Positions 1-64,000 of a stretch of 64,000 nucleotides of DNA are shown here, piece after piece. Each line of letters starts with the position of its first letter. Positions within the stretch are counted from its first letter, which is position 1. The stretch is from assembly GCA_963668695.2 (NCBI GenBank), contig CAXXLQ010000004.1, positions 3,104,001 to 3,168,000 on the forward strand, in the 5' to 3' direction. Source of the stretch: Vicinamibacteria bacterium (lineage in GTDB: Bacteria > Acidobacteriota > Vicinamibacteria > Marinacidobacterales > Marinacidobacteraceae). The notes below the pieces were generated by a model. That model saw only the letters and a program-made list of their open reading frames with translations, was not told the DNA's origin and did no database searches. Both the position numbers and the translations under genes were made by a program.

Positions 1-1
1 G

Positions 2-430
2 CTGGACACTTTCGAATCCATCGTCTGGGACCACCGGACAACGGGCAGCAGCACCAGAGGGCATCCCCTGCTGCCGCTACGAAGCCAGCTGACCGCCGCC
101 GGACTGCCCACGGCCCTCGGGGTAACGAAGCTTCGAAACGGGACGCGAGCGCGTTACGCGGGGATTGTGATCTGCCGCCAACGGCCGGGAACCGCTTCCG
201 GGGTGGTGTTCATGACCCTGGAAGACGAAACCGGATTCGTGAATCTCGTCCTCTGGCCGGACGTCTTCGAAGAGCATCGCCACCTGGCTCAGACCCTGTC
301 GTTCCTCGGAGCCGCCGGCCGGATTCAGGCGGAACAGGGCGTCACCCACATCGTGGTGGACCAACTCTTCCGGCCTCGGATTTCAAGGATGCCGGAACCA
401 CCGGAGGTTCCGAGCCGCGATTTCCATTGA
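2..430 (+). CDS. dnaE2: Error-prone DNA polymerase DnaE2, C-terminal OB-fold part (5' truncated by window edge)
   Basis: Frame is open from base 2. It contains VICRQRPGTASGVVFMTLEDETG and ends in SRDFH, the C-terminal signature of DnaE2/ImuC. Confidence 0.92.
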   Translation: MDTFESIVWDHRTTGSSTRGHPLLPLRSQLTAAGLPTALGVTKLRNGTRARYAGIVICRQRPGTASGVVFMTLEDETGFVNLVLWPDVFEEHRHLAQTLSFLGAAGRIQAEQGVTHIVVDQLFRPRISRMPEPPEVPSRDFH

Positions 431-461
431 ACCGGAGAGGTTTTGCAAGGAGACGCTGCTA

Positions 462-988
462 GCAGCCGGTGGTGGAACCCGGGTGAGCGCCGCCGGCCAG
501 TTCTCCCGGTGGGGGCGAGGCCCAGTTCTCCCGGTGGGGCCAGTCCTCCCGGTGGGGGCCCGGCTGACAAGGCGCGTGAGGGAGGAGCCCCCACCGGGAG
601 AACTGGCCCGGGTGTATTCCGACTGAAACGCAACGATGAGCGGCGCGAAGCGACGCGGGAACAGCCGGTGGTGGAACCCGGGTGAGCGCCGAGGCCGGCC
701 CCCCCGGGAGGAACTGCCAGCGGCTGACGTGAGGGAGGAGCCCCCACCGGGAGAACTGGGCCGTTCTCCGACGTGGGTTTCATCACCGGTTGTTTGGCCG
801 GGATGGATCGCCGGCCGAACGCCGCCTGGGTTTCATCACCGGTTGTTTGGCCGGGATGGATCGCGGGCCGAGCCCCCACCGGGAGAACTGGGCCGCGCGG
901 GTTCCATTACAGGCTGTTTGGCCGGGATGGATCGCCGGGCGAGCCCCCACCGGGAGAACTGGGCCGCCTGGGTTTCACCACCGGCTGC
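462..988. mobile_element. MITE-like family A, composite locus 1 with about 8 copies of the 18-nt unit
   Basis: Ends are TA-GCAGCCGGTGG...CCACCGGCTGC-TA, with internal modules shared with the other 11 loci. The right end overlaps the ptsI stop codon. Confidence 0.85.
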
Positions 989-2754
989 TAGTCCCCGGCT
1001 TCGCTCCCCTCCCGGACCGCCCGGAGCACCCGGGCCCGGACCCGGCGCGAAGTCGTCAGCCGGACGCTCTGTTGAGCTATTTCCTCAGCCCTCCGAGTGT
1101 CCTGAATGGCGATCAGGCGCTTCATTTCGGGAATCGCGTTCGGGCTCATCGAGAACGTCCGCACTCCAAAGCCAAGCAGCAGGGGAATCATGAGCGGCTC
1201 GGCGGCCACCTCGCCGCAGACAGCGAGCGGCAGGCCACTGCGACGGCAGACCCGGGTTACGAAGCGGACAGTGCGCAGGAGCGCCGGATGGAACGGGTCG
1301 CTGAAGTGCGCTACCCGTTCGTTCGCCCGGTCCACGCCAAACAGATACTGCATCAGGTCGTTCGTTCCGATGCTGAGGAATTCCGCCTCCTGCCCCAGCA
1401 GATCCGCGGTCGCTGCCGCCGAGGGCACTTCCAGCATGGCTCCCACCGGCACTTCGCGGAACGGAACATCCCGGTGGCGGAGCGCCCGGATCGCCGCCCG
1501 GACATGGGTCTTCGCGGCCCTGAATTCCTCGAGTCCGCCCACCATCGGGAACATCAACTGGACCTTTCCGTGGACGGCGGCACGCAGTACGGCCCGGATC
1601 TGAGTCTCGAAGATCCCCGACGCCAGCACGAGCAGCCGGATACCGCGCAAGCCGAGCGCCGGATTGAGTTCAGGGGCGCGACCGATGTCCGTCGCGCTCA
1701 GATCGAAGGCCCGGATCACCAAAGGATGCGGATCGAGAGCCTCGGCGAGATCCCGGTAGATGCGGAACTGTTCCTCCTCGGACGGGATCTCCTGGACCGC
1801 GATCCGTTCGGTGCGGAAGAGGCCGACTCCCTCGGCGCCATTGCGGCGGACGAGCTCGATCTCCCCCGGTTCGTCCATATTCGCCATCAGGACGACGCGC
1901 TCGCCGTTTGCGGTTCGGGCCAGGTCCGCGGTGGCGGCCAGCAGACGACGGCGGCGCTCACGCTCCCTCCCCCGCTTCTTCCGGTATTCGACAACGGTTT
2001 CCGGCGCGGGATTCACCACCACGAGGCCCTCAAAACCGTCGACGACGACCGGCAGGTCGGTGTGAAGGTGGTCGAGAAGTCCGGGTATCCCGGTGACGCA
2101 CGGAACATCGTGTGTCCTTGCCAGGATGGCCGTGTGGTACGTCGGCCCACCTGCCTCCATGACGACGCCCAGGATCTTGCTCCAGTCCAGTTCTGCGGTA
2201 TCCGACGGGCGAAGGTCGTCGGCTGCGACTACGTGCCGGCGTTCCCAGCGCTCCAAGCCGGGCCTCGTGGCCCCACCAAGGTTTTGGAGCACCCGCCCGC
2301 CTACATCCGCGATGTCTCCCTTCCGCTGACGCAGGTACTCGTCGGCCAGCCCGTCGAACACCGCCTCGAGCTCTCTCAGCACGGTGCGCACCGCCCATTC
2401 CGCATTCACCCGCTCTGACCGGATCACCTCCTCCACCCGTCCGACCAGCAGCGGATCGGCGAGCATCAGGCGCTGCGCTTCAAAAAGATACGCCGGGTCC
2501 TGCCCCAGGGCCCGACGGGTGGATTCGCGGATTTCGCGGAGCTGCTCCGCCGCGCGATCACGGGCCTTTCGGAAGCGGCGGATCTCGCGGCCGATCTCCC
2601 TTTGGCTGATTTCCACCCGGAACACCGGAACGGCCCGTCGCTCGAACACGATCGTCGGCGCTACGCAAATGCCGGGCGCGGCGGGTTCCCCGCGCAGTAC
2701 GGTCTCTCCCGCACGTGTCCGCACGGAATCGGTTCGGGACGCGGGCACCATCAT
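988..2754 (-). CDS. ptsI: Phosphoenolpyruvate-protein phosphotransferase (PTS enzyme I)
   Basis: GGPTYHTAILART phospho-His motif, EGVGLFRTE, ELNPALGLRGIR, SIGTNDL, CGE. Confidence 0.96.
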   Translation of the reverse strand: MMVPASRTDSVRTRAGETVLRGEPAAPGICVAPTIVFERRAVPVFRVEISQREIGREIRRFRKARDRAAEQLREIRESTRRALGQDPAYLFEAQRLMLADPLLVGRVEEVIRSERVNAEWAVRTVLRELEAVFDGLADEYLRQRKGDIADVGGRVLQNLGGATRPGLERWERRHVVAADDLRPSDTAELDWSKILGVVMEAGGPTYHTAILARTHDVPCVTGIPGLLDHLHTDLPVVVDGFEGLVVVNPAPETVVEYRKKRGRERERRRRLLAATADLARTANGERVVLMANMDEPGEIELVRRNGAEGVGLFRTERIAVQEIPSEEEQFRIYRDLAEALDPHPLVIRAFDLSATDIGRAPELNPALGLRGIRLLVLASGIFETQIRAVLRAAVHGKVQLMFPMVGGLEEFRAAKTHVRAAIRALRHRDVPFREVPVGAMLEVPSAAATADLLGQEAEFLSIGTNDLMQYLFGVDRANERVAHFSDPFHPALLRTVRFVTRVCRRSGLPLAVCGEVAAEPLMIPLLLGFGVRTFSMSPNAIPEMKRLIAIQDTRRAEEIAQQSVRLTTSRRVRARVLRAVREGSEAGD

Positions 2755-3059
2755 GGCGCATCACCAAGCCGGGGCCCGTCCGATTCAGGGTGCGGAGGAT
2801 CCCCGATTCCGCCCCTGACCAGTCGCGTCAAGGCTTCGAGCGCCGCCATTGCTTCACGCCCGGAAGTGTGAATCCGCAGCCGGCGCCCCTTCCCGGCAGC
2901 AAGAAACAGGAGACCCAGGATGCTCTTCCCATCGATGGTGGTCTCGCCCCGGGTTACTGTCACCACGGCGTCGTAGCGCGTCGCCGTCTTCACAAAGCGG
3001 GCCGCCGCGCGCGCGTGCATGCCTAGCGGGTTCGTGACCAGGACCACCCGCTCCGGCAC
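2751..3059 (-). CDS. ptsH: HPr family phosphocarrier protein
   Basis: GMHARAAA (His15) and DGKSILGLL (Ser46) motifs. Confidence 0.95.
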   Translation of the reverse strand: MPERVVLVTNPLGMHARAAARFVKTATRYDAVVTVTRGETTIDGKSILGLLFLAAGKGRRLRIHTSGREAMAALEALTRLVRGGIGDPPHPESDGPRLGDAP

Positions 3060-3086
3060 GGTCCCTCCCCGACGATTCCCCCGGAA

Positions 3087-3578
3087 TCAGTCCTGGGTCG
3101 AGCCGGGCTGATCCTGCGGATCCGCTTCGGCCGCTTCCTCTGATTCTTCGCGCGCCGGCGCGGGGCCGAGTCCGCCGCCGAGCAATTCGGAAGCGAGGTA
3201 GATGTTCTCCTTGCCCTGATAGAGAGCCGCCCGCGCCGCCTCCGCCGGACCCACCTGTTCTTCCTCACGGATCGAAACGAGGCGAATGAGCATGGGAAGG
3301 TTCACCCCCGTCACCACTTCCACCCGGCCTTCCTCAAGTAGGCTGAGTGCCAGATTGGAAGGCGTCCCCCCGAACATGTCCGTCAGGATTACCGACCCAT
3401 CACCCCCGGAAACCCGGCCGACTGCGGTCACGATGGCCCGCTGCGCATCCTCCGGGGAATCGTGCCAACCGATGGAAACGCTGGTGGCGTTCGGAATGTC
3501 CTCCCCCGTAATCATCTCCGCAGCGGCTACCAGCTCGCGCGACAGCTGGCCGTGCGTAACCACGACAATCCCAATCAT
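3087..3578 (-). CDS. PTS EIIA component, mannose/fructose family
   Basis: IGIVVVTHG, ILTDMFGGTPSN, VTGVNLPML. Confidence 0.93.
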   Translation of the reverse strand: MIGIVVVTHGQLSRELVAAAEMITGEDIPNATSVSIGWHDSPEDAQRAIVTAVGRVSGGDGSVILTDMFGGTPSNLALSLLEEGRVEVVTGVNLPMLIRLVSIREEEQVGPAEAARAALYQGKENIYLASELLGGGLGPAPAREESEEAAEADPQDQPGSTQD

Positions 3579-3611
3579 CGGAAGCGAGTATCCGGGAGCC
3601 GCCGCGCCTGG

Positions 3612-5099
3612 TCAACTCCCGGAAGACGCGGGTGGCCGGTTGCGGTAGCGGGCCCGTCGCTCGTTGGAAGACGGAATGCGAAGCGATTTCCGATACTTGG
3701 CCACCGTCCGGCGCGCGATCATGATGCCTTCCCGGTCGAGAAGCTGCACGATCTGATCATCGGCCAACGGGTACTGCGGATCCTCGCGTTCCACGATCTT
3801 CCGGACCCGCGCCCGGACAGCCTCCGAAGACACCTGACGCCCATCCCGCAGCGACAGCGCGCTGTGAAAGAACCGGCGGAAAGCGATGACGCCGCGAGGT
3901 GTTTCCAAGTACTTGTTGCTGACGACCCGCGAGACGGTGGATTCCGCACGCCCGATGTCCTGCGCTACATCATTCAGGACCAGCGGACGGATGTGGGCAA
4001 TCCCGCGATTCAGAAAACCGGACTGTTTGCGCACGATGTCTTCAGCGACGAGGCGAACGGTTTCCCGGCGCTGCTGAACCGACCGCTGGAATCCCTTCGC
4101 GCGGACCCATGCATCCCGCGCGAACGCCCGTTCCTCGGGCGTGTGCCGGTTGGGAGTCCTGATCACCTCCCGGTACGCCCGGCTGGTGCGAAGCCTCGGG
4201 ATCCCATCGCTCATCTCGACGCGCCATTCCCCATTGAAGAGGTAGGCTCGGGCATCCGGCACCACAATCTGGGCGAGACCCGGTGAAAACCGGCTCCCCG
4301 GGCGAAAGTCCAGCGCCCCGATCCGACGGACCCAGCGCATTACGACGGTCACCTCGGTGGACATCGCACGAGCCAGCTCCCTGAACCGCTCGCGGATTAC
4401 GAGATCCAGGTGCTCCCGCACGATTGTCGCCAGTGGACCCGCGGCCTGGTTCGCCGCTTCCAACTGGACGAGCAAACACTCGGCAAGGTTCAGGCAGGCC
4501 ACGCCGGTCGGGTCGAAACGCAGAATCCGCCTCCTTACCGACTCCACGTCTTCTTCCGTCACCCCGACCGAGGCTGCAATCTCGGCTACGGAGCCGTCCA
4601 GGTACCCGCGTTCGTCCAGATTACCAATGATCTGCAGGCCTATCGTTCGCTCGAGTTCCGTATCGACGGACAGACCGAGTTGCTCGATGAGATGCTGGGC
4701 CAGCGTACGCCCCGCCGCGAGCGTTCGCTCGAGGGCGGGGGGCTCCGCTCCAAGAGCCAGCCCTCCGGTGTTCTCCTGATTCTCGAAAAAGAAATCCTCC
4801 GGCTCGATTTCCGTCATCGGATCGCGCTCGTCGTCCGACCCACTGTCGTCACTTTCGCTCCCCTCCGACTCCTCCGGCGCGGCCTCGCTGGATTCGGAGT
4901 CTTCTTCCTCTTCTTCCGTCACCTCTTCGAGCGCCGGATTCTGGAGCAGTTCCTGCTGGACCCGGACCCGCAGTTCGGTGAGGGGCAGCACAAGCATCTC
5001 GATCGTCTGCCGCACCTGCGGCGTCAACGTCAGCCGCTGCTGCTGGCGAACGCCGACCCGAAGCTCCGTTCTGGGTCCGGACCTCGGGCTCACTGCCAC
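3612..5099 (-). CDS. rpoN: RNA polymerase sigma-54 factor
   Basis: Gln/Leu-rich region I, ESTVSRVV HTH, RpoN box ARRTVAKYR. Confidence 0.97.
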   Translation of the reverse strand: MAVSPRSGPRTELRVGVRQQQRLTLTPQVRQTIEMLVLPLTELRVRVQQELLQNPALEEVTEEEEEDSESSEAAPEESEGSESDDSGSDDERDPMTEIEPEDFFFENQENTGGLALGAEPPALERTLAAGRTLAQHLIEQLGLSVDTELERTIGLQIIGNLDERGYLDGSVAEIAASVGVTEEDVESVRRRILRFDPTGVACLNLAECLLVQLEAANQAAGPLATIVREHLDLVIRERFRELARAMSTEVTVVMRWVRRIGALDFRPGSRFSPGLAQIVVPDARAYLFNGEWRVEMSDGIPRLRTSRAYREVIRTPNRHTPEERAFARDAWVRAKGFQRSVQQRRETVRLVAEDIVRKQSGFLNRGIAHIRPLVLNDVAQDIGRAESTVSRVVSNKYLETPRGVIAFRRFFHSALSLRDGRQVSSEAVRARVRKIVEREDPQYPLADDQIVQLLDREGIMIARRTVAKYRKSLRIPSSNERRARYRNRPPASSGS

Positions 5100-5947
5100 T
5101 CGAAGTCCTCCCCGAGATACGCGCGCCGCACTTCCGCACTGCTCACCAACTCCGCGGGTGTACCTTCAAAGAGGATTCGACCGTCCTCGATGATGTAGGC
5201 GCGATCGGTCACCCGGAGAGTCTCGCGGACGCTATGGTCCGTCACGAGGACTCCGAGGCCACGGTCGCGAAGCCGGCCGACGATCCTCTGCAGTTCGGAT
5301 ACCGCGATCGGGTCGATGGCGGCGAAAGGCTCGTCGAGCAACAGGAATTGCGGATCCGGAGCGAGCGCGCGGGCAATCTCCGCACGCCGCCGCTCGCCGC
5401 CGGAAAGAGAGTGCCCCAGGTTGCGCCGGCGTTCCGTAAGCCCAAACTCGGCCAGGAGCGCCTCCGCTCGTTCGCGCCGCTCCCGCCGGCCCAATCGGGG
5501 GACCTGCTCGAGAATCGCCAGCACGTTTTCCTCGACGGTGAGGCCCCGGAAGATGGACGGTTCCTGCGCGAGGTACCCGATGCCGGAACGCGCCCGCTTG
5601 TGCATGGCAAGGCCGGTGAGATCTCGATGATCAAGGGATACCGCGCCCTGATCGGGCTGGATCAATCCGACGATCATGCGAAACGTCGTCGTCTTGCCCG
5701 CGCCGTTCGGTCCAAGCAGACCCACCACCTCGCCGCTCCCGACCTGGACTGTCACCTGATCCACCACTCGGCGCTGTCCGTAGCTCTTGACCAGGTCGTG
5801 GCAGGCGAGCACGTGACCCCCGGCAGTATCTGGATCTTTCTTCGCCGGTTGCCTGTTCGTGGTCGGGAGGCGCCCTTGCAGTCGATCCTCCCTCTCCGCC
5901 ACGACGCTTCCGGACGAGCCACCGGCGCCGGAGGAGGAGACGTTCAC
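5090..5947 (-). CDS. lptB: LPS export ABC transporter ATP-binding protein (start uncertain; GTG at 5947 chosen)
   Basis: GLLGPNGAGKTT, LSGGERRRAEIARAL, LLDEPFAAIDP; lies directly upstream of rpoN. Confidence 0.93.
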   Translation of the reverse strand: MNVSSSGAGGSSGSVVAEREDRLQGRLPTTNRQPAKKDPDTAGGHVLACHDLVKSYGQRRVVDQVTVQVGSGEVVGLLGPNGAGKTTTFRMIVGLIQPDQGAVSLDHRDLTGLAMHKRARSGIGYLAQEPSIFRGLTVEENVLAILEQVPRLGRRERRERAEALLAEFGLTERRRNLGHSLSGGERRRAEIARALAPDPQFLLLDEPFAAIDPIAVSELQRIVGRLRDRGLGVLVTDHSVRETLRVTDRAYIIEDGRILFEGTPAELVSSAEVRRAYLGEDFEWQ

Positions 5948-5954
5948 GACGTGC

Positions 5955-8090
5955 TCACCGACGGGCCCCGGCCCCCCTGTTCGCAATACGGCTCCGGGTA
6001 ACGGCCCGTCTGATCCTGGTTGGGTGAATTTCGGTCCGATTGTCCGCGAGGGCCAGTTCCAGAAGGCCTCCCTCCGAACTCCTTCCGTCCACTTCCAACA
6101 CCGCCGGGGAGCCCCAGGCGACGAGGAGATCGGCGCCGGGTTCATAGCGGATCCGCGATCCACGCACCACACTCCCCCCCCGTTCGAACCGGGCGCCCTG
6201 GATGCCCCGCACCGCTCCCAGGGATCCGTCCGCCGCGAGGTCCGCTTCGATGCGACCCGCGAAGAGCCTGCTGACCTCGCCGGATGGCTCCTGGCGTTCG
6301 AGACGAGGGGCGCCGCCATACGAAAGCTGTCCCTCGTCGGCCGCATAGCGGAAGCGCTCTGCTTGCGCACTGAAGACAAATGGAGACGCCGGCGAGGCGT
6401 CACCGACCGGAGCTACCCCCCCCTCCGCGACAGCCATCCCGTCCCCTGCCCCGGCCGGCGTGTCGGTCAAGCCGGATGCCGTCCCGGCCGATTCGGTCAG
6501 ATTGGGGACCGGCATGTCGAGTTCCAGCGAGGTAGCGACGCCACCCGTGGCCTCGATGACTCTGGCTTCAGCATCCACTTTCACTTCGTCCGAGAGAAGC
6601 CGGTTCCTGCCGAAGAGCAGCCGTACCCCACCTGTGAAGACCCCCTGGCCGCGCCCGGTCTCGATGACCCCGGAGTTCCCGGTCAGAACTACCCCTTCGA
6701 ACCGGCCCGGCAGCCAGTCCAGGCGAGCCGGCAGGAAACGGGCCGTTACCGCCCCAGCAGCCTCGACGCGGCTGGGTTCCGCGATCACCAGCCGTAGATC
6801 GCGACCCTCCAGTTCCAGGAGCGACGAATCCACGACCCGTGGATTGCCTTCGAGCACCAAGGTGTCGGAGCCGTTCCAGTGGGCGCTCTCGGCGGTCGCC
6901 GACGCCCGGCCGTAACGGGCCCTGACTCCGTCTCCGAACACGGCCGTCTCGATGTTTCCCTGCGGATCGAAGCTGACCTCCAGTTGCGACGAGTCCACGG
7001 AAATCAGTTGGCGCCGCTCATCTCCCGCGGGGAGACGGGAAGTCACCGCGCCGGTCATGTTGAGCCGCTCCGGTGTTCCCTCGGGATCCAGCGCCAAGCT
7101 TCCCTCGTCTCCCCGAAGTTCGGCTCCCGAGCCCCCGGAGAACGACGGGTTTTCCGTCACCCGCACCAAGCGCGGGATCCGTCCGTCCTTCAGCACGATT
7201 TCAAGTTCGTCGCCGCGAAGCCTCGCGGCGTCTCCATTCATCTCCTCCACGGGAGCGGCACCGCCCTCGCCGGCAGCGCCGACGAGCGTCAGTACCGTTC
7301 CAAACCCCGCCTCAATGGAGCGCATCTGGTTCCGCTCCCGATCCCGGCGGGCAATCACTGACTCTTTGGAAAAGAGCTTGATCTGGTCCGAGTCAATTTC
7401 CACCTCCCCGAACAGCGTGGTGTCGGCTGTTTCCCTATCGAAGCGCACCCGCTCGGCGACTACGGAAAAGCCGCCTTCTTCCACCGGCCCGGCAACGACG
7501 CCGTGCAAAGACACGTCTCCAGCTTCGATGTCGAACTGCATCGAAGCGGCGATTCCGACGAAATCCTCACTCCGAAACTGCACCGGGTCGCGCGACCAGA
7601 GACGGTCCGGCGCGCGCCGGAAGTGCAGGTGGGGCCCCGAAAGTTCGAGGCCTTCGACGCTGAGAAGAGCGTTGCCCAGGAACTCGACCGCCAGGGTCTG
7701 CGGATCGAGGAGGAGTTCGTCGGCGGTAACCACTGCATCTTCGCCGCCATACACCCCAATGAGACGCAGCTCGACTTCCAAAAAGCGCTGCTGACCATCG
7801 CTGCGCCCGAGCGCTTGGTCCGCCCGGCCCTGCAGCAGCGGGCGGCCCTGCTCGTCGAACCATGTGAACTCAGGCTCTTCGGAAACCACTTCCTCCCGCT
7901 CTTCGGGGATCTCATCGGCGGATTCGAACCACTCCGTGGCCCGCCTCTCAAAACCCTCCTGGAGACGAAGGACCAAGAACACCGTGAAACCCGCGAACAA
8001 GAGCACGGTAACTGCCGTGCCTATCCACCTCGAAGAGCGCGAGGCGCCCCGCCGGAGGGCGCCGGGCCCGGCGCGAGGCAGGGTGGGCAC
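5955..8090 (-). CDS. LptC/LptA (OstA-like beta-jellyroll) LPS transport periplasmic protein, large multi-domain form
   Basis: N-terminal TM anchor, beta-strand-rich repeats, C-terminal LptA-like segment, immediately upstream of lptB. Confidence 0.75.
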   Translation of the reverse strand: MPTLPRAGPGALRRGASRSSRWIGTAVTVLLFAGFTVFLVLRLQEGFERRATEWFESADEIPEEREEVVSEEPEFTWFDEQGRPLLQGRADQALGRSDGQQRFLEVELRLIGVYGGEDAVVTADELLLDPQTLAVEFLGNALLSVEGLELSGPHLHFRRAPDRLWSRDPVQFRSEDFVGIAASMQFDIEAGDVSLHGVVAGPVEEGGFSVVAERVRFDRETADTTLFGEVEIDSDQIKLFSKESVIARRDRERNQMRSIEAGFGTVLTLVGAAGEGGAAPVEEMNGDAARLRGDELEIVLKDGRIPRLVRVTENPSFSGGSGAELRGDEGSLALDPEGTPERLNMTGAVTSRLPAGDERRQLISVDSSQLEVSFDPQGNIETAVFGDGVRARYGRASATAESAHWNGSDTLVLEGNPRVVDSSLLELEGRDLRLVIAEPSRVEAAGAVTARFLPARLDWLPGRFEGVVLTGNSGVIETGRGQGVFTGGVRLLFGRNRLLSDEVKVDAEARVIEATGGVATSLELDMPVPNLTESAGTASGLTDTPAGAGDGMAVAEGGVAPVGDASPASPFVFSAQAERFRYAADEGQLSYGGAPRLERQEPSGEVSRLFAGRIEADLAADGSLGAVRGIQGARFERGGSVVRGSRIRYEPGADLLVAWGSPAVLEVDGRSSEGGLLELALADNRTEIHPTRIRRAVTRSRIANRGAGARR

Positions 8091-8095
8091 TGGGG

Positions 8096-9151
8096 TCAGC
8101 TTGTGCCCGCCGGTCCGTAACCGGCGGCCTCCCCCGCCCCGGCCCCCTTGCCCGCCGGGGACGACACCGTTGCGGGCCGCCGGGAAGGCGCTTCCTCCAG
8201 TCCCACGTTTCCCATATTTCGAAACTTCCGATAGCGCGCCTGCCGGCGGTCCGCCGGAGCGACTTTCTCGAGAGCACGGATGGCAAGGCGCAACCTCTCA
8301 CCCAGAATCGCCGCCGCCGCGTCGTGATCAGAGTGCGCTCCTCCCGGCGGTTCCGGCACGATCTCGTCGATCAGTCCGTTCCGAAGATGCTCGGGCGCCG
8401 TGATTCGCATCCGCGCGGCCGCCTCCTCCGTAGCCGCGTACGCCGTTTCCGGGTCTTTCCACAGAATGGCCGCACATCCTTCGGGAGAAATCACCGAATA
8501 GATGGCGTTCTCCATCATGAGAATCCGGTCCCCGACCGCAATGCCGAGCGCCCCTCCGCTGCCTCCCTCGCCGATGATTGCCACCACGATCGGCACCTCG
8601 AGACGAGACATCTCGCGCAGATTCCGCGCAATGGCTTCAGCCTGCCCGCGCTCTTCCGCTTCGATGCCCGGGAACGCGCCCGGGGTATCCACCAGCGAAA
8701 TGATCGGTCTGCCGAACTTCTCGGCCATTTTCATGAGCCGCAGCGCCTTGCGATATCCCTCGGGGCGCGCCATTCCGTAGTTGCGATGAATCCGCTCCGC
8801 CGTGTCCCGGCCTTTTTGCTGCCCGATCACCATTACCGGCTTGCCCGAAAGCCATGCCGGACCTCCTACGACGGCCGGATCGTCGGCGTACCGCCGGTCT
8901 CCGTGAATCTCCGTGAACCCGGTGAAGAGGCGCCGCACGTAGTCAAGCGTGTAGGGCCGCTCCGGATGCCGGGCCACCCGAACCCGCTGCCAGGGCGTCA
9001 GTCCGGCGTAGATCCGCTGGCGCCGCCGCAGCAGTTCGCGTTCCAGCCCGGCGATCCCCACCCGGTGACTGTCGGGGTATCCGGTGAGTGCTTCGATGCG
9101 CTGAACAATTGCCTGAATGTCAGTTTCGAAGTCGAGAAACTCGCGCTGCAC
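8096..9151 (-). CDS. accA: Acetyl-CoA carboxylase carboxyltransferase alpha subunit
   Basis: [48 protein letters not shown]. Confidence 0.97.
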
Positions 9152-9248
9152 GATGTGAAGTCTAGCGAGCCCCGCTCAGGCAAATCCCGTACCACCGTGG
9201 CGGGGGTTTTAGGGGGGTTTGGGACGTAACGGCCCGAAGTCCGGCCGG

Positions 9249-12200
9249 TTAGCGGGCGAAAGAAGGCGGCAACTTTCCATCGAGGCGCACACTGTCCGGC
9301 CCCAGGAGTTCGGTCGCGGCTCGCGCCAGACTGCGGCAGGCGTGAACCGGAGTCGCCGTCTCCAGGATGAATTCGACCCCGGGAACGCGCAGCCTGAGCA
9401 GCAGAGGTTTCTCGCCAGGATGATGCGCGAGCAGATCCTGCAACGGAGCCTCCGTGTTCTCCGGCTCGGTCACCGACAGTTCCACCCGGCGGGCGAGTCG
9501 GAACGGCGCCTCGTCGGCGAGCAGGACTTCGGAAGCGACCAACTCGCCCCTCTGGGGGCCGCGGCCGCTCCCTCCAGATCCGCCGGTCTCGCTCTTGAAC
9601 CGCCCTCGTACGACGACCACCGGCTCGCTCTCCAGAGGGGGACACGTCTCCCACAGGTCCGGGAACACCACCACCCCGATCGCCCCCGTTTCGTCTTCAA
9701 GGGTGAAGTTACCCATCGGGCGGCCCGCCCTGGTGGTCCGCTTCCGCAGTTCGCGCACGAGTCCGACGACCCCGACCTCCGCCTTGTCTCCGGCCTTTAG
9801 CGCCGCCTCGACCGGACCGGTGACCACGGTTCCCAGTTCGGCGCGGTATTCGGTTGCCGGATGTCCTTCCCAGTAGAAGCCGAGCGCCTCGCGTTCACGC
9901 CGCAGCCGCTCCGCATCACTCCACGGCGGAGCGTCAGGAAAGACGTCAACGGAGGTTTCATTCGCGCTCCCGAAGAGGGACTGGACCCCGGCGTCCTTCC
10001 GGCCGCGAGCGCGATTGGCCGCTCCCATGGCCCCCGGGATCGCCGGGAGAATCCGCCAGCGCGGAACCTTCAGGAAATCGAGTGCCCCGGCGCAACAGAG
10101 TGCCTCTACGACTCCCCGGTTGAGAGCTTTCGGCGCCACAACCTCGAGAAGATGGTGCAGCGACTCGAACTCGCCGTATTCGCGCCGCGCGCGTTCGATT
10201 TCCCGCGCGGCTCGATTGCCAACCTGCTTGACCGCCTCCAGGCCCCAGCGGACCCCCTGCCCCTCCACGAGAGCCTCCGCACCGCTGTGCTGAACGCTGG
10301 GTGGAAGCACGGCAATCCCCGCGGCCTCGGCGCCATTCCGGATACGCGCGATCCTCTCGTCCTTGTCTCCCGACCGGTGTTGCGCGGTGAGCAGCGAAGC
10401 GAGGAAGTGCAACGGGAAGTGGGTCTTGAGCCAGCCCGCCACGTATGCCACGAGCGCATATCCCACGGCATGAGAACGGTTGAACCCGTAGCCGGCGAAC
10501 TTCGCTATCTGCTGGAACGTCTCCTCGGCGACCCGGCGGGCCAGACCGCCCGCCACGGCTCCCTCGACGAAGCGCCCTTCCTCGCGGCGCATCACTTCCG
10601 GGTCTTTCTTGCCCATCGCCTTTCGCAGAATGTCCGCCTGACCGAGCGAAAACCCGGCCAACTGCTGCGCCACCAGCATGACCTGTTCCTGGTAGACGAT
10701 CAGCCCCCGGGTTTGTGGAAAAAGAGCGCGCACGCGCGGATCCAGCTTGCCCGACAACCCGCCCTTCTTCTTGGCCGCAACAAAGTCATTCGCCATGCCG
10801 CTCTCGAGGGGGCCGGGTCGGTACAACGCGTTGAGCGCCGCCAGATCGTCCAGGGTTTCCGGTTTGTAGCTGGAGAGCAGCTCGCGCATCCCGCGGCTTT
10901 CGAACTGGAAGATGCCGTCGGTGTCCGCCCGCCCAAACAGCAAGAAGGTCTGGCGATCCCGCGGCACCTTTTCGAACCGGCCCGCGCGAATGTGTTCGAG
11001 CGCCGCCGTTTCCTCGGGCGTGCGGGCAGTGCTGTCGTCTTCCTGCACCCGCCGCGCGCAGTCATCGATCTGCGTAAGGCTTCGCAGTCCGAGGAAATCC
11101 ATCTTGAAGAGCCCGGCTTTCTCGCAGTCCTTCATGTCCCACTGGGTGCGGCGGCGAACGGTCACCTCCCTGCCTGAATCGGTTCCGTTCCGGCCGGATC
11201 CCGGGCCCTTGGTCTCCACGTCGCGGTAGAGGGGCAAGATCTCCTCGAGTGGTCCCGGGGCGATGACCACCCCGGCGGCATGGGTCCCGATGTTCCGTGG
11301 CAAACCCTCGAGCCGTTCCGCCAGTTCGAAAAGACGGGCGGTCTCCGGCGCCTGCTTCGCTTCACGGAGTTCCGGAACGCTCTCCACGGCCTGCGCGAGG
11401 CCCATGCCCTCGGGGATCAGCTTTGCGATGCGGTCCACCTGGGGCGGCGGCAACTCCAGCATCCGGCCCACATCGCGGACCACCAGCTTGGCCTGCATGG
11501 TCCCGAAGGTCATGATCTGCGCCACCCGGTCGCTGCCGTACGTCGCGGCCACATAGTCGAGCACCTCCTCGCGCCGAAATTCGCAGAAATCGATATCGAT
11601 GTCCGGCGGGCTCACCCGTTCCGGATTCAGGAAGCGCTCAAACAGGAGGCCATGCGCGAGGGGATCGATATCGGTAATGCCCAGCGCGTAAGCGACCAGG
11701 CTGCCCGCGGCCGATCCCCGGCCCGGTCCCACCGGAATCCGGCGGTCCCGGGCGTAGCGGACGAAGTCCTGCACGATGAGGAAGTACGCGGAATACCCGG
11801 TCCGCCGGATCACCTCCAGCTCCCTCGTGAGCCGGTCGTCATAGTCAGACCGGGTGGGGCGAATCCCGTGGACCTCCGGCGATTCGAGGCGCCAGGACAG
11901 CCCCCGGCGCGCACTCTCCTCCAGGTATCCGTCCAGGTTCTTTCCCTCGGGCACTTCGAAGCGCGGGAGCAGGTTTCCTTCTTCGACAACGTCGAAATCC
12001 TCAATTTGCTCGGCGATTTCGAGGGTGTTCCGGTAAGCGTCGGGGCAGCCTTCGAAAACGGTTTCCATTTGTTCCGACGTCTTGAAGAAGAACTGATCCG
12101 AATGGAACTTCAGCCGTCGCGGGTCGCTTACCGGACGGTTCACGCTGATGCACAGCCGCATATCGTGCGCTTCGGCGTCTTCCGGCGACGAGTAGTGAGA

Positions 12201-12926
12201 ATCGTTCGTGCCGACCAAAGGAATTCCGGTCTTCTTCGAAACCTCGATCACTCCGTCGCGTATTCGCCGCTCCAGGTCGGAGAGGCGTGTCCCCTCGGGC
12301 TCCGCCCCCCCCGGCGGGGTGTGGTCCATGATCTCGAGGTAGTAGTTGCCCTTGCCAAAAACCTCTTGGTAGCGGCCGGCCCACTCGACGGGGTCCCCGC
12401 CGGTGATCACCTCCCGCGGCACGATTCCCTTGGGACAGGCCGAAAGTGCGATCAGCCCCTCGTGATGCTGCTCGAGGAGACCGAAATCCATCCGCGGCTT
12501 GAAGTAGTAGCCCTCGTGGTGCGCCATCGAACTGAGCCGCATGAGGTTCCGGAAGCCCGTCCGGTTCTTCGCCAGCAGGACCAGGTGCTGATTCTCGGAA
12601 TCGGGATTTCGTTCGCGCCGATCTCCCGGGGCGACGTACGCCTCGCAGCCCAGGATGGGTTTGACTCCCGCCTCGCGGGCCGCCCGGTGAAACTTGAGAG
12701 CTCCAAAGAGATTGCCGTGGTCGGTGATCGCCACCGCCGGCATCCGGTCCCGCACCGCCATCCGGGTGACCTCGGAAAGCCGGCTCATGCCGTCAAGCAG
12801 CGAATACTCGGTGTGGGTGTGGAGGTGCACGAAGGGACGGCGCGGTCCCCTGCCCCCCGCGAAGGCGTCGCTCAACGGAGCTTCATTCCCACTCGATGGT
12901 GCCGGGCGGCTTGGAAGTGATGTCAA
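9249..12926 (-). CDS. dnaE: DNA polymerase III alpha subunit (start may be the TTG at 12875)
   Basis: PHP motif FVHLHTHTEYSLLDG, GPGRGSAAGS, PDIDIDF, KMDFLGL, YGFNRSH, C-terminal OB fold. Confidence 0.97.
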   Translation of the reverse strand: MTSLPSRPAPSSGNEAPLSDAFAGGRGPRRPFVHLHTHTEYSLLDGMSRLSEVTRMAVRDRMPAVAITDHGNLFGALKFHRAAREAGVKPILGCEAYVAPGDRRERNPDSENQHLVLLAKNRTGFRNLMRLSSMAHHEGYYFKPRMDFGLLEQHHEGLIALSACPKGIVPREVITGGDPVEWAGRYQEVFGKGNYYLEIMDHTPPGGAEPEGTRLSDLERRIRDGVIEVSKKTGIPLVGTNDSHYSSPEDAEAHDMRLCISVNRPVSDPRRLKFHSDQFFFKTSEQMETVFEGCPDAYRNTLEIAEQIEDFDVVEEGNLLPRFEVPEGKNLDGYLEESARRGLSWRLESPEVHGIRPTRSDYDDRLTRELEVIRRTGYSAYFLIVQDFVRYARDRRIPVGPGRGSAAGSLVAYALGITDIDPLAHGLLFERFLNPERVSPPDIDIDFCEFRREEVLDYVAATYGSDRVAQIMTFGTMQAKLVVRDVGRMLELPPPQVDRIAKLIPEGMGLAQAVESVPELREAKQAPETARLFELAERLEGLPRNIGTHAAGVVIAPGPLEEILPLYRDVETKGPGSGRNGTDSGREVTVRRRTQWDMKDCEKAGLFKMDFLGLRSLTQIDDCARRVQEDDSTARTPEETAALEHIRAGRFEKVPRDRQTFLLFGRADTDGIFQFESRGMRELLSSYKPETLDDLAALNALYRPGPLESGMANDFVAAKKKGGLSGKLDPRVRALFPQTRGLIVYQEQVMLVAQQLAGFSLGQADILRKAMGKKDPEVMRREEGRFVEGAVAGGLARRVAEETFQQIAKFAGYGFNRSHAVGYALVAYVAGWLKTHFPLHFLASLLTAQHRSGDKDERIARIRNGAEAAGIAVLPPSVQHSGAEALVEGQGVRWGLEAVKQVGNRAAREIERARREYGEFESLHHLLEVVAPKALNRGVVEALCCAGALDFLKVPRWRILPAIPGAMGAANRARGRKDAGVQSLFGSANETSVDVFPDAPPWSDAERLRREREALGFYWEGHPATEYRAELGTVVTGPVEAALKAGDKAEVGVVGLVRELRKRTTRAGRPMGNFTLEDETGAIGVVVFPDLWETCPPLESEPVVVVRGRFKSETGGSGGSGRGPQRGELVASEVLLADEAPFRLARRVELSVTEPENTEAPLQDLLAHHPGEKPLLLRLRVPGVEFILETATPVHACRSLARAATELLGPDSVRLDGKLPPSFAR

Positions 12927-14424
12927 GCACTACCCGGTTCACACCCCGCACCTCACCGGTAATTCGGTTGGAGACCCGGACCAGCAACTCGTGGGGCAGC
13001 GCCGCCCAGTCGGCGGTCATGCCATCCCGACTCTCCACCACGCGGATGGCTGCTACCCGCTCGTAGGTCCGCGCGTCTCCCATGACGCCCACCGTTCGAA
13101 GCGGCAGCAGGACCACGAACGCCTGCCAAATCCGGTCGTAGTAACCCGCAGCCCGGATTTCCTCCTCGAGAACGGCGTCCGCTTCGCGCAGGACTTCAAG
13201 ACCGGACTCCTCGACCGATCCCAGCATTCGAACGGCCAGTCCGGGACCCGGGAACGGATGACGGTTCACAAGTCCTTCCGGAGCCCCCAACTGGCGCCCC
13301 AGCACCCGGACTTCGTCCTTGAAGAGTTCGCGTAGCGGTTCGATCAGCCGGAGCCGCATCCGCTTCGGCAGGCCGCCCACATTGTGGTGGCTCTTGATCA
13401 CCGCTGAGGGACCCTTCACCGAAACGCTCTCGATGACATCCGGGTAGAGCGTCCCCTGCGCCAGAAAGCGCACCTCCGGGATGTCCCGGGATGCTTCCTC
13501 GAAGACCCGAATGAACTCGCGCCCGATGATCTTCCGTTTGCGCTCCGGATCGCGCACTCCCTTCAGCCGCGCGAGAAAACGCTCCGAGGCGTCCACGACC
13601 TGGAGCGGAATCCCGAGCCCTTCCTCGAAGTCGGATCGGGCCCTTTCGGCCTCCCCTTTCCGGAGTACCCCGTTATCCACAAGGATGCAGTGGAGCCGGT
13701 CTCCGACCGCCCGGTGGACAAGCATGGCGGTGACCGTTGAGTCCACTCCGCCCGAAGCTCCGCAGACCACCTGTCCGTCTCCCACCTGAGCCCGGATCGC
13801 GGCCACCGTGCGCGCCGCGTGGGACCGGGGCGACCATCCGCCCCGGGCCCCACACACCTCGAACGCGAAATTCCTCAGAATCGCGGTGCCGTGCTCGGTG
13901 TGCACGACTTCGGGATGGAACTGCACCCCGTAGAGCCGGCGGTGGGGGTTTTCGAACGCGGCTATACGCGCCTGCCCGGTTCCCGCGGTGCGACGGAAAC
14001 CGTCCGGTAGCGCGTGGACGAGGTCTCCGTGGCTGGCCCAGGCTCGAAACCGTTCGGGCACCCCGGCGAAAAGACGCCCGCTCCCATCGTGCCCAACCTC
14101 CGCGGGACCGTACGAGCGGCGGGGTGCCGGCCGGACGTCTCCGCCGCTTTCCCGCGCGAGCAGCTGCATCCCGTAGCAGACCCCAAGTACGGGAACCGGT
14201 GGGGCGAGAACGCCGCGGGGGGCGGCCGGCGCGCCATCGCCATAGACGCTCTCCGGCCCCCCGGAAAGGATCACTCCTATCGGATTCCGTTCCCAGATAT
14301 CGTGGTCGGGGGTCGTACAGGGAAGGATCTCGCAATACACCCCCATTTCGCGGAGACGCCGGGCAATCAGCTGCGTGTACTGCGAGCCGAAATCAAGGAC
14401 GAGGAGGGATTCCGCCGGGTCCAT
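12883..14424 (-). CDS. guaA: GMP synthase (glutamine-hydrolysing)
   Basis: LDFGSQYTQLI, GVCYGMQ, QFHPEV, SGGVDS, KSHHNVGG, KPPGTIEWE; ATG at 14424. Confidence 0.97.
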   Translation of the reverse strand: MDPAESLLVLDFGSQYTQLIARRLREMGVYCEILPCTTPDHDIWERNPIGVILSGGPESVYGDGAPAAPRGVLAPPVPVLGVCYGMQLLARESGGDVRPAPRRSYGPAEVGHDGSGRLFAGVPERFRAWASHGDLVHALPDGFRRTAGTGQARIAAFENPHRRLYGVQFHPEVVHTEHGTAILRNFAFEVCGARGGWSPRSHAARTVAAIRAQVGDGQVVCGASGGVDSTVTAMLVHRAVGDRLHCILVDNGVLRKGEAERARSDFEEGLGIPLQVVDASERFLARLKGVRDPERKRKIIGREFIRVFEEASRDIPEVRFLAQGTLYPDVIESVSVKGPSAVIKSHHNVGGLPKRMRLRLIEPLRELFKDEVRVLGRQLGAPEGLVNRHPFPGPGLAVRMLGSVEESGLEVLREADAVLEEEIRAAGYYDRIWQAFVVLLPLRTVGVMGDARTYERVAAIRVVESRDGMTADWAALPHELLVRVSNRITGEVRGVNRVVLDITSKPPGTIEWE

Positions 14425-14516
14425 CACAGAAGATTGGCCCCGGCCGGCGTTCCTTGTCCAGCGCGCGCTCGACGGCGATCGGCGGTGCGCGCGTTCCGCC
14501 CGCTTTCGGCGGGCAA

Positions 14517-14541
14517 TGCCGGTCTGAAGACCGGCGTTCCC
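14517..14541. repeat. REP-like hairpin, family D (no 18-nt unit)
   Basis: TGCCGGTC-TGAA-GACCGGCGTTCCC; related copies at 33158, 43805, 47959 and split around the IS. Confidence 0.6.
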
Positions 14542-14701
14542 AAGGGACGCACCATCCGCTCGAATTGTAAGCGTGCGCGCTCTCTTCGCCGCGGCGGTTT
14601 GGCCGGACTCCGCCCCTTTTTGCCGACGCCTGCCCCGTTCGGGCCGGCGCCTGCGGCAGCCCCTTCCCGGGGATCCGTGAGCTGGCGCGCTTCGCGTCCG
14701 A

Positions 14702-16150
14702 TCAGGGCCCCCCGCGACTCGCCCGGGGACCAAAGACCGCGAGGCGACCGTCGCGGAGGCCCAAAAAGAGGCGCCGGTCACGCCATCCATCTTCTCTTGC
14801 CGCATCTCCCCGCTGGCGTACCACTCCCAGGACTTCGACGCCCAGGTCATGCGGGCGGCCGATCCGCGCGCCGGTCTCCGCATTCAACTCCACGAGCAAC
14901 CCGTCCTGGGTCACGACCAGGACGGCACCGGCGATTCGGAGCGGCGGGGCCGCCGGCCGGCCCGGCAGCGCAGTGCGCCATCGTTCCCCACCGCGTTTGG
15001 CGTCGAAGCAGTAAAGGCTGTTCGCCTTGGTGGCCGCGTACAGGCGCCCGCGGCTCAGCAGCGGCGGATGATGGAAGCCCTCGGCCAGCCGCCAGCGCCA
15101 ACGCGGCTTGCCCGAATCCAGATCCACCGCGGTGAGATCGCCGCCTTCATCTCCGAAAATCGCGAGCCTCTCCTCAGAAAGCGCGAGCACCGGCCCAGTC
15201 ACCGGTCCCGCACCCTCGGCATGCCAGCGGAGGGCGCCCGAGGTCGTTCCTCCCGAGGGGGACACCGCGGCGACTCCGCCGCTCCCGAGGGAAACCAACA
15301 AGAGCGGCGGGACGTTTCCCGCGGATTCCGCCGTAGCCGACGCTGCCGCCACCACGCTGGCGGCTTCTCCGTCCGGTAGCGCGACCTCGACAACGGCGTT
15401 CCCCGCGGGAACCCGATATCCGTGGAGAGTCCCCGCCGAAACCCAATAGAGCACCCCGCCGAACAGCGTCGCCGCCGCCGGACCACGCCCCGCCCCGGGC
15501 CCCGCCCCGGCAACCATTCCCGCGTCCGGTTTGAGCCCCGTCGAGAATCCTCCCACCCGGACACCGTCCGCGAACCGGCGCAGCGTCACGTCACCGCGCT
15601 CGTCGAGGAGCACCACGCTTCCCGAATCCTGGGCCACAAACGTCGCGTCCGCCCCCGGCAAGCCCCAGCGGGTCGCCTCTCCGTCTCGCTCGTAGGCAAT
15701 GACCTCACCGCCGGCCATATGGAGGAGGAATCCGTCCTCTGCGAAGACCATCCCGACGATGGCGGCTCCGGGAACGGGAGCCGGAGCAGCCAGCAGTCCA
15801 CCGGGGAGAATTCCCACGGGCGCGGTGGCTACCTCCGGAGCACGGCGCGCTGATTCCTCGCTCTCGCCCTCCGTTTCTTCATCCGCGCCCTCTGATGCTT
15901 CACCGGTGGCTTCCTCGCCGGCTGGCCCGGTCGCGGCGGTTTCGTCCGTGAGTGGAGGCTCTTCGGCCGGAGGCTGAGCCACCTCGCCCGTCTCTTCTTC
16001 CTCACCGGGCGGCCGCTCGGGCGGTTGGTCTGGATCCTCCGGAATCTCGTCTCCGGAGAGAGGCCCCGCATCCGAGCGCGCGACAGTCGGGATCACCAGC
16101 AAAAGACAGCTCAGCAGGCCGACAGCCCCAAAAAGAGTTCGGGTTGCCAC
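14702..16150 (-). CDS. Secreted PQQ-like beta-propeller repeat protein (BamB-like)
   Basis: Signal peptide, acidic linker, Trp-docking repeats (AVDLDSGKPRW, CFDAKRGGERW). Confidence 0.78.
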   Translation of the reverse strand: MATRTLFGAVGLLSCLLLVIPTVARSDAGPLSGDEIPEDPDQPPERPPGEEEETGEVAQPPAEEPPLTDETAATGPAGEEATGEASEGADEETEGESEESARRAPEVATAPVGILPGGLLAAPAPVPGAAIVGMVFAEDGFLLHMAGGEVIAYERDGEATRWGLPGADATFVAQDSGSVVLLDERGDVTLRRFADGVRVGGFSTGLKPDAGMVAGAGPGAGRGPAAATLFGGVLYWVSAGTLHGYRVPAGNAVVEVALPDGEAASVVAAASATAESAGNVPPLLLVSLGSGGVAAVSPSGGTTSGALRWHAEGAGPVTGPVLALSEERLAIFGDEGGDLTAVDLDSGKPRWRWRLAEGFHHPPLLSRGRLYAATKANSLYCFDAKRGGERWRTALPGRPAAPPLRIAGAVLVVTQDGLLVELNAETGARIGRPHDLGVEVLGVVRQRGDAAREDGWRDRRLFLGLRDGRLAVFGPRASRGGP

Positions 16151-16267
16151 GGGGTTTCGACGGGGACTCTCTCGTACCTTGTCTGAGCGCTCGCGTGACC
16201 TCGTCCCGGCGGCCGGCGCCGGAGCGCCATCCCGGAGGAACCGGGCGAACCTTTACCCTAGCAGTTC

Positions 16268-19200
16268 GTGAACAGAGTCCCGCGAATGCGTCGTCTGCCG
16301 CCGCTCGTGGTCGCCGTGGGGGCTTTCCTGTTCTTCGCGGCCGCGCTGTACGACGTGGCGCACCGTTTCGGCATGTTGCCGAGCGCGGTACATGCCACCC
16401 TGACCGTGGGGTCCGGCCTGGTATTGCTTGTCGTCCTCATCCGGCGCGATCTCCTCCCGCCCGACGGGCGGTGGATCGTGGCGGCGCTCTCCGGGGCAGC
16501 CCTGGTGGCTCTTTGTTGCCGGATCCCCCTGAGTCGAACCATTACCGCCGGGCCCGAATCCGCTTCGCGGGCTGCGGACCGCGTCGATGCCTTTCTCGCC
16601 GACCTCACCAGGGAAGTCGGCGACGCGGCCTATCTGGTCGCCAGAACCGCTCCCGTAGGTGCCGCGCTCGAGGGTTCCGACGCCGGCGACAGAGAAGCCG
16701 AGGCGTTCCGGGCGCTCGCTGGCTGGGCGCTCCCTGACACCATGATCGGGCAAGGTGGGGCGACGCTCTACGACCGGCAACTGCGGCCGGTCGCCTGGTC
16801 CGGGGGAAACCCGGACTTCGAGGATGCTCTCGCCGAGGCCTTTCCCGAAGGAGTTCGTGCGGAGAACTGCCCGGATCCCGCCTTCCCGCTCTTCGTGTTT
16901 AGCGAGGGCGGGCGACGCAGCTACCTCGCCGCGGCGGAATGCACCCGGAATCTTCTCGGGGTCGTGACGGTGGAAATCCCCATCCGGGAGGCGTCTCCGC
17001 CGTCTTCCGGCGCGGCGCCGGTTTCCGCGTTGGAAGCCGCCGCCGGTCGCGGGCTCGAAACCCAGTTTCTGGACGGCGCCGAAGATCTCCAGGCTCTGGC
17101 CCAGCTCTTCGAGCGGCGCGGGGACCGGTTCCTGGACGGCGCGGCAGATTCCGAGCGCTACTACTTCGCCCTGAGGGCCTACGACGGTCAGCTGCTGGGA
17201 GCCGCCAGCACCTCGGTGGCGCCGATCGCGGCGCGCCGCGCGGAACGCGAGACCGAGGCCGCGCTGTTCGCGACCCTCGCGCTGCTGGGAGGAGCGCTCA
17301 TCGCTCTACCTTGCCTGTGGCGGTTCGGGGGCCTCGGCGCATTGGCGGCCATCTGGACATTGAGGTTCAGCCTCTCGGAGCTACTCGCCACCCTACCCGC
17401 CCAACCCGGCGGACCTCTTTCGGCTACGTTGGCCGGCCCGCCGCTTCTCCCACTTCTCGCCGATTCGCCCGTCATGGCGGTTGTGACGGCGGCGGCGCTT
17501 TTCCTGTCCGCCCGGATTGTCGGAGCTCGACTTCGGCCCGGTTCCGCCCGGAATCCAACCAGCGGTCCGCTGAGCGTGGCCCGAGGTCTCGGCGCCGGCG
17601 CCACCGCGGTAGCGGCTGCCGCTCTCGTCCGTAACGCCGGCTTCTCGGGCGGGGCGCCGCTCACCCCGACCTGGGCCGTGGACACCGGATGGCCGGAAGT
17701 TCTCGGTTGGACCGCGCTCCTGCTCAGCCTTGCCGCGCTCCTACTCGTGCTCCAGAGCTTGGTGCGGCCGAGTGGGCTGGTTCTGCTCACCGCCGCCGCG
17801 GTAGTCACCGGCTCGGTAGCGTTTCTCCCCGAGGGTTCCTTTCTGTTTGCCGGACTCCCGCTGGCCGCCGCCGCCGGATTGTCACTATCGCGTCGCGGAC
17901 GGGTGTCCCTCCGGCACCTGAGGCAGCCACTGCTTTCGCACGAACCCGGTTTTGCGTTCGTAGTCGCCTTTCTGCTCTTCGCCGTCCCTTCCGTTCTTCT
18001 CTACCCGGCCATGGTCTGGCACGAAGACAACGTCCGGCAGCGCTATGCCCTGGACGCCGCTCCGGTCCAGACCCTGCGGCACCGCTTTGCCGTCTGTCAC
18101 GCGCTCGAGGAAGCCACTCGGACTCTCGACAACCAGGCATCGGCGCTGGTGCGGCTACGCCCGGACACCGCCTATCGGCTCTGGCTCGTAACGGGGTTGC
18201 CCCGCCTGACGGTGGCCAGCGCCCTCGAAGTGCGCGGTCCGGCCGGACAGCGATCACGATTCGGAGTGGGTCTCCCGCGGCGACCCGATCCCTCCTCTTC
18301 CGCTCCGTCGCCAGCGCGCTGGAATCCAATTCCAGGGTGCCAGCTTGCTTCCGGGAGCGATGCCGTCCTCGAAACCGAGCGGCAGTTTCCCTCGGGGTTG
18401 AGCGTCACTCTACGGGTAGCGGACCGTGCATCGGAGATCCCGTTCCTGCCCCGGGCGGCCGGCATCGCCGACCATTTCCTGCTCCGGGGAGATGCCGCTC
18501 CCGCCGTCTTCTACGGAAGAGACCTGCGCCTCAGGCGCCGCCGGCCAGGGGCTCAGCAAGAGCGACCCGCCAATCGGGCTGAACTCGACATCCTCGTGCA
18601 TGGCGAGCCTTTCGTTATCTCCTGGCGACGGACCGGAGCCGGCGACCACGCCGCTGCGCTCCTCGGTTGGGGATTTCTCGCGGCACTCGTCGCACTGCTG
18701 ATAGCCGTCACCTCCCGAGTCCGAATCCTCTTTCCGGGCCGGGGAGGCCGGTTCCGGCGGCGCAGTTTCCAGATGCAATTGACGGAAACCCTGGCGGCGG
18801 CCGTGCTCGTCGCGATTCTCGGAGTCGCCGTGTTCGCGCAGCAGAGGCTCGAAACTCTCCTGCAGTCCGCCAGCGACCGGGAGGCCATTTCGCGGTCATT
18901 CTCGGTCGAGCGAGTGGCGCACGAACTCGCTGCGCTCGATCCGCTGGTTCCGCCGGAGGAACTCGCCTCGCGCCTGGCGCAGGCAGCCGACCAATTGGAT
19001 ACCGATGCGGCGCTTTACAACGGCGGAGAACTCGTGGCGGTGAGCCGCCCGGAGCTCGCACAGACCGGACTCCTCCCACCGCGCCCACCACCGGCGGCGG
19101 TTCTGCCTACCGCCGAGTCTGCCGATCCCTTCCTGAGTATCCAGGAGGCCGGTTCGCTGCGCTATCGCATCGTCTGGATTCGTCTCGACACCCCTGCCCG

Positions 19201-20230
19201 GCTGCACGGTCCCCTGCTCCTGGCCGTTCCGCTGCCTGCCGACGAGGCCGCCCGCCTGGAGGGTGTCCGCGCAATCCAGAGAACCCTGTTGATGGGGAGC
19301 GGCTCGCTCGCCCTGATCTTCGCGATCGTGGTGCCCGGCCTGCTGGCACGCCGTCTGGCCGCTCCGGTCCGCGCTCTCGCGCATGCCACGGGGCAGATCG
19401 CTGACGGCGACCTGGAGGCGCGGGTACCACTGCACGGGACCCTGACGGAGCTGAGGCTGCTCGCGGCGAGCGTGGAACGACTGGTTCGACGTATTCCGGA
19501 TGTCCGGAAACAAATGCGCGAGGAGGCGGCCGCCGACCTCGCCCGACGGGTGGCGCACGACATCAAGAACGCCCTCGCGCCGATTGGACTGGCGGCGGAC
19601 TACATTCGCCGGGTGCTGCGCGATCCGCGAGGCCGGGATCCACAGCAGGCGGTCGACGAGAGCGTCTCCGAAATTCTCGGCCAGGTGGAACGCCTCCGGC
19701 GGATTTCATCGGAGTTTTCCGCGCTGGGAGCACCTCTCCGGCTGGAGACCGCTGACGTGACGAAACTGGTCCGCGACACGATGGCCCCGTATCTCCGCTC
19801 GCACGCCGGACCTCGGATCTCTTTCTCGGGGACGCCGACTCCAGTGGCGCGCGTCGATCCTGAGATCGTGGCGCGGATCGTTGAAAACCTCATGCAGAAC
19901 GCGCTGGAGGCCACGCAGGACTCTCCGAACCTGGGGGACGAGGAGGCGGAAGTCTCCGTCAGAGTGTTCCCGGTCGAGCGTGAAACGCGGATCCGGATTG
20001 AAGTCGAGGACAACGGCCCGGGTGTCCGGACCGATCTTCGCGAACGGATTTTCGATGCCGCGTTCTCGACCAGGACGCGTGGATCGGGACTCGGACTCGC
20101 GAACGCCCGTCGTTTCGCTGAGGCCCACGGCGGAAGAGTCAGCGCCGGCCCGCGCGCGGACGACCGCTCGGGACTGTTGCTCGTTGTGGAACTGCCGGTG
20201 GACGGGCCGCGGGATAGGGAACAGGTTTGA
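16268..20230 (+). CDS. Large multi-TM HAMP-domain sensor histidine kinase (NtrY-like)
   Basis: Many TM helices, HAMP, H-box ARRVAHDIKNAL, N-box ENLMQNALEA, DNGPG, GSGLGL. Confidence 0.9.
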   Translation: MNRVPRMRRLPPLVVAVGAFLFFAAALYDVAHRFGMLPSAVHATLTVGSGLVLLVVLIRRDLLPPDGRWIVAALSGAALVALCCRIPLSRTITAGPESASRAADRVDAFLADLTREVGDAAYLVARTAPVGAALEGSDAGDREAEAFRALAGWALPDTMIGQGGATLYDRQLRPVAWSGGNPDFEDALAEAFPEGVRAENCPDPAFPLFVFSEGGRRSYLAAAECTRNLLGVVTVEIPIREASPPSSGAAPVSALEAAAGRGLETQFLDGAEDLQALAQLFERRGDRFLDGAADSERYYFALRAYDGQLLGAASTSVAPIAARRAERETEAALFATLALLGGALIALPCLWRFGGLGALAAIWTLRFSLSELLATLPAQPGGPLSATLAGPPLLPLLADSPVMAVVTAAALFLSARIVGARLRPGSARNPTSGPLSVARGLGAGATAVAAAALVRNAGFSGGAPLTPTWAVDTGWPEVLGWTALLLSLAALLLVLQSLVRPSGLVLLTAAAVVTGSVAFLPEGSFLFAGLPLAAAAGLSLSRRGRVSLRHLRQPLLSHEPGFAFVVAFLLFAVPSVLLYPAMVWHEDNVRQRYALDAAPVQTLRHRFAVCHALEEATRTLDNQASALVRLRPDTAYRLWLVTGLPRLTVASALEVRGPAGQRSRFGVGLPRRPDPSSSAPSPARWNPIPGCQLASGSDAVLETERQFPSGLSVTLRVADRASEIPFLPRAAGIADHFLLRGDAAPAVFYGRDLRLRRRRPGAQQERPANRAELDILVHGEPFVISWRRTGAGDHAAALLGWGFLAALVALLIAVTSRVRILFPGRGGRFRRRSFQMQLTETLAAAVLVAILGVAVFAQQRLETLLQSASDREAISRSFSVERVAHELAALDPLVPPEELASRLAQAADQLDTDAALYNGGELVAVSRPELAQTGLLPPRPPPAAVLPTAESADPFLSIQEAGSLRYRIVWIRLDTPARLHGPLLLAVPLPADEAARLEGVRAIQRTLLMGSGSLALIFAIVVPGLLARRLAAPVRALAHATGQIADGDLEARVPLHGTLTELRLLAASVERLVRRIPDVRKQMREEAAADLARRVAHDIKNALAPIGLAADYIRRVLRDPRGRDPQQAVDESVSEILGQVERLRRISSEFSALGAPLRLETADVTKLVRDTMAPYLRSHAGPRISFSGTPTPVARVDPEIVARIVENLMQNALEATQDSPNLGDEEAEVSVRVFPVERETRIRIEVEDNGPGVRTDLRERIFDAAFSTRTRGSGLGLANARRFAEAHGGRVSAGPRADDRSGLLLVVELPVDGPRDREQV

Positions 20231-20718
20231 GGGTCATCCCGAGTTCAGCCCGCGCGCTCTGGCTCGCTCGAGCGCTGTCCGGAGCGATCCTGGCGTTTGC
20301 GCTCTGCGCTCCGGCACCGCCGCCGGATGATCTCGAGGAGGTACTGGGGCGTTTCCGGCGGGCATTCGAAGAGGCGGACGCGGGCCACCTGGAGGGCCTC
20401 TATCCGTCAGGTTGGGCCCTCGTGGCGTTCGCCGGGGAAACCCGCCGCAGTATCACCGGCGACGAATTGCGACGCGGGCTGGAGCGGCTCTTCCGGACCC
20501 GGACGCCGATCAGCTACCAGGAGCGGCCGCGTTCCATTCGCCGCTCGGCGGACGGCGGGTATGTCCTGTTCGTACCCGAATGGACCAGCATGACCACCGG
20601 GACCGACCGACATGTGGTCGAGGCGCTGCGAATCGGAATCGAACGGGCACCCGTCACGCGAAACGAAGACTCGGCTCACCGCTGGGTGATCCGCGAATTC
20701 ACCGCCTGGACACGGTAG
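20227..20718 (+). CDS. Exported hypothetical protein, possibly NTF2-like fold
   Basis: 4-bp overlap with the kinase stop, signal peptide, helix-then-beta pattern. Confidence 0.6.
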   Translation: MRVIPSSARALWLARALSGAILAFALCAPAPPPDDLEEVLGRFRRAFEEADAGHLEGLYPSGWALVAFAGETRRSITGDELRRGLERLFRTRTPISYQERPRSIRRSADGGYVLFVPEWTSMTTGTDRHVVEALRIGIERAPVTRNEDSAHRWVIREFTAWTR

Positions 20719-20778
20719 CCGGCCCCACACCAGACGGCCGGAGACGCCGTGCTCCGGCCGACCCCCAGTCTTGCCCAG

Positions 20779-21600
20779 TCAGCGGCCGTCCGCCCGTCCT
20801 TCGCCGATCTGCGGAGACGCAGGCCCGCCCATCGCTACGGGATCCGGATCTGCGGAGCTGGTGGAAGTCGAGCGAACGAGCCGCTTGCCGAGCCTCCGCA
20901 AACCACGCAGCAGCGGTGAGGCCGCGTAGCCGGTGGCGAGGACCAGGAACATCGCCACCGGCTCCGCAATCGTCGCGACGATGAAGATCGCCAACACGAC
21001 CAGCATCCGATGGGACTGCGGCCTCCGCCCGGTCTGGCTCTTGAAGCTCGGATAGCGCACCGGGCTGCTCATCAGGAGTGCGAGCCCGAGCATTCCGAAA
21101 AGACAGGCGGCCGCCGCCACGGAGTTATCGGGAGGCGCCGGATGCCAGTAGGTCACTGCGGCTACCAAGGCGGCCGCCGCCGGCGACGACATCCCGGTGT
21201 AGTAGCGGGGATCGGCACTCAACCGCCCCACGTTGAAACGCGCGAGGCGGACAGCCGCACAGATCGTGAACAGCGCCGCAACCAGCCAGCCGGTCTGGGG
21301 CCAGCGATGCAGAACCCAGGCGTACGCCAGGACCGCAGGCGCCACGCCGAAGGAGACCATGTCCGCCAACGAGTCCAGTTCGCGGCCAAAATCGCTGGTG
21401 GCGCCGGCGAACCGCGCCACCCGGCCGTCCACCAGATCCGCAAGGATGGCGAAGCCGATGATGAGCCCGGCACTGCCGAAGTCCCCGCGAAGACTCTGGA
21501 CAATGGAGAAGAACCCCAAGAAGATGTTGGCCACCGTGAACACGGCCGGGAGCAGGAACACCCCCCTGCGCGTCCGGAGGCGCTGGCGTTTCATTCCCAC
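20779..21600 (-). CDS. pssA: CDP-diacylglycerol-serine O-phosphatidyltransferase
   Basis: DLVDGRVAR...FGRELDSLADMVSFGVAP, RLARFN; follows psd. Confidence 0.93.
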   Translation of the reverse strand: MGMKRQRLRTRRGVFLLPAVFTVANIFLGFFSIVQSLRGDFGSAGLIIGFAILADLVDGRVARFAGATSDFGRELDSLADMVSFGVAPAVLAYAWVLHRWPQTGWLVAALFTICAAVRLARFNVGRLSADPRYYTGMSSPAAAALVAAVTYWHPAPPDNSVAAAACLFGMLGLALLMSSPVRYPSFKSQTGRRPQSHRMLVVLAIFIVATIAEPVAMFLVLATGYAASPLLRGLRRLGKRLVRSTSTSSADPDPVAMGGPASPQIGEGRADGR

Positions 21601-22235
21601 TGTCCGATGACGCTGACTCCGCCGCGCACCCGGTCTCCCGGACGTACCGTGAGCCGGGCGCCGGCAGGTAGTAGAAGATCGGTCCGTGACCCGAAACGGA
21701 TGAGCCCGAAGCGTTCACCCATCCCCAGGCGGTCCCCAACGCGCACGCGGCAAACGATGCGCCGGGCGACAACACCGGCGATCTGGCGAACCCGGACCGT
21801 GCCCCGCTCGGTCGTCATCTCCAATTCGTTCCGTTCGTTCCGTTCGGCCGCGTCTTTCCGGAACGCCGCCTTGAACGCCCCTTCACGGTAGCGCACCGCG
21901 AGCACCCGGCCCGCCGTCGGAGCGCGGTTGATGTGCACGTCGAAGATCGAGAGAAAAATGCTCACCCGCTGCGTCTCCGCGTCTCCCTCTTCAGCCCGGC
22001 CCACCTCGGTGACCCTGCCGTCGGCAGGAGCGAGGATTGCATGGGCGTCATTCGGGGTACGCCTCTCCGGATCCCGGAAGAAAAAGGCGCAGAAACCGGC
22101 GCCAGCCAACAACACCCAGCCGGCCCACGAAAGGACGTCGACGCCGGCTACGCGAGCCGCAGCGAACAAGGCGACGGCGACGGCGAGCGGGGCCACCACG
22201 AAGACCCGGCCCTCCGGAGCGATCGGCAGTCTCAC
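21591..22235 (-). CDS. psd: Phosphatidylserine decarboxylase
   Basis: FFRDPER, APADG, IFLSIFDVHINRAP, FGLIRFGSRTD (GS cleavage site). Confidence 0.95.
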   Translation of the reverse strand: MRLPIAPEGRVFVVAPLAVAVALFAAARVAGVDVLSWAGWVLLAGAGFCAFFFRDPERRTPNDAHAILAPADGRVTEVGRAEEGDAETQRVSIFLSIFDVHINRAPTAGRVLAVRYREGAFKAAFRKDAAERNERNELEMTTERGTVRVRQIAGVVARRIVCRVRVGDRLGMGERFGLIRFGSRTDLLLPAGARLTVRPGDRVRGGVSVIGQWE

Positions 22236-22274
22236 GCGCCTATCGGGCAGTCTGCCGCAGAGAGAGTCGGCTCA

Positions 22275-22508
22275 ACAGTCTGTGGTGGAACTCGCGTGAG
22301 CGCCGAGAGCGGGGAGGCGCCCGGCTGACAAGGCGCGCGAGGGAGGAGCCCCCACCGGGAGAACTGGCCCGAGTGTATTTCGACCGAAGCGCAACGCAGA
22401 GTGCCGCAAAGCGCCAGTTCTCCCGGTGGGGGGCGGTTCAGCCGGGATGCATCGCCGCTCGAGCCCCCACCGGGAGAACTGGGCCGCGTGAGTTTCACCA
22501 CCGGCTGT
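22275..22508. mobile_element. MITE-like family A, locus 2 (three 18-nt units)
   Basis: ACAGTCTGTGG...CCACCGGCTGT-TA; near-identical reverse complement of 61477-61711. Confidence 0.85.
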
Positions 22509-22518
22509 TAGCAGCCGC

Positions 22519-22764
22519 TCAAGAGGACGTCGCAAGCGCGGCAATCTGGTCCTTCAGGGCCAGTTTGCGCTTCTTCATCACCGCCGCCTCGTGCTGCTGG
22601 CGGGGCGAGAGGTGCCCGTCCTTCGTCAGTTCTTGCAGCCGTTCGTCGAGTTCCCGGTGTCGCCGGATCAATTCCTCGAGATCGGGCATTTCCGCGGATG
22701 GGGCCATCGGGCCTGCGCCGGCCGCCGCGACGGTGTCGGTTTCGATCTGGTCTTCTTGGTTCAT
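22519..22764 (-). CDS. DUF465/YdcH-like small coiled-coil protein
   Basis: HRELDERLQEL...MKKRKLALKDQI pattern; ATG at 22764. Confidence 0.8.
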   Translation of the reverse strand: MNQEDQIETDTVAAAGAGPMAPSAEMPDLEELIRRHRELDERLQELTKDGHLSPRQQHEAAVMKKRKLALKDQIAALATSS

Positions 22765-22835
22765 GAATGCCTCCAGAATTCCGAAGCCGTTCCGCATCGG
22801 AAGCCGCTTCGGGAAAACACGGCAGTTAGTCCGTA

Positions 22836-23071
22836 ACAGCCTGTGGACAAAGTGACGTGAGCGCTGAGGCCGGTGAGGCCCAGTTCTCCGGGGGGGCCAG
22901 TCCTCCCGGGGTGGGGGCTCGGCTGACACGAAGCGCGAGGGAGGGACCCCACCGGGAGAACTGGCCTTGGTGAATTTCGACCGAAGCGCGGCGATGAGCG
23001 ACGCAAAGCGGATTGGTGTCAGCCGGGAGGTATCGCCGGCCAAACACCGGATGACTTCGTCCACAGGCTGC
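22836..23071. mobile_element. MITE-like family A, degenerate locus 3
   Basis: TA-ACAGCCTGTGGACAAAGT...ACTTCGTCCACAGGCTGC-TA; overlaps the tsaB stop. Confidence 0.8.
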
Positions 23072-23793
23072 TAAAGGGTATCGGAATGGTTGGCCAGGCC
23101 ATGGATGTCAGGATCTCGAAGATAGAGCGGTTCCAGCGTGAACTCTCCGCGTCGCGCCGCTTCGAGCCCCAACCGAAGCGCGGCCGGCGCCAAGGCTCGC
23201 TGCTCAGCCACTACCTCTACGTCCGAAGCTCCCTCCGCGATGATCTCCCGGTAGCGGGCGACAGCCGGCCCGCAAATGCGCCGCACGCGGTGCTTCGCAG
23301 CCCACCGCACGGTGTCTTGCGGCAATAGCCGGAAGGGGCCCTGCACCAGACCCTCCGGGCCGATTCCGTCGTATATGGCGGCAAACAACTCACCCCGCAG
23401 GGCATCCACGACCGCCAGCCGGCGCAGTGATGCGCCGTTCGTAGCCGCGTCGGCGTACGCCGCCGCGTCCAGACTCGAGACGCCGACAGCCCGAATCCCC
23501 GCCGCCAGAGCGAACCCCTGTGCGGTAGCAAGGCCGATCCGGAGACCCGTGAACGAGCCGGGGCCTCGCGTCGCAACCAGCATCGCGAGCTCGCCGTTTT
23601 CCAGCTTCGCCTGCTCCAGGGCCTCACGGATCGCGGGGAGCAAACTGCGAGAGTGCCGATTCGAAGGTTCGAAGGTCTGAACAACCTCTCCGGCCACGGC
23701 TGACCCGACATCTACGAACCCAAGGGCGACGCTGCCGAGCGTGCCGGTCGTATCGAGGGCCAGCACCGGGCCGGAGATCTGCTCTCCGCGCAC
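23071..23793 (-). CDS. tsaB: tRNA threonylcarbamoyladenosine biosynthesis protein TsaB (start uncertain)
   Basis: VLALDTT, HSRSLLP, GPGSFTGLRIG, DALRGE, EPLYLR. Confidence 0.92.
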   Translation of the reverse strand: MRGEQISGPVLALDTTGTLGSVALGFVDVGSAVAGEVVQTFEPSNRHSRSLLPAIREALEQAKLENGELAMLVATRGPGSFTGLRIGLATAQGFALAAGIRAVGVSSLDAAAYADAATNGASLRRLAVVDALRGELFAAIYDGIGPEGLVQGPFRLLPQDTVRWAAKHRVRRICGPAVARYREIIAEGASDVEVVAEQRALAPAALRLGLEAARRGEFTLEPLYLRDPDIHGLANHSDTL

Positions 23794-23867
23794 GCGCTTG
23801 GGTTCCGACTCTCGCAAGGCTCCGGCAATCCTACTTCCGGCGCTTGCCGGAGGGCCACGTTCCCGGG

Positions 23868-24196
23868 TGGCGGGTTTACGTTGGCCCGGGAGGGTGTTTC
23901 GCCGTCCCCGCCCAGGTCCACGCAACAAGCGTAGACAAAAGCGTGCGTCTCGCGGCCTACGGCCGTGATGCTTCCCAATGGCGGGTTTGCGTTGGCCCGA
24001 GAGGGTGCTTCGCCGTCCCCGCCCGGGTCCACGCAATAGGCGTAGAGAAAAGCGTGCGTCTCGCGGCCTGCGGCCGCGATGCTTCCCCAATGGCGGGTTT
24101 GCCATTGGCCCGGGAGGGTGCTTCGCCGTCCCCGCCCGGGTCCACGCGATAAGCGTAGGCAAAAGTGTGAGCTTCGCGGCCTACGCCCGCGATGCT
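23868..24196. repeat. Tandem repeat family C, three ~111-bp units with internal hairpins
   Basis: Units start TGGCGGGTTT at 23868, 23979 and 24091 and align along their whole length. Confidence 0.88.
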
Positions 24197-24223
24197 GGCC
24201 AGTTCTCCCGGTGGGGGCCTGCA

Positions 24224-26412
24224 CCCGACTTCGCCAAAACGTGACGTTCGGTTTCCGTAAGTCGCAGACAATACGGCCATTACAAAACAGGGTGCCAGCA
24301 GACTGGCACTACGTTTGTGTGTTTGGGTCCGGCCTTCGGCGGGTGCGCCGGCGGTAGTGGTGGGGCTCGACGCCCACCGCCCGCGCGATCTGGGCCACCT
24401 GCGCCGGGGGGCGGACATCCTGCCGATTCACGATCAGCCGTCCGTTCGTCTCCCGGATCGTGGTGGTCATCCGCACCCACGGCCGTAGCCGGGTGCGGAT
24501 CGAGTCCCACGACAGGGGGATGGCGCGCGCCTTCAGCCGGGTGCGGATCAGGTGCACCGCGTGATAGGCGAGCACCGCCAGGAAGAGGTGCGCCGCGATC
24601 CGGCGGTGCTTCACATGCCAGATCGGCCGCAGCCCCAGCTCCGTCTTGAGCGACCGGAACGTCGCCTCGATCTCCGTCAGCCGCCAGTAGGTCCGCACGA
24701 TCTGCTCTGTGCCCCAGCCCGTCTGGCTTGACCGCAGCAGATACGAACCCGCCCCCGCGTCCCGCGCCCCATAGCGCTTCGTCCGGCTCCACACCACCGC
24801 CGTCGCGTTGGGTCCCGCACCCTTCTCCACCTCCACCTCATACTGCGCCGACACCTGCCGATACCGCTCCCGGAGCCGGCCCACCGTGTCCATCACCTTC
24901 TCATACTGCTTCCGGCGGTGCGGGATCGTCAGCCCCTCGTGGAGGTGCCGCAGCGCCGTCTCATACTGCTCCCGGTGCCGCCCCAGCATCGCCTCCTCGG
25001 TGGCCCGCTTCCCCTCGCTCACCGCAACCAGCCGCACCTCCCCCTCGTCCTCCTCCAGCCTCCACGCCAAAACCTCCTGCTGCGCGCTCGTCGTCAATGT
25101 GACGTCCGCCTCCCCCTCCGGCGGCGCCGGCCGCGTCTCCCGACTCACGCAGATCCAGCCGTAGCCCCGCTCCCGAAGCCAGGCGATGTTCTCCTCCGTC
25201 GCGATCCCCGCGTCCAGGATCACCGTCGGCTTCTTCCCACCGTGCCCGCCCCCGGCATCCACCTCCGCCTCGAACCGCCCCAACGCCGCCGCCAGCGTCG
25301 CCGGCTCCGACACGTCTCCCGCCAGAACCTCGCAACCCCGCGGGAACCCCGCCCCATCCAGCGCCAGCGCCAGCGTCACCAGCGGGTGCTTCCGCCCCTC
25401 CTTCGAGCGCCCGAACCGCAACAGCTCCTTGTCCGAACGCCCCGTATACCAAGTGTTCGTCAGATCGTAGAAAACATCGTGTCCGGCAACTCCAACAGCT
25501 TCCGCTCCCGGCGGAACAGCCCCGCCTGCAACTCCCGCCGCAGCCGCCACAACACATCCCCCGTCCGGTAGAGCTTCTGGAGCGACAGCGCCTTCCCCCG
25601 ATCCAGGTCCAAAAGCTCCAGCGCCGCGCTGTCCTCCCGCAACCAGCGCAACGCCTCCCGTTCGCTGCTCGGATGCAGCATCTTCGCCACCACCAGCGCG
25701 GTGGCGATCCGCGCATCCCGGCCCCGCACCCCCTGCGCGTGCAGCAAGTCCCGAAAGCCCAGCTCCGCAAGCCCCGCCAGGCAGACGCGCTCCCCGCCTG
25801 CCGAACGGGAGTCCTCATGCTCCAGACTGTCGAGGTCCACCGTGGCCACCGCACCATCCCGGCCCGGCGTCTCCGCCCGCGGCGGCGCCAGCCCCTGGGT
25901 GCGCAGCCGGCGCACCAGGTCCTCGGCCGCCGCCTCGATGTCCGGGGGCACCGCCAACATCGGCCGTTGGCCCGCCAGCAGCACCTCGGTCACCAGAACC
26001 ACATCCCGCCACTGCTCCTTCGGAACCGGATAGTCCACGCCCAGGTTCAACAGAGACTCCTGGCGGACCTTGTCGCCGATTCGCACCGAGCGGGACAAGC
26101 GATAACTGTGCGCGGGTTCGCCGTGCTTGGTGTGGGTCTTGGTGGCGCGGATGTACACGGCGGGGCGGCGAGAGAGGCTGGGAGGGATGCCGGCGGATGG
26201 CAGAGCCAAAGTCAAGGCCTGAAACGCCATTTACAAAAGAACCTGGCACTACACGCCTCTCCCCCTCCTCCAAACCGCCGTCCGCCCACCGAGAGCCCGT
26301 TTTTGGCCCGTTTCGGACCTCCAATGGCCACTCTGGGCCCACTTTGGAGGCCGATTCGAACTTCCCTCAGCTCTGCATGCCGGCCCGACCCTCTAAAAGT
26401 GGCGAAGTCGGG
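24224..26412 (-). mobile_element. IS1634-family insertion sequence
   Basis: 13-bp perfect TIR CCCGACTTCGCCA (24224-24236) / TGGCGAAGTCGGG (26400-26412); flanks TGCA/TTCA; encloses the transposase. Confidence 0.88.
24309..26158 (-). pseudogene. IS1634-family DDE transposase, frameshifted near 25475
   Basis: N-part (M)YIRATKT...YRLSRSVRIGDKVRQ. C-part VFYDLTNTWY, FGRSKEGR, ILDAGI, YWRLTEIEATFRSLKTELGLRPIWH. One base is missing at ACG-AT-GTT-TTC-TAC. Confidence 0.88.
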
Positions 26413-26516
26413 TTCAGACCGGCGCTCCTTAGTCGCCAGAGGTCCGCGTTCCCGTGCAGGCGGCGCATAGCTGACCGGGCCAAAGAAATGGCGGCGAACC
26501 GGAGGTTCGGCGTCTG

Positions 26517-26732
26517 CGTGACCGGGGGGAAAGTGTGAAAGGGGGGCTCGCCCCCCTTTCACAATCAGTAATGACCAATCGGAACTTGCCGCAGCCCGCC
26601 GGAGGCGGGCAAGGAAGTTTCGATTGCCGGCGCGAAGCGCCGGGCGGTTCCCGGACGGGGCCCGAACCCAATCAAGACCACGGTGCAAACCGGCCACACC
26701 TCTGGCCCCGTCCGGGAACCGCTCGACCCTGA
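26517..26732 (+). repeat. Structured repeat family B, copy 1 (candidate ncRNA or ssDNA element)
   Basis: Four consecutive hairpins homologous to 33241-33452 and 48080-48301. Confidence 0.8.
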
Positions 26733-26746
26733 GAGACAATCGCGGC

Positions 26747-29500
26747 GTGACGACGGCCCCGCGGCTCTTCCCGGATGTCCAACTGGCGCCCGCCGGGCCT
26801 CCCGGCCGCCCGCCCCGCCCACCGGGAAAAGGACGCGGCACCTCGCCGGTGATGCAGCAATATTCGGAGCTGAAGCGGGAGGCCGGGGACGCCATCCTGT
26901 TCTTCCGGATGGGCGACTTCTACGAGATGTTCTTCGAGGACGCCAAGCGGGCCGGCGAGTTGCTGGGCATCGCAGTCACGTCGCGGCAGAACGATGCCGA
27001 CGGGAAGGCGATTCCCATGGCGGGCGTCCCGTACCACGCCGCCGAGGGATACATCGCGCGCCTGGTGCGGGCCGGTCTCCGGGTCGCGGTCTGCGAACAG
27101 GTGGAACCTCCCGGTCTCTCCAAGGGGCCGGTGCGCCGGGAGATCGTGCGGGTCGCGACCCCATCGACCTATCTCGATCCGGCCTATCTTGCGGGATCCG
27201 AAGCCGCCTACCTGATGGCCGTGGCCGAGGCCGGAACGCGGACGCAGCCCCGCCTCGGAGCGGCGTGGGTGGATCTTTCCACGGGGGATTTCACCGCTGC
27301 CGAATTCTCCTCGGCTAGCCGCCTGACGGAATGCGCCGAAGCCATGGCCGGTTTCCGTCCGCGGGAACTGTTGGTCGCGGAGGGATCGCCACCGAAGGAC
27401 CTGCTTCCGGTGCTGGGAGATCTGCCTCTGTTGACGGTGCGCCCTGAGCTCTGGTTCCAGTTCGAACATGCCCGTGACACGTTACGCCGCCACTTCGGAA
27501 CCCTTTCGCTCGAATCTTTCGGCGTCGAGGGAATGCCCTCCGCCATCTGCGCGGCGGGGGCCGCGATCAGCTACCTGACGGAGACTCAACGCGGTGGGCT
27601 CCACCACCTCGGCAGCCTCAAGCGTCTGGACACGTCGGGGCGCATGCAGATCGACCACCTCACCCAGCGAAATCTGGAGTTGTTCCGGTCGCTCTCCGTA
27701 GACATGGGAACCCCGTCCGGCGCAACCCTCGTCGAGATCCTCGACAGGACCGCCACCGCGATGGGGGCCCGCTTGCTGCGGCGGCGTCTGGCTCACCCCC
27801 TGCTGGATCCTCCGCGAATCCGCGGGCGGCATCTCGCGGTGGAGGCGGTCACCCGCGACCGGAACCTCCGGCGGGAGATCACCGGCGGACTTCGAGGCTG
27901 CCCCGACCTCGAGCGACTCGCTTCGAGGGTGGCGCTTCGGATCGCGGGCCCCCGGGAATACCTCAGGCTCGCGGACGGGCTGCGTGCGGCGTCGGCGATC
28001 CGCGCCACTCTCCGAGCAGCCCATGCGGAGCCTCTTCAGGAGGTCGCCGAACGCATCCTGGAATTGCCCGCAGTACTTCGGCGCATCGAGGAAACGATCG
28101 CACCCGAAGCGCCGGTCCTCGCCCGTGAAGGCGGCGTGATTCGGGAAGGTTTCTCCCCGCAAATCGACGAGCTCCGGCGTCTCCGCTTCCACGGCCGTGA
28201 GTGCATCCGCAACATGGAGACGAACGAGAAGCAGCGCACCGGGATCACGTCGCTGCGTATCCGCCACAACCAGGTCTTCGGTTACACGATCGAGGTCCCC
28301 AAGGGTCAAACGGGCCGGGTTCCCCAGGATTACGTTCGCCGGCAGACCCTGGTGGGGGCGGAGCGCTACGTCACGGAGGAGTTGAAGGAGTTCGAGGCAC
28401 GGGTGGCGCGCGCCGACGAGGAGATCCGCGAGTTGGAGGGTGAACTGTTCCGTAGTCTCGAGGACGAAGTCGGCGACGCCGCACGCGAAATCCTGGCAAC
28501 CGCCGGCGCGATCGCCGAGGCGGATGTTGCCGCCGGACTTGCCCAAACGGCGATTACGCATCGTTACGTGAAGCCGGAGGTTCACGACGGATTCGAGATC
28601 GAAGTGCGCGGCGGAAGGCACCCCGTGGTCGAGGCACTGTCCGGCGAGGAGTTCGTGCCCAACGACCTCAGTCTCGGCGACTCCCGCTTCCTGATGATCC
28701 TCACCGGCCCCAACATGGGAGGCAAGTCCACCTTCCTGCGCCAGACCGCGCTGCACGCCGTGATGTCCCAGATGGGCTCGTTCGTCCCGGCGGAGTCGGC
28801 GCGGCTGCCGGTGGTGGATCGTGTCTTCGCCCGCGTTGGAGCATCCGACGACCTCTCCCGCGGACGGTCCACGTTCCTCACGGAAATGGAGGAAACCGCG
28901 CACATCCTCCATCACGCGACGAGTCGAAGCCTCGTCTTGCTTGACGAAGTGGGTCGGGGAACCGCGACCTACGACGGCCTGTCGCTTGCCTGGGCCATCG
29001 TCGAGCACATCGCGCGCGATCCGGGATTGCGCATGAAGACGCTCTTCGCAACCCACTACCACGAGTTGACCGCGCTGGCGAGCGCCGAAGACGGCGTCGT
29101 CAACTTCCATGTCGAAGCGCGGGAACATCGGAATGAAATCGTGTTTCTGCGCCGCGTCGCGCCTGGAGGGACCAACCGAAGCTACGGCATCCAGGTGGCA
29201 CGGCTGGCGGGGGTACCGCGGGCAGTGGTGCGTCGGGCTCATGAGGTTCTTGAGGGGCTCACCGGCGGACTCGACGGACGCGGAGCCCGTCTGCCCGCGC
29301 CCGAACCAGGGGGCCCCTACTCCCTGCTGGAACCCGCCGAAAACCAGGTGGCCGAGGCATTGAGGGCATGCGATCCCGACAGTCTCAGCCCTCGGGACGC
29401 GCTCGAACTCCTCTACCGACTACGGCGGCAACTCGATCCGGCCGGATTTGGAGCAAGCGGGCGCTCCACTTCGAACCCGGTGGAGGAAGAGGAATCCTGA
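26747..29500 (+). CDS. mutS: DNA mismatch repair protein MutS (start uncertain)
   Basis: FFRMGDFYEMF, TGPNMGGKSTFLRQ, STFLTEM, DEVGRGT, FATHYHEL, SYGIQVARLAG. Confidence 0.97.
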   Translation: MTTAPRLFPDVQLAPAGPPGRPPRPPGKGRGTSPVMQQYSELKREAGDAILFFRMGDFYEMFFEDAKRAGELLGIAVTSRQNDADGKAIPMAGVPYHAAEGYIARLVRAGLRVAVCEQVEPPGLSKGPVRREIVRVATPSTYLDPAYLAGSEAAYLMAVAEAGTRTQPRLGAAWVDLSTGDFTAAEFSSASRLTECAEAMAGFRPRELLVAEGSPPKDLLPVLGDLPLLTVRPELWFQFEHARDTLRRHFGTLSLESFGVEGMPSAICAAGAAISYLTETQRGGLHHLGSLKRLDTSGRMQIDHLTQRNLELFRSLSVDMGTPSGATLVEILDRTATAMGARLLRRRLAHPLLDPPRIRGRHLAVEAVTRDRNLRREITGGLRGCPDLERLASRVALRIAGPREYLRLADGLRAASAIRATLRAAHAEPLQEVAERILELPAVLRRIEETIAPEAPVLAREGGVIREGFSPQIDELRRLRFHGRECIRNMETNEKQRTGITSLRIRHNQVFGYTIEVPKGQTGRVPQDYVRRQTLVGAERYVTEELKEFEARVARADEEIRELEGELFRSLEDEVGDAAREILATAGAIAEADVAAGLAQTAITHRYVKPEVHDGFEIEVRGGRHPVVEALSGEEFVPNDLSLGDSRFLMILTGPNMGGKSTFLRQTALHAVMSQMGSFVPAESARLPVVDRVFARVGASDDLSRGRSTFLTEMEETAHILHHATSRSLVLLDEVGRGTATYDGLSLAWAIVEHIARDPGLRMKTLFATHYHELTALASAEDGVVNFHVEAREHRNEIVFLRRVAPGGTNRSYGIQVARLAGVPRAVVRRAHEVLEGLTGGLDGRGARLPAPEPGGPYSLLEPAENQVAEALRACDPDSLSPRDALELLYRLRRQLDPAGFGASGRSTSNPVEEEES

Positions 29501-29562
29501 CCGCTGCCCATCGTCCGGCCGCCCGCGAAGCCCCAGGCGCAGCCATACACTCCCGCCAGTTA

Positions 29563-30117
29563 ACTGCCTGTGGACAAAGTCATGTGGCCCAGTTCTCCCG
29601 GTGCGGGCCTCGGTGCCCACCCCACTTCATCCACAGGCAGTTAACAGCCCGTGGTGAAACCCAGGCGGCGTTCGGCCGGCGATCCATCCCGGCCAAACAA
29701 CCGGTGATGAAACCCAGGCGGCGTTCGGCCGGCGATCCATCCCGGCTGAACCGCGTCGCTTCGCGCCGCTCATCGTTGCGTTTCGGTCGAAATACACCCG
29801 GGCCAGTTCTCCCGGTGGGGGCTCCTCCCTCACGCGCCTTGTCAGCCGGACCCCCACCGGGAGAACTGGGCCTCGCCCCCACCGGGAGGACTGGCCAACC
29901 TCGGCACTCACCCGGGTTCCAACACAGGCTGTTCACCGCGTCGCTGCGCGCCGCTCATCGTTGCGTTTCGGTCGAAATACACTCGGGCCAGTTCTCCCGG
30001 TGGGGGCTCCTCCCTCACGCGCCTTGTCAGCCGGACCCCCACCGGGAGAACTGGGCCTCGCCCCCACCGGGAGGACTGGCCAACCTCGGCGCTCACCCGG
30101 GTTCCAACACAGGCTGT
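29563..30117. mobile_element. MITE-like family A, composite locus 4 (mini-element 29563-29641 plus tandem/duplicated copies)
   Basis: TA-flanked ends, internal TA junction at 29642-29643, seven 18-nt units. Confidence 0.85.
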
Positions 30118-30121
30118 TAAC

Positions 30122-31105
30122 GTGCTGACGAACTGGCGCTGCCGGATGACTCTCATCGCCATCGCGGCGGGGATGGTCGTGCTTCCCGCCTGCGATCACG
30201 AACGGGGGCGGCCCATGGCGCTCGCAACCGGCACCACCGCGGGCGTCTACTACCCGCTGGGCGGGGCGATGGCGAGCCGTTGGACGCGCGACCTCCCCGG
30301 CGTCGTGGTCAAGGCGGAGGTCAGCGCCGGCTCGGTGACGAATCTCATCCAGGTCGCCAAGGGCGAAAGTGACATCGGCTTTGGACAAGCAGATGCGGTG
30401 GCGGACGCAATTCGCGGGACCGGCCGTTTTCCTGAACCCCTGCCCCTCGCGGTTCTCGGCCGCATCTATCCCAACATCGTGCATTTATTGAGTGTCGAAG
30501 GCCGCGGCGTGCACTCGGTAGGCGACCTTAGAGGGAAGCGAGTGTCCCTTGGGCCTCCCGGATCCGGGAACGAGGTGACCGCGAGAAATGTGCTCCGCGC
30601 GGTGGGAATCGCCGAAGAGGATTTCCGGGTACGCCAGATGAACTACAACCAGAGCATCAACGGCCTCAAGGACGGTACCGTCGACGCCGTTTTTCTCGCC
30701 GCCGGACTGGGCGTATCGTCGGTGGTCGAATTGGGTCTTACGCGGGACCTGGTGCTTGTCCCCTTCACTCCCGAAGAGATCGTTGCGGTCGAGACGGCAA
30801 ACGCCGCGTACCAGGGAATCGAGGTGCCGCCGGGCGTCTATCGCGGGGTGGACGTTCCGACGCTCACCCCCTCGCTTTGGAACATGCTCTTCGTACATCG
30901 CGACCTCCCCGCCGATGTCGCCAAGCGCCTGGCCGCCTCGCTCCTCGCCGGGCGCGAGGAGTTCCGCTCCGTCACCCGAAACGCCGAGTTCATCCAGGTT
31001 GACAGCCTCGCGGAGGTAGGGAATCTGCCACTCCACCCAGGCGCCAGAGCGTTCTACGGAGAAGAGCGTAGGCGCATCGGCGGTGCGCCCGGGAGCCTGC
31101 CCTGA
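30122..31105 (+). CDS. TAXI-family TRAP transporter solute-binding subunit
   Basis: ATGTTAGVYYPLG, GSVTN, DLRGKRVSLGPPGSG, PLHPGA; lipobox-like LPAC. Confidence 0.93.
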   Translation: MLTNWRCRMTLIAIAAGMVVLPACDHERGRPMALATGTTAGVYYPLGGAMASRWTRDLPGVVVKAEVSAGSVTNLIQVAKGESDIGFGQADAVADAIRGTGRFPEPLPLAVLGRIYPNIVHLLSVEGRGVHSVGDLRGKRVSLGPPGSGNEVTARNVLRAVGIAEEDFRVRQMNYNQSINGLKDGTVDAVFLAAGLGVSSVVELGLTRDLVLVPFTPEEIVAVETANAAYQGIEVPPGVYRGVDVPTLTPSLWNMLFVHRDLPADVAKRLAASLLAGREEFRSVTRNAEFIQVDSLAEVGNLPLHPGARAFYGEERRRIGGAPGSLP

Positions 31106-31131
31106 AAGTCAGCCCAGCCCCCGCCGGAACG

Positions 31132-32988
31132 GTGTCGTTTCCGGAGGAGGCAAAGACCGCGCTTTCTCTGCCGGTTCTGCTGACCGGCGCCTCCCTCTCG
31201 CTCTTTCAACTCTGGCAGGCCGTTTTTGGCGCTCTCGGAGCCACCTGGCTCCGACCGATCCATCTCACCTGGATTCTGGCGCTCGGTTTTCTCGCGGCCG
31301 CCGCCTGCCGCCCACGTCGGGAGCGCGCCGTCGATCTCGTTCTGGTCGTGCTTTCCGTCGCCGCGGGAGTCATGGTCATCCGCTTCGACCGGCAGGGCAT
31401 CGACCACATTCTCTATGGCCTGAACACCGTCGATGTGGCCGCGGGAATCACCCTGATCGCACTCCTTCTCGAAGCCACGCGCCGGAGGGTGGGTGCGGCG
31501 ATGACCTCGGTAGTCGTCGTATTCCTGGCCTATAACGCCTTCGGTGCGTCCCTTCCCGGCATCCTGGCGCACCGCGGCTTCGAACTCGAGCGGATCGTCC
31601 GCTTTGAAGTCTTCACCGGGGCGGGGCTCTTCGGCCTCCCGATCGGAGTGGCAAGCAGCACGGTCTTCGTGTTCGTACTCTTCGGCGCGCTACTCGAGTG
31701 CACCGGCGGGGGCCGTTTCTTCATCGATCTCGCGTTCGCCGCCGCCGGGAAGTCGCGCGGTGGACCCGCGAAAGCCGCGGTCGTCGCTTCGGCGGCGCTC
31801 GGCTCCGTGTCCGGCTCCGCCATCGCCAACACCGTGACCACGGGTGCTCTCACCATCCCGATGATGAAGCGCCTGGGCTTCTCACGCGAAGAGGCCGGCG
31901 GAATCGAAGCGGCCGCGTCCACCGGGGGCCAGTTGATGCCGCCGATCATGGGGGCGGGCGCCTTCCTGATGGCGGAGCTCACCAATACCCCCTATCCGCG
32001 GATCGTGCTCGTCTCCCTGCTGCCGGCGGTTTTGTTCTTCGCCGGCACCCTCTTTTTCGTACACGGGCTCGCAGTCCGACGCGGCATCGAGGCCATGCCG
32101 TCGCGCCCGCGAATCCTCGCGACACTTGCCGAAGGGGCCCATTTCCTTGCCGCCGTCGCGGTCGTCGTCGCGCTCCTCCTCATGAACTATTCGCCCCCGC
32201 TGGTGGGGGCCGCTGGGTGTCTCGCGGTCGTCGTCAGCGGCGCACTGAGGCGGCGCACGCGAGTGGCACCGAAACAACTGATCGAGGGGCTGGCGCGGGG
32301 CGCCGTCACCGCGGTCCCGGTGTCGCTCGCGTGCGCCGCCGCCGGCATCGTCGTGGGAGTCATCGGTCAGACGGGAATCGGACTCCAGTTCGCCGAACTG
32401 CTCCTGGGCGCCTCGCAGGGCGCGCTCCTTCCCGCCCTGGGCCTGTCCGCACTGGTCGCGCTGGTGCTCGGCATGGGTCTCCCGGTGACCGCCGCCTATA
32501 TCGTCGTAGCCGTGGTCGCGGCGCCCGCCCTGACCGGACTGGGAGTGCCGCTGCTGACGGCCCATCTCATCCTCTTCTGGCTCTCTCAAACGTCCAACGT
32601 GACACCTCCCATCGCCCTCGCCGCCTTCGCGGGTGCGGGCATCGCCGGGGGGCGTCCGATGCCTACCGCGTTCCAGGCGGTGCGGCTCGCTGCGGGGCTC
32701 TTCCTGGTGCCGCTGCTCATGGCCTACACCCCGCTCCTGCCGGCGGCCGGCGACCCGCTCGGCCTCGCTCAGGGGATCGCCTTCCTCGGTGGCCTCGTCG
32801 CCATGGCAGCCACCGCCGTCGCGCTGTACGGCCACGGACTCCGTCGCGCTTCGCCATCGCAGCGGCTCATTCTTGGCGCTGCGGCAATTCTCCTCATCTT
32901 TCCGGATCCCCTGCTTCGGATAGCCGGAGCGGGTCTCGCGGGTCTCGGGTTCATCCCGCAGTTGCGGGCTCCGAGAACCCTCACGTGA
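31132..32988 (+). CDS. TRAP transporter fused permease (4TM/12TM)
   Basis: GGPAKAAV, SGSAIANTVTTG, EAAASTGGQLMPPIMGAGAF, LGMGLP, TPPIALAAF. Confidence 0.93.
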   Translation: MSFPEEAKTALSLPVLLTGASLSLFQLWQAVFGALGATWLRPIHLTWILALGFLAAAACRPRRERAVDLVLVVLSVAAGVMVIRFDRQGIDHILYGLNTVDVAAGITLIALLLEATRRRVGAAMTSVVVVFLAYNAFGASLPGILAHRGFELERIVRFEVFTGAGLFGLPIGVASSTVFVFVLFGALLECTGGGRFFIDLAFAAAGKSRGGPAKAAVVASAALGSVSGSAIANTVTTGALTIPMMKRLGFSREEAGGIEAAASTGGQLMPPIMGAGAFLMAELTNTPYPRIVLVSLLPAVLFFAGTLFFVHGLAVRRGIEAMPSRPRILATLAEGAHFLAAVAVVVALLLMNYSPPLVGAAGCLAVVVSGALRRRTRVAPKQLIEGLARGAVTAVPVSLACAAAGIVVGVIGQTGIGLQFAELLLGASQGALLPALGLSALVALVLGMGLPVTAAYIVVAVVAAPALTGLGVPLLTAHLILFWLSQTSNVTPPIALAAFAGAGIAGGRPMPTAFQAVRLAAGLFLVPLLMAYTPLLPAAGDPLGLAQGIAFLGGLVAMAATAVALYGHGLRRASPSQRLILGAAAILLIFPDPLLRIAGAGLAGLGFIPQLRAPRTLT

Positions 32989-33030
32989 CGGGGGGAAAGC
33001 GTGAAAGGGGGGCTTGCCCCCCGTTCACAG
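32984..33030 (+). repeat. Family B partial copy (first hairpin only) overlapping the permease stop; possible terminator-like role
   Basis: CGTGACGGGGGGAAAGCGTGAAAGGGGGG-CTTG-CCCCCCGTTCAC. Confidence 0.65.
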
Positions 33031-33240
33031 ATTGACGTATCTGTCGCCTGACACGCGGGAGCGGCGAGCGGTCGCGCCCTGCGGGATCGGAAGGTGGTGC
33101 GGCCCTCACATTGGTACAGCGCAGCGTCATCGGCGCTGGTTTCGCGCTCCCGCCCGATGCCGGCCGGAGGCCGGCGCTCCCGCTGTCGCGCGCGCTTCAC
33201 GCGGGTCAGCAGAACGACGCTCCGCTGTCGCGCGCCGCCC

Positions 33241-33452
33241 GCGTGATCGGGGGGAATGTGTGAAAGGGGGAACTCCCCCTTTCACTAATTGACAACGACC
33301 AATCGGAACTCACCGCAGTGCGCCTGCAGCGCACCAGGGAGTTTCGATTGCCGGCGCGAAGCGCCGGGCGGTTCGGAAGGGGGGCTCACCTTCGAACAAA
33401 CGAATAACGACACCTATCGAGATCGGTGCCCCCCTTCCGGAACGCTCGACCT
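33241..33452 (+). repeat. Structured repeat family B, copy 2 (most diverged)
   Basis: Same order of hairpins as copies 1 and 3, with compensatory stem changes. Confidence 0.78.
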
Positions 33453-33984
33453 AGAGCAGTCGGACGCGCCAGAGGTACTGGAGCGAGGTAATCACCGTCA
33501 GGGTCACCATCGCCGCCAGCAGCAGGGGAGTCACGACACTGTCCACCTGGAACAGGTTCGCGACGAGGAACCAGAGAATCCCCACGACGTTGATCACCGT
33601 CGCGGCCTTCCCCAGCCGGCTGGGAGTGAACTTCCGTCGTTGAACCGCCAGGTTGTAGGCCCCCGCCACGAAAAGAATCGTCGCATCCCGGGAAAGGACC
33701 ATGATCGCTACCCAGGCGGGGATACGGACCGACACCGCCTCGATGGGGGCGGCAAGGGTCACCACCGCGGAAACGATCAGAACCTTGTCGGCGAGCGGGT
33801 CGAGGAGGGCGCCCAGATCGCTGTTCTCTCCGAGCCGACGCGCAAGAGGCCCGTCGATCATGTCGGTCAGGCCGGCCAGCAGGAGCGCGGAAAGAGCGAG
33901 CCCGAAGCGGCCGTAGAGGATGCAGATGACCACGACGGGCGCCAGCAGCAGCCGAAGAACGGTGAGCTGATTGGCGAGCGTCAT
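33451..33984 (-). CDS. CDP-alcohol phosphatidyltransferase family protein
   Basis: ANQLTVLR, DMIDGPLAR...LGALLDPLADK. Confidence 0.92.
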   Translation of the reverse strand: MTLANQLTVLRLLLAPVVVICILYGRFGLALSALLLAGLTDMIDGPLARRLGENSDLGALLDPLADKVLIVSAVVTLAAPIEAVSVRIPAWVAIMVLSRDATILFVAGAYNLAVQRRKFTPSRLGKAATVINVVGILWFLVANLFQVDSVVTPLLLAAMVTLTVITSLQYLWRVRLL

Positions 33985-34009
33985 CCCAAGAGCGCCCCGA
34001 GTGTTCTCA

Positions 34010-34351
34010 ACAACCTTTGGACAAAGTGACGTGAGCGCCGAGGACGGCCAGTCCTCCCGGTGGGGGCGAGGCCCAGTTCTCCCGGTGGGGCCAGTCCTCC
34101 CGGTGGGGGCCCGGCTGACAAGGCGCGTGAGGGAGGAGCCCCCACCGGGAGAATTGGCCCGGGTGGTTTTCGACCGAAACGCAACGATGAGCGGCGCGCA
34201 GCGACGGGGTCAGCCGGGATGCATCGCCGGCCGAGCCCCCACCGGGAGAACTGGGCCGCGTGGGTTTCATCACCGGCTGTTCGGCCGGGATGCATCGCCG
34301 GCCGAGCCCCCACCGGGAGAACTGGGCCGCGTCACTTTGTCCACAGACTGC
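34010..34351. mobile_element. MITE-like family A, locus 5 (six 18-nt units, including a tandem pair)
   Basis: ACAACCTTTGGACAAAGTGAC...GTCACTTTGTCCACAGACTGC. Confidence 0.85.
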
Positions 34352-34356
34352 TTGGA

Positions 34357-35790
34357 TCAGGGGAAAATCCCGAGTTCCTCGTAGGAAAGCCGGATCTTCT
34401 CGAGGGCCACGACGTAGGCCGCGGTTCTGAGCGTCCCGCACTCTGGGAACCGCGTCCTGGCCTCCCGGATTTCGTCGTAGGCGCGCGTCATCTTCTCTTC
34501 CAGGCCGCTCACCACGAGTTCCTTTTCGTCGGACTGGGTGACCAGGTTCTGCCGCATTTCCGGACTCAGACGCCGGCCGGAGAGCGTTTCCGCCGCGTTC
34601 AGCAAGGCATTCGTGTTGGCGATTTCGAGCCGCTTCTCGAGGAGACCGAAACGCATGTGAGACAGATTGCGCGCCCATTCGAAGTAGGACACCACGACCC
34701 CGCCCGCATTCAGGTAGACATCCGGAATGACCGGAATGCCGCGCTCCCGGAGGATGCGGTCACCCTCCGGAGTCGTCGGGCCGTTCGCGGCCTCGGCAAC
34801 GAGCTTCGCGCGCACTCGCGGAGCGGTCTCGCCATGGATCACGTTCTCGATGGCCGCCGGGACCAGCACGTCGCAATCCACTTCCAGGACCGCTTCTGGA
34901 GGCAGTTCTTGCTCCGCATCGGGGAATCCCTTGATCGTGCCGTGTTCCGAGCGCCACTCCAGAAGATCCGGTATCGAGATCCCCCGGCCGGAGCGGACGA
35001 CGACCGTAGCGTCCCACTCGCCGATGGCGACGACCTTCGCGCCGCGGCGAGCGAGGATGTCGGCGGTGTGGAAGCCGACGTTGCCGAAACCCTGAATGGC
35101 GACCTCCTTGCCCGGCAGCCCGCGCGTTAACCCGCTTCCGGGAAAGTCCTCGACAAAGTCGAGTCCCCGCGCGAGACCCAGCACGACGCCGCGCCCGGTG
35201 GCGTCCTCACGTCCCCGGATTCCGCCCTGGGTAACGGGTTTGCCGGTGACACACGCGAAATTGTCGATGCCGCCGGGATGCAGCGCGTCGTAGGTGTCCG
35301 CGATCCAGGCCATCTCGCGAGGTCCCGTCCCAAGATCGGGCGCCGGAACGTTTACGCCGGGACCGATGAAGTTCTTGCGGATCAGCTCCGCGGTGTAACG
35401 CCGGGTGATGCGCTCCAACTGTTCCGGGCTGTAGCGACGCGGGTCGAAGGCGATGCCGCCCTTCGAACCTCCAAAGGGTACGTTGACGATGGCGCACTTG
35501 TAGGTCATCAGCGCCGAGAGCGCACTGATTTCCTGTTGATTCACCAGCGGGCTATAGCGAATACCGCCCTTGAGCGGATGGCGGTGGTGGCTGTGCTCCG
35601 CCCGCCAGCCGGAGAACACCTCCACGCGGTTCCCGAACTTGACCGGGAACCGCGTGTAGTAGATCGAGTCCGTGATACAGATCTGATTGAGCAGACCCTC
35701 CGGAAGCTCTAGCGCCCGCGCCGCCTCGTGGACCAGCCCGTGAACGCTTCGCTCGAGATCGAGATCCCTGGCCGCACCGTTCGTCGTCAT
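34357..35790 (-). CDS. gdhA: Glu/Leu/Phe/Val dehydrogenase (glutamate dehydrogenase)
   Basis: KGGIRY, MTYKCA, PFGGSKGG, QGFGNVG, EAANGP, NAGGVVVSYFEW. Confidence 0.93.
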   Translation of the reverse strand: MTTNGAARDLDLERSVHGLVHEAARALELPEGLLNQICITDSIYYTRFPVKFGNRVEVFSGWRAEHSHHRHPLKGGIRYSPLVNQQEISALSALMTYKCAIVNVPFGGSKGGIAFDPRRYSPEQLERITRRYTAELIRKNFIGPGVNVPAPDLGTGPREMAWIADTYDALHPGGIDNFACVTGKPVTQGGIRGREDATGRGVVLGLARGLDFVEDFPGSGLTRGLPGKEVAIQGFGNVGFHTADILARRGAKVVAIGEWDATVVVRSGRGISIPDLLEWRSEHGTIKGFPDAEQELPPEAVLEVDCDVLVPAAIENVIHGETAPRVRAKLVAEAANGPTTPEGDRILRERGIPVIPDVYLNAGGVVVSYFEWARNLSHMRFGLLEKRLEIANTNALLNAAETLSGRRLSPEMRQNLVTQSDEKELVVSGLEEKMTRAYDEIREARTRFPECGTLRTAAYVVALEKIRLSYEELGIFP

Positions 35791-36758
35791 ATACCGTCAT
35801 CGTAGAGCAGTTGCTTCGAAGTTCCGGCCTCCTCTCCCCGGAGACCAAGGAATTCCGCCAGCGCCGCCTCGCACTCCCTCGGGTTCACGACACACGGGCG
35901 CCCGTGTGTCGCCCCCTCGACGACGATCATCCGGCTCGCCGGGTGACCGTTCGCCCGAAACACGGCAGCCTGACCGTCAGCCGGAGCCCGTCGGTCCTCA
36001 TCGCCGACGATGACGAGTATCGGGACGTCCCCTTCGCCTAGACGCGCCGAGAACTTCTCCACATCCATCTCCCCCGGCTCGAAACCCGCAGTCAGGCCGA
36101 GTCCGATCAGGGTCAGGTCCCCGGCCGGAAAGGGAGGCAGACCGAGCAGGAGTTCCGCGTAGCGGTCCACCACTTCGGGAGCGTTTCGGAAGGTGCTGTC
36201 GAGCACTACTCCCGCGATGTCGTCGACGATGAGAGCCCCCGCCCGCGCCGCCGCCGCGCCTCCCATCGACACGCCGAGAAGATAGAGACGGTCGCGGGGG
36301 TACTCGCGGCGGAGGAACCGGGCCCCCGCCACAACGTCAAGCGACTCGAAGTAGCCCAGGCTCGTGTGGTCGCCGGCGCTCTCCCCATGACGTCTGAGAT
36401 CCAGAGTCAGCGCGTGGCATCCACGGCGGACCAGATATGCGGCCCGGTCCAGAACTTCGTGGCGTGACCGGAAGAGGCCATGTGCCAGCACTACGGAACA
36501 CCCAGCCGGATCCTGAGCCCGAATGAGCCACGACGAGAGACGCACCCCGTCCTCGCTCTCCAGAAGGACCGTTCGGTAGGAGTTTCCGAAATCCCCCGGC
36601 GTCGCACGATCCTCCCGGTCCTGGGGCCGCGTTCCCGCGAAACTCGCGAGAAGCGCACCCACCGCCATCGGCAGCGAGAGGGCGACCAGAAGCAGCAATC
36701 CAGCGACGCTCAGAAGAATCCGGACCCCGCGGCGGTGGCGCTTGCCCGCGACGGTCAT
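35787..36758 (-). CDS. Alpha/beta hydrolase with N-terminal membrane anchor
   Basis: LAHG, DLRRHGES, GVSMG nucleophile elbow, GDED, GATH. Confidence 0.9.
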   Translation of the reverse strand: MTVAGKRHRRGVRILLSVAGLLLLVALSLPMAVGALLASFAGTRPQDREDRATPGDFGNSYRTVLLESEDGVRLSSWLIRAQDPAGCSVVLAHGLFRSRHEVLDRAAYLVRRGCHALTLDLRRHGESAGDHTSLGYFESLDVVAGARFLRREYPRDRLYLLGVSMGGAAAARAGALIVDDIAGVVLDSTFRNAPEVVDRYAELLLGLPPFPAGDLTLIGLGLTAGFEPGEMDVEKFSARLGEGDVPILVIVGDEDRRAPADGQAAVFRANGHPASRMIVVEGATHGRPCVVNPRECEAALAEFLGLRGEEAGTSKQLLYDDGI

Positions 36759-37957
36759 GTCCTCCCAAGGATCCGCCCGCTGGCGACCCCAGGTTCCGGA
36801 ACCCTCAGAATCAGTAGCGCCGCCAGCCCGCCGAGGCCAGCCATCATCCAGCAGACTGCTTCGAATCCGTAGGGATAGATCAATCCACCCGCGGCAGCGG
36901 CCGAGGCGATACCGAGTTGCGAGAACACGTTGGAAAAGCCGATGAACGCGCCGCGGCGGGCTCCCGGTACGAGCTCACTCCGAAGGGCGGCGAACGCGGC
37001 TATACGCGCCACCCCGAGACATCCGAAGAGGAGCAGCGCGACGACCAGCGGCACGGTGGGCAATGCCGGGAGCACCGGAGTGAGGGCAGCGGCCGCCACC
37101 GATACCACCAGCGTGAAGCGACGCTTGCCAAAGCGATCCGAGAGCGGGCCGGCGAGTAGCTGGGACACCATGATCGCGGCGCCCAAACCGCCGTACAGCA
37201 GGCCCACCTGCTCCAGGGGGAAACCGCGTACTTCCTGAAGCCACCCGGAAGCGTAGGCAGAGACCCCCACCAGGCTCCCGGACATGCAAAACGCCGCCAG
37301 CGCAGCGTTCCGGTGCGGCGGACTTCGAAGGAACTCGAGATGTCCGGCCAGGCTCCGGCCGATGGATCCCGAATTCGCGCCCGCCGCTCGGCGTTCCGGC
37401 AAACCAGCCAGCATCGCCACCGCCACAACCGCGAAGAGCGCGATTGCGGCATAGACCCATCGATGTCCGAAGCGCGCTGCCGCAAAGGCCGCGCCGACCT
37501 GCGAAAGCACCGACGCCCCCATCGCCCCGCCCATCAGGAGGGCCATGATCTTTCCTCGGCGCTGGTACGGCACCAGGTCCGCGACCCACGCCACGGCGAG
37601 TGCCGCGATCGTGCCCCCCGCGAACCCGGCGGCGATCCGGGCCAACATGAAATACCCGTAGCGCGGCGTCAGCGAAATCACGGCTGCCGAACTCAGCATC
37701 AGGATGACCGCCAAGAGCAGATAGGGACGGCGACCGCGAGCGTCGGATAGCGGAGCGATGACCAACCCGGCAAACGCCGCCGCAAATGCATACGCCGAAA
37801 TAGCGAGGCCCACACCCGGAACACCGACGTCGAGCCCTTCGGCGAGGGCGGCGATCAGGGGCGTAAGCACCTGCTGGTCGAGCAGCCCGAGAGCAATGAC
37901 GCTGCCCAACACCACACCGGGCCAGGCAAACGAGGGGCTCTCGGGGCGGGTAGTCAA
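36755..37957 (-). CDS. MFS transporter
   Basis: About 12 TM segments, motif A (PLSDARGRR; GPLSDRFGKR). Confidence 0.92.
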   Translation of the reverse strand: MTTRPESPSFAWPGVVLGSVIALGLLDQQVLTPLIAALAEGLDVGVPGVGLAISAYAFAAAFAGLVIAPLSDARGRRPYLLLAVILMLSSAAVISLTPRYGYFMLARIAAGFAGGTIAALAVAWVADLVPYQRRGKIMALLMGGAMGASVLSQVGAAFAAARFGHRWVYAAIALFAVVAVAMLAGLPERRAAGANSGSIGRSLAGHLEFLRSPPHRNAALAAFCMSGSLVGVSAYASGWLQEVRGFPLEQVGLLYGGLGAAIMVSQLLAGPLSDRFGKRRFTLVVSVAAAALTPVLPALPTVPLVVALLLFGCLGVARIAAFAALRSELVPGARRGAFIGFSNVFSQLGIASAAAAGGLIYPYGFEAVCWMMAGLGGLAALLILRVPEPGVASGRILGRT

Positions 37958-38167
37958 CGACAGAGGACCGCGCGAAGGCTACCTTCCAGAGCACCGGGAC
38001 ATCCGCCACAGCCCCGGGCCGCGGCGCTCCCCAAGCCACCCGTCCGCCCTGAATCCTGCCCACCGGGCGGCCGCGCGCCGCCAATCAAATCGTGGCGCAA
38101 CGGCTGAAACCTGGATTTGAGGGGTTGCGTCGATTCCAAGCCTATATATCCTCGCGCCCCCACCCAC

Positions 38168-41125
38168 ATGTCCGTACTCGAGCGATTCGCCTCTCCGCTG
38201 CGAAGCCGCGACGCCGCCGTCCGTGTCAAGGCTGTTCAGAAACATCCCCCGGAGGACACCGCAGCGCTGGCGGAGCTCGCCCGTTCAGATCCGGATGCGC
38301 GGGTCCGCAAGGAGGCAGTGCGCCGCATCGAGGCGCCGCGCGTCCTGCTTGACCTCACGGACAGCGCCGGCGATGACGCCACCCGGCGTCTCGCCCGATC
38401 GCGCGCGGAATCGCTACTCGTCAAGATCGCTGCCGACGATCGGGATCTCGGAGAATCGCAGCGCGCGCTCGGACTCCTTGCCCCGCCGCGCGCGGTGGCC
38501 GAAGTGGCGTGCCGGGCGCGCTTCGAGGCGGTTCGCTTCGACGCACTCGCGCGCCTGACCACCGGACCGGCGGCGGGCGCGGAACGGGACGGTGCGGTCG
38601 CCACGGTGGCCGGAAAGGCCGCCGACCCTGCCCTTCGGAGTCAGGCTCTCGAGGCGATCGTCAGTCCGGCCGGCCTGCTTCAGGTGGCGATTTCCGCCGA
38701 GGATCGCGAGAGTGCCCAAGCGGCGGTCCGGCGGTTGGAAGATCCCGAGTCGCTGCTCGCCGCGGCAAGCAACGCCAGTTTCAAGGGGGTCCGCCGGCTC
38801 GCCCGGCGTCGAGCCGACGAACGCCTGCCACCAGATCATCCCGAGCGGGTGCGGTCGCGCGAGAAGGCCCTTGGTGGCCTGTTGGAACGCCTGGCCGAGG
38901 CCGACCCGGCCAACTCCGGTCAGAATGCGACCCTTCTCGCCGAAGCGGACGAGGTCGCGGCCTCGGGCCCCGCCGCCCCGGAATTCATCACCCGGCTGGC
39001 GGCGCTGCGCGAGACCGTTCAGGGCGGGGGCGCCCCTCACCCGCGCGCCGCGCGTCTGTTGATCCCGGAAGCAACCCTTCCGGCATTCAATCAGTCGGCG
39101 CCCCTCGAAGACACGGAACCACCTCCGGACCTCTCACCGGAGATCGAGGAAATCTTCACCCGGCTGGAAGATCCGGGGGATGGCCTGAGCCTGGACGAGG
39201 TGGACTCCGCCGAGCGGGAATGCGGCCGGCTGCTCGAGAGGATTGCGCGCGCCGGCGCCGCTCGCTCCCGACTCCGGGCGGCGGCGGACGGCGCCCGGGC
39301 ACGGGCGCTGCAGCGCAAGAAGGCCCGAATTCGGGAATTCGAGACGGTCGAACTGGCGGACCACGCCGCACTGCTTGCGAAGTCACTCGAAAACCCCCGC
39401 TCCGGCCCGGAACTCGCACAGGCTCGCCGCGAACTGACGCGTCTCGTGCGGCGGTTCGAGCGCCTGGAACCAGCGGAGACACCGGACACCGAGCGGTTCC
39501 GCAACGCTGCCCGCGGCGTAGAGACCGCGCTCAGCAGCGCCGAAGCGGCACGAAAGGACCACCTCCGACAGTCCGAGGAGCGGATTGCCGCGCTCGAGGA
39601 GCGACTCGGGACGCTGGAGTCATCCGAATCTTTCCCACTCGAGGAAGGTGAGGCGGTGCTTCGCGAACTCGGCGGCCTCCGCAGCAACGCGTCTCTCTGG
39701 CGGCAGGTCGGGCCCGAGCGGCAGGCACGTTTTCAGCGCTCCCAAGCTGCACTCATCCCGAGGCTGCGGGAGGCGCGGGAGATTCGGGAATGGCGTCACT
39801 GGTCGAATCTTGAAGAGCAGTCGGCACTCATTCGCCGAGCCCGGGCGCTCATGGAAGACGACGACCTCCAGCGCGTGGAGCGGGAACTCACGCTTCTCGA
39901 ACGCGCGTGGCACAAGGCCCGGCACACGGGACGCGACCGGGGTCAGGAACTCTGGGAAGAATGGGGGAAGGTCCGGGAAGCACTGCTCGAGCGCGTCGGC
40001 CCGTTGCGCGAAGCCGCGGAGCGCGAACTGGCCCTGCAACTGGAGGGGCTCCGGGCGCTCGCGGAAAAGGCGGAGGAGATCGCCGACGGCAAGGATCCGC
40101 GCCAAGGCGCCGAGATGCGCGCCCTGATGCCCGCCTGGCGAGAGCGCGCCCGGGGAATCGGGAAACGCTCCGAACGCTTGTGGAAGCGGTTTCGCGCTGC
40201 CAACGACCGATATTTCACCGAACTCAAGGTACTGGGAAAGAAACGGTACGAAGAGTTCGCCGCGAACATCCCGATCCGGGACGAACTGATCGGCCGCGCC
40301 CGGGCGCTCTTCGACCAAACGGACGCCGCGGCGGTGCGCGAAGCGGTGCGTGATCTGATGCGGGAGTGGAAGGAGTCGCCGCCCGTCCCGCGCAAGGAAA
40401 GCGAGCGCCTCTGGGACGAATTCCGGACCGCCTGCGACACCGCGCGGGATCGCCTCCGGGAGAAACCGGAAAACCCGAACTCGGGCTCCAGCGAAGCCCA
40501 GGAACACTCTCCGCCGAGGGAAGCGGAAGCCGACCTCCGCACCCGCATCGCGGAACTGGCTGCCCAACCGGCCGGAGAGCGGCGCGACGCCGCGATTTCG
40601 CTTTGGGATGACTATCGGCGGATTACCCGCTCCACCGACCGATTGGCCCGGGAAACCGACCGCGCGTTGCTCGACGTTCTGCGGGAGACCTTCGAAGCGG
40701 ATCCCGAGACCTTTGCCGGCACCCGCCTGGACCAGGAGCAACTCGCCGCGCGTCTGGAAGGCTTGCTGGAAGCGGTCGAGACGCTGGCGGCACCTCGCGC
40801 CTCCGCGCCGTCGGACGCCGGAGTCGTCGGCATTGTGGAACATCTGCAACGCACTCTGCAGGCGGGACGGGCGGCGGACCGCGGGGCAGTCCTGCGGGAA
40901 GACGCACAGGCCGCGACCCAGATTCTGGAGCGAGCCCGCGCTGCCGGTCCGGCGCTCGCCGACCCCACGGTGGAAACCGTAAAGCGGATCGAAGGGCTGG
41001 CCCGGAAGGTCATTGCCCGGGCGCCATCAGCCGAAGAGCAGCCACGGGACCGCGGGCGCGGAGACCGCGGGCGCGAGGACCGCGGGCGCGGGCGTACTCG
41101 CGGGCGACGCCCACCGAGGCCTTAG
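38168..41125 (+). CDS. DUF349 domain-containing helical protein
   Basis: HEAT-like N-terminus, repeated W...G....E.LW.RF..A motifs; ATG at 38168. Confidence 0.82.
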   Translation: MSVLERFASPLRSRDAAVRVKAVQKHPPEDTAALAELARSDPDARVRKEAVRRIEAPRVLLDLTDSAGDDATRRLARSRAESLLVKIAADDRDLGESQRALGLLAPPRAVAEVACRARFEAVRFDALARLTTGPAAGAERDGAVATVAGKAADPALRSQALEAIVSPAGLLQVAISAEDRESAQAAVRRLEDPESLLAAASNASFKGVRRLARRRADERLPPDHPERVRSREKALGGLLERLAEADPANSGQNATLLAEADEVAASGPAAPEFITRLAALRETVQGGGAPHPRAARLLIPEATLPAFNQSAPLEDTEPPPDLSPEIEEIFTRLEDPGDGLSLDEVDSAERECGRLLERIARAGAARSRLRAAADGARARALQRKKARIREFETVELADHAALLAKSLENPRSGPELAQARRELTRLVRRFERLEPAETPDTERFRNAARGVETALSSAEAARKDHLRQSEERIAALEERLGTLESSESFPLEEGEAVLRELGGLRSNASLWRQVGPERQARFQRSQAALIPRLREAREIREWRHWSNLEEQSALIRRARALMEDDDLQRVERELTLLERAWHKARHTGRDRGQELWEEWGKVREALLERVGPLREAAERELALQLEGLRALAEKAEEIADGKDPRQGAEMRALMPAWRERARGIGKRSERLWKRFRAANDRYFTELKVLGKKRYEEFAANIPIRDELIGRARALFDQTDAAAVREAVRDLMREWKESPPVPRKESERLWDEFRTACDTARDRLREKPENPNSGSSEAQEHSPPREAEADLRTRIAELAAQPAGERRDAAISLWDDYRRITRSTDRLARETDRALLDVLRETFEADPETFAGTRLDQEQLAARLEGLLEAVETLAAPRASAPSDAGVVGIVEHLQRTLQAGRAADRGAVLREDAQAATQILERARAAGPALADPTVETVKRIEGLARKVIARAPSAEEQPRDRGRGDRGREDRGRGRTRGRRPPRP

Positions 41126-41305
41126 CAGCCTGTGGACAAAGTCACGCGGCGTTCGAGCGGCGATGCATCCCGGCTGAACCGCGTCGCTTCGCGTCGCTCA
41201 TCGTTGCGTTTCGGTCGGAATACACCCGGTATTCCTCCCTCACGCGCCTTGTCAGCCGGGCGCCTCACCGCTCTCGGCGCTCACGCCACTTTATCCACAG
41301 GCTGC
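41125..41305. mobile_element. MITE-like family A, locus 6: simplest 181-bp copy with no 18-nt unit
   Basis: TA-GCAGCCTGTGGACAAAGT...ACTTTATCCACAGGCTGC-TA (17/18 TIR); the left TA lies in the stop codon of the DUF349 gene. Confidence 0.88.
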
Positions 41306-41418
41306 TAGCCAGCAGCCAGCGGACACGATCACCCGACCCCCTCCCGCCGGCGATGCGCCGGCGATGCATCGTTCGAGGGAGTCCGCCGGCGCGGCCGGCA
41401 AGCCGCTCAATCTCCCGC

Positions 41419-43728
41419 TCAATCTCCCGTTTTGAGGCGCAGCGCGTTTCCCACCACCGATAGCGAGGAGAGCGCCATGGCGGCAGCGGCCCCTTCCGGG
41501 GGCAAGAGCAATCCCGTCGCCGGATACAGAACCCCGGCTGCGAGGGGAACGGCAGCCAGGTTGTAGAAGAAGGCCCAGAACAGATTCTGCCGAATGATTC
41601 GGAGCGCGCGGCGCGCAATCCGGAGCGCAACACTCACCAGACGCAGATCCGGGCGCATCAGAGTCACTGCCGCCGCCTCCCGGGCTATCTCGGTCCCCTC
41701 GGCGAAGGCGATCCCCACATCGGCGCGAGCGAGCGCGGGAGCGTCATTGATCCCGTCTCCGACCATCGCGACCGGGCCGTAGCGCTCCCTCAGGCGATCC
41801 AGGGCCGAGAGCTTCTGATCCGGCAGGAGCCCTCCCTCGAGTTCCCGGACGCCGATCTCGGCGCCGGTCGCCGCCACCGCGGCCGGTTCGTCGCCCGAAA
41901 CCAGCGAAACCGCCAGTCCGTCGCCCTCCAGTCTCCGGACCAGTTCCGCCGCCTCGGGGCGCGGCCGGTCCCGAAAACCGATGCTCCCGACGAATTCGAG
42001 GCGCCCCGCCGATTCCCGAAGTACCCGCAGCCGGCCCGACGCGCCCGCATCGTCCGGGGCCGGCGGAAGGGGCAGCCCACGCTCCCGGACCAAGCGATCG
42101 CTGCCGACCCACACGGTGGTTCCGCCGCCAAAGCTCGCGCTGACTCCGCGGCCCGGGAGAGCCTCGAAACGCTCGGGGGTCTCGAGCACCAATCCTTCCT
42201 GGTGCGCATGGGTGACCAGCGCTCTCCCGAGGGGATGTTCGGATCCCTGTTCCGCGGAGGCCGCGAGTCGAAGGAGATTCTCGGCGCTCCCGCCGGGCGC
42301 CGGCTCCACCGCGACAACCACCGGTTCACCGGTCGTGACCGTCCCCGTCTTGTCGAGCCCCACCACCCGGACGGAAGCCAGCGCCTCGAGGGCTCCCCCG
42401 GAGCGAAACAAAATGCCCCGCCGCGCACTTCGGCCAGTCGCCACCAGTACCGCGATGGGCGCCGCGAGGCCTACCGCGCAAGGACAGGCCACCACCAGCA
42501 CCGCCACCCCTCGAGCCAGGGCGAAATCCGTGGCGCCCCCGGCAAGAAGCCAGCCGCCCACCGTGACGGCCGCCGCCACCATCACGATCGGGACGAAGAC
42601 GCCCGCCACCCGGTCGGCGATCCGCTGAATCGGAATCTTCTCCGTCTGCGCCTTCCGGACCGACGCGGCGATCCTCGAGATGGTGCTGTCGGAAGCCACC
42701 CGGGTCACCTCAACCTCGACGGCGCCCGTGAGATTCATCGCCCCGGCGATCACCGGATCGGGCGCCGCCCGTTCGACGGGCACGCTCTCGCCGCTTACGA
42801 GCGACTCATCCATCGCGGCCCCGCCCTGAACGATGCGACCATCGAGCGGCACCCTTTCTCCGGGTCGCACCCGAACATGTTCGCCAAGTTGGATCCGGGC
42901 TACCGGCACCATCCGCTCGAACCCCCGGCGCACCACCCGAGCCTGGTCCGGAGCGAAGGCGAGCAACTCGCCGAGCGCATCGGCGGCTCGGCCCCGGGCC
43001 CGCTCCTCAAGCCAGCGTCCGAGGCGGACGATCGCGACGATGATCGCGGCAGTATCGAAGAACAGGGGGCTCCCCGCGGCTCCCGCCAGGGCCACCACCG
43101 AGGACACGTAAGCAGTTCCGGCGCCGAGCCCGATCAGGCTGTCCATCCCGAACGCCCGGTATCGCAGAGCCTTCCCGAACGCCATCAGGAAATCGCGACC
43201 GAGCAACACACACACCGGAGTCGCGAGCAGAAATTGCGACCACCGGCCCGGAGTGGTCCCGCCGAAGGCGCTCATCGCAACCGCCATGGCGGCCGCGGAG
43301 AGCCCGAGGGCCATGGCGACGGGGAAAAGTCCGTCGCGCCAGCCCAGGCGTCCAGCGGTGTTCCCTGCCCGCCCTGGTTGCTCGGGACCAGGTTCTTCGG
43401 CCGGCTCCAGCCGGTAGGGACCGGCCGATTCCACGGCCCCGGCGACATCAGCGGCGAACGCGGCGTCGGGTGCATCGACTCCCAATAGCCGGACGGCGAT
43501 ATCCCCCGTGAGCAGGCTCACCTCCGCGCTTTCGACCCCGGGGAGACTGACCACCGCCTTCTCGATGCCAGCCACGCAACCGGCGCAATGCATCCCGACG
43601 ACACGCGCCTCGAACCTGGCTTTCGGTACAAGTACCGGCGGTGGCGGCGCTTCGGAATGCCGATCCATGTCGATTCGCGGAGTATAGGAACCAGCAACGA
43701 TGTCGGTCGGGACGGCCGCGGCTGGCAT
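41419..43728 (-). CDS. copA: Heavy-metal P1B-type ATPase, Cu(I) type (start may be 43668)
   Basis: HMA GMHCAGC, CPC, DKTGT, HP, GDGINDAP, YN and MALSS. Confidence 0.92.
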   Translation of the reverse strand: MPAAAVPTDIVAGSYTPRIDMDRHSEAPPPPVLVPKARFEARVVGMHCAGCVAGIEKAVVSLPGVESAEVSLLTGDIAVRLLGVDAPDAAFAADVAGAVESAGPYRLEPAEEPGPEQPGRAGNTAGRLGWRDGLFPVAMALGLSAAAMAVAMSAFGGTTPGRWSQFLLATPVCVLLGRDFLMAFGKALRYRAFGMDSLIGLGAGTAYVSSVVALAGAAGSPLFFDTAAIIVAIVRLGRWLEERARGRAADALGELLAFAPDQARVVRRGFERMVPVARIQLGEHVRVRPGERVPLDGRIVQGGAAMDESLVSGESVPVERAAPDPVIAGAMNLTGAVEVEVTRVASDSTISRIAASVRKAQTEKIPIQRIADRVAGVFVPIVMVAAAVTVGGWLLAGGATDFALARGVAVLVVACPCAVGLAAPIAVLVATGRSARRGILFRSGGALEALASVRVVGLDKTGTVTTGEPVVVAVEPAPGGSAENLLRLAASAEQGSEHPLGRALVTHAHQEGLVLETPERFEALPGRGVSASFGGGTTVWVGSDRLVRERGLPLPPAPDDAGASGRLRVLRESAGRLEFVGSIGFRDRPRPEAAELVRRLEGDGLAVSLVSGDEPAAVAATGAEIGVRELEGGLLPDQKLSALDRLRERYGPVAMVGDGINDAPALARADVGIAFAEGTEIAREAAAVTLMRPDLRLVSVALRIARRALRIIRQNLFWAFFYNLAAVPLAAGVLYPATGLLLPPEGAAAAMALSSLSVVGNALRLKTGD

Positions 43729-43804
43729 GAATTCGGTTGCGCGCTTCCCTGAGGCGTTCCCCTCAGGGAAACGGATCCGCGAGTGACCGCCCGCCTAGCG
43801 GCGG

Positions 43805-43845
43805 TGCCGGTCTGAAGGCTCCCACCGGGAGGACTGGCCGGCGCG
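43805..43845. repeat. REP-like family D hairpin interrupted by an 18-nt unit (43820-43837)
   Basis: TGCCGGTCTGAAGGC-[TCCCACCGGGAGGACTGG]-CCGGCG. Confidence 0.7.
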
Positions 43846-43869
43846 TCCAGGGCTACAATCGCCAGCCGC

Positions 43870-44382
43870 TTGCCTGTCCGCCCGATCCTGCGTTACGGGG
43901 CTTCCCCCCTGACTACCCCGGCCGAACCCATCGCGGACTTCGGCCAGAACTGGCAGGGTCTCGTGGACGACATGATCGCAACTATGTACGCGGCTCCCGG
44001 CATCGGCCTCGCCGCACCCCAGATCGGCGTGGGCGTGCGTCTGTTGGTGATCGACATCACCGTCGGGGAAAAGGACGGCGAACTGATCGTGATGGCGAAT
44101 CCGGAGATCCTCGAATCGCGGGGCAGCCAATCCGAAGAGGAGGGCTGCCTCTCGGTTCCGGAGTACTCCGGCGTGACCCGGCGGCCGGGTTGGGTGCGGG
44201 TGCGCGGGCAGCGTCTCGACGGTTCGTTCTACGAGATGGAGGGCGACGGATTGCTGGCGCGGGCCTTCGCCCACGAGGTGGACCACCTGAACGGCCGCCT
44301 CTTTCTGGATCGGCTCGGACTCCTGAAACGGGATCTCATCGTTCGCAAACTGCGTCGCCGCATGCGTCGCGGCGACTGGTAA
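43870..44382 (+). CDS. def: Peptide deformylase
   Basis: GIGLAAPQIG, EGCLS, HEVDHL. Confidence 0.97.
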   Translation: MPVRPILRYGASPLTTPAEPIADFGQNWQGLVDDMIATMYAAPGIGLAAPQIGVGVRLLVIDITVGEKDGELIVMANPEILESRGSQSEEEGCLSVPEYSGVTRRPGWVRVRGQRLDGSFYEMEGDGLLARAFAHEVDHLNGRLFLDRLGLLKRDLIVRKLRRRMRRGDW

Positions 44383-44420
44383 CCCCCGGCGGGTCGGTGC
44401 GGCGGGTCGGAGGAACAGAA

Positions 44421-45458
44421 GTGGAGCGCCTCCGCATCGTCTTCCTGGGCACCTCCGCCTTTGCGGAACCGGTCCTGCGCGCTCTTCACGCGCACCATGT
44501 GGTGGTGGCGGCGTTTACCCAGCCGGATCGGCCCGCGGGTCGGCATCACCGCCCCCGCCTCAGCAGGATCAAGCGGTTGGCGGTGGAACTCGGAATACCG
44601 GTCCAGCAGCCGGAACGAATCCGCCGCCGGAGCGCATGGGAACCCGTCGCGGGCCTCGCGCCTGATGGCATCGTCGTCGCTGACTACGGCCAGATCCTTC
44701 CTGCCCGGTTGCTCGCGATCCCGCGCCTCGGCGCCGTCAACGTTCACGCCTCGCTACTCCCCGAGCTGCGCGGCGCCGCTCCGGCCATCTGGGCCGTGGC
44801 CCGCGGTCTCCCCCGAACCGGGGTCACAACCATGCTCATGGACGCCGGTCTGGATACCGGGCCGATACTGCTCCAGCGGGAAACCGCAATCGGAGAGTCC
44901 GAGACCGGGGGCGAACTCCTCGCTCGCCTTGCACCCATGGGCGCCGAACTCCTGATCGAGACCCTCGCCGGTCTGGCAGCCGGGCGCCTTTCCCCCCGTC
45001 GCCAGGACGATGACCACGCCACTTTCGCTCCGCGGGTGCAAAAGGCCGACGCGGCTCTGGACTGGGAGCTCGCAGCTCCCGCGCTGGCGAACCGTATCCG
45101 CGCCTTCTCTCCGGCCCCGGTGGCCTTTACCGCGCTTGCCGGAGAGGCGGAGGATGGGAAGGGCGAGCTCCTCCGGATTCACCGAGCTTCGGCCGACATC
45201 GGTACGCCGCCGCCGAACGGGTTCACCCCGGGCTCTTTCCGGATCGCGGGTTCCGGGCGCGCTCCCCGCCTGGGGATCACCTGCGGCGAAGGCAGCACAC
45301 TCTGGCCCCTGGACGTGCAGGCGGCAGGCCGACGGCGCATGCCCATCGCGGATTTCCTCCGCGGCAGAGTCCTCGCGGCGCCGGTCGAAGAGCGGGGGAC
45401 ACCCATCGGCCTTTTTCTCCCAGCAGCGCAGGCGGCGCGCCTGGCGGAGGCGCGGTAG
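44421..45458 (+). CDS. fmt: Methionyl-tRNA formyltransferase
   Basis: RIVFLGT, TQPDRP, NVHASLLP.LRGAAP, MDAGLDTG; GGAGG upstream of GTG 44421. Confidence 0.96.
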   Translation: MERLRIVFLGTSAFAEPVLRALHAHHVVVAAFTQPDRPAGRHHRPRLSRIKRLAVELGIPVQQPERIRRRSAWEPVAGLAPDGIVVADYGQILPARLLAIPRLGAVNVHASLLPELRGAAPAIWAVARGLPRTGVTTMLMDAGLDTGPILLQRETAIGESETGGELLARLAPMGAELLIETLAGLAAGRLSPRRQDDDHATFAPRVQKADAALDWELAAPALANRIRAFSPAPVAFTALAGEAEDGKGELLRIHRASADIGTPPPNGFTPGSFRIAGSGRAPRLGITCGEGSTLWPLDVQAAGRRRMPIADFLRGRVLAAPVEERGTPIGLFLPAAQAARLAEAR

Positions 45459-46346
45459 ATGGGTTTCAGGCGCGCTGCGCTGGCGCTGATGGGGCTACTG
45501 GCCCTGCTGGGAATCGGCTACGGACTGCTCCTTTTCGTCTCCAACTCCCGTCCGCCCAAAACGGCCCACGTCTTCTTCCGAACGCCGGCCCGCAACGTCG
45601 CGCACCGGGGGGGCCGCAAGCTTGCTCCCGAGGCAACCCTGGCGGCGTTTCGAGCCGCGTCGGCGGCCGGAGCGGACGTCCTCGAGATGGACGTCCGGCG
45701 CACCGCCGACGGCGCGCTGGTGGTAATCCATGACGCGCTCGTGGACCGGACTACCGACGGCAGCGGTCCGGTCGCCTCGCTTCGTCTCGACGAACTGCGC
45801 CGCCTGAACGCCGGGCACCATTTCCGAACGCCGGAGGGGGCGTTCCCTTACCGCGAGGAACCCCTCCCGGTGCCTACCTTCGAGGAGGTTCAGGAGGCCC
45901 ATCCGGACCTCCGTTTCGTCGTCGAAATGAAGACGCCCGATACCGCGGAACCGCTATGCGACGCAATCCGGGAAGAGGGACGGGAACTCCGGACCCTGGT
46001 GGCTGCTTTCGACCGCGAATCGCTCGAGCGTTTCCGCGCGGCGTGTCCCGAAGTGGCGACGAGCGCGAGTTTCCGGGAAGTCGTTACCTTCCTCGCTCTC
46101 GCCTATGGAGGCTTGGCCGGTCTCCATGACAGCGCTGCAGATGCACTCCTGGTCAGCGAAACCAGCGGGCCGTTGCGGGTGGTCACATCCCGCTTCCTGC
46201 GCGCTGCCCGGCGGGCGGGGCTTCCCGTGCTCGTCTGGACGGTGAACCGGCCCGAGGACATGGAGCGTCTGCTCGCTCTCGGAGTGCACGGCATCCTCAC
46301 CGATGATCCCGCCACCCTCTCGGGCGTACTCGCGGGTCGACGCTGA
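45459..46346 (+). CDS. Glycerophosphodiester phosphodiesterase
   Basis: AHRGG..APE.TL, EMDV, IHD, WTVN, GILTD. Confidence 0.93.
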   Translation: MGFRRAALALMGLLALLGIGYGLLLFVSNSRPPKTAHVFFRTPARNVAHRGGRKLAPEATLAAFRAASAAGADVLEMDVRRTADGALVVIHDALVDRTTDGSGPVASLRLDELRRLNAGHHFRTPEGAFPYREEPLPVPTFEEVQEAHPDLRFVVEMKTPDTAEPLCDAIREEGRELRTLVAAFDRESLERFRAACPEVATSASFREVVTFLALAYGGLAGLHDSAADALLVSETSGPLRVVTSRFLRAARRAGLPVLVWTVNRPEDMERLLALGVHGILTDDPATLSGVLAGRR

Positions 46347-46347
46347 A

Positions 46348-47769
46348 GTGTCCCAGTCCCCACGGAAAACCGCCGGCACGCGCGACCGGACACCCCGTCC
46401 CGGGTCGTCGCGGCCCGCTTCCCCGGCGCGCCGCGCCGCCTTTGCCGTTCTCCTCCGGCTGGAACCGACAACCGATCGCCCCATCCCACCGCGCCCGGAC
46501 ACGCTGATCGCCCGCCTGGAAGACGCCGAGGGGCAGCCTCCGACCGATCGGGACCGGGCGCTGGCGCGAGAACTGGTCTTCGGCGTTTTGCGCTGGCGAC
46601 GAGCACTTGACTACGCCCTGGACTCGTATTCGCGGCGTCCGGTCAGCAGACTCGATCTTCCGGTGCGGATAGCTCTCCGCCTCGGGCTCTACCAACTCCG
46701 GTATCTCGACCGGGTGCCCGCGAGCGCGGCCGTCCACGAGTCGGTATCGCTCGCCACCGCCTTCGCACGGCCGGGCGCCGCCGGACTCGTGAATGCAGTG
46801 CTCCGCTCCTACCTGCGTGCGGACCATCCCTGGCCGCACCGCGGGGGTGATCGCGATCTCTACCTGCGAGTCGGTTTGTCCCACCCGGATTGGCTCGTGG
46901 ACCGCTATGTGAACCAGCTCGGGAACGACGGCGCCAGACGGCGTCTTGAAGCCAACAACCGGTCCCCGACCGTGTTCTTGCGGGTAGGTCTCAGGGGAGA
47001 CCTCGACGACGTGCGGCGGCAGCTGGAGGCGGACGGCATTCGCACCGAACGCTTTCCGCTCGCGCCACGCTGCCTGAAGGTCACCGAGGGAAACCCGCAG
47101 GATTCCGCACTACACGAGGAAGGCGAAATTCACATTCAGGATGCGGGGTCACAGCTCATCGCCTGGTTGCTTCCCGCGGAGGGAGCCCGGCGGTATTTGG
47201 ACGCGTGTGCGGCGCCGGGCGGTAAGGCCGCCATCCTTGCCGAGCGCATCGCGCCCCGCCCGGTCATCGCCGCCGATCTGCGAACGTCACGCATCGAGCT
47301 CCTCCGGAATACCGCGCGGCGGCTCTCCGCCACCAATGTTCTCCCCCTGGTCGCCGACGCTTGCCGACCCCCCTTCTCGGCGGAGTCCTTCGACCGGGTG
47401 CTGCTGGACATTCCCTGCAGTGGCCTCGGCACCCTGTCGCGCAATCCCGACATCAAGTGGACCGCCTCTCCGAGCCGCCTCCGGCGCCTCGGGAAGACTG
47501 CGCTCCAGATGGCCCGGGCGGCAGCCGGGCTGCTTGCCCCCGGCGGAATGCTCCTGTATGCCACCTGTTCGCTGGAGCCCGAGGAGACGAGCGAACCGGT
47601 GCGGGATCTGCTGGCCGAAACCCCCGGCCTTCGAGCGATCCCTCTCAGGGATCGCCTGCCGGAGGCACTCGCGCCGCTCGTCGGCAACGATGGGGCGCTT
47701 CGCCTGGCGCCGGAGGAACATGGGACCGACGGCTATTTCGCAGCGCTCCTCCAGCGCTCAAGCATTTAA
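46348..47769 (+). CDS. rsmB: 16S rRNA m5C967 methyltransferase RsmB (Sun)
   Basis: NusB-like N-terminus, IQDAGSQ, DACAAPGGK, DIPCSGLG, YATCS. Confidence 0.94.
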   Translation: MSQSPRKTAGTRDRTPRPGSSRPASPARRAAFAVLLRLEPTTDRPIPPRPDTLIARLEDAEGQPPTDRDRALARELVFGVLRWRRALDYALDSYSRRPVSRLDLPVRIALRLGLYQLRYLDRVPASAAVHESVSLATAFARPGAAGLVNAVLRSYLRADHPWPHRGGDRDLYLRVGLSHPDWLVDRYVNQLGNDGARRRLEANNRSPTVFLRVGLRGDLDDVRRQLEADGIRTERFPLAPRCLKVTEGNPQDSALHEEGEIHIQDAGSQLIAWLLPAEGARRYLDACAAPGGKAAILAERIAPRPVIAADLRTSRIELLRNTARRLSATNVLPLVADACRPPFSAESFDRVLLDIPCSGLGTLSRNPDIKWTASPSRLRRLGKTALQMARAAAGLLAPGGMLLYATCSLEPEETSEPVRDLLAETPGLRAIPLRDRLPEALAPLVGNDGALRLAPEEHGTDGYFAALLQRSSI

Positions 47770-48329
47770 CAGCCTATGGTGAAACCCAGGTGAGCGCCGA
47801 GGTCGGCCAGTCCTCCCGGTGGGGGAGGCGCCCGGCCGACACGGCGGGCGGCGGGAAGGACCCCCAGTGCGGGGGGGCCTTTCCGGCCGGGAGCCCGGCG
47901 TTCAGCGTCATCCGGACGGTGGCGTGGTACACGCCTTTCGCTGCGCTTTGCGCAGCGGTGCCGGCCCCCACCGGGAGAACTGCCCAGAGGTCGGCGTTCC
48001 AAGCCGTCCCCGCGCTTGAAGCGCGGTGGAGTACTGCCGAGCGCGCAAAAACAATGGCAGCGAACTTTGTTCGCTGCCCGCGTGACCGGGGGGAAAGTGT
48101 GAAAGGGGGGCACCCCCCCCCCTTTCACAAATCAACAATGACCAATCGGAACTCGCCGCCGCGCGCCGCAGGCGCGCAAGGGAGTTTCGATTGCCGGCGC
48201 GAAGCGCCGGGCGGTCCCCGGACGGGGCCCCAACTCCAAGCAGGACTACGACCGAAAGCTATTCCAGATCAAGGCCCCGTCCGGGGACCGCTCGACCCTG
48301 ATTGCCGCGTGGGTTTTGCCACAGGCTGT
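47769..48329. mobile_element. MITE-like family A ends enclosing family D and family B repeats (locus 7)
   Basis: TA-ACAGCCTATGGTGAAACCC...GGGTTTTGCCACAGGCTGT-TA; the left end overlaps the rsmB stop. Confidence 0.8.
48080..48301 (+). repeat. Structured repeat family B, copy 3
   Basis: Homologous to 26517-26732 with compensatory stem changes. Confidence 0.8.
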
Positions 48330-48433
48330 TAGGTCGACGCCCGCGCGCGATGTTTCGCCGGCGCGCCATACCGTAGCGACCGGCTCTTCGGACACCCCGC
48401 CCGGCACTACACTTCCGGACACGTACTTGGCCG

Positions 48434-49198
48434 ATGGGCACCTTTCGAATTCGCTGGAACCGGCGAGGCGGGCGTTCGGCATCACGACTGTCGCGGGGCC
48501 TTTACTACCTGGTGACCGCAGCCCTGTTGGGGGCAACGTTCGCTTTTGCGGCCGCCGCCACCTTCCTGATCGCGTCCTCAGCCGCGGATCCGGCCGTTCC
48601 GGACCTCACGAGCCTTGAACTCGAGGCCGCCGAAGCCTTGCTCGGCGGAGTGGGCCTTCGCCTCGCGGTGGGGCAGGCGCGGTTCGACGACCAGATTCCC
48701 GAAGGCCGCATCGTCTTCCAGGAACCGCCGCCCGATTCCTTCTTCAAGCGTGGGCGTTCCGTCCAGGTCTTCCGCAGCCTCGGGCCGACCCGCCGGGTGG
48801 TTCCGCGGCTTGAGGGGAGCACCCTTACCGAGGCCCGGCGCCAAATCGAAGCCGCCGAGCTGAGTGTGGGGCGGGTCGCCGAGGTGGAAAGCGACACCTA
48901 TCTCGCCGGTCGGGTCATTGCCCAGTCGCCCGTGGCCTACAGTGAAGCCGTCCCCGAGACCTCGGTGTCGGTGCTGCTCTCGGCGGGGTCGGAACCCGAA
49001 TCGTTCGTAATGCCGGATTTCATCGGACGGCGGTACGGAGACATCGCGGATGACCTGAGCAGAGGCGCGGTCCGGGTACGCGATGTGCGGAGCGTCCCGT
49101 ACCGGGGTGTTCCGGCCGGGATCGTCGTCGATCAGGTACCCGCGGCCGGTGCGAAGGTAAGTCGCGCCGATCGGATCGTCCTCACCCTCAGTCGATAA
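48434..49198 (+). CDS. PASTA domain-containing membrane protein (three PASTA repeats)
   Basis: TM helix followed by VPDL, VPRLEG and MPDFIG repeats, each with a G.VI.Q.P-like motif. Confidence 0.9.
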   Translation: MGTFRIRWNRRGGRSASRLSRGLYYLVTAALLGATFAFAAAATFLIASSAADPAVPDLTSLELEAAEALLGGVGLRLAVGQARFDDQIPEGRIVFQEPPPDSFFKRGRSVQVFRSLGPTRRVVPRLEGSTLTEARRQIEAAELSVGRVAEVESDTYLAGRVIAQSPVAYSEAVPETSVSVLLSAGSEPESFVMPDFIGRRYGDIADDLSRGAVRVRDVRSVPYRGVPAGIVVDQVPAAGAKVSRADRIVLTLSR

Positions 49199-49208
49199 CT
49201 TCAACCGG

Positions 49209-49853
49209 ATGCGGCTCACGCCCTCGCTTCTCTCCGCTGACTTCACGCGTCTCGCGGAGGAGGTGCGGACAGTCGAGGAGGCTGGAGCACATGGGCTGCA
49301 TCTCGACGTCATGGACGGGCACTACGTACCCAACCTGACGTTCGGGCCCATGGTGGTGGCGGCGGTGAGGCGCTGCACGGATCTGCCGCTCGACGCTCAC
49401 CTGATGATCGAAAACGCCCCGGAACACATCAGGGCCTACGCGGAAGCGGGCGCAGACGCCATCGCGGTGCACCCGGAAGCCGTGCCGCATCTCCACAAGA
49501 CGATTGCCGATCTCCGAGCCCTCGCAGTTCGGCCCGGACTGGCGATCAATCCCCTTTCGCCGCTCGCGTCCCTGGAAGAAGCGCTCGCCGCGGTGGACTA
49601 CGCGATCGTCATGTCGGTCAATCCCGGTTGGGGAGGCCAGCGCTTCATCGAGGGAAGCATGGACCGCGTCCGCCAGGTTCGCAAAATCGCCGAGCGGACG
49701 AACCCGTCGCTCGAGATCGTGATCGACGGAGGCATCAACGCTTCCCGGATTGCGGCGGCGCGCGACGCCGGAGCGGACGTGGCGGTGGCGGGATCGGCCG
49801 TGTTCGGCGCCGCCGACCCGGCGGCGGCCGTCCGGGAGATGCTCGCCGCGTGA
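49209..49853 (+). CDS. rpe: Ribulose-phosphate 3-epimerase
   Basis: PSLLSADF, HLDVMDGHYVPN, DAHLMI, MSVNPG, IDGGI. Confidence 0.97.
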   Translation: MRLTPSLLSADFTRLAEEVRTVEEAGAHGLHLDVMDGHYVPNLTFGPMVVAAVRRCTDLPLDAHLMIENAPEHIRAYAEAGADAIAVHPEAVPHLHKTIADLRALAVRPGLAINPLSPLASLEEALAAVDYAIVMSVNPGWGGQRFIEGSMDRVRQVRKIAERTNPSLEIVIDGGINASRIAAARDAGADVAVAGSAVFGAADPAAAVREMLAA

Positions 49854-50001
49854 TGCATTGGCTCGCCACCGTCGGGATCCCCGTGCGGCCCGATCTTTCG
49901 GCAACTGGCCGAGGCACCTGAGTCTTCGCCGGGCCGGCGGGCCATCGCCCTTGACCTCTCTGGACTTGACCTCTCCGGACGATTCGCCGGCTCTGGCAGC
50001 C

Positions 50002-50478
50002 GTGACCTCTCCTCCCGCCGACGCCACTCAGGTTTCGATCCGCGTCCGCTATGCCGAGACCGATCAGATGGGGGTGGGCTACCACGGCGCCTACCTTCCC
50101 TGGCTTGAGGTAGCGCGGACCAGTTGGTTGCGGAAACACGCGCTGCCCTACCGGGAGCTGGAGGCGAGCGGCTTCCACTTTCCGGTGATCGAAGTGCGGT
50201 GCCGCTATCTGCGGCCGGTCCGCTACGACGACGACCTCATCGTGGAGGCCCAGGCGTTCCCCTACCGGCGGTCGGGTATCGGCTTTGCCTATCGAATCCT
50301 GCGCCCTTCCGATGGGACGCTGGTCGCCACTGCCGAAACGCGGCATGCAACGGTTGGGACGGACGGGCGGGCGCGCCGCTTGCCCCAATCGGTCCGCGGA
50401 GCGTTAACAGCCTGTGGTGAAACCCACGTGAGCGCCGAGACGGGCGAGGCCCAGTTCTCCCGGTGGGGGTCGGGCTGA
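50002..50478 (+). CDS. Acyl-CoA thioesterase (YbgC/4HBT family); C-terminus reads into a MITE; start uncertain
   Basis: RVRYAETDQMGVGYH..Y..WLEVAR, YLRPVRYDD. Confidence 0.88.
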   Translation: MTSPPADATQVSIRVRYAETDQMGVGYHGAYLPWLEVARTSWLRKHALPYRELEASGFHFPVIEVRCRYLRPVRYDDDLIVEAQAFPYRRSGIGFAYRILRPSDGTLVATAETRHATVGTDGRARRLPQSVRGALTACGETHVSAETGEAQFSRWGSG

Positions 50479-50807
50479 CAAGGCGCGCAAGGGAGGAATA
50501 CCGAGTGTATTTCGACCGAAGCGCAACGCAGAGCACCGCGAAGCGGGGCGGTTCAGCCGGGATGGATCGCCCGTCGAACGCCGGGTGGGTTTTGCCACAG
50601 GCTGTTAACAGCCTGTGGTGGAACCCGGGTGAGCGCCGAGAGCGGGGAGGCTCAGTTCTCCCGGTGGGGGTCCGGCTGACAAGGCGCGTGAGGGAGGAAT
50701 ACCGGGTGTATTTCGACCGAAACGCAACGATGAGCGGCGCGAAGCGACGCGGTTCAGCCGGGATGGATCGCCGGCCAGAACGCCGCGTGGGTTTCACCAC
50801 CGGCTGT
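50407..50807. mobile_element. MITE-like family A, locus 8: two tandem copies (50407-50605, 50608-50807) sharing one TA
   Basis: TA-ACAGCCTGTGG...CAGGCTGT-TA-ACAGCCTGTGG...CCGGCTGT-TA. Confidence 0.88.
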
Positions 50808-50878
50808 TAAGCAGCCTGTGAAGAAATGCCGGCCAGACGCTAGCATTTCGTGAGCCGCGGCATCCGCCGCTCCATGCC

Positions 50879-51688
50879 ATGCCCCCCGACACCGCCGGCC
50901 TCGCAAATCGACGCCTTCTGGGCCCCGCTCTGGCGGTAGCCGCCGTAGTGTGCGGCCTCGCCTGCAGTTCCCGCCCGACGGCGGAGGTGCCTACCGGAGT
51001 GCAGGCCGATCGACGGCTCCTCGCGCTGGGTCAGCAAAGTCTCGAGGGCCGCGATTGGGAGACCGCCCGTACGTGGTTCCGTCAATTGCTCGACAGCTAT
51101 CCTCGCAGTCAGTTCGCCGGGGACGCCAGACTGGGAATCGCGGACACCTATAACAACCGGCGCGGGGCCCAAAACGCCTTGCTTGCCGCTACCGAGTACC
51201 GGGACTATCTGACGTTCTTCCCTAACCACCCGAGAGCCGACTACGCCCAGTTCCAGATCGCGTATGGGCACTTCAAGCGGCGTCGCAACGCCGATCGGGA
51301 TCAGGAAGACACCCGCCTCGCGTCAACCGAGTTCGAAAAGCTCCTCGAGCTGTACCCCAACTCCCGATACGCCGAGGAAGCGCGCGTACATCTCGCCGAT
51401 TGCCAGAACGACCTGGCCAGTTCCGTCCTGCTGAAGGCCGAGTTCTACCAGGACCAACGCGGTTGGTGTCGGGGCGCCATCCCCCGACTCGAAGAGATTC
51501 TGGCGAACTACCCCAACTTCGGCCGCCTCGCAGAGGTCCGCCACCGGCTGGCGCAGGCGCTCACCGAATGCGGTCGGGAGCAGGAGGCTCTGGTCCACTA
51601 CCAGAAGATCGTGGAAGAACACGCGGACAGCCAATACACCGAAGCTGCCCGAGAGCGGATTCGCGAGATCCTCGCCCGGACCTCGTAA
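50879..51688 (+). CDS. bamD: Outer membrane protein assembly factor BamD
   Basis: Lipobox GLAC, TPR helices, FFPNHPRADYAQFQ, RDQEDT, YPNSRY. Confidence 0.9.
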   Translation: MPPDTAGLANRRLLGPALAVAAVVCGLACSSRPTAEVPTGVQADRRLLALGQQSLEGRDWETARTWFRQLLDSYPRSQFAGDARLGIADTYNNRRGAQNALLAATEYRDYLTFFPNHPRADYAQFQIAYGHFKRRRNADRDQEDTRLASTEFEKLLELYPNSRYAEEARVHLADCQNDLASSVLLKAEFYQDQRGWCRGAIPRLEEILANYPNFGRLAEVRHRLAQALTECGREQEALVHYQKIVEEHADSQYTEAARERIREILARTS

Positions 51689-51742
51689 GACAGGACCTCG
51701 TAAGAATCGCGGTCCCCAGCTCTCTCGAAGGCGCAGGGGCCT

Positions 51743-52153
51743 TCAGAAACCGCGCGGCAGCGTGGCCTTGATGTCCGCGAGGGAATCCCCCCGGTGGACC
51801 AGGATCCTCATTCCTCCCTTCCGGGAGCGGGCTGTTTCGCGGCAAGCGGGTTCCGGCGCGCGCTGCACAGCGAGCACGATGTCGCCGGCAACGAGACCCA
51901 AGAGCAACGCCTCCTGCCCAATTTCGAGGTCCGCCGGGCACACCGCCAACCCCACGATGCGCCATCCGCCAATCGCTGACCGGTCCAACCGCCGTTCCAC
52001 GAGCGTCTCGAGCGTCACGGTCCCGGACGTACGGTCTACCGCCGGTTCGAACCCAACGATATCGACTTGCCGGTGCCGCTTCTCGCCGTAGAGGAATCCG
52101 CGCCGTCCATCAAGCGACGCGGCCGCGTCGGCTCCGACAAAAACGTCCGGCAA
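51743..52153 (-). CDS. Hypothetical protein
   Basis: Fills the gap between bamD and pgsA, co-oriented with pgsA, protein-like composition; no family recognised. Confidence 0.5.
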   Translation of the reverse strand: MPDVFVGADAAASLDGRRGFLYGEKRHRQVDIVGFEPAVDRTSGTVTLETLVERRLDRSAIGGWRIVGLAVCPADLEIGQEALLLGLVAGDIVLAVQRAPEPACRETARSRKGGMRILVHRGDSLADIKATLPRGF

Positions 52154-52202
52154 GGCGCGAACCAGACGGCGGGCCGCGGTCCGCCGCGCGCCAGCAGGTT
52201 GG

Positions 52203-52736
52203 TCAGCCAGAGAGCGCGACTCTCCCCGCTCCGAGGAAGTAGGAGAAACCGGACCATGCCGTCACCACGGCCGCGGCCCAGAGACCTGCCACCCCGAAAG
52301 GCGCCAGAACAGGATAGAGAGCCCCCACCAGAACCAGCAGTGCGGCGTAGACCTGCGCGTGCATCTTGATTTTTCCGAGAAGGCTGACCGGCACGCTTCC
52401 GCCCCGCTGGAGCGCCACCATGCGCAACGCCGTCACCGCGAACTCGCGGCCCACGATCACGATCGCCACCCATGCCGGACAGAGCCCCCGATCCACCAGG
52501 CAAATGAAGATCGTGGCGATGAAGAACTTGTCGGCGATCGGATCGAGGAGGGTCCCGAGCGCAGTGATCTGGTTCCGGCGGCGGGCGATGTACCCGTCGA
52601 GCAGATCGGTAAGAGCCGCGCCGGCCACGAGAATTGCGCTGACGAGTTGCCAGCCCGGAAAGGAGGCGAGGAGCGCCACTGCCAAGACCGGCGTCAGCAG
52701 TATCCGCAGCAGCGTGAGACGGTTCGCCACGCTCAT
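52203..52736 (-). CDS. pgsA: CDP-diacylglycerol-glycerol-3-phosphate 3-phosphatidyltransferase
   Basis: ANRLTLLR, DLLDGYIAR...LGTLLDPIADK, REFAVTALR, GKIK. Confidence 0.9.
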   Translation of the reverse strand: MSVANRLTLLRILLTPVLAVALLASFPGWQLVSAILVAGAALTDLLDGYIARRRNQITALGTLLDPIADKFFIATIFICLVDRGLCPAWVAIVIVGREFAVTALRMVALQRGGSVPVSLLGKIKMHAQVYAALLVLVGALYPVLAPFGVAGLWAAAVVTAWSGFSYFLGAGRVALSG

Positions 52737-52865
52737 TTCGGGCTCACGTTCGAAGAGGCTCTCCGCGCCCGTAGCGCGGTGCGCGAATGTTATCAGCCGC
52801 TGCCGGGAGACCCGCCATCCAGACGCCGGTCACGACCGCCAGCGAGTATCCTGTCGGGCGGTTCG

Positions 52866-53942
52866 ATGAAGGCGGTCATTCTGATTGGGGGAAAGGCGCT
52901 GCGGCTCCGCCCCCTTACTTTCCGCCGGCCGAAGGCCATTGTCCCGCTCCTCGCGCGGCCTTTCCTCGTCACGCAGTTCGAGTTGCTCCGCAAGGCGGGT
53001 GTCACCGACGTCGTCCTGTGCCTCGCCTCGCTGCCCCGGCGGATCGAGGCCACCTTTGGTGACGGAAACGCGTTCGGGATCTCGCTCCGCTACTCGGTAG
53101 AGCCGAAGCCGCTCGGCACCGGAGGAGCTGTCGGACACGTACGGTCCTTGCTGGCCGAACCATTCGTCTGTCTCAACGGCGACGTGTTTACCGACCTCGA
53201 CATAGCCTCTCTGATCCGGACCCATGAATCGGCGCGGGCAACGCTCACCCTTGCCCTCAGCCCGGTAGCGGACGCATCTCAATACGGCGTGGTCCGGACC
53301 GCGGGCGGCGAGGACGGCGAGCCACTCCGCGTTGTCGACTTCATTGAAAAGCCGCGCGCTCCCGGGCCGGCCGAGATCAGTGTCGGCGCCTACGTAATGG
53401 ATCCGGAGATCTTCGAGTTCTTGCCGGACAAGGGTCGCTGTTCGCTGGAGCACGAGGTCTTCCCGGCCGTGGTAGCCGCGGGCCGCCGGGTTGCCGCGCA
53501 CCGACACGGGGGATATTTCACCGATATCGGAGTGCTCGACCGTTACCGCCAGGCGCACCGCGACGCCCTTGACGGCAAGATACGGATACCGGGGGTGGGA
53601 CGCCCCAACCCGGGAGGGGTCATCGTGGACGAGACTGCTTCGGTCCATCCCCGCGCTCGCCTACTCGGGCCGGCGCTCGTGGGCCCCGGGGCCCAGGTGC
53701 GCGAGGACGCCGAGATTGGTCCCTACGCGGTACTCGGACGCCGGGTGAGGATCGAGGCGAACGCCCGGGTAAAGGATTCGATCCTCTGGGCCGACACCCG
53801 CATCAGCGAAGAAGCCGACGTTTCGGGATCCATATTGGGCGTCAGCAGTTTCGTAGGGCCGGGAGTGCGTCTGTCGGGCGCGGTCCTCGGCGACAAGAGC
53901 ACCATCGCTGCGTACAGCGCCGTGCCATGGCTCACGGACTGA
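52866..53942 (+). CDS. NDP-sugar pyrophosphorylase (mannose-1-phosphate guanylyltransferase-like)
   Basis: MKAVILIGG...RLRPLT..RPK, EPKPLGTGG, NGD, FIEKP, C-terminal hexapeptide repeats. Confidence 0.9.
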   Translation: MKAVILIGGKALRLRPLTFRRPKAIVPLLARPFLVTQFELLRKAGVTDVVLCLASLPRRIEATFGDGNAFGISLRYSVEPKPLGTGGAVGHVRSLLAEPFVCLNGDVFTDLDIASLIRTHESARATLTLALSPVADASQYGVVRTAGGEDGEPLRVVDFIEKPRAPGPAEISVGAYVMDPEIFEFLPDKGRCSLEHEVFPAVVAAGRRVAAHRHGGYFTDIGVLDRYRQAHRDALDGKIRIPGVGRPNPGGVIVDETASVHPRARLLGPALVGPGAQVREDAEIGPYAVLGRRVRIEANARVKDSILWADTRISEEADVSGSILGVSSFVGPGVRLSGAVLGDKSTIAAYSAVPWLTD

Positions 53943-55348
53943 CTGCCGCGGAAGCGGGCCTCTTCAAGGCCTACGATGTCCGGGGGGGGGCCCCGGCGCC
54001 GCTGTCTCCAGCGCTGGCGTGGCGCGTCGGCCGGGCGTTCGCTACCTGGCTCGGGGGAGGACGGATCGGCATGGCCCGGGACGCGCGGCTCACGAGCCCG
54101 GCGCTGGCCCGGGCGTTCGCCGCGGGTCTTCAACTGCCGGGCGTCGAGATCCTCGACTACGGGATGTTGCCGACCGACGCGATGTGGTTCGCTGTCCGCC
54201 GCGACGGCCTCGACGGGGGTGCGGTAATCACCGCCTCCCACAACCCTCCCGGCGACAACGGGATCAAACTCGTCGAACGCGACGCCGCACCCGTCTTCCA
54301 CGAAAACGGCTTGCCGGAAGTGCGCCGCCTGGCCGGCGGATTCTCCGATCCGCCAATCGATTTCCCGCCCGGCCCGCCGCCTGGCCCTCCCCTCGAGATC
54401 GCACCCGACTATCGGGCGTTTCTGAACAGCGTCGTCAGCTTTCGCTCCTTGCCGGCGCTCCGCGTGGTGCTCGACGCCGGCAACGGCATGGGAGGACTGA
54501 TGGCGGCCGAGGTGTTCTCGAGAGTCCCCGGACAGTTCCTGGCGGTGCAGTTCCGGCCCGACGGCTCCTTCCCGAACCGGGGCGCCAACCCTCTCGACCC
54601 CGAGAACCGACAACCCCTCGTGCGCCGCGTCCTCGAGGAAGGCGCCGACTTCGGGGTCCTCTGGGACGGCGATGCCGACCGCTGCGTGTTCGTCGACGAT
54701 CAGGGATTTCACATTCCGGGTGACTTCACGACGGCGCTACTGGCCACGGCCGAGATCGCCAAGGAACCCGGCGCCAGAATCGTGTTCGACCTGCGGTCAT
54801 CGCGCGCGGTGCCAGATACCGTGACCCAGGCCGGCGGAATCCCCTGCGCGGGCCGGGTAGGACATGCCTATCTGAAACGACGCATGCGGCAGGAGGACGC
54901 CAGATTCGGGGGCGAGCTGAGCGGTCATTTCTTCTTCCGGGCCGCCGGGTATGCCGACAACGCCCTCCTGCCCATCTTGCTCATGATCGAACGGATCCGG
55001 GACTCGGGCAAGTCTCTCTCGGATCTGGCAAGCGAACTGCGACGCCGCTATTTCACCGTCGACGAAGAGAGCCGCGTGGTCCCCGACCAGGCGATGGCCT
55101 TCGACATGGTGCGGGAAGCCTTTCCGGGCGGCAAGGTGAACCGGCTGGATGGACTGACGATGGACTTTCCCGACTGGCGGTTCACTCTGCGGCCCTCCAA
55201 CACGGAACCCGTAATGAGGCTGACCCTGGAGGCCTACCGCGCGGGACTTGCCGAACGGCGCCGGAACGAAATCCTGTCCCTGCTGGACCAGGCCCGGGAA
55301 CGAGGAGAGGCGAGTCCCACTCCTCCGGCAGGGGCTTTCGCCGAGTAG
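53927..55348 (+). CDS. manB: Phosphomannomutase/phosphoglucomutase
   Basis: FKAYDVRG, TASHNP, DGDADR, GELSGH, RPSNTEP. Confidence 0.93.
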   Translation: MAHGLTAAEAGLFKAYDVRGGAPAPLSPALAWRVGRAFATWLGGGRIGMARDARLTSPALARAFAAGLQLPGVEILDYGMLPTDAMWFAVRRDGLDGGAVITASHNPPGDNGIKLVERDAAPVFHENGLPEVRRLAGGFSDPPIDFPPGPPPGPPLEIAPDYRAFLNSVVSFRSLPALRVVLDAGNGMGGLMAAEVFSRVPGQFLAVQFRPDGSFPNRGANPLDPENRQPLVRRVLEEGADFGVLWDGDADRCVFVDDQGFHIPGDFTTALLATAEIAKEPGARIVFDLRSSRAVPDTVTQAGGIPCAGRVGHAYLKRRMRQEDARFGGELSGHFFFRAAGYADNALLPILLMIERIRDSGKSLSDLASELRRRYFTVDEESRVVPDQAMAFDMVREAFPGGKVNRLDGLTMDFPDWRFTLRPSNTEPVMRLTLEAYRAGLAERRRNEILSLLDQARERGEASPTPPAGAFAE

Positions 55349-55364
55349 AATCACCGGTTTCCGG

Positions 55365-55437
55365 GCGGGCGTATCTCAGTTGGCAGAGTACGAGCTTCCC
55401 AAGCTCGGTGTCGCGGGTTCGAGCCCCGTCGCCCGCT
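55365..55437 (+). tRNA. tRNA-Gly (anticodon CCC)
   Basis: Acceptor stem GCGGGCG/CGCCCGC, anticodon arm CGAGC-TTCCCAA-GCTCG, T arm GCGGG-TTCGAGC-CCCGT, discriminator T. Confidence 0.95.
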
Positions 55438-55467
55438 CCGTTTTATTTTCCGGTTCCGCTTCGCCCT

Positions 55468-55904
55468 ATGGCCATTTTCCGTCGCAACAAGGAAAGCGAG
55501 GCTTTTCTTAACGAAGTGCCTCCTTCTCCTCCCGAACGGGGCGCCCGCTCGACCTGGATCGGCCCGGACACCTTCGTCGAGGGCAAGAGCACGACCCGGG
55601 AGGACATCTGTATCCAGGGACGTCTCAAGGGCACCGTGGAAAGCACCGCCTCGGTGCTGATTCCGGAGGGTGGTCAGGTAGAGGCCGACATCGTGGCCCG
55701 GAACGTGGCCATCCATGGCCGGGTCTCGGGCAACGTAGAAGCGATCGAAAAGGCGGAAATCGGCGCGTCGGGCGTCCTCACCGGAGGGATTCTGGCTGCG
55801 ACCGTGGTCGTACAGGCAGGGGCCACTTTCGAGGGAACCATCCGGACCCGCGCCAAGACCGACACGAAGTCGGAGCCAGATCCCAAGACAAAAGAGGAGG
55901 CTCC

Positions 55905-55908
<4 letters not shown>
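55468..55908 (+). CDS. Bactofilin (polymer-forming cytoskeletal protein)
   Basis: T.IG..T.VEG, I.G...G.V repeats, GA.FEG; ATG at 55468. Confidence 0.9.
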
Positions 55909-57020
<1,112 letters not shown>

Positions 57021-57187
57021 TTAGCAGGCTGCTGGCAGCGGGCGATACCGAGTGGCGTGAGCGCTGACGCGGAGGCGGCAAGGCCGAACGATCGCCGGCC
57101 CAACAGAAAGCGATACCGGAAGCGATACCGCCTTCGCCTCGTCCCGGAGTTTCGTCCGGCGGTCCGCGCCGGAGCAGTACCGAGCCG

Positions 57188-57937
57188 ATGAACATCCCGA
57201 AACCCGCAGCCATTCGGGAGCCATCACCGGGGCTGCGGCGGTTTGCGGATTGGGAAACCCCTGCCGATGGGGCGACCAACATGCGGCGCGATCACGAGCT
57301 GCTGGAGGAGGCCGCGCGCGGAGCGCCTCCAACGCTTCGTCTCTATCGCTGGTCCCGACCTACCCTGACACTGGGGCACGCGCAATCGCTCGCAAGCGCC
57401 ACGGACCCGGCGGCGCTGGCCAGACTGGGCATTCCCTGGGTTCGCCGCCCGACCGGCGGCCGGGCACTCCTCCATCTGCCGGACGAACTCACCTACGCGT
57501 TCGCGGCGCCCAAGGGCCTGGCGCCGGGGGTCCGGACCGCCTATTTCCGGGTGATGGGGGCAATCGCCGAGGCGCTCGCCGGCTTCGCGCGGGTCGATCC
57601 GATGCCCGCCGGCTCCCTGCCCCGCGAACCTGCGGCCCCCAGGCTTCCATGCCACGCCGTTGCCACCGGCCACGAGATCACCGCCGGCGGACGGAAGCTG
57701 GTTGCCGGGGCCCAACGATGGCGCCGGGGCGCCTTCTTGCAACACGGCTCGATTCCCTGGACGGTGGACCGACCCCTCACGAACGCCCTGGCAGGACTTC
57801 CCGCCGGCTCACCCGTTGCTGCGGTTGGCCTGAGTGAACTCCCCGCTCTCGGGCAAGCGGACGTGCCGCCTCGCGTGGGCGCGGTAGCCGACGCGCTGGA
57901 GGCATCGTTCTGCCGGAAATTCGGGGCTCCGTGCTAG
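57188..57937 (+). CDS. Lipoate-protein ligase A family protein (LipM-like)
   Basis: TLRLYRW..PTLTLG, VRRPTGGRA..H, RKLVAGAQ, LQHGSI. Confidence 0.9.
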   Translation: MNIPKPAAIREPSPGLRRFADWETPADGATNMRRDHELLEEAARGAPPTLRLYRWSRPTLTLGHAQSLASATDPAALARLGIPWVRRPTGGRALLHLPDELTYAFAAPKGLAPGVRTAYFRVMGAIAEALAGFARVDPMPAGSLPREPAAPRLPCHAVATGHEITAGGRKLVAGAQRWRRGAFLQHGSIPWTVDRPLTNALAGLPAGSPVAAVGLSELPALGQADVPPRVGAVADALEASFCRKFGAPC

Positions 57938-57974
57938 TCTGATTGGCTGGTTTCCAACCGGTATTCAGGAGCGA

Positions 57975-58724
57975 TTGATGAACGATTCCTCGCAGGGAGA
58001 ACCACCCGAGCCGCTTGCGGAAGCCCGCGGGGCGAATGGCGCCGCCGCCGGAAATCCCACGGATCCGCCTGAGTCTCCGGAAGGGGGCGGTTCCACCGAG
58101 ATCGACGACCTGCGAGACCGGGTCACCGCCCTGAACCAGGAACTGGCCGATGCCAAGGATCTCGCCCGTCGGGCGCAGGCCGACCTCGCAAACGTCCGCC
58201 GGCGCTCCCAAAACGAGCGTGCCGAGTTCCGGTCCCGCGCTACCGCAGAGATCTGCTCCGCCCTGTTGCCAGTGCTGGACGATCTCCACCGCGCCGTTAC
58301 CGAAGTGGACAAAACGACCGTGCGCTGGGAAGAGGACGGCGGCGGCGATCCGGCGGCGACCGTGGTCAAGGGGCTACACCAAGGGATCCGGTTGGTTCTG
58401 CGCCGGTTCCAGGACGCTCTGAAGCGCCAGGGACTACTTGAGATTGAAGCAGACGGTGCGCCTTTCGATCCGCGGCTGCACGAGGCCGTCCATGAAATCC
58501 CCGCCGGGCCGGGACAGCGCGAGGGCGACGTGGCTGAGGTGCTCCGCCGGGGCTACCTCCTCGACGGCCGGGTGATCCGCCCGGCCACCGTGATCGTCGC
58601 CGCGGCATCCGCTGAGCGACCGGGCAACCCCGAGGAAACGGACGAAGGCGCAGACGAAGACGACGGCGGGTCGGCGACCGAACCGGCGCCGCCGGGATCC
58701 GCAACCGAACCACTGCCCGCCTGA
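57975..58724 (+). CDS. grpE: Nucleotide exchange factor GrpE
   Basis: RAQADLAN.RRR, LLPVLDDL.RA, FDPRLHEAV, GY.L.GRVIRPA.V.V. Confidence 0.95.
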   Translation: MMNDSSQGEPPEPLAEARGANGAAAGNPTDPPESPEGGGSTEIDDLRDRVTALNQELADAKDLARRAQADLANVRRRSQNERAEFRSRATAEICSALLPVLDDLHRAVTEVDKTTVRWEEDGGGDPAATVVKGLHQGIRLVLRRFQDALKRQGLLEIEADGAPFDPRLHEAVHEIPAGPGQREGDVAEVLRRGYLLDGRVIRPATVIVAAASAERPGNPEETDEGADEDDGGSATEPAPPGSATEPLPA

Positions 58725-58732
58725 AGAACTCC

Positions 58733-59947
58733 ATGCCAGCCACCGCCCAGCGCGATTACTACGAAGTTCTCCGTGTGACCCGGGACGCGAGTCCGGAGGA
58801 GATCAAGAAGGCCTATCGCAAGCTCGCGATCCGCTATCACCCCGACCGCAACCCGGACGACAAATCCGCCGAGGGGCAGTTCAAGCAGGCATCCGAGGCG
58901 TACGGCGTCCTGGGCGATCCCGACAGGAGGTCCCGCTACGACCGGTTCGGCCATGCCGGCGTCGGCGGCGCTGGACAGACGATGGACAGCGAGGTTTTTG
59001 CGGACTTGCAGGATGTTCTCCGGGGCAGCGTCTTCGACCTGTTCGGCGAGATGTTCGGCGGCGGGAACCCGCGAGGCCCCGCGCGCGGGCGCGACATCCA
59101 GTACGAGCTGAACATCGACTTCAGCGAACCCAAGCAAGAGAGCAGCAAGAGAATCCTCGTTTCCCGCTCGGAGCCCTGCGATTCCTGTCGCGGGAGCGGA
59201 ATCGCAGCCGGCAAGCAGCCAATCCTCTGTGGACGGTGCGGCGGACGCGGGCAGGAAACCTTTTCCCGCGGCTTCATGGTGATGAGCCGGACCTGTTCCG
59301 GCTGTGGTGGAACGGGAAAGATCGTGCGCGACCCCTGCGGGGAGTGCGCGGGCGCCGGAAGAACTCCGCGGGAGCGGGAGATCACCGTGCAGCTCCCCGC
59401 GGGGATTGCTGACGGAAACCAGCTTCGCGTCTCGGGCGAAGGAGAACCGGGAGCCCGCGGTGGACCACCGGGCGATCTCTACGTGCGCGTCCACGTCCGG
59501 CCCGCTCGCGGCATGCGGCGGGAGGACGACGACGTTCTCAGCGAGGCGCCGATCACTTTTCCCCAGGCGGTGCTCGGCACCGAAATCTCGATCGCGACCA
59601 TCTGGGGAGAGAAAACCCTTCGGATCCCACCCGGCACGCAGCCGCACACGATCCTCCGCTTGCGAAGCAAGGGTTTCCCCGCACTCCGGGGTCGAAGCCG
59701 TGGCAATCACCTGGTCCGCGTTCTGGTGGAAGTGCCGAGGAAGCTGAGCGGCCGGGCGCGGGGCGCGGTTGTCACCCTGTCCGAGGAATTCGACGCGTCC
59801 TTCGTGCGTTCCTCCGGCAACCGCGACGCGAATTCGCAGCGCCCCGGTGAGGCTGGCCGCGAGCGGGGGGCCGGAGCGACTGGCGACCGCTCCGCCGATA
59901 GTTCAGGAAAGTCCCGCTCGTCATTTTTCGACCGGATCTTTTCGTGA
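58733..59947 (+). CDS. dnaJ: Chaperone DnaJ
   Basis: J-domain with HPD, four CxxCxGxG repeats, GDLYV. Confidence 0.97.
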   Translation: MPATAQRDYYEVLRVTRDASPEEIKKAYRKLAIRYHPDRNPDDKSAEGQFKQASEAYGVLGDPDRRSRYDRFGHAGVGGAGQTMDSEVFADLQDVLRGSVFDLFGEMFGGGNPRGPARGRDIQYELNIDFSEPKQESSKRILVSRSEPCDSCRGSGIAAGKQPILCGRCGGRGQETFSRGFMVMSRTCSGCGGTGKIVRDPCGECAGAGRTPREREITVQLPAGIADGNQLRVSGEGEPGARGGPPGDLYVRVHVRPARGMRREDDDVLSEAPITFPQAVLGTEISIATIWGEKTLRIPPGTQPHTILRLRSKGFPALRGRSRGNHLVRVLVEVPRKLSGRARGAVVTLSEEFDASFVRSSGNRDANSQRPGEAGRERGAGATGDRSADSSGKSRSSFFDRIFS

Positions 59948-59963
59948 CGGGGTTCCACGGCTA

Positions 59964-60417
59964 GCAGCCTGTCGATAAAGTGGCGTGAGCGCCGAGAGCG
60001 CCAGTTCTCCCGGTGGGGGCGAAGCCCAGTTCTCCCGGTGGGGGTCCGGCTGACCAGGCGCGCGAGGGAGGAGCCCCCACCGGGAGAACTGGCCCGGGTG
60101 TATTTCGAACGAAGCGCAACGATGAACGAGGCGAAGCGGAGTGTTTCAGCCGGGATGGATCGCCGCTCGAGCAGCCTGTGGTGGAACCCGGGCGAGCGCC
60201 GAGGCCGGTGAGGCGCCCGGCTGACAAGGCGCGTGAGGGAGGAGCCCCCACCGGGAGAACTGGCCCGGGTGTATTTCGACCGAAACGCAACGCAGAACGT
60301 AGCGAAGCGGAGTGGTTCAGCCGGGATGGATCGCCGGCCGAACGCCGGCTGGGTTTCACCACAGGCTGCTAGCCCCCACCGGGAGAACTGGGCCGCGAGA
60401 CTTTGTCCACCGGCTGC
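59964..60417. mobile_element. MITE-like family A, locus 9: one copy (60171-60369) nested inside another
   Basis: Outer ends GCAGCCTGTCGATAAAGT...ACTTTGTCCACCGGCTGC; inner ends GCAGCCTGTGGTGGAACCC...GGGTTTCACCACAGGCTGC. Confidence 0.85.
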
Positions 60418-60556
60418 TCGTCCTGACCTTTCAGCCACCGACCCGGGGCGGACCGCAACCCGGCGGCATCGACCGGCAGAAAATGGCGTCCGAAGACGGC
60501 CGACGTACCCGCTCGATCTGCACGGGCCCGGCCCGCTTACCGGCTGGGAAGGGCTC

Positions 60557-61477
60557 GTGGTGGACGAGAACGAGTTCCTCGGCGCCGCGGAAACGTCGGC
60601 AACGGGCGATCGGGTGCGGCTCTGGTTTGGCTCGGCGGGCGCCCGGCGACGGCTGGCGGCTCGTCTCGACGCGCTGGTCGAGTCCAAAAGGCCAGCCGCG
60701 GCGGCCCGAGAATCCGAATTCCCGCTGCACGGCGTCACCGTCCGGCATGCGCCTCCCGAACCGGCACGCGACTGGACGGCACGATATCGCGAGCTTTTTT
60801 CCGGGGTGCGGGCGGCTGGATTCTTCATTCACCCACCCCACATTCCGGCGGTGCCCGGGTTCCGGTCGCTCCTTCTCACACCCGGACTGGCCTTCGGCAC
60901 CGGAGTCCACGCCACGACCCGCATGGTTCTGGAATCGCTCGAAGAACACCTCAGCGCCCGCCAGTCGCGGACGCGCGTTCTCGACATCGGGACCGGATCG
61001 GGAATTCTTGCCGTCGCGGCCGCGCTGCTCGGAGCAAGGACGGTTGTGGGCCTCGACCAGGACCCCACGGCGATTCGCGCTGCGGAAGAAGCCGCGGCGG
61101 CGAACAGCCTGGTTGGCAGGATCCTGTTCCGTGCCGGAGACTATCGGGATCCGGACCTGGCGGCCGATCTGCACCCGCTGGCTCCCCGCGGCTTCGATGT
61201 AATCCTCGCCAATCTGTCGGCCAAACCCCTGACGGATTTTTGGGAATTCGCCGCGCCCCAGCTGCGGTCGCGAGGCCGGATTCTCATCTCGGGATTCCTC
61301 CGTGAAGAGGCGTCCCGCGTATTGGGCGCCTTCCCCGGACGATCGGTCAGATTGGCGGAAATCCGAATGGAGCTACCCGAACACCCCGAAACCGACACCT
61401 GGGTCGCGGCCGCGCTGGAGCGCCGAGAGAGCGAACGTTCCGCGCCGGAAGACCGAGCCGCCGCCACTCGCTTCTAG
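60557..61477 (+). CDS. prmA: Ribosomal protein L11 methyltransferase (start uncertain, may be further upstream)
   Basis: PGLAFGTGVHATT, VLDIGTGSGILA, DVILANL, ISG; located between dnaJ and rsmE. Confidence 0.92.
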   Translation: MVDENEFLGAAETSATGDRVRLWFGSAGARRRLAARLDALVESKRPAAAARESEFPLHGVTVRHAPPEPARDWTARYRELFSGVRAAGFFIHPPHIPAVPGFRSLLLTPGLAFGTGVHATTRMVLESLEEHLSARQSRTRVLDIGTGSGILAVAAALLGARTVVGLDQDPTAIRAAEEAAAANSLVGRILFRAGDYRDPDLAADLHPLAPRGFDVILANLSAKPLTDFWEFAAPQLRSRGRILISGFLREEASRVLGAFPGRSVRLAEIRMELPEHPETDTWVAAALERRESERSAPEDRAAATRF

Positions 61478-61711
61478 CAGCCTGTGGTGAAACTCACGCG
61501 GCCCAGTTCTCCCGGTGGGGGCTCGAGCGGCGATGCATCCCGGCTGAACCGCCCCCCCACCGGGAGAACTGGCGCTTTGCGGCGCTCTGCGTTGCGCTTC
61601 GGTCGAAATACACTCGGGCCAGTTCTCCCGGTGGGGGCTCCTCCCTCGCGCGCCTTGTCAGTCGGGCGCCTCCCCGCTCTCGGCGCTCACGCCAGTTCCA
61701 CCACAGGCTGC
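61477..61711. mobile_element. MITE-like family A, locus 10, between the prmA stop and the rsmE start
   Basis: CTA-GCAGCCTGTGG...CCACAGGCTGC-TAG-C-ATG. Confidence 0.88.
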
Positions 61712-61715
61712 TAGC

Positions 61716-62441
61716 ATGGCCGCTGCGCGCCGCTTCCTCGCTCCCGAAGCGGCCGGCAGTTCCGAACTCCGGCTCGCCGCCTCGGAATCGCACCACCTGC
61801 TGCGCGTTCTCCGCCTGCCCCCGGGCGCGGCGGTCGAAGTCTTCGACGGCGTTGGCAACGCCTTCGCGGCGCGATTTCTCCGGGCCGACCAAGAAGGCCG
61901 CTGCCTCCTCCGGCGCGGTGAGGCGCTGGCCACCAGGGAACCCGCCATCCGCCTCACGGTGGGCGTTGCAGTTCCCAAAGGGGACGGCCTGACCGGGATC
62001 GTGCGGCAGCTCGCGGAGATCGGAGCAGCCTCGATCACCCCGCTCGAGACCGACCGTTCGGAAGGGCGCGCGTCCCCTGCCCGGGTCGAGCGTTGGCGCG
62101 CGGCCGCCCTCGCGGGGACCCGCCAGTCCGGTCGGGCGACTGTTCCCGCGGTCAGCGCACCGGCCCCGTTCGAAAACTGGATCCGGGATCCGCTGCCCGA
62201 AGAGCGCTGGATCGCCTCGCCCCCTTCCGCAGTCGAGACTTTCTCCGCCGTTCCGAAACCCGCACCGGCAAGGGACCGGGTGCTCGCCATCGGCCCCGAG
62301 GGGGGCTTCTCAGCCGGGGAACTCAAGGACGCCTGCCGGCACGGGTTCCGGCGCCTCGACCTCGGAGCACGCATCCTGCGCACCGGGACAGCCTCGGTGG
62401 TGGCGGCGGCCGCGCTGTTGCGATCGCACGGTTGGCAATGA
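61716..62441 (+). CDS. rsmE: 16S rRNA m3U1498 methyltransferase
   Basis: HHLLRVLR, EIG, QSGR, IGPEGGFS, LGARILR..TA. Confidence 0.95.
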   Translation: MAAARRFLAPEAAGSSELRLAASESHHLLRVLRLPPGAAVEVFDGVGNAFAARFLRADQEGRCLLRRGEALATREPAIRLTVGVAVPKGDGLTGIVRQLAEIGAASITPLETDRSEGRASPARVERWRAAALAGTRQSGRATVPAVSAPAPFENWIRDPLPEERWIASPPSAVETFSAVPKPAPARDRVLAIGPEGGFSAGELKDACRHGFRRLDLGARILRTGTASVVAAAALLRSHGWQ

Positions 62442-62487
62442 CGGCCTTGGCGCCCGGAGCACCCGCCGCAACGCGGAGTGCGGGTTA

Positions 62488-62686
62488 GCAGCCTGTGGTG
62501 AAACCCAGGCGGCCCAGTTCTCCCGGTGGGGGCTCGGCCGGCGATCCATCCCGGCTGAACCGCGTCGCTTCGCGCCGCTCATCGTTGCGTTTCGGTCGAA
62601 ATACACTCGGTATTCCTCCCTCACGCGCCTTGTCAGCCGGGCGCCTCACCGGCCTCGGCGCTCACCCGGGTTCCACCACAGGTTGC
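62488..62686. mobile_element. MITE-like family A, locus 11 (one 18-nt unit)
   Basis: TA-GCAGCCTGTGG...CCACAGGTTGC-TA; 199 bp = 181 + 18. Confidence 0.88.
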
Positions 62687-62700
62687 TAGCATCGGCCTCG

Positions 62701-63630
62701 ATGTTCCTGCTCGGACAGCGGATCGGAAACTACGAGATCCAGCGAAGCATCGGCCGCGGTACGTTCGGAGCCGTCTATCTCGTTCGGGACGTCTTCCTCG
62801 ACCGGCTGCGGGCCGTCAAGGTTCCCCACGACCAAACCCCGACGGGGCGCGAAGCGATCCTGCGTGAATCCCGCCTGCTGGCCACCCTGGAACACCCAAA
62901 CATCGTCCGCCTGATCACCTGCGACGAGCACGAGGACACGCTGTTCGTGGTTATGGAATGGGTGGAGGGCGCCTCACTGGCGCGCCGCCTCGAGAACGAG
63001 GCGGCGATCTCGACAGCCGTCGCCATCCGGATCGCCCGGCAGGTACTTTCCGGGTTGGCCCATGCCCATGAGCAGAAGCTGCTTCACGGCGACATCAGCG
63101 CCGACAACATCCTGCTCTCCGGCGATGTGGCCAAGATCACGGACTTCGGAATGGCCCGCACCGTCCACGTTGCCGAGCATGACGCGCGCCAGATCGGAAA
63201 TCCCTACTACCTGGCGCCGGAGCAGTTCCAGGCCGAAGCGGTCTTCGCGTCCGATGTCTATGCGGTCGGGGTCGTCCTCTACCAGATGCTCACCGGCGCG
63301 CTTCCCTATCGGGACGCCGACCCGGAACGCCAAAGGGTGCTGGTTGAAACCGGAGGCAACAACCATCCCCGAAAACACAACCCGGCGGTGTCGCAAGACC
63401 TCGACGCCGTAGTCGCGAAGGCGCTCGCGCCCCAGGTTTCAGAGCGCTACGCCACTGCGGAGGCCGTGCTCAGCGATCTCCGGGAGTTGGCTTCCTTTGG
63501 CCCGGAACCGGAAGAGCGGGACGCCGTCCTGAGCCGGATCCGGGAAGCCGAGCGGCGGCCCCGCAACTGTTGGAACTGCGGACGGCCGCGCCATCCGGAC
63601 GCCTTTCAGTGCGCCCACTGCGGGGCGTGA
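62701..63630 (+). CDS. Hanks-type Ser/Thr protein kinase with C-terminal zinc ribbon
   Basis: IGRGTFG.VY, AVK, HPNIV, HGDISADN, DFG, APE; CxxC...CxxC tail. Confidence 0.9.
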   Translation: MFLLGQRIGNYEIQRSIGRGTFGAVYLVRDVFLDRLRAVKVPHDQTPTGREAILRESRLLATLEHPNIVRLITCDEHEDTLFVVMEWVEGASLARRLENEAAISTAVAIRIARQVLSGLAHAHEQKLLHGDISADNILLSGDVAKITDFGMARTVHVAEHDARQIGNPYYLAPEQFQAEAVFASDVYAVGVVLYQMLTGALPYRDADPERQRVLVETGGNNHPRKHNPAVSQDLDAVVAKALAPQVSERYATAEAVLSDLRELASFGPEPEERDAVLSRIREAERRPRNCWNCGRPRHPDAFQCAHCGA

Positions 63631-63674
63631 AATCGCTCCGGCCAGGAGCCGGAAGGTGGTGGCTACCGGAGTTA

Positions 63675-63908
63675 ACAGCCTGTGGTGGAACCCACGCGGC
63701 GTTTGGCCAGCGATCCATCCCGGCCAAACAGCCTGTGGTGGAACCCACGCGGCGTTTGGCCAGCGATCCATCCCGGCTGAACCGCGTCGCTTCGCGCCGC
63801 TCATCGTTGTGTTTCGGTCGAAATACACCCGATATTCCTCCCTCACGCGCCTTGTCAGCCGGGCGCCTCCCCGGCCTTGGCGCTCACCCGGGTGCCACCA
63901 CAGGCTGT
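63675..63908. mobile_element. MITE-like family A, locus 12 (no 18-nt unit; ~53-bp duplication of the left end)
   Basis: TA-ACAGCCTGTGGTGGAACCC...GGGTGCCACCACAGGCTGT-TA. Confidence 0.88.
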
Positions 63909-64000
63909 TAAATCCGACCCAGAGGCGGCCAGCCTTGGCGTTAGTCTCCCGCCCATGTCCCGCAGCCCGGACCCGCCGTCCCGGCCCCCCCGGACGGCGT

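Follow-up and report, generated by a model that had tools for sequence, protein, structure and literature searches.

The 64,000-nt stretch of DNA analysed here (the window) carries one 18-nt sequence in so many copies that the question arises whether this sequence moves by itself or is only a building block of larger repeats. The 18-mer, CCAGTYCTCCCGGTGGGG, has 34 exact matches in the window where none is expected (0 of 100 shuffles held any match) and 41 matches with up to three mismatches against an expected 0.44. This fits the first-pass annotation, which had counted about 40 copies by hand. A genome-wide count, which that annotation had proposed as a check, gave 1444 exact copies in the 4.1-Mb genome of this uncultured, sponge-associated acidobacterium (G000), 723 on the plus strand and 721 on the minus strand. 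In our view the 18-mer probably forms the core of a mobile DNA cassette, one that is very small and not autonomous.

The landing places of the unit are a few short G+C-rich sites within hairpin-forming repeats, namely the family A MITE and several REP-like mini-hairpins, and the precise placement noticed at the outset was borne out. Family A is a classical MITE of 189 nt with terminal inverted repeats, a CTAG duplication and presence/absence between relatives; as single-stranded DNA a unit-free copy forms a single long hairpin with a folding energy of -65.1 kcal/mol (z = -9.5). The five sites of family A recognised in the window (S1 to S5) were found genome-wide, together with two minor sites, and about ten more sites lie in other small repeats. 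The copies in the window are as follows, with [18] marking the unit.

466..990 (bounds approximate), no strand assigned: compound cluster assembled from pieces of the family A MITE, with units at 497 (+), 522 (+), 540 (+, T6C), 589 (-), 742 (-), 874 (-) and 945 (-)
22283..22512, plus strand: family A MITE copy, S1 and S2 empty, S3 (22350, -), S4 (22414, +) and S5 (22465, -) filled
22835..23050 (bounds approximate), plus strand: older family A copy in which two units have decayed (22880, 3 mismatches; 22897, 2 mismatches) and a third is exact (22947, -)
24199..24216, plus strand: solitary unit outside family A, context GATGCTGG[18]GCCTG
29560..30122, minus strand: cluster of family A copies with units at seven positions, 29589 (1 mismatch), 29803 (+), 29852 (-), 29877 (-, T6C), 29988 (+), 30037 (-) and 30062 (-, T6C)
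34020..34345, plus strand: family A copy with an extra right-end module, S1 filled (34048, T6C), S2 double (34073, 34091), S3 filled (34140, 1 mismatch), S4 empty, two S5 units (34237, 34308)
41122..41310, minus strand: unit-free family A MITE copy with all sites empty, the empty-state reference
43820..43837, minus strand: unit (T6C and one further mismatch) in a small family D hairpin repeat
47807..47983, no strand assigned: two units, 47807 (+, T6C) and 47966 (-, 1 mismatch)
50404..50720, plus strand: two adjoining family A copies, the first with a single S2 unit (50451) followed by GT and S1, S3, S4 and S5 empty, the second with an S2 unit (50652, 1 mismatch) followed by GT
60001..60391, no strand assigned: unit cluster with exact matches at 60001 (+), 60026 (+), 60075 (-), 60246 (-) and 60374 (-)
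61477..61711, minus strand: family A copy with units at 61503 (+), 61555 (-) and 61619 (+)
62488..62686, minus strand: family A copy, S5 filled (62514), S3 empty

Those individual sites of the first-pass annotation that were re-read were as it had given them: empty S2 at 22314-22329, filled S1 with double S2 at 497-557 and 34048-34108, empty sites at 50441-50450 and 50541-50555, filled sites at 29803-29820 and 62514-62531, and the unit-free MITE copy at 41122-41310. When 1631 units were taken out, 464 family A copies aligned with the empty copy over their full length. Among these copies 42 occupancy combinations occur, and S2, where filled, holds one to five tandem units. Insertion in both orientations, as had been claimed, applies to the element overall but not to any single site, since orientation is fixed per site in the 464 copies (plus at S1, S2 and S4, minus at S3 and S5).

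The junctions define the unit more closely. The cassette is best described as (G)CCAGTYCTCCCGGTGGGG followed by GC, i.e. an 18-nt core with a leading G that is present only sometimes. It takes the place of one to three resident bases, so that on balance 18 or 19 nt are added; the usual exchange is 20 nt written where 2 stood, and at S1 and in family D the addition is 19 nt. A pure insertion of 18 nt between intact flanks, which the first-pass annotation had emphasised, does exist, but as the exception and not as the rule. Neither terminal inverted repeats nor a target site duplication were seen at the junctions, and the view of a discrete inserted module much too short for an IS or a MITE was upheld. 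The filled state is tied to the touching bases (Cramer's V 0.98-0.99 at S3, 0.86 at S5, 0.77 at S4, 0.56 at S1 and 0.51 at S2), with values of 0.03-0.37 for bases further out. The trailing dinucleotide varies: after a single S2 unit it reads GT in 68 of 74 cases, after a double one GC in all 125, and after the S4 unit GG. Variants of the unit are unevenly distributed. Of 144 second units at S2, 84 have the T6C form; T6C is also the sole change in 38 of 181 S1 units and recurs in family D and repeat c9, with 0 of 340 at S5 and 2 of 315 at S3. A double variant, A3G+G15A, has four copies in family D of this genome and is found at two sites of G018. Sequence subfamilies of the unit cut across host repeats that are unrelated, as heritable donor variants would.

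Only one family of Acidobacteriota, marine and sponge-associated (recorded as Candidatus Marinacidobacterium or Vicinamibacteria), has the unit. The exact 18-mer was present in 17 of 18 sampled relatives from the family (15/15 of the genus and 2/3 from other genera) and in none of 12 genomes from two sister families. Loads differ widely, with 1444 units in G000, 675 in G004, 225 in G018, 67 in G014 and 11 in G010. The last of these has about 174 first-look candidates for the family A MITE; 40 were scored and gave 46 matches, the listed ones mostly full-length and empty. In G018, which belongs to a different genus, the unit occupies other sites of the same MITE and other repeats and is also nested within itself. 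The nest motif has 12 matches in 64.9 kb of G018 loci and none in the loci of G001 (176 kb), G004 (160 kb) and G008 (120 kb) or in the whole of G000. Two genomes without any unit, G020 and G021 from two outgroup families, carry MITE homologues that are contiguous at S1, S2, S3 and S5. Because these homologues are empty, the alignments show unit presence to be a derived state and not a remnant; the gain postulated in the first-pass annotation held, and a loaded ancestral form failed this comparison.

Differences between relatives are also found at the window loci themselves. The cluster at 466..990 is mostly missing at the syntenic place, window 521-921 corresponding to about 106 nt in G001 and 440-985 to 19 nt in G004. 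The entire MITE at 22283..22512 is absent at the orthologous place in both genomes, and the right flank of the solitary unit at 24199..24216 is non-syntenic in both. The MITE at 61477..61711 is absent in G001, where a lone CTAG marks the empty place versus CTAG on both sides here. A contig of run X9 connects 29631 straight to 30108, i.e. the cluster at 29560..30122 is absent in another population. At other loci it is the occupancy that differs: in the G001 copy at the place of 34020..34345, S4 is filled and both S1 and S2 are empty; the G001 repeat syntenic to 43820..43837 (locus L001) is empty, CGCCGG|TCTTCAG versus CGCCGG[18]GCCTTCAG here; and the G001 orthologue of 62488..62686 shares its flanks, differs little in the backbone and has S3 filled, CTCGGG[18]GCTCC versus CTCGGTATTCC here. 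Duplicate stretches within the assembly (99.4% identity) exhibit clean one-unit differences as well. At least 6 of their 62 indels of at least 8 nt are exactly one unit, and in event A 358 aligned nt differ solely by [18] and an adjoining C/T. As far as assembled sequence goes, this shows that unit content is still changing between near-identical strains.

Such changes do not have to be new insertions. The 18-mer could be a module of a mosaic repeat like BIME and BOX, devoid of its own mobility; each filled site would have been born once or a few times by rare accident, and the remainder would be due to MITE amplification, recombination and short-tract gene conversion. Linkage is low throughout the MITE backbone (mean SNP-SNP Cramer's V 0.34-0.35 at 1-5 nt and 0.15-0.19 beyond 10 nt), and because the backbone is so strongly shuffled, gene conversion between MITE copies can explain the clean strain differences and the 42 occupancy combinations without new insertion. 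In event C two neighbouring tandem MITEs switched their S3 state jointly between strains. A decayed S5 allele of G018 was unchanged in seven of the loci read and hence travelled with the MITE; S2 behaves as three alleles (GC, [18]GT and [18][18]GC), and S1 left flanks joined to S4 right flanks point to recombination between units. Yet this explanation still requires some 25 or more separate insertions of one 18-mer with an identical junction style, in unrelated repeats, in two genera and into the unit itself. It also offers no reason for the presence of the same unit variants in different host families, for the near-absence of units from the MITE-rich G010, or for the roughly tenfold lower divergence of the unit relative to its host: per-site identity is about 0.98 (552 mismatches over 1679 x 18 positions), a value biased upward by counting only matches with up to three mismatches, versus 0.869 for the host backbone, which may reflect either youth or constraint. 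On balance we regard a module without mobility as unlikely. The many independent gains foreseen in the first-pass annotation stand in part: at least about 25 distinct sites need separate origins, but most copies could have come by MITE amplification and gene conversion between copies.

The enzymes that had been suggested fared less well. A reverse transcriptase is rejected, as the RVT_1 profile had no match in four unit-bearing genomes (G000, G004, G008, G018). The unit could instead be of REP type, with the HUH tyrosine transposase of the genus as its mover and a recent loss of that gene in this genome. Y1_Tnp was matched in 13 of the 15 relatives within the genus and also in G016, the relatives have a true RAYT (NCBIfam REP_Tyr_transpos, 92.5 bits versus a cut-off of 80), and the copy number, intergenic location and inverted pairs with long stems resemble REPs and REPINs. 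PMC6006769 also lists Acidobacteria as one of the phyla in which atypical class 3 HuH genes and high-copy structures are found. However, G000 has neither a Y1_Tnp match nor a tblastn match to the RAYTs of three relatives, and a hybrid histidine kinase with a MITE cluster occupies the syntenic place. The gene is missing from the few-contig assemblies of the unit-rich G004 and G018 and present in G010 with its 11 units; this mismatch led us to reject the genus RAYT as the enzyme. A unit lies within 1.5 kb of just one of eight RAYT loci, and the palindromes beside two of three RAYT genes examined differ from the unit and contain GTAG. The 18-mer is not palindromic, has no GTAG or CGTC head and folds alone to only -1.9 kcal/mol (126 of 200 shuffles were as stable or more). 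A REP/RAYT origin is therefore very improbable. Still less credible is an origin from IS110-family (bridge-RNA) recombinases, as their footprint or by-product. Their transposase genes were found in all nine unit-bearing genomes tallied, which have a few-contig assembly or a match (G000 1, G001 5, G004 11, G008 10, G009 5, G010 2, G014 10, G018 3, G016 1), and not in the unit-free G017. In all three copies read, the G014 element is located within the unit, and the element shared by G000, G004 and G008 lies 9 nt from a unit site. But the element ends have no likeness to the unit, genes occur in the unit-free outgroups G020, G021, G022 and G026, and copy number does not track load (1 gene with 1444 units in G000, 10 with 67 in G014). 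The family works by shared-core exchange, which an 18-nt insert overwriting varied dinucleotides does not fit. IS110 was thus rejected as the source; its elements land in the unit or the host repeats rather than leave the unit behind. An adapter, or an assembly or polishing error, has practically no probability. Exact copies occur in 18 of the 31 genomes searched (this one counted), which differ in assembly type, and the unit-bearing stretch is present in contigs of 20 public runs from eight studies; this support beyond one assembly speaks against the adapter reading. Depth over the repeats was hundreds of times above the flanks in all four runs compared, whose contigs break at the repeats and are poorly suited to showing a +18 polymorphism, the sites are fixed within a conserved MITE, and we found no point in favour of an artefact.

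For the mobile cassette we favour templated copy-and-paste from resident genomic copies, rather than cut-and-paste or spread from a single master gene. A 3' end at the target could be extended on a resident unit and rejoin one to three bases downstream, by template switch or flap replacement on single-stranded or extruded repeat DNA. Since searches of this genome and its relatives yielded no enzyme or intermediate for the unit, we infer this template-switch route from the junctions alone. Microhomology of 2 nt gives weak grounds for junctions so precise and recurrent. With respect to the replication arms the units are not biased to either strand, which argues against a simple lagging-strand mechanism. 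Once made, site alleles would mostly spread second-hand, carried by transposing MITEs or copied from one MITE to another by short-tract gene conversion; slippage may generate the tandem units at S2. On these searches the catalyst is not a reverse transcriptase, nor is it the RAYT of the genus, and its activity differs strongly between species of one genus.

Among known systems, REPs and REPINs are extragenic sequences of about 20 nt in hundreds to thousands of copies, often inverted hairpin pairs, and are thought to be selfish, as described by Bertels and Rainey (2011; PMC3116915). To that extent the unit is alike in its short extragenic sequence, high copy number and inverted pairs; it differs in being non-palindromic, without a GTAG or CGTC head or a tie to a RAYT gene, and in lying at fixed sites inside larger repeats, whereas REPINs are independent doublets. 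E. coli BIMEs and pneumococcal BOX elements are composites of few short modules in variable number and combination, and the unit-bearing repeats are modular composites, too. We know of no BIME or BOX module, however, that is written into several sites of elements already in place and overwrites bases of its target, and here the form without the module is the ancestral one, as the outgroups show. Likeness to MITEs belongs to the family A host; the 18-mer itself has neither TIR nor TSD and is far below MITE size. Tobes and Pareja reportedly described in 2006 IS110-family elements that target REP sequences; likewise IS110 here inserts into the unit or its host mini-repeats, as a user of the repeat and not as its source. 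The closest precedent is the small dispersed repeats (SDRs) of Nostoc (2008, Genome Res 18:1484), for which, as for the unit, no enzyme is known. SDRs also occur within other repeats and within each other. The unit comes from another phylum, is unrelated in sequence and shorter (an 18-nt core versus reportedly 21-27 nt), and has no hairpin, which SDRs are said to form; unlike SDRs, it overwrites one to three target bases and adds a fixed GC. What both have in common is that repeats of about 20 nt act as mobile units with precise short target sites, SDR5 inserting between the third and fourth base of HIP1 (PMC4390886), and that each is limited to one lineage (for SDRs, PMC5861425). With 18-20 bases and about 1,400 near-identical copies, the acidobacterial cassette would be among the smallest mobile DNA units known.

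The 18-mer CCAGTYCTCCCGGTGGGG occurs in 34 exact copies in the window, where none is expected, and 41 matches are found when up to 3 mismatches are allowed, against 0.44 expected. This agrees with the roughly 40 copies counted by hand in the first-pass annotation, whose filled and empty sites (i.e. sites with and without the unit) were re-read in the window and hold the sequences it described. Extended to the whole genome, as that annotation had proposed, the count rises to 1444 exact copies, which the two strands share almost evenly (723 and 721); position 6 is T in 1288 of them and C in 156 (the T6C form). Measured against the T form, 1288 units have no mismatch, 278 have one, 65 two and 48 three, and a reversed-pattern control gave 10 matches at 3 mismatches. 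The unit makes up about 0.7% of the assembly (1631 units of 18 nt in 4.1 Mb), which comprises 4.10 Mb with 67% G+C in 4 contigs. Near-identical duplicate stretches exist within it (C1 and C4:304-421 kb; C3 and C4:3505-3538 kb; C4:9-130 kb and C4:3775-3904 kb; C4 being the contig that holds the window, at 3104001-3168000), with 97.3-99.9% identity. These are probably co-assembled strain variants, which agrees with the stated contamination of 9.3%, and thus the genome-wide unit counts are a few percent too high. A long tandem array of a unit of about 53 nt, with up to 50 self-matches and no 18-mers, was also seen at C4:122000-123500 and 3896000-3897300.

The closest named relatives of this genome are MAG records titled Candidatus Marinacidobacterium sp. 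All 15 sampled genomes of the genus and two of three other genera of the family have the exact unit, and none of the 12 sampled genomes of two sister families does. When the 20-mer (unit plus GC) was searched with one genome per species, 79 of the first 80 loci listed were Acidobacteriota records, the remaining one being a 6-kb contig labelled Gammaproteobacteria.

Nearly all copies are confined to a few repeat contexts. After clustering by flanks of the 1630 units with at most 2 mismatches and full flanks, the 40 largest of 96 clusters held 1567 units. Hence the pattern of a DNA uptake sequence, a motif spread across genes and spacers independently of repeats, is not what is observed. The chief host is family A, a 189-nt MITE with long terminal inverted repeats, which as single-stranded DNA is predicted to fold into one long hairpin (-65.1 kcal/mol, z = -9.5). 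CTAG stands on both sides of its copies, and relatives have a single CTAG at that place. Further hosts are small REP-like hairpin repeats, i.e. family D and the clusters c8, c9 and c15. With all 1631 recognisable units excised in silico, 464 family A copies of nearly full length could be aligned over their whole extent to the copy without units at 41122-41310 of the window. In these 464 copies the units occupy five sites, each with one orientation only:

S1, consensus position 42, plus, 136 units; empty CCGG-(T/C/G)-GAGG, filled CCGG-[18]GC-GAGG, net +19
S2, consensus position 49, plus, 257 units in 154 copies
S3, consensus position 80, minus, 207 units; empty CCGG-TAT-TCCT, filled CCGG-G[18]GC-TCCT, net +18
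S4, consensus position 126, plus, 54 units; empty GCG-(AC/GA/GC)-G, filled GCG-[18]GG-G, net +18
S5, consensus position 160, minus, 175 units; empty CGGC-GT-TCG, filled CGGC-[18]GC-TCG, net +18

S2 exists in three main states, and arrays of 3 and 5 units are rare there:

S2, state 1: no unit, then GC, 304 copies
S2, state 2: one unit, then GT in 68 copies and GC in 6
S2, state 3: two units, then GC, 125 copies

Two minor sites in family A hold 9 units each. Altogether 42 combinations of occupancy were found in the 464 copies, 121 of which are unit-free. At some loci (e.g. C4:906311 and 3363149) the left flank of S1 is joined to the right flank of S4 via a single unit; these joins look like deletions by recombination between two direct units of one MITE.

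The unit exceeds 18 nt and replaces resident bases. The two bases that follow it are GC in 1109 of the 1444 exact copies, GT in 92 and GG in 68, and in 157 cases the next unit adjoins directly; trailing-GC counts from the loci L127-L206, biased by the selection of these loci with the 20-mer, were not used. In pairs of filled and empty sites one to three bases are replaced without any duplication. The filled state is tightly associated with the 1-3 touching bases (Cramer's V 0.98-0.99 at S3, 0.86 at S5, 0.77 at S4), as against 0.03-0.37 for common polymorphisms 3-14 nt away. The ends of the unit (CCAG... and ...GGGG) are not inverted repeats, so that it has neither the terminal inverted repeats nor the target site duplication of a MITE. 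No rule based on the structure of the targets emerged from the minimum free energy fold of the empty MITE, where the replaced bases of S1 and S3 are paired and those of S2 are in part unpaired, and no strand bias relative to the replication arms was evident in 8 site classes. The right flank of the solitary unit at 24199 is not syntenic in the relatives compared.

The first-pass annotation had considered that the fully loaded repeat might be ancestral and the empty sites deletions. Homologues of family A with different ends are present in G020 (L119) and G021 (L120), which represent two other families of the order and contain no unit anywhere. They are about 78% identical over positions 20-121, contiguous at S1, S2, S3 and S5, and read AATAC at S3 and CGAATGC at S5. 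As these outgroup MITEs are empty in unit-free genomes, the empty state is ancestral and the insertion derived; their occurrence in two other families also means that the MITE core is much older than the 18-mer. Within the genus, G010 has about 174 first-look MITE candidates, of which 40 were scored, the listed matches being mostly full-length and empty, and only 11 units. This indicates that the MITE spreads without the unit and that the unit load is a property of the lineage. Activity thus differs by lineage: genomes of the one family assembled in few contigs carry between 0 and 1444 units on the same host MITE (1444, 675, 630, 588, 225, 88, 67, 11 and 0).

Evidence against a history of deletions only comes from G018, a member of a different genus (67% DNA identity in a test gene). 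Here the unit lies at other sites of the same MITE, and the style of the junctions is unchanged:

GTGGC-GA-GGCG to GTGGC-[18]GC-GGCG
CTGAC-GA-GGCG to CTGAC-[18]GC-GGCG
GAGCG-AA-GCGG to GAGCG-[18]GC-GCGG
ATGC-AT-CCCG to ATGC-[18]GC-CCCG
CGGC-AT-TCGA to CGGC-[18]GC-TCGA

In G018 units also follow small hairpins, in 44-nt arrays, and the unit nests in itself as CCAGTTCTCCCGG[unit+GC]GGG, the inner copy replacing TG of the outer one; at L098 the nest is double. The nest motif was found 12 times in 64.9 kb of G018 loci, and not at all in 176, 160 and 120 kb of loci from the relatives G001, G004 and G008 or in the whole of the present genome. Such nests, together with the lineage-specific sites, exclude a history of deletions only. 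Taking the sites of both genera together, one and the same sequence must have been inserted separately about 25 times or more.

Unit content has also changed recently. The duplicate stretches of the present genome (267 kb aligned) differ by 0.63%, and among the 62 indels between them that measure at least 8 nt, 6 or more are exactly one unit. Four of these (events A-D) were inspected base by base. In event A, 358 aligned nucleotides are identical save AGGC-GC-CCGG versus AGGC-[18]GT-CCGG, and event B repeats this change in a different MITE. Event C concerns two MITEs in tandem, each of which reads GGAAT-ACC in one stretch and GGAGC[unit]CCC in the other, and event D is a +19 in family D. Thus the change of the neighbouring bases belongs to the event. 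In G001, which is syntenic and 94-95% identical, S3 of the MITE at window position 62488 is filled, whereas it is empty here, with flanks and backbone matching; the MITE at 34020 differs from its G001 copy at S1, S2 and S4. Gains or losses of whole MITEs also separate these genomes. The read data for the window are Logan contigs, which end at repeats. In the RNA-library run X15 (record 12) one contig covers 22444-23059 with no other letters and 18 gap letters somewhere within. A contig of run X9, from another host population, joins 29631 to 30108, the whole MITE cluster at 29632-30107 being missing.

Exchange between MITE copies has to be weighed as a source of these differences. Linkage along the MITE backbone is low (mean V 0.34-0.35 at 1-5 nt and 0.15-0.19 beyond 10 nt), which indicates that recombination or short-tract conversion between copies is frequent. 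Conversion can explain many of the combinations and, since the surroundings of S2 are the best-conserved part of the MITE, also the clean differences between strains. The nests and the sites peculiar to G018 argue for insertion as well. We therefore conclude that the unit has its own mobility and that most of its copies have probably spread second-hand.

The units are also more uniform than their hosts. Their per-site identity is about 0.98 (a value biased upward by the detection limit) versus 0.869 for the MITE backbone, where the commonest 18-nt word per window occurs in 24% of the copies on average and in 70% at most. At S2, 84 of 144 second units are T6C, at S1 38 of 181 are, and this form was also found in family D and c9; it is present in none of 340 S5 units and 2 of 315 S3 units, and is absent among the top-listed variants of 61 S4 units. 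Family D has 12 units of a C1G variant and c9 has 8, and the double variant A3G+G15A occurs in family D of the present genome (4 units) and at two different sites of G018. In their distribution the variants behave like subfamilies, and their recurrence at unrelated sites indicates that units are copied from resident genomic donors and not from one master. In the predicted fold the T6C form of the second S2 unit (window 522-610) forms a perfect match with GGGAGGA, a resident sequence upstream of S3, and this pairing may explain the enrichment of T6C at S1 and S2.

From these observations we infer a templated copy-paste mechanism, in which a 3' end at the target would be extended on a resident unit through the trailing GC and would then return 1-3 bases downstream. 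It is preferred over excision and insertion because no excision scars were seen and variants propagate, and because overwritten bases are hard to fit to known transposase chemistries, be it those of DDE enzymes, HUH enzymes or serine and tyrosine recombinases. A tentative extension, to which we give somewhat less than even chances, is that a hitherto undescribed activity writes into DNA by exchanging a dinucleotide at structured, G+C-rich sites for a fixed 20-nt cassette from a resident template, with no reverse transcriptase, RAYT or classical transposase involved. If true, this activity would be a new class of mobility, which could be called "oligonucleotide transposition", and it would also explain the unsolved cyanobacterial SDRs.

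None of the enzymes that the first-pass annotation had put forward is supported. A reverse transcriptase is unlikely as the writer, since among five unit-bearing genomes RVT_1 exceeded the cut-off only in G001 and is absent from G004, G008, G018 and the present one. A true RAYT does exist in the genus (REP_Tyr_transpos, 92.5 bits), with RAYTs in 13 of 15 relatives. Yet RAYT is absent from the present genome, G004 and G018 and present in the unit-poor G010, which speaks against it as the writer. The present genome (91.7% complete) gave no Y1_Tnp match and no tblastn match to the RAYTs of the relatives; its syntenic place (L123, C4:2177401-2183400) is taken by a hybrid histidine kinase/response regulator of 824 aa and by a cluster of MITEs with 13 units. 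Units were near the RAYT gene at one of 8 RAYT loci in relatives. TnpB gave no match over the cut-off.

IS110 was found in each of the well-assembled genomes that carry units and not in G017, a unit-free genome of the same family; the outgroups have it as well. The suggestion that the unit is an IS110 footprint did not hold, as none of the ends read from four IS110 types resembles the unit, which lies in the flanking target. In G014 a 458-aa IS110 element sits inside a unit in all three copies read (AGCCCCC-IS-CCACCGGGAGAACTGG), one of them in S5 of a family A MITE. Related IS110 elements of G004 and G008 lie, like the one here, in a c9 repeat 9 nt from the unit site, and that of G018 lies in another unit-hosting repeat:

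G014 IS110 copies, L229-L231, C1 around 1243137, 1347320 and 1517534, unit split
IS110 element of the present genome, C4:482336-483622, in a c9 repeat, 9 nt from the unit site

As read from these insertion points, the relation of IS110 to the unit shows use as an insertion target. When the left end of the G014 element was compared with the unit for guide-like words, a few 7-mers matched, a number that by rough estimate does not exceed chance. Large repeats were also considered as a parent insertion sequence and rejected; high-depth stretches of more than 600 nt were without units within 300 nt, and the one that was opened (L124) lacks both a long ORF and inverted ends. An origin from tRNA or tmRNA was rejected too, the best match among 58 genes lying downstream of a tRNA-Val and differing at 4 of 20 nt. 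With Rfam, only a tRNA (55365-55437) reached the gathering score in the whole window, and 22200-23100 gave nothing at E <= 1.

Among known systems, the unit differs from REP and REPIN sequences in that it is not an imperfect palindrome: the 21-mer folds with -1.9 kcal/mol (z = 0.42), a stability equalled or exceeded by 126 of 200 shuffles. According to PMC3733652, one end of a REP bears a conserved tetranucleotide, GTAG or CGTC; read directly, the unit contains neither. A REP/REPIN-RAYT system further has its cognate, repeat-flanked RAYT gene in the genome, which is not the case here.

Very small mobile repeats of the SDR type measure about 20-27 nt. SDRs reportedly nest in other repeats and in themselves (so Elhai is said to have described in 2008) and are said to have a predicted hairpin fold. 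The unit is similar in that about 20 nt are inserted precisely into few defined contexts, inside MITE A and mini-hairpin repeats, and in that it nests in itself in G018, with no nests in the present genome. Unlike SDRs it has no hairpin fold, belongs to a new phylum and follows a distinct junction rule of 20 nt in place of 2. The main texts searched on SDR-type elements, Acidobacteria, sponges and REP/MITE sequences contain no description of this repeat or of the genus. Mobile DNA below about 50 nt is almost undocumented, and the present unit is of practical relevance as it breaks short-read assemblies, marks strain differences and serves as a landing pad for IS110. The range of copy numbers across few-contig genomes amounts to a natural experiment. 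It brings within direct reach the search for the responsible gene, and with it for what may be a new route by which short, defined sequences are written into DNA. Among precedents the SDR elements of Nostocaceae come closest, going by the passages that cite them in PMC4390886, PMC5861425 and PMC3116915. The Nostoc SDRs (2008) are the only described case that was traced, reported from one cyanobacterial family and with no known mechanism. We thus file the unit as kin in kind to the poorly understood SDRs: a second, independent very small mobile system in another phylum, with sharper features in that the cassette is fixed at 18+2 nt, target bases are overwritten, each site has one orientation, and units nest in themselves and form subfamilies.
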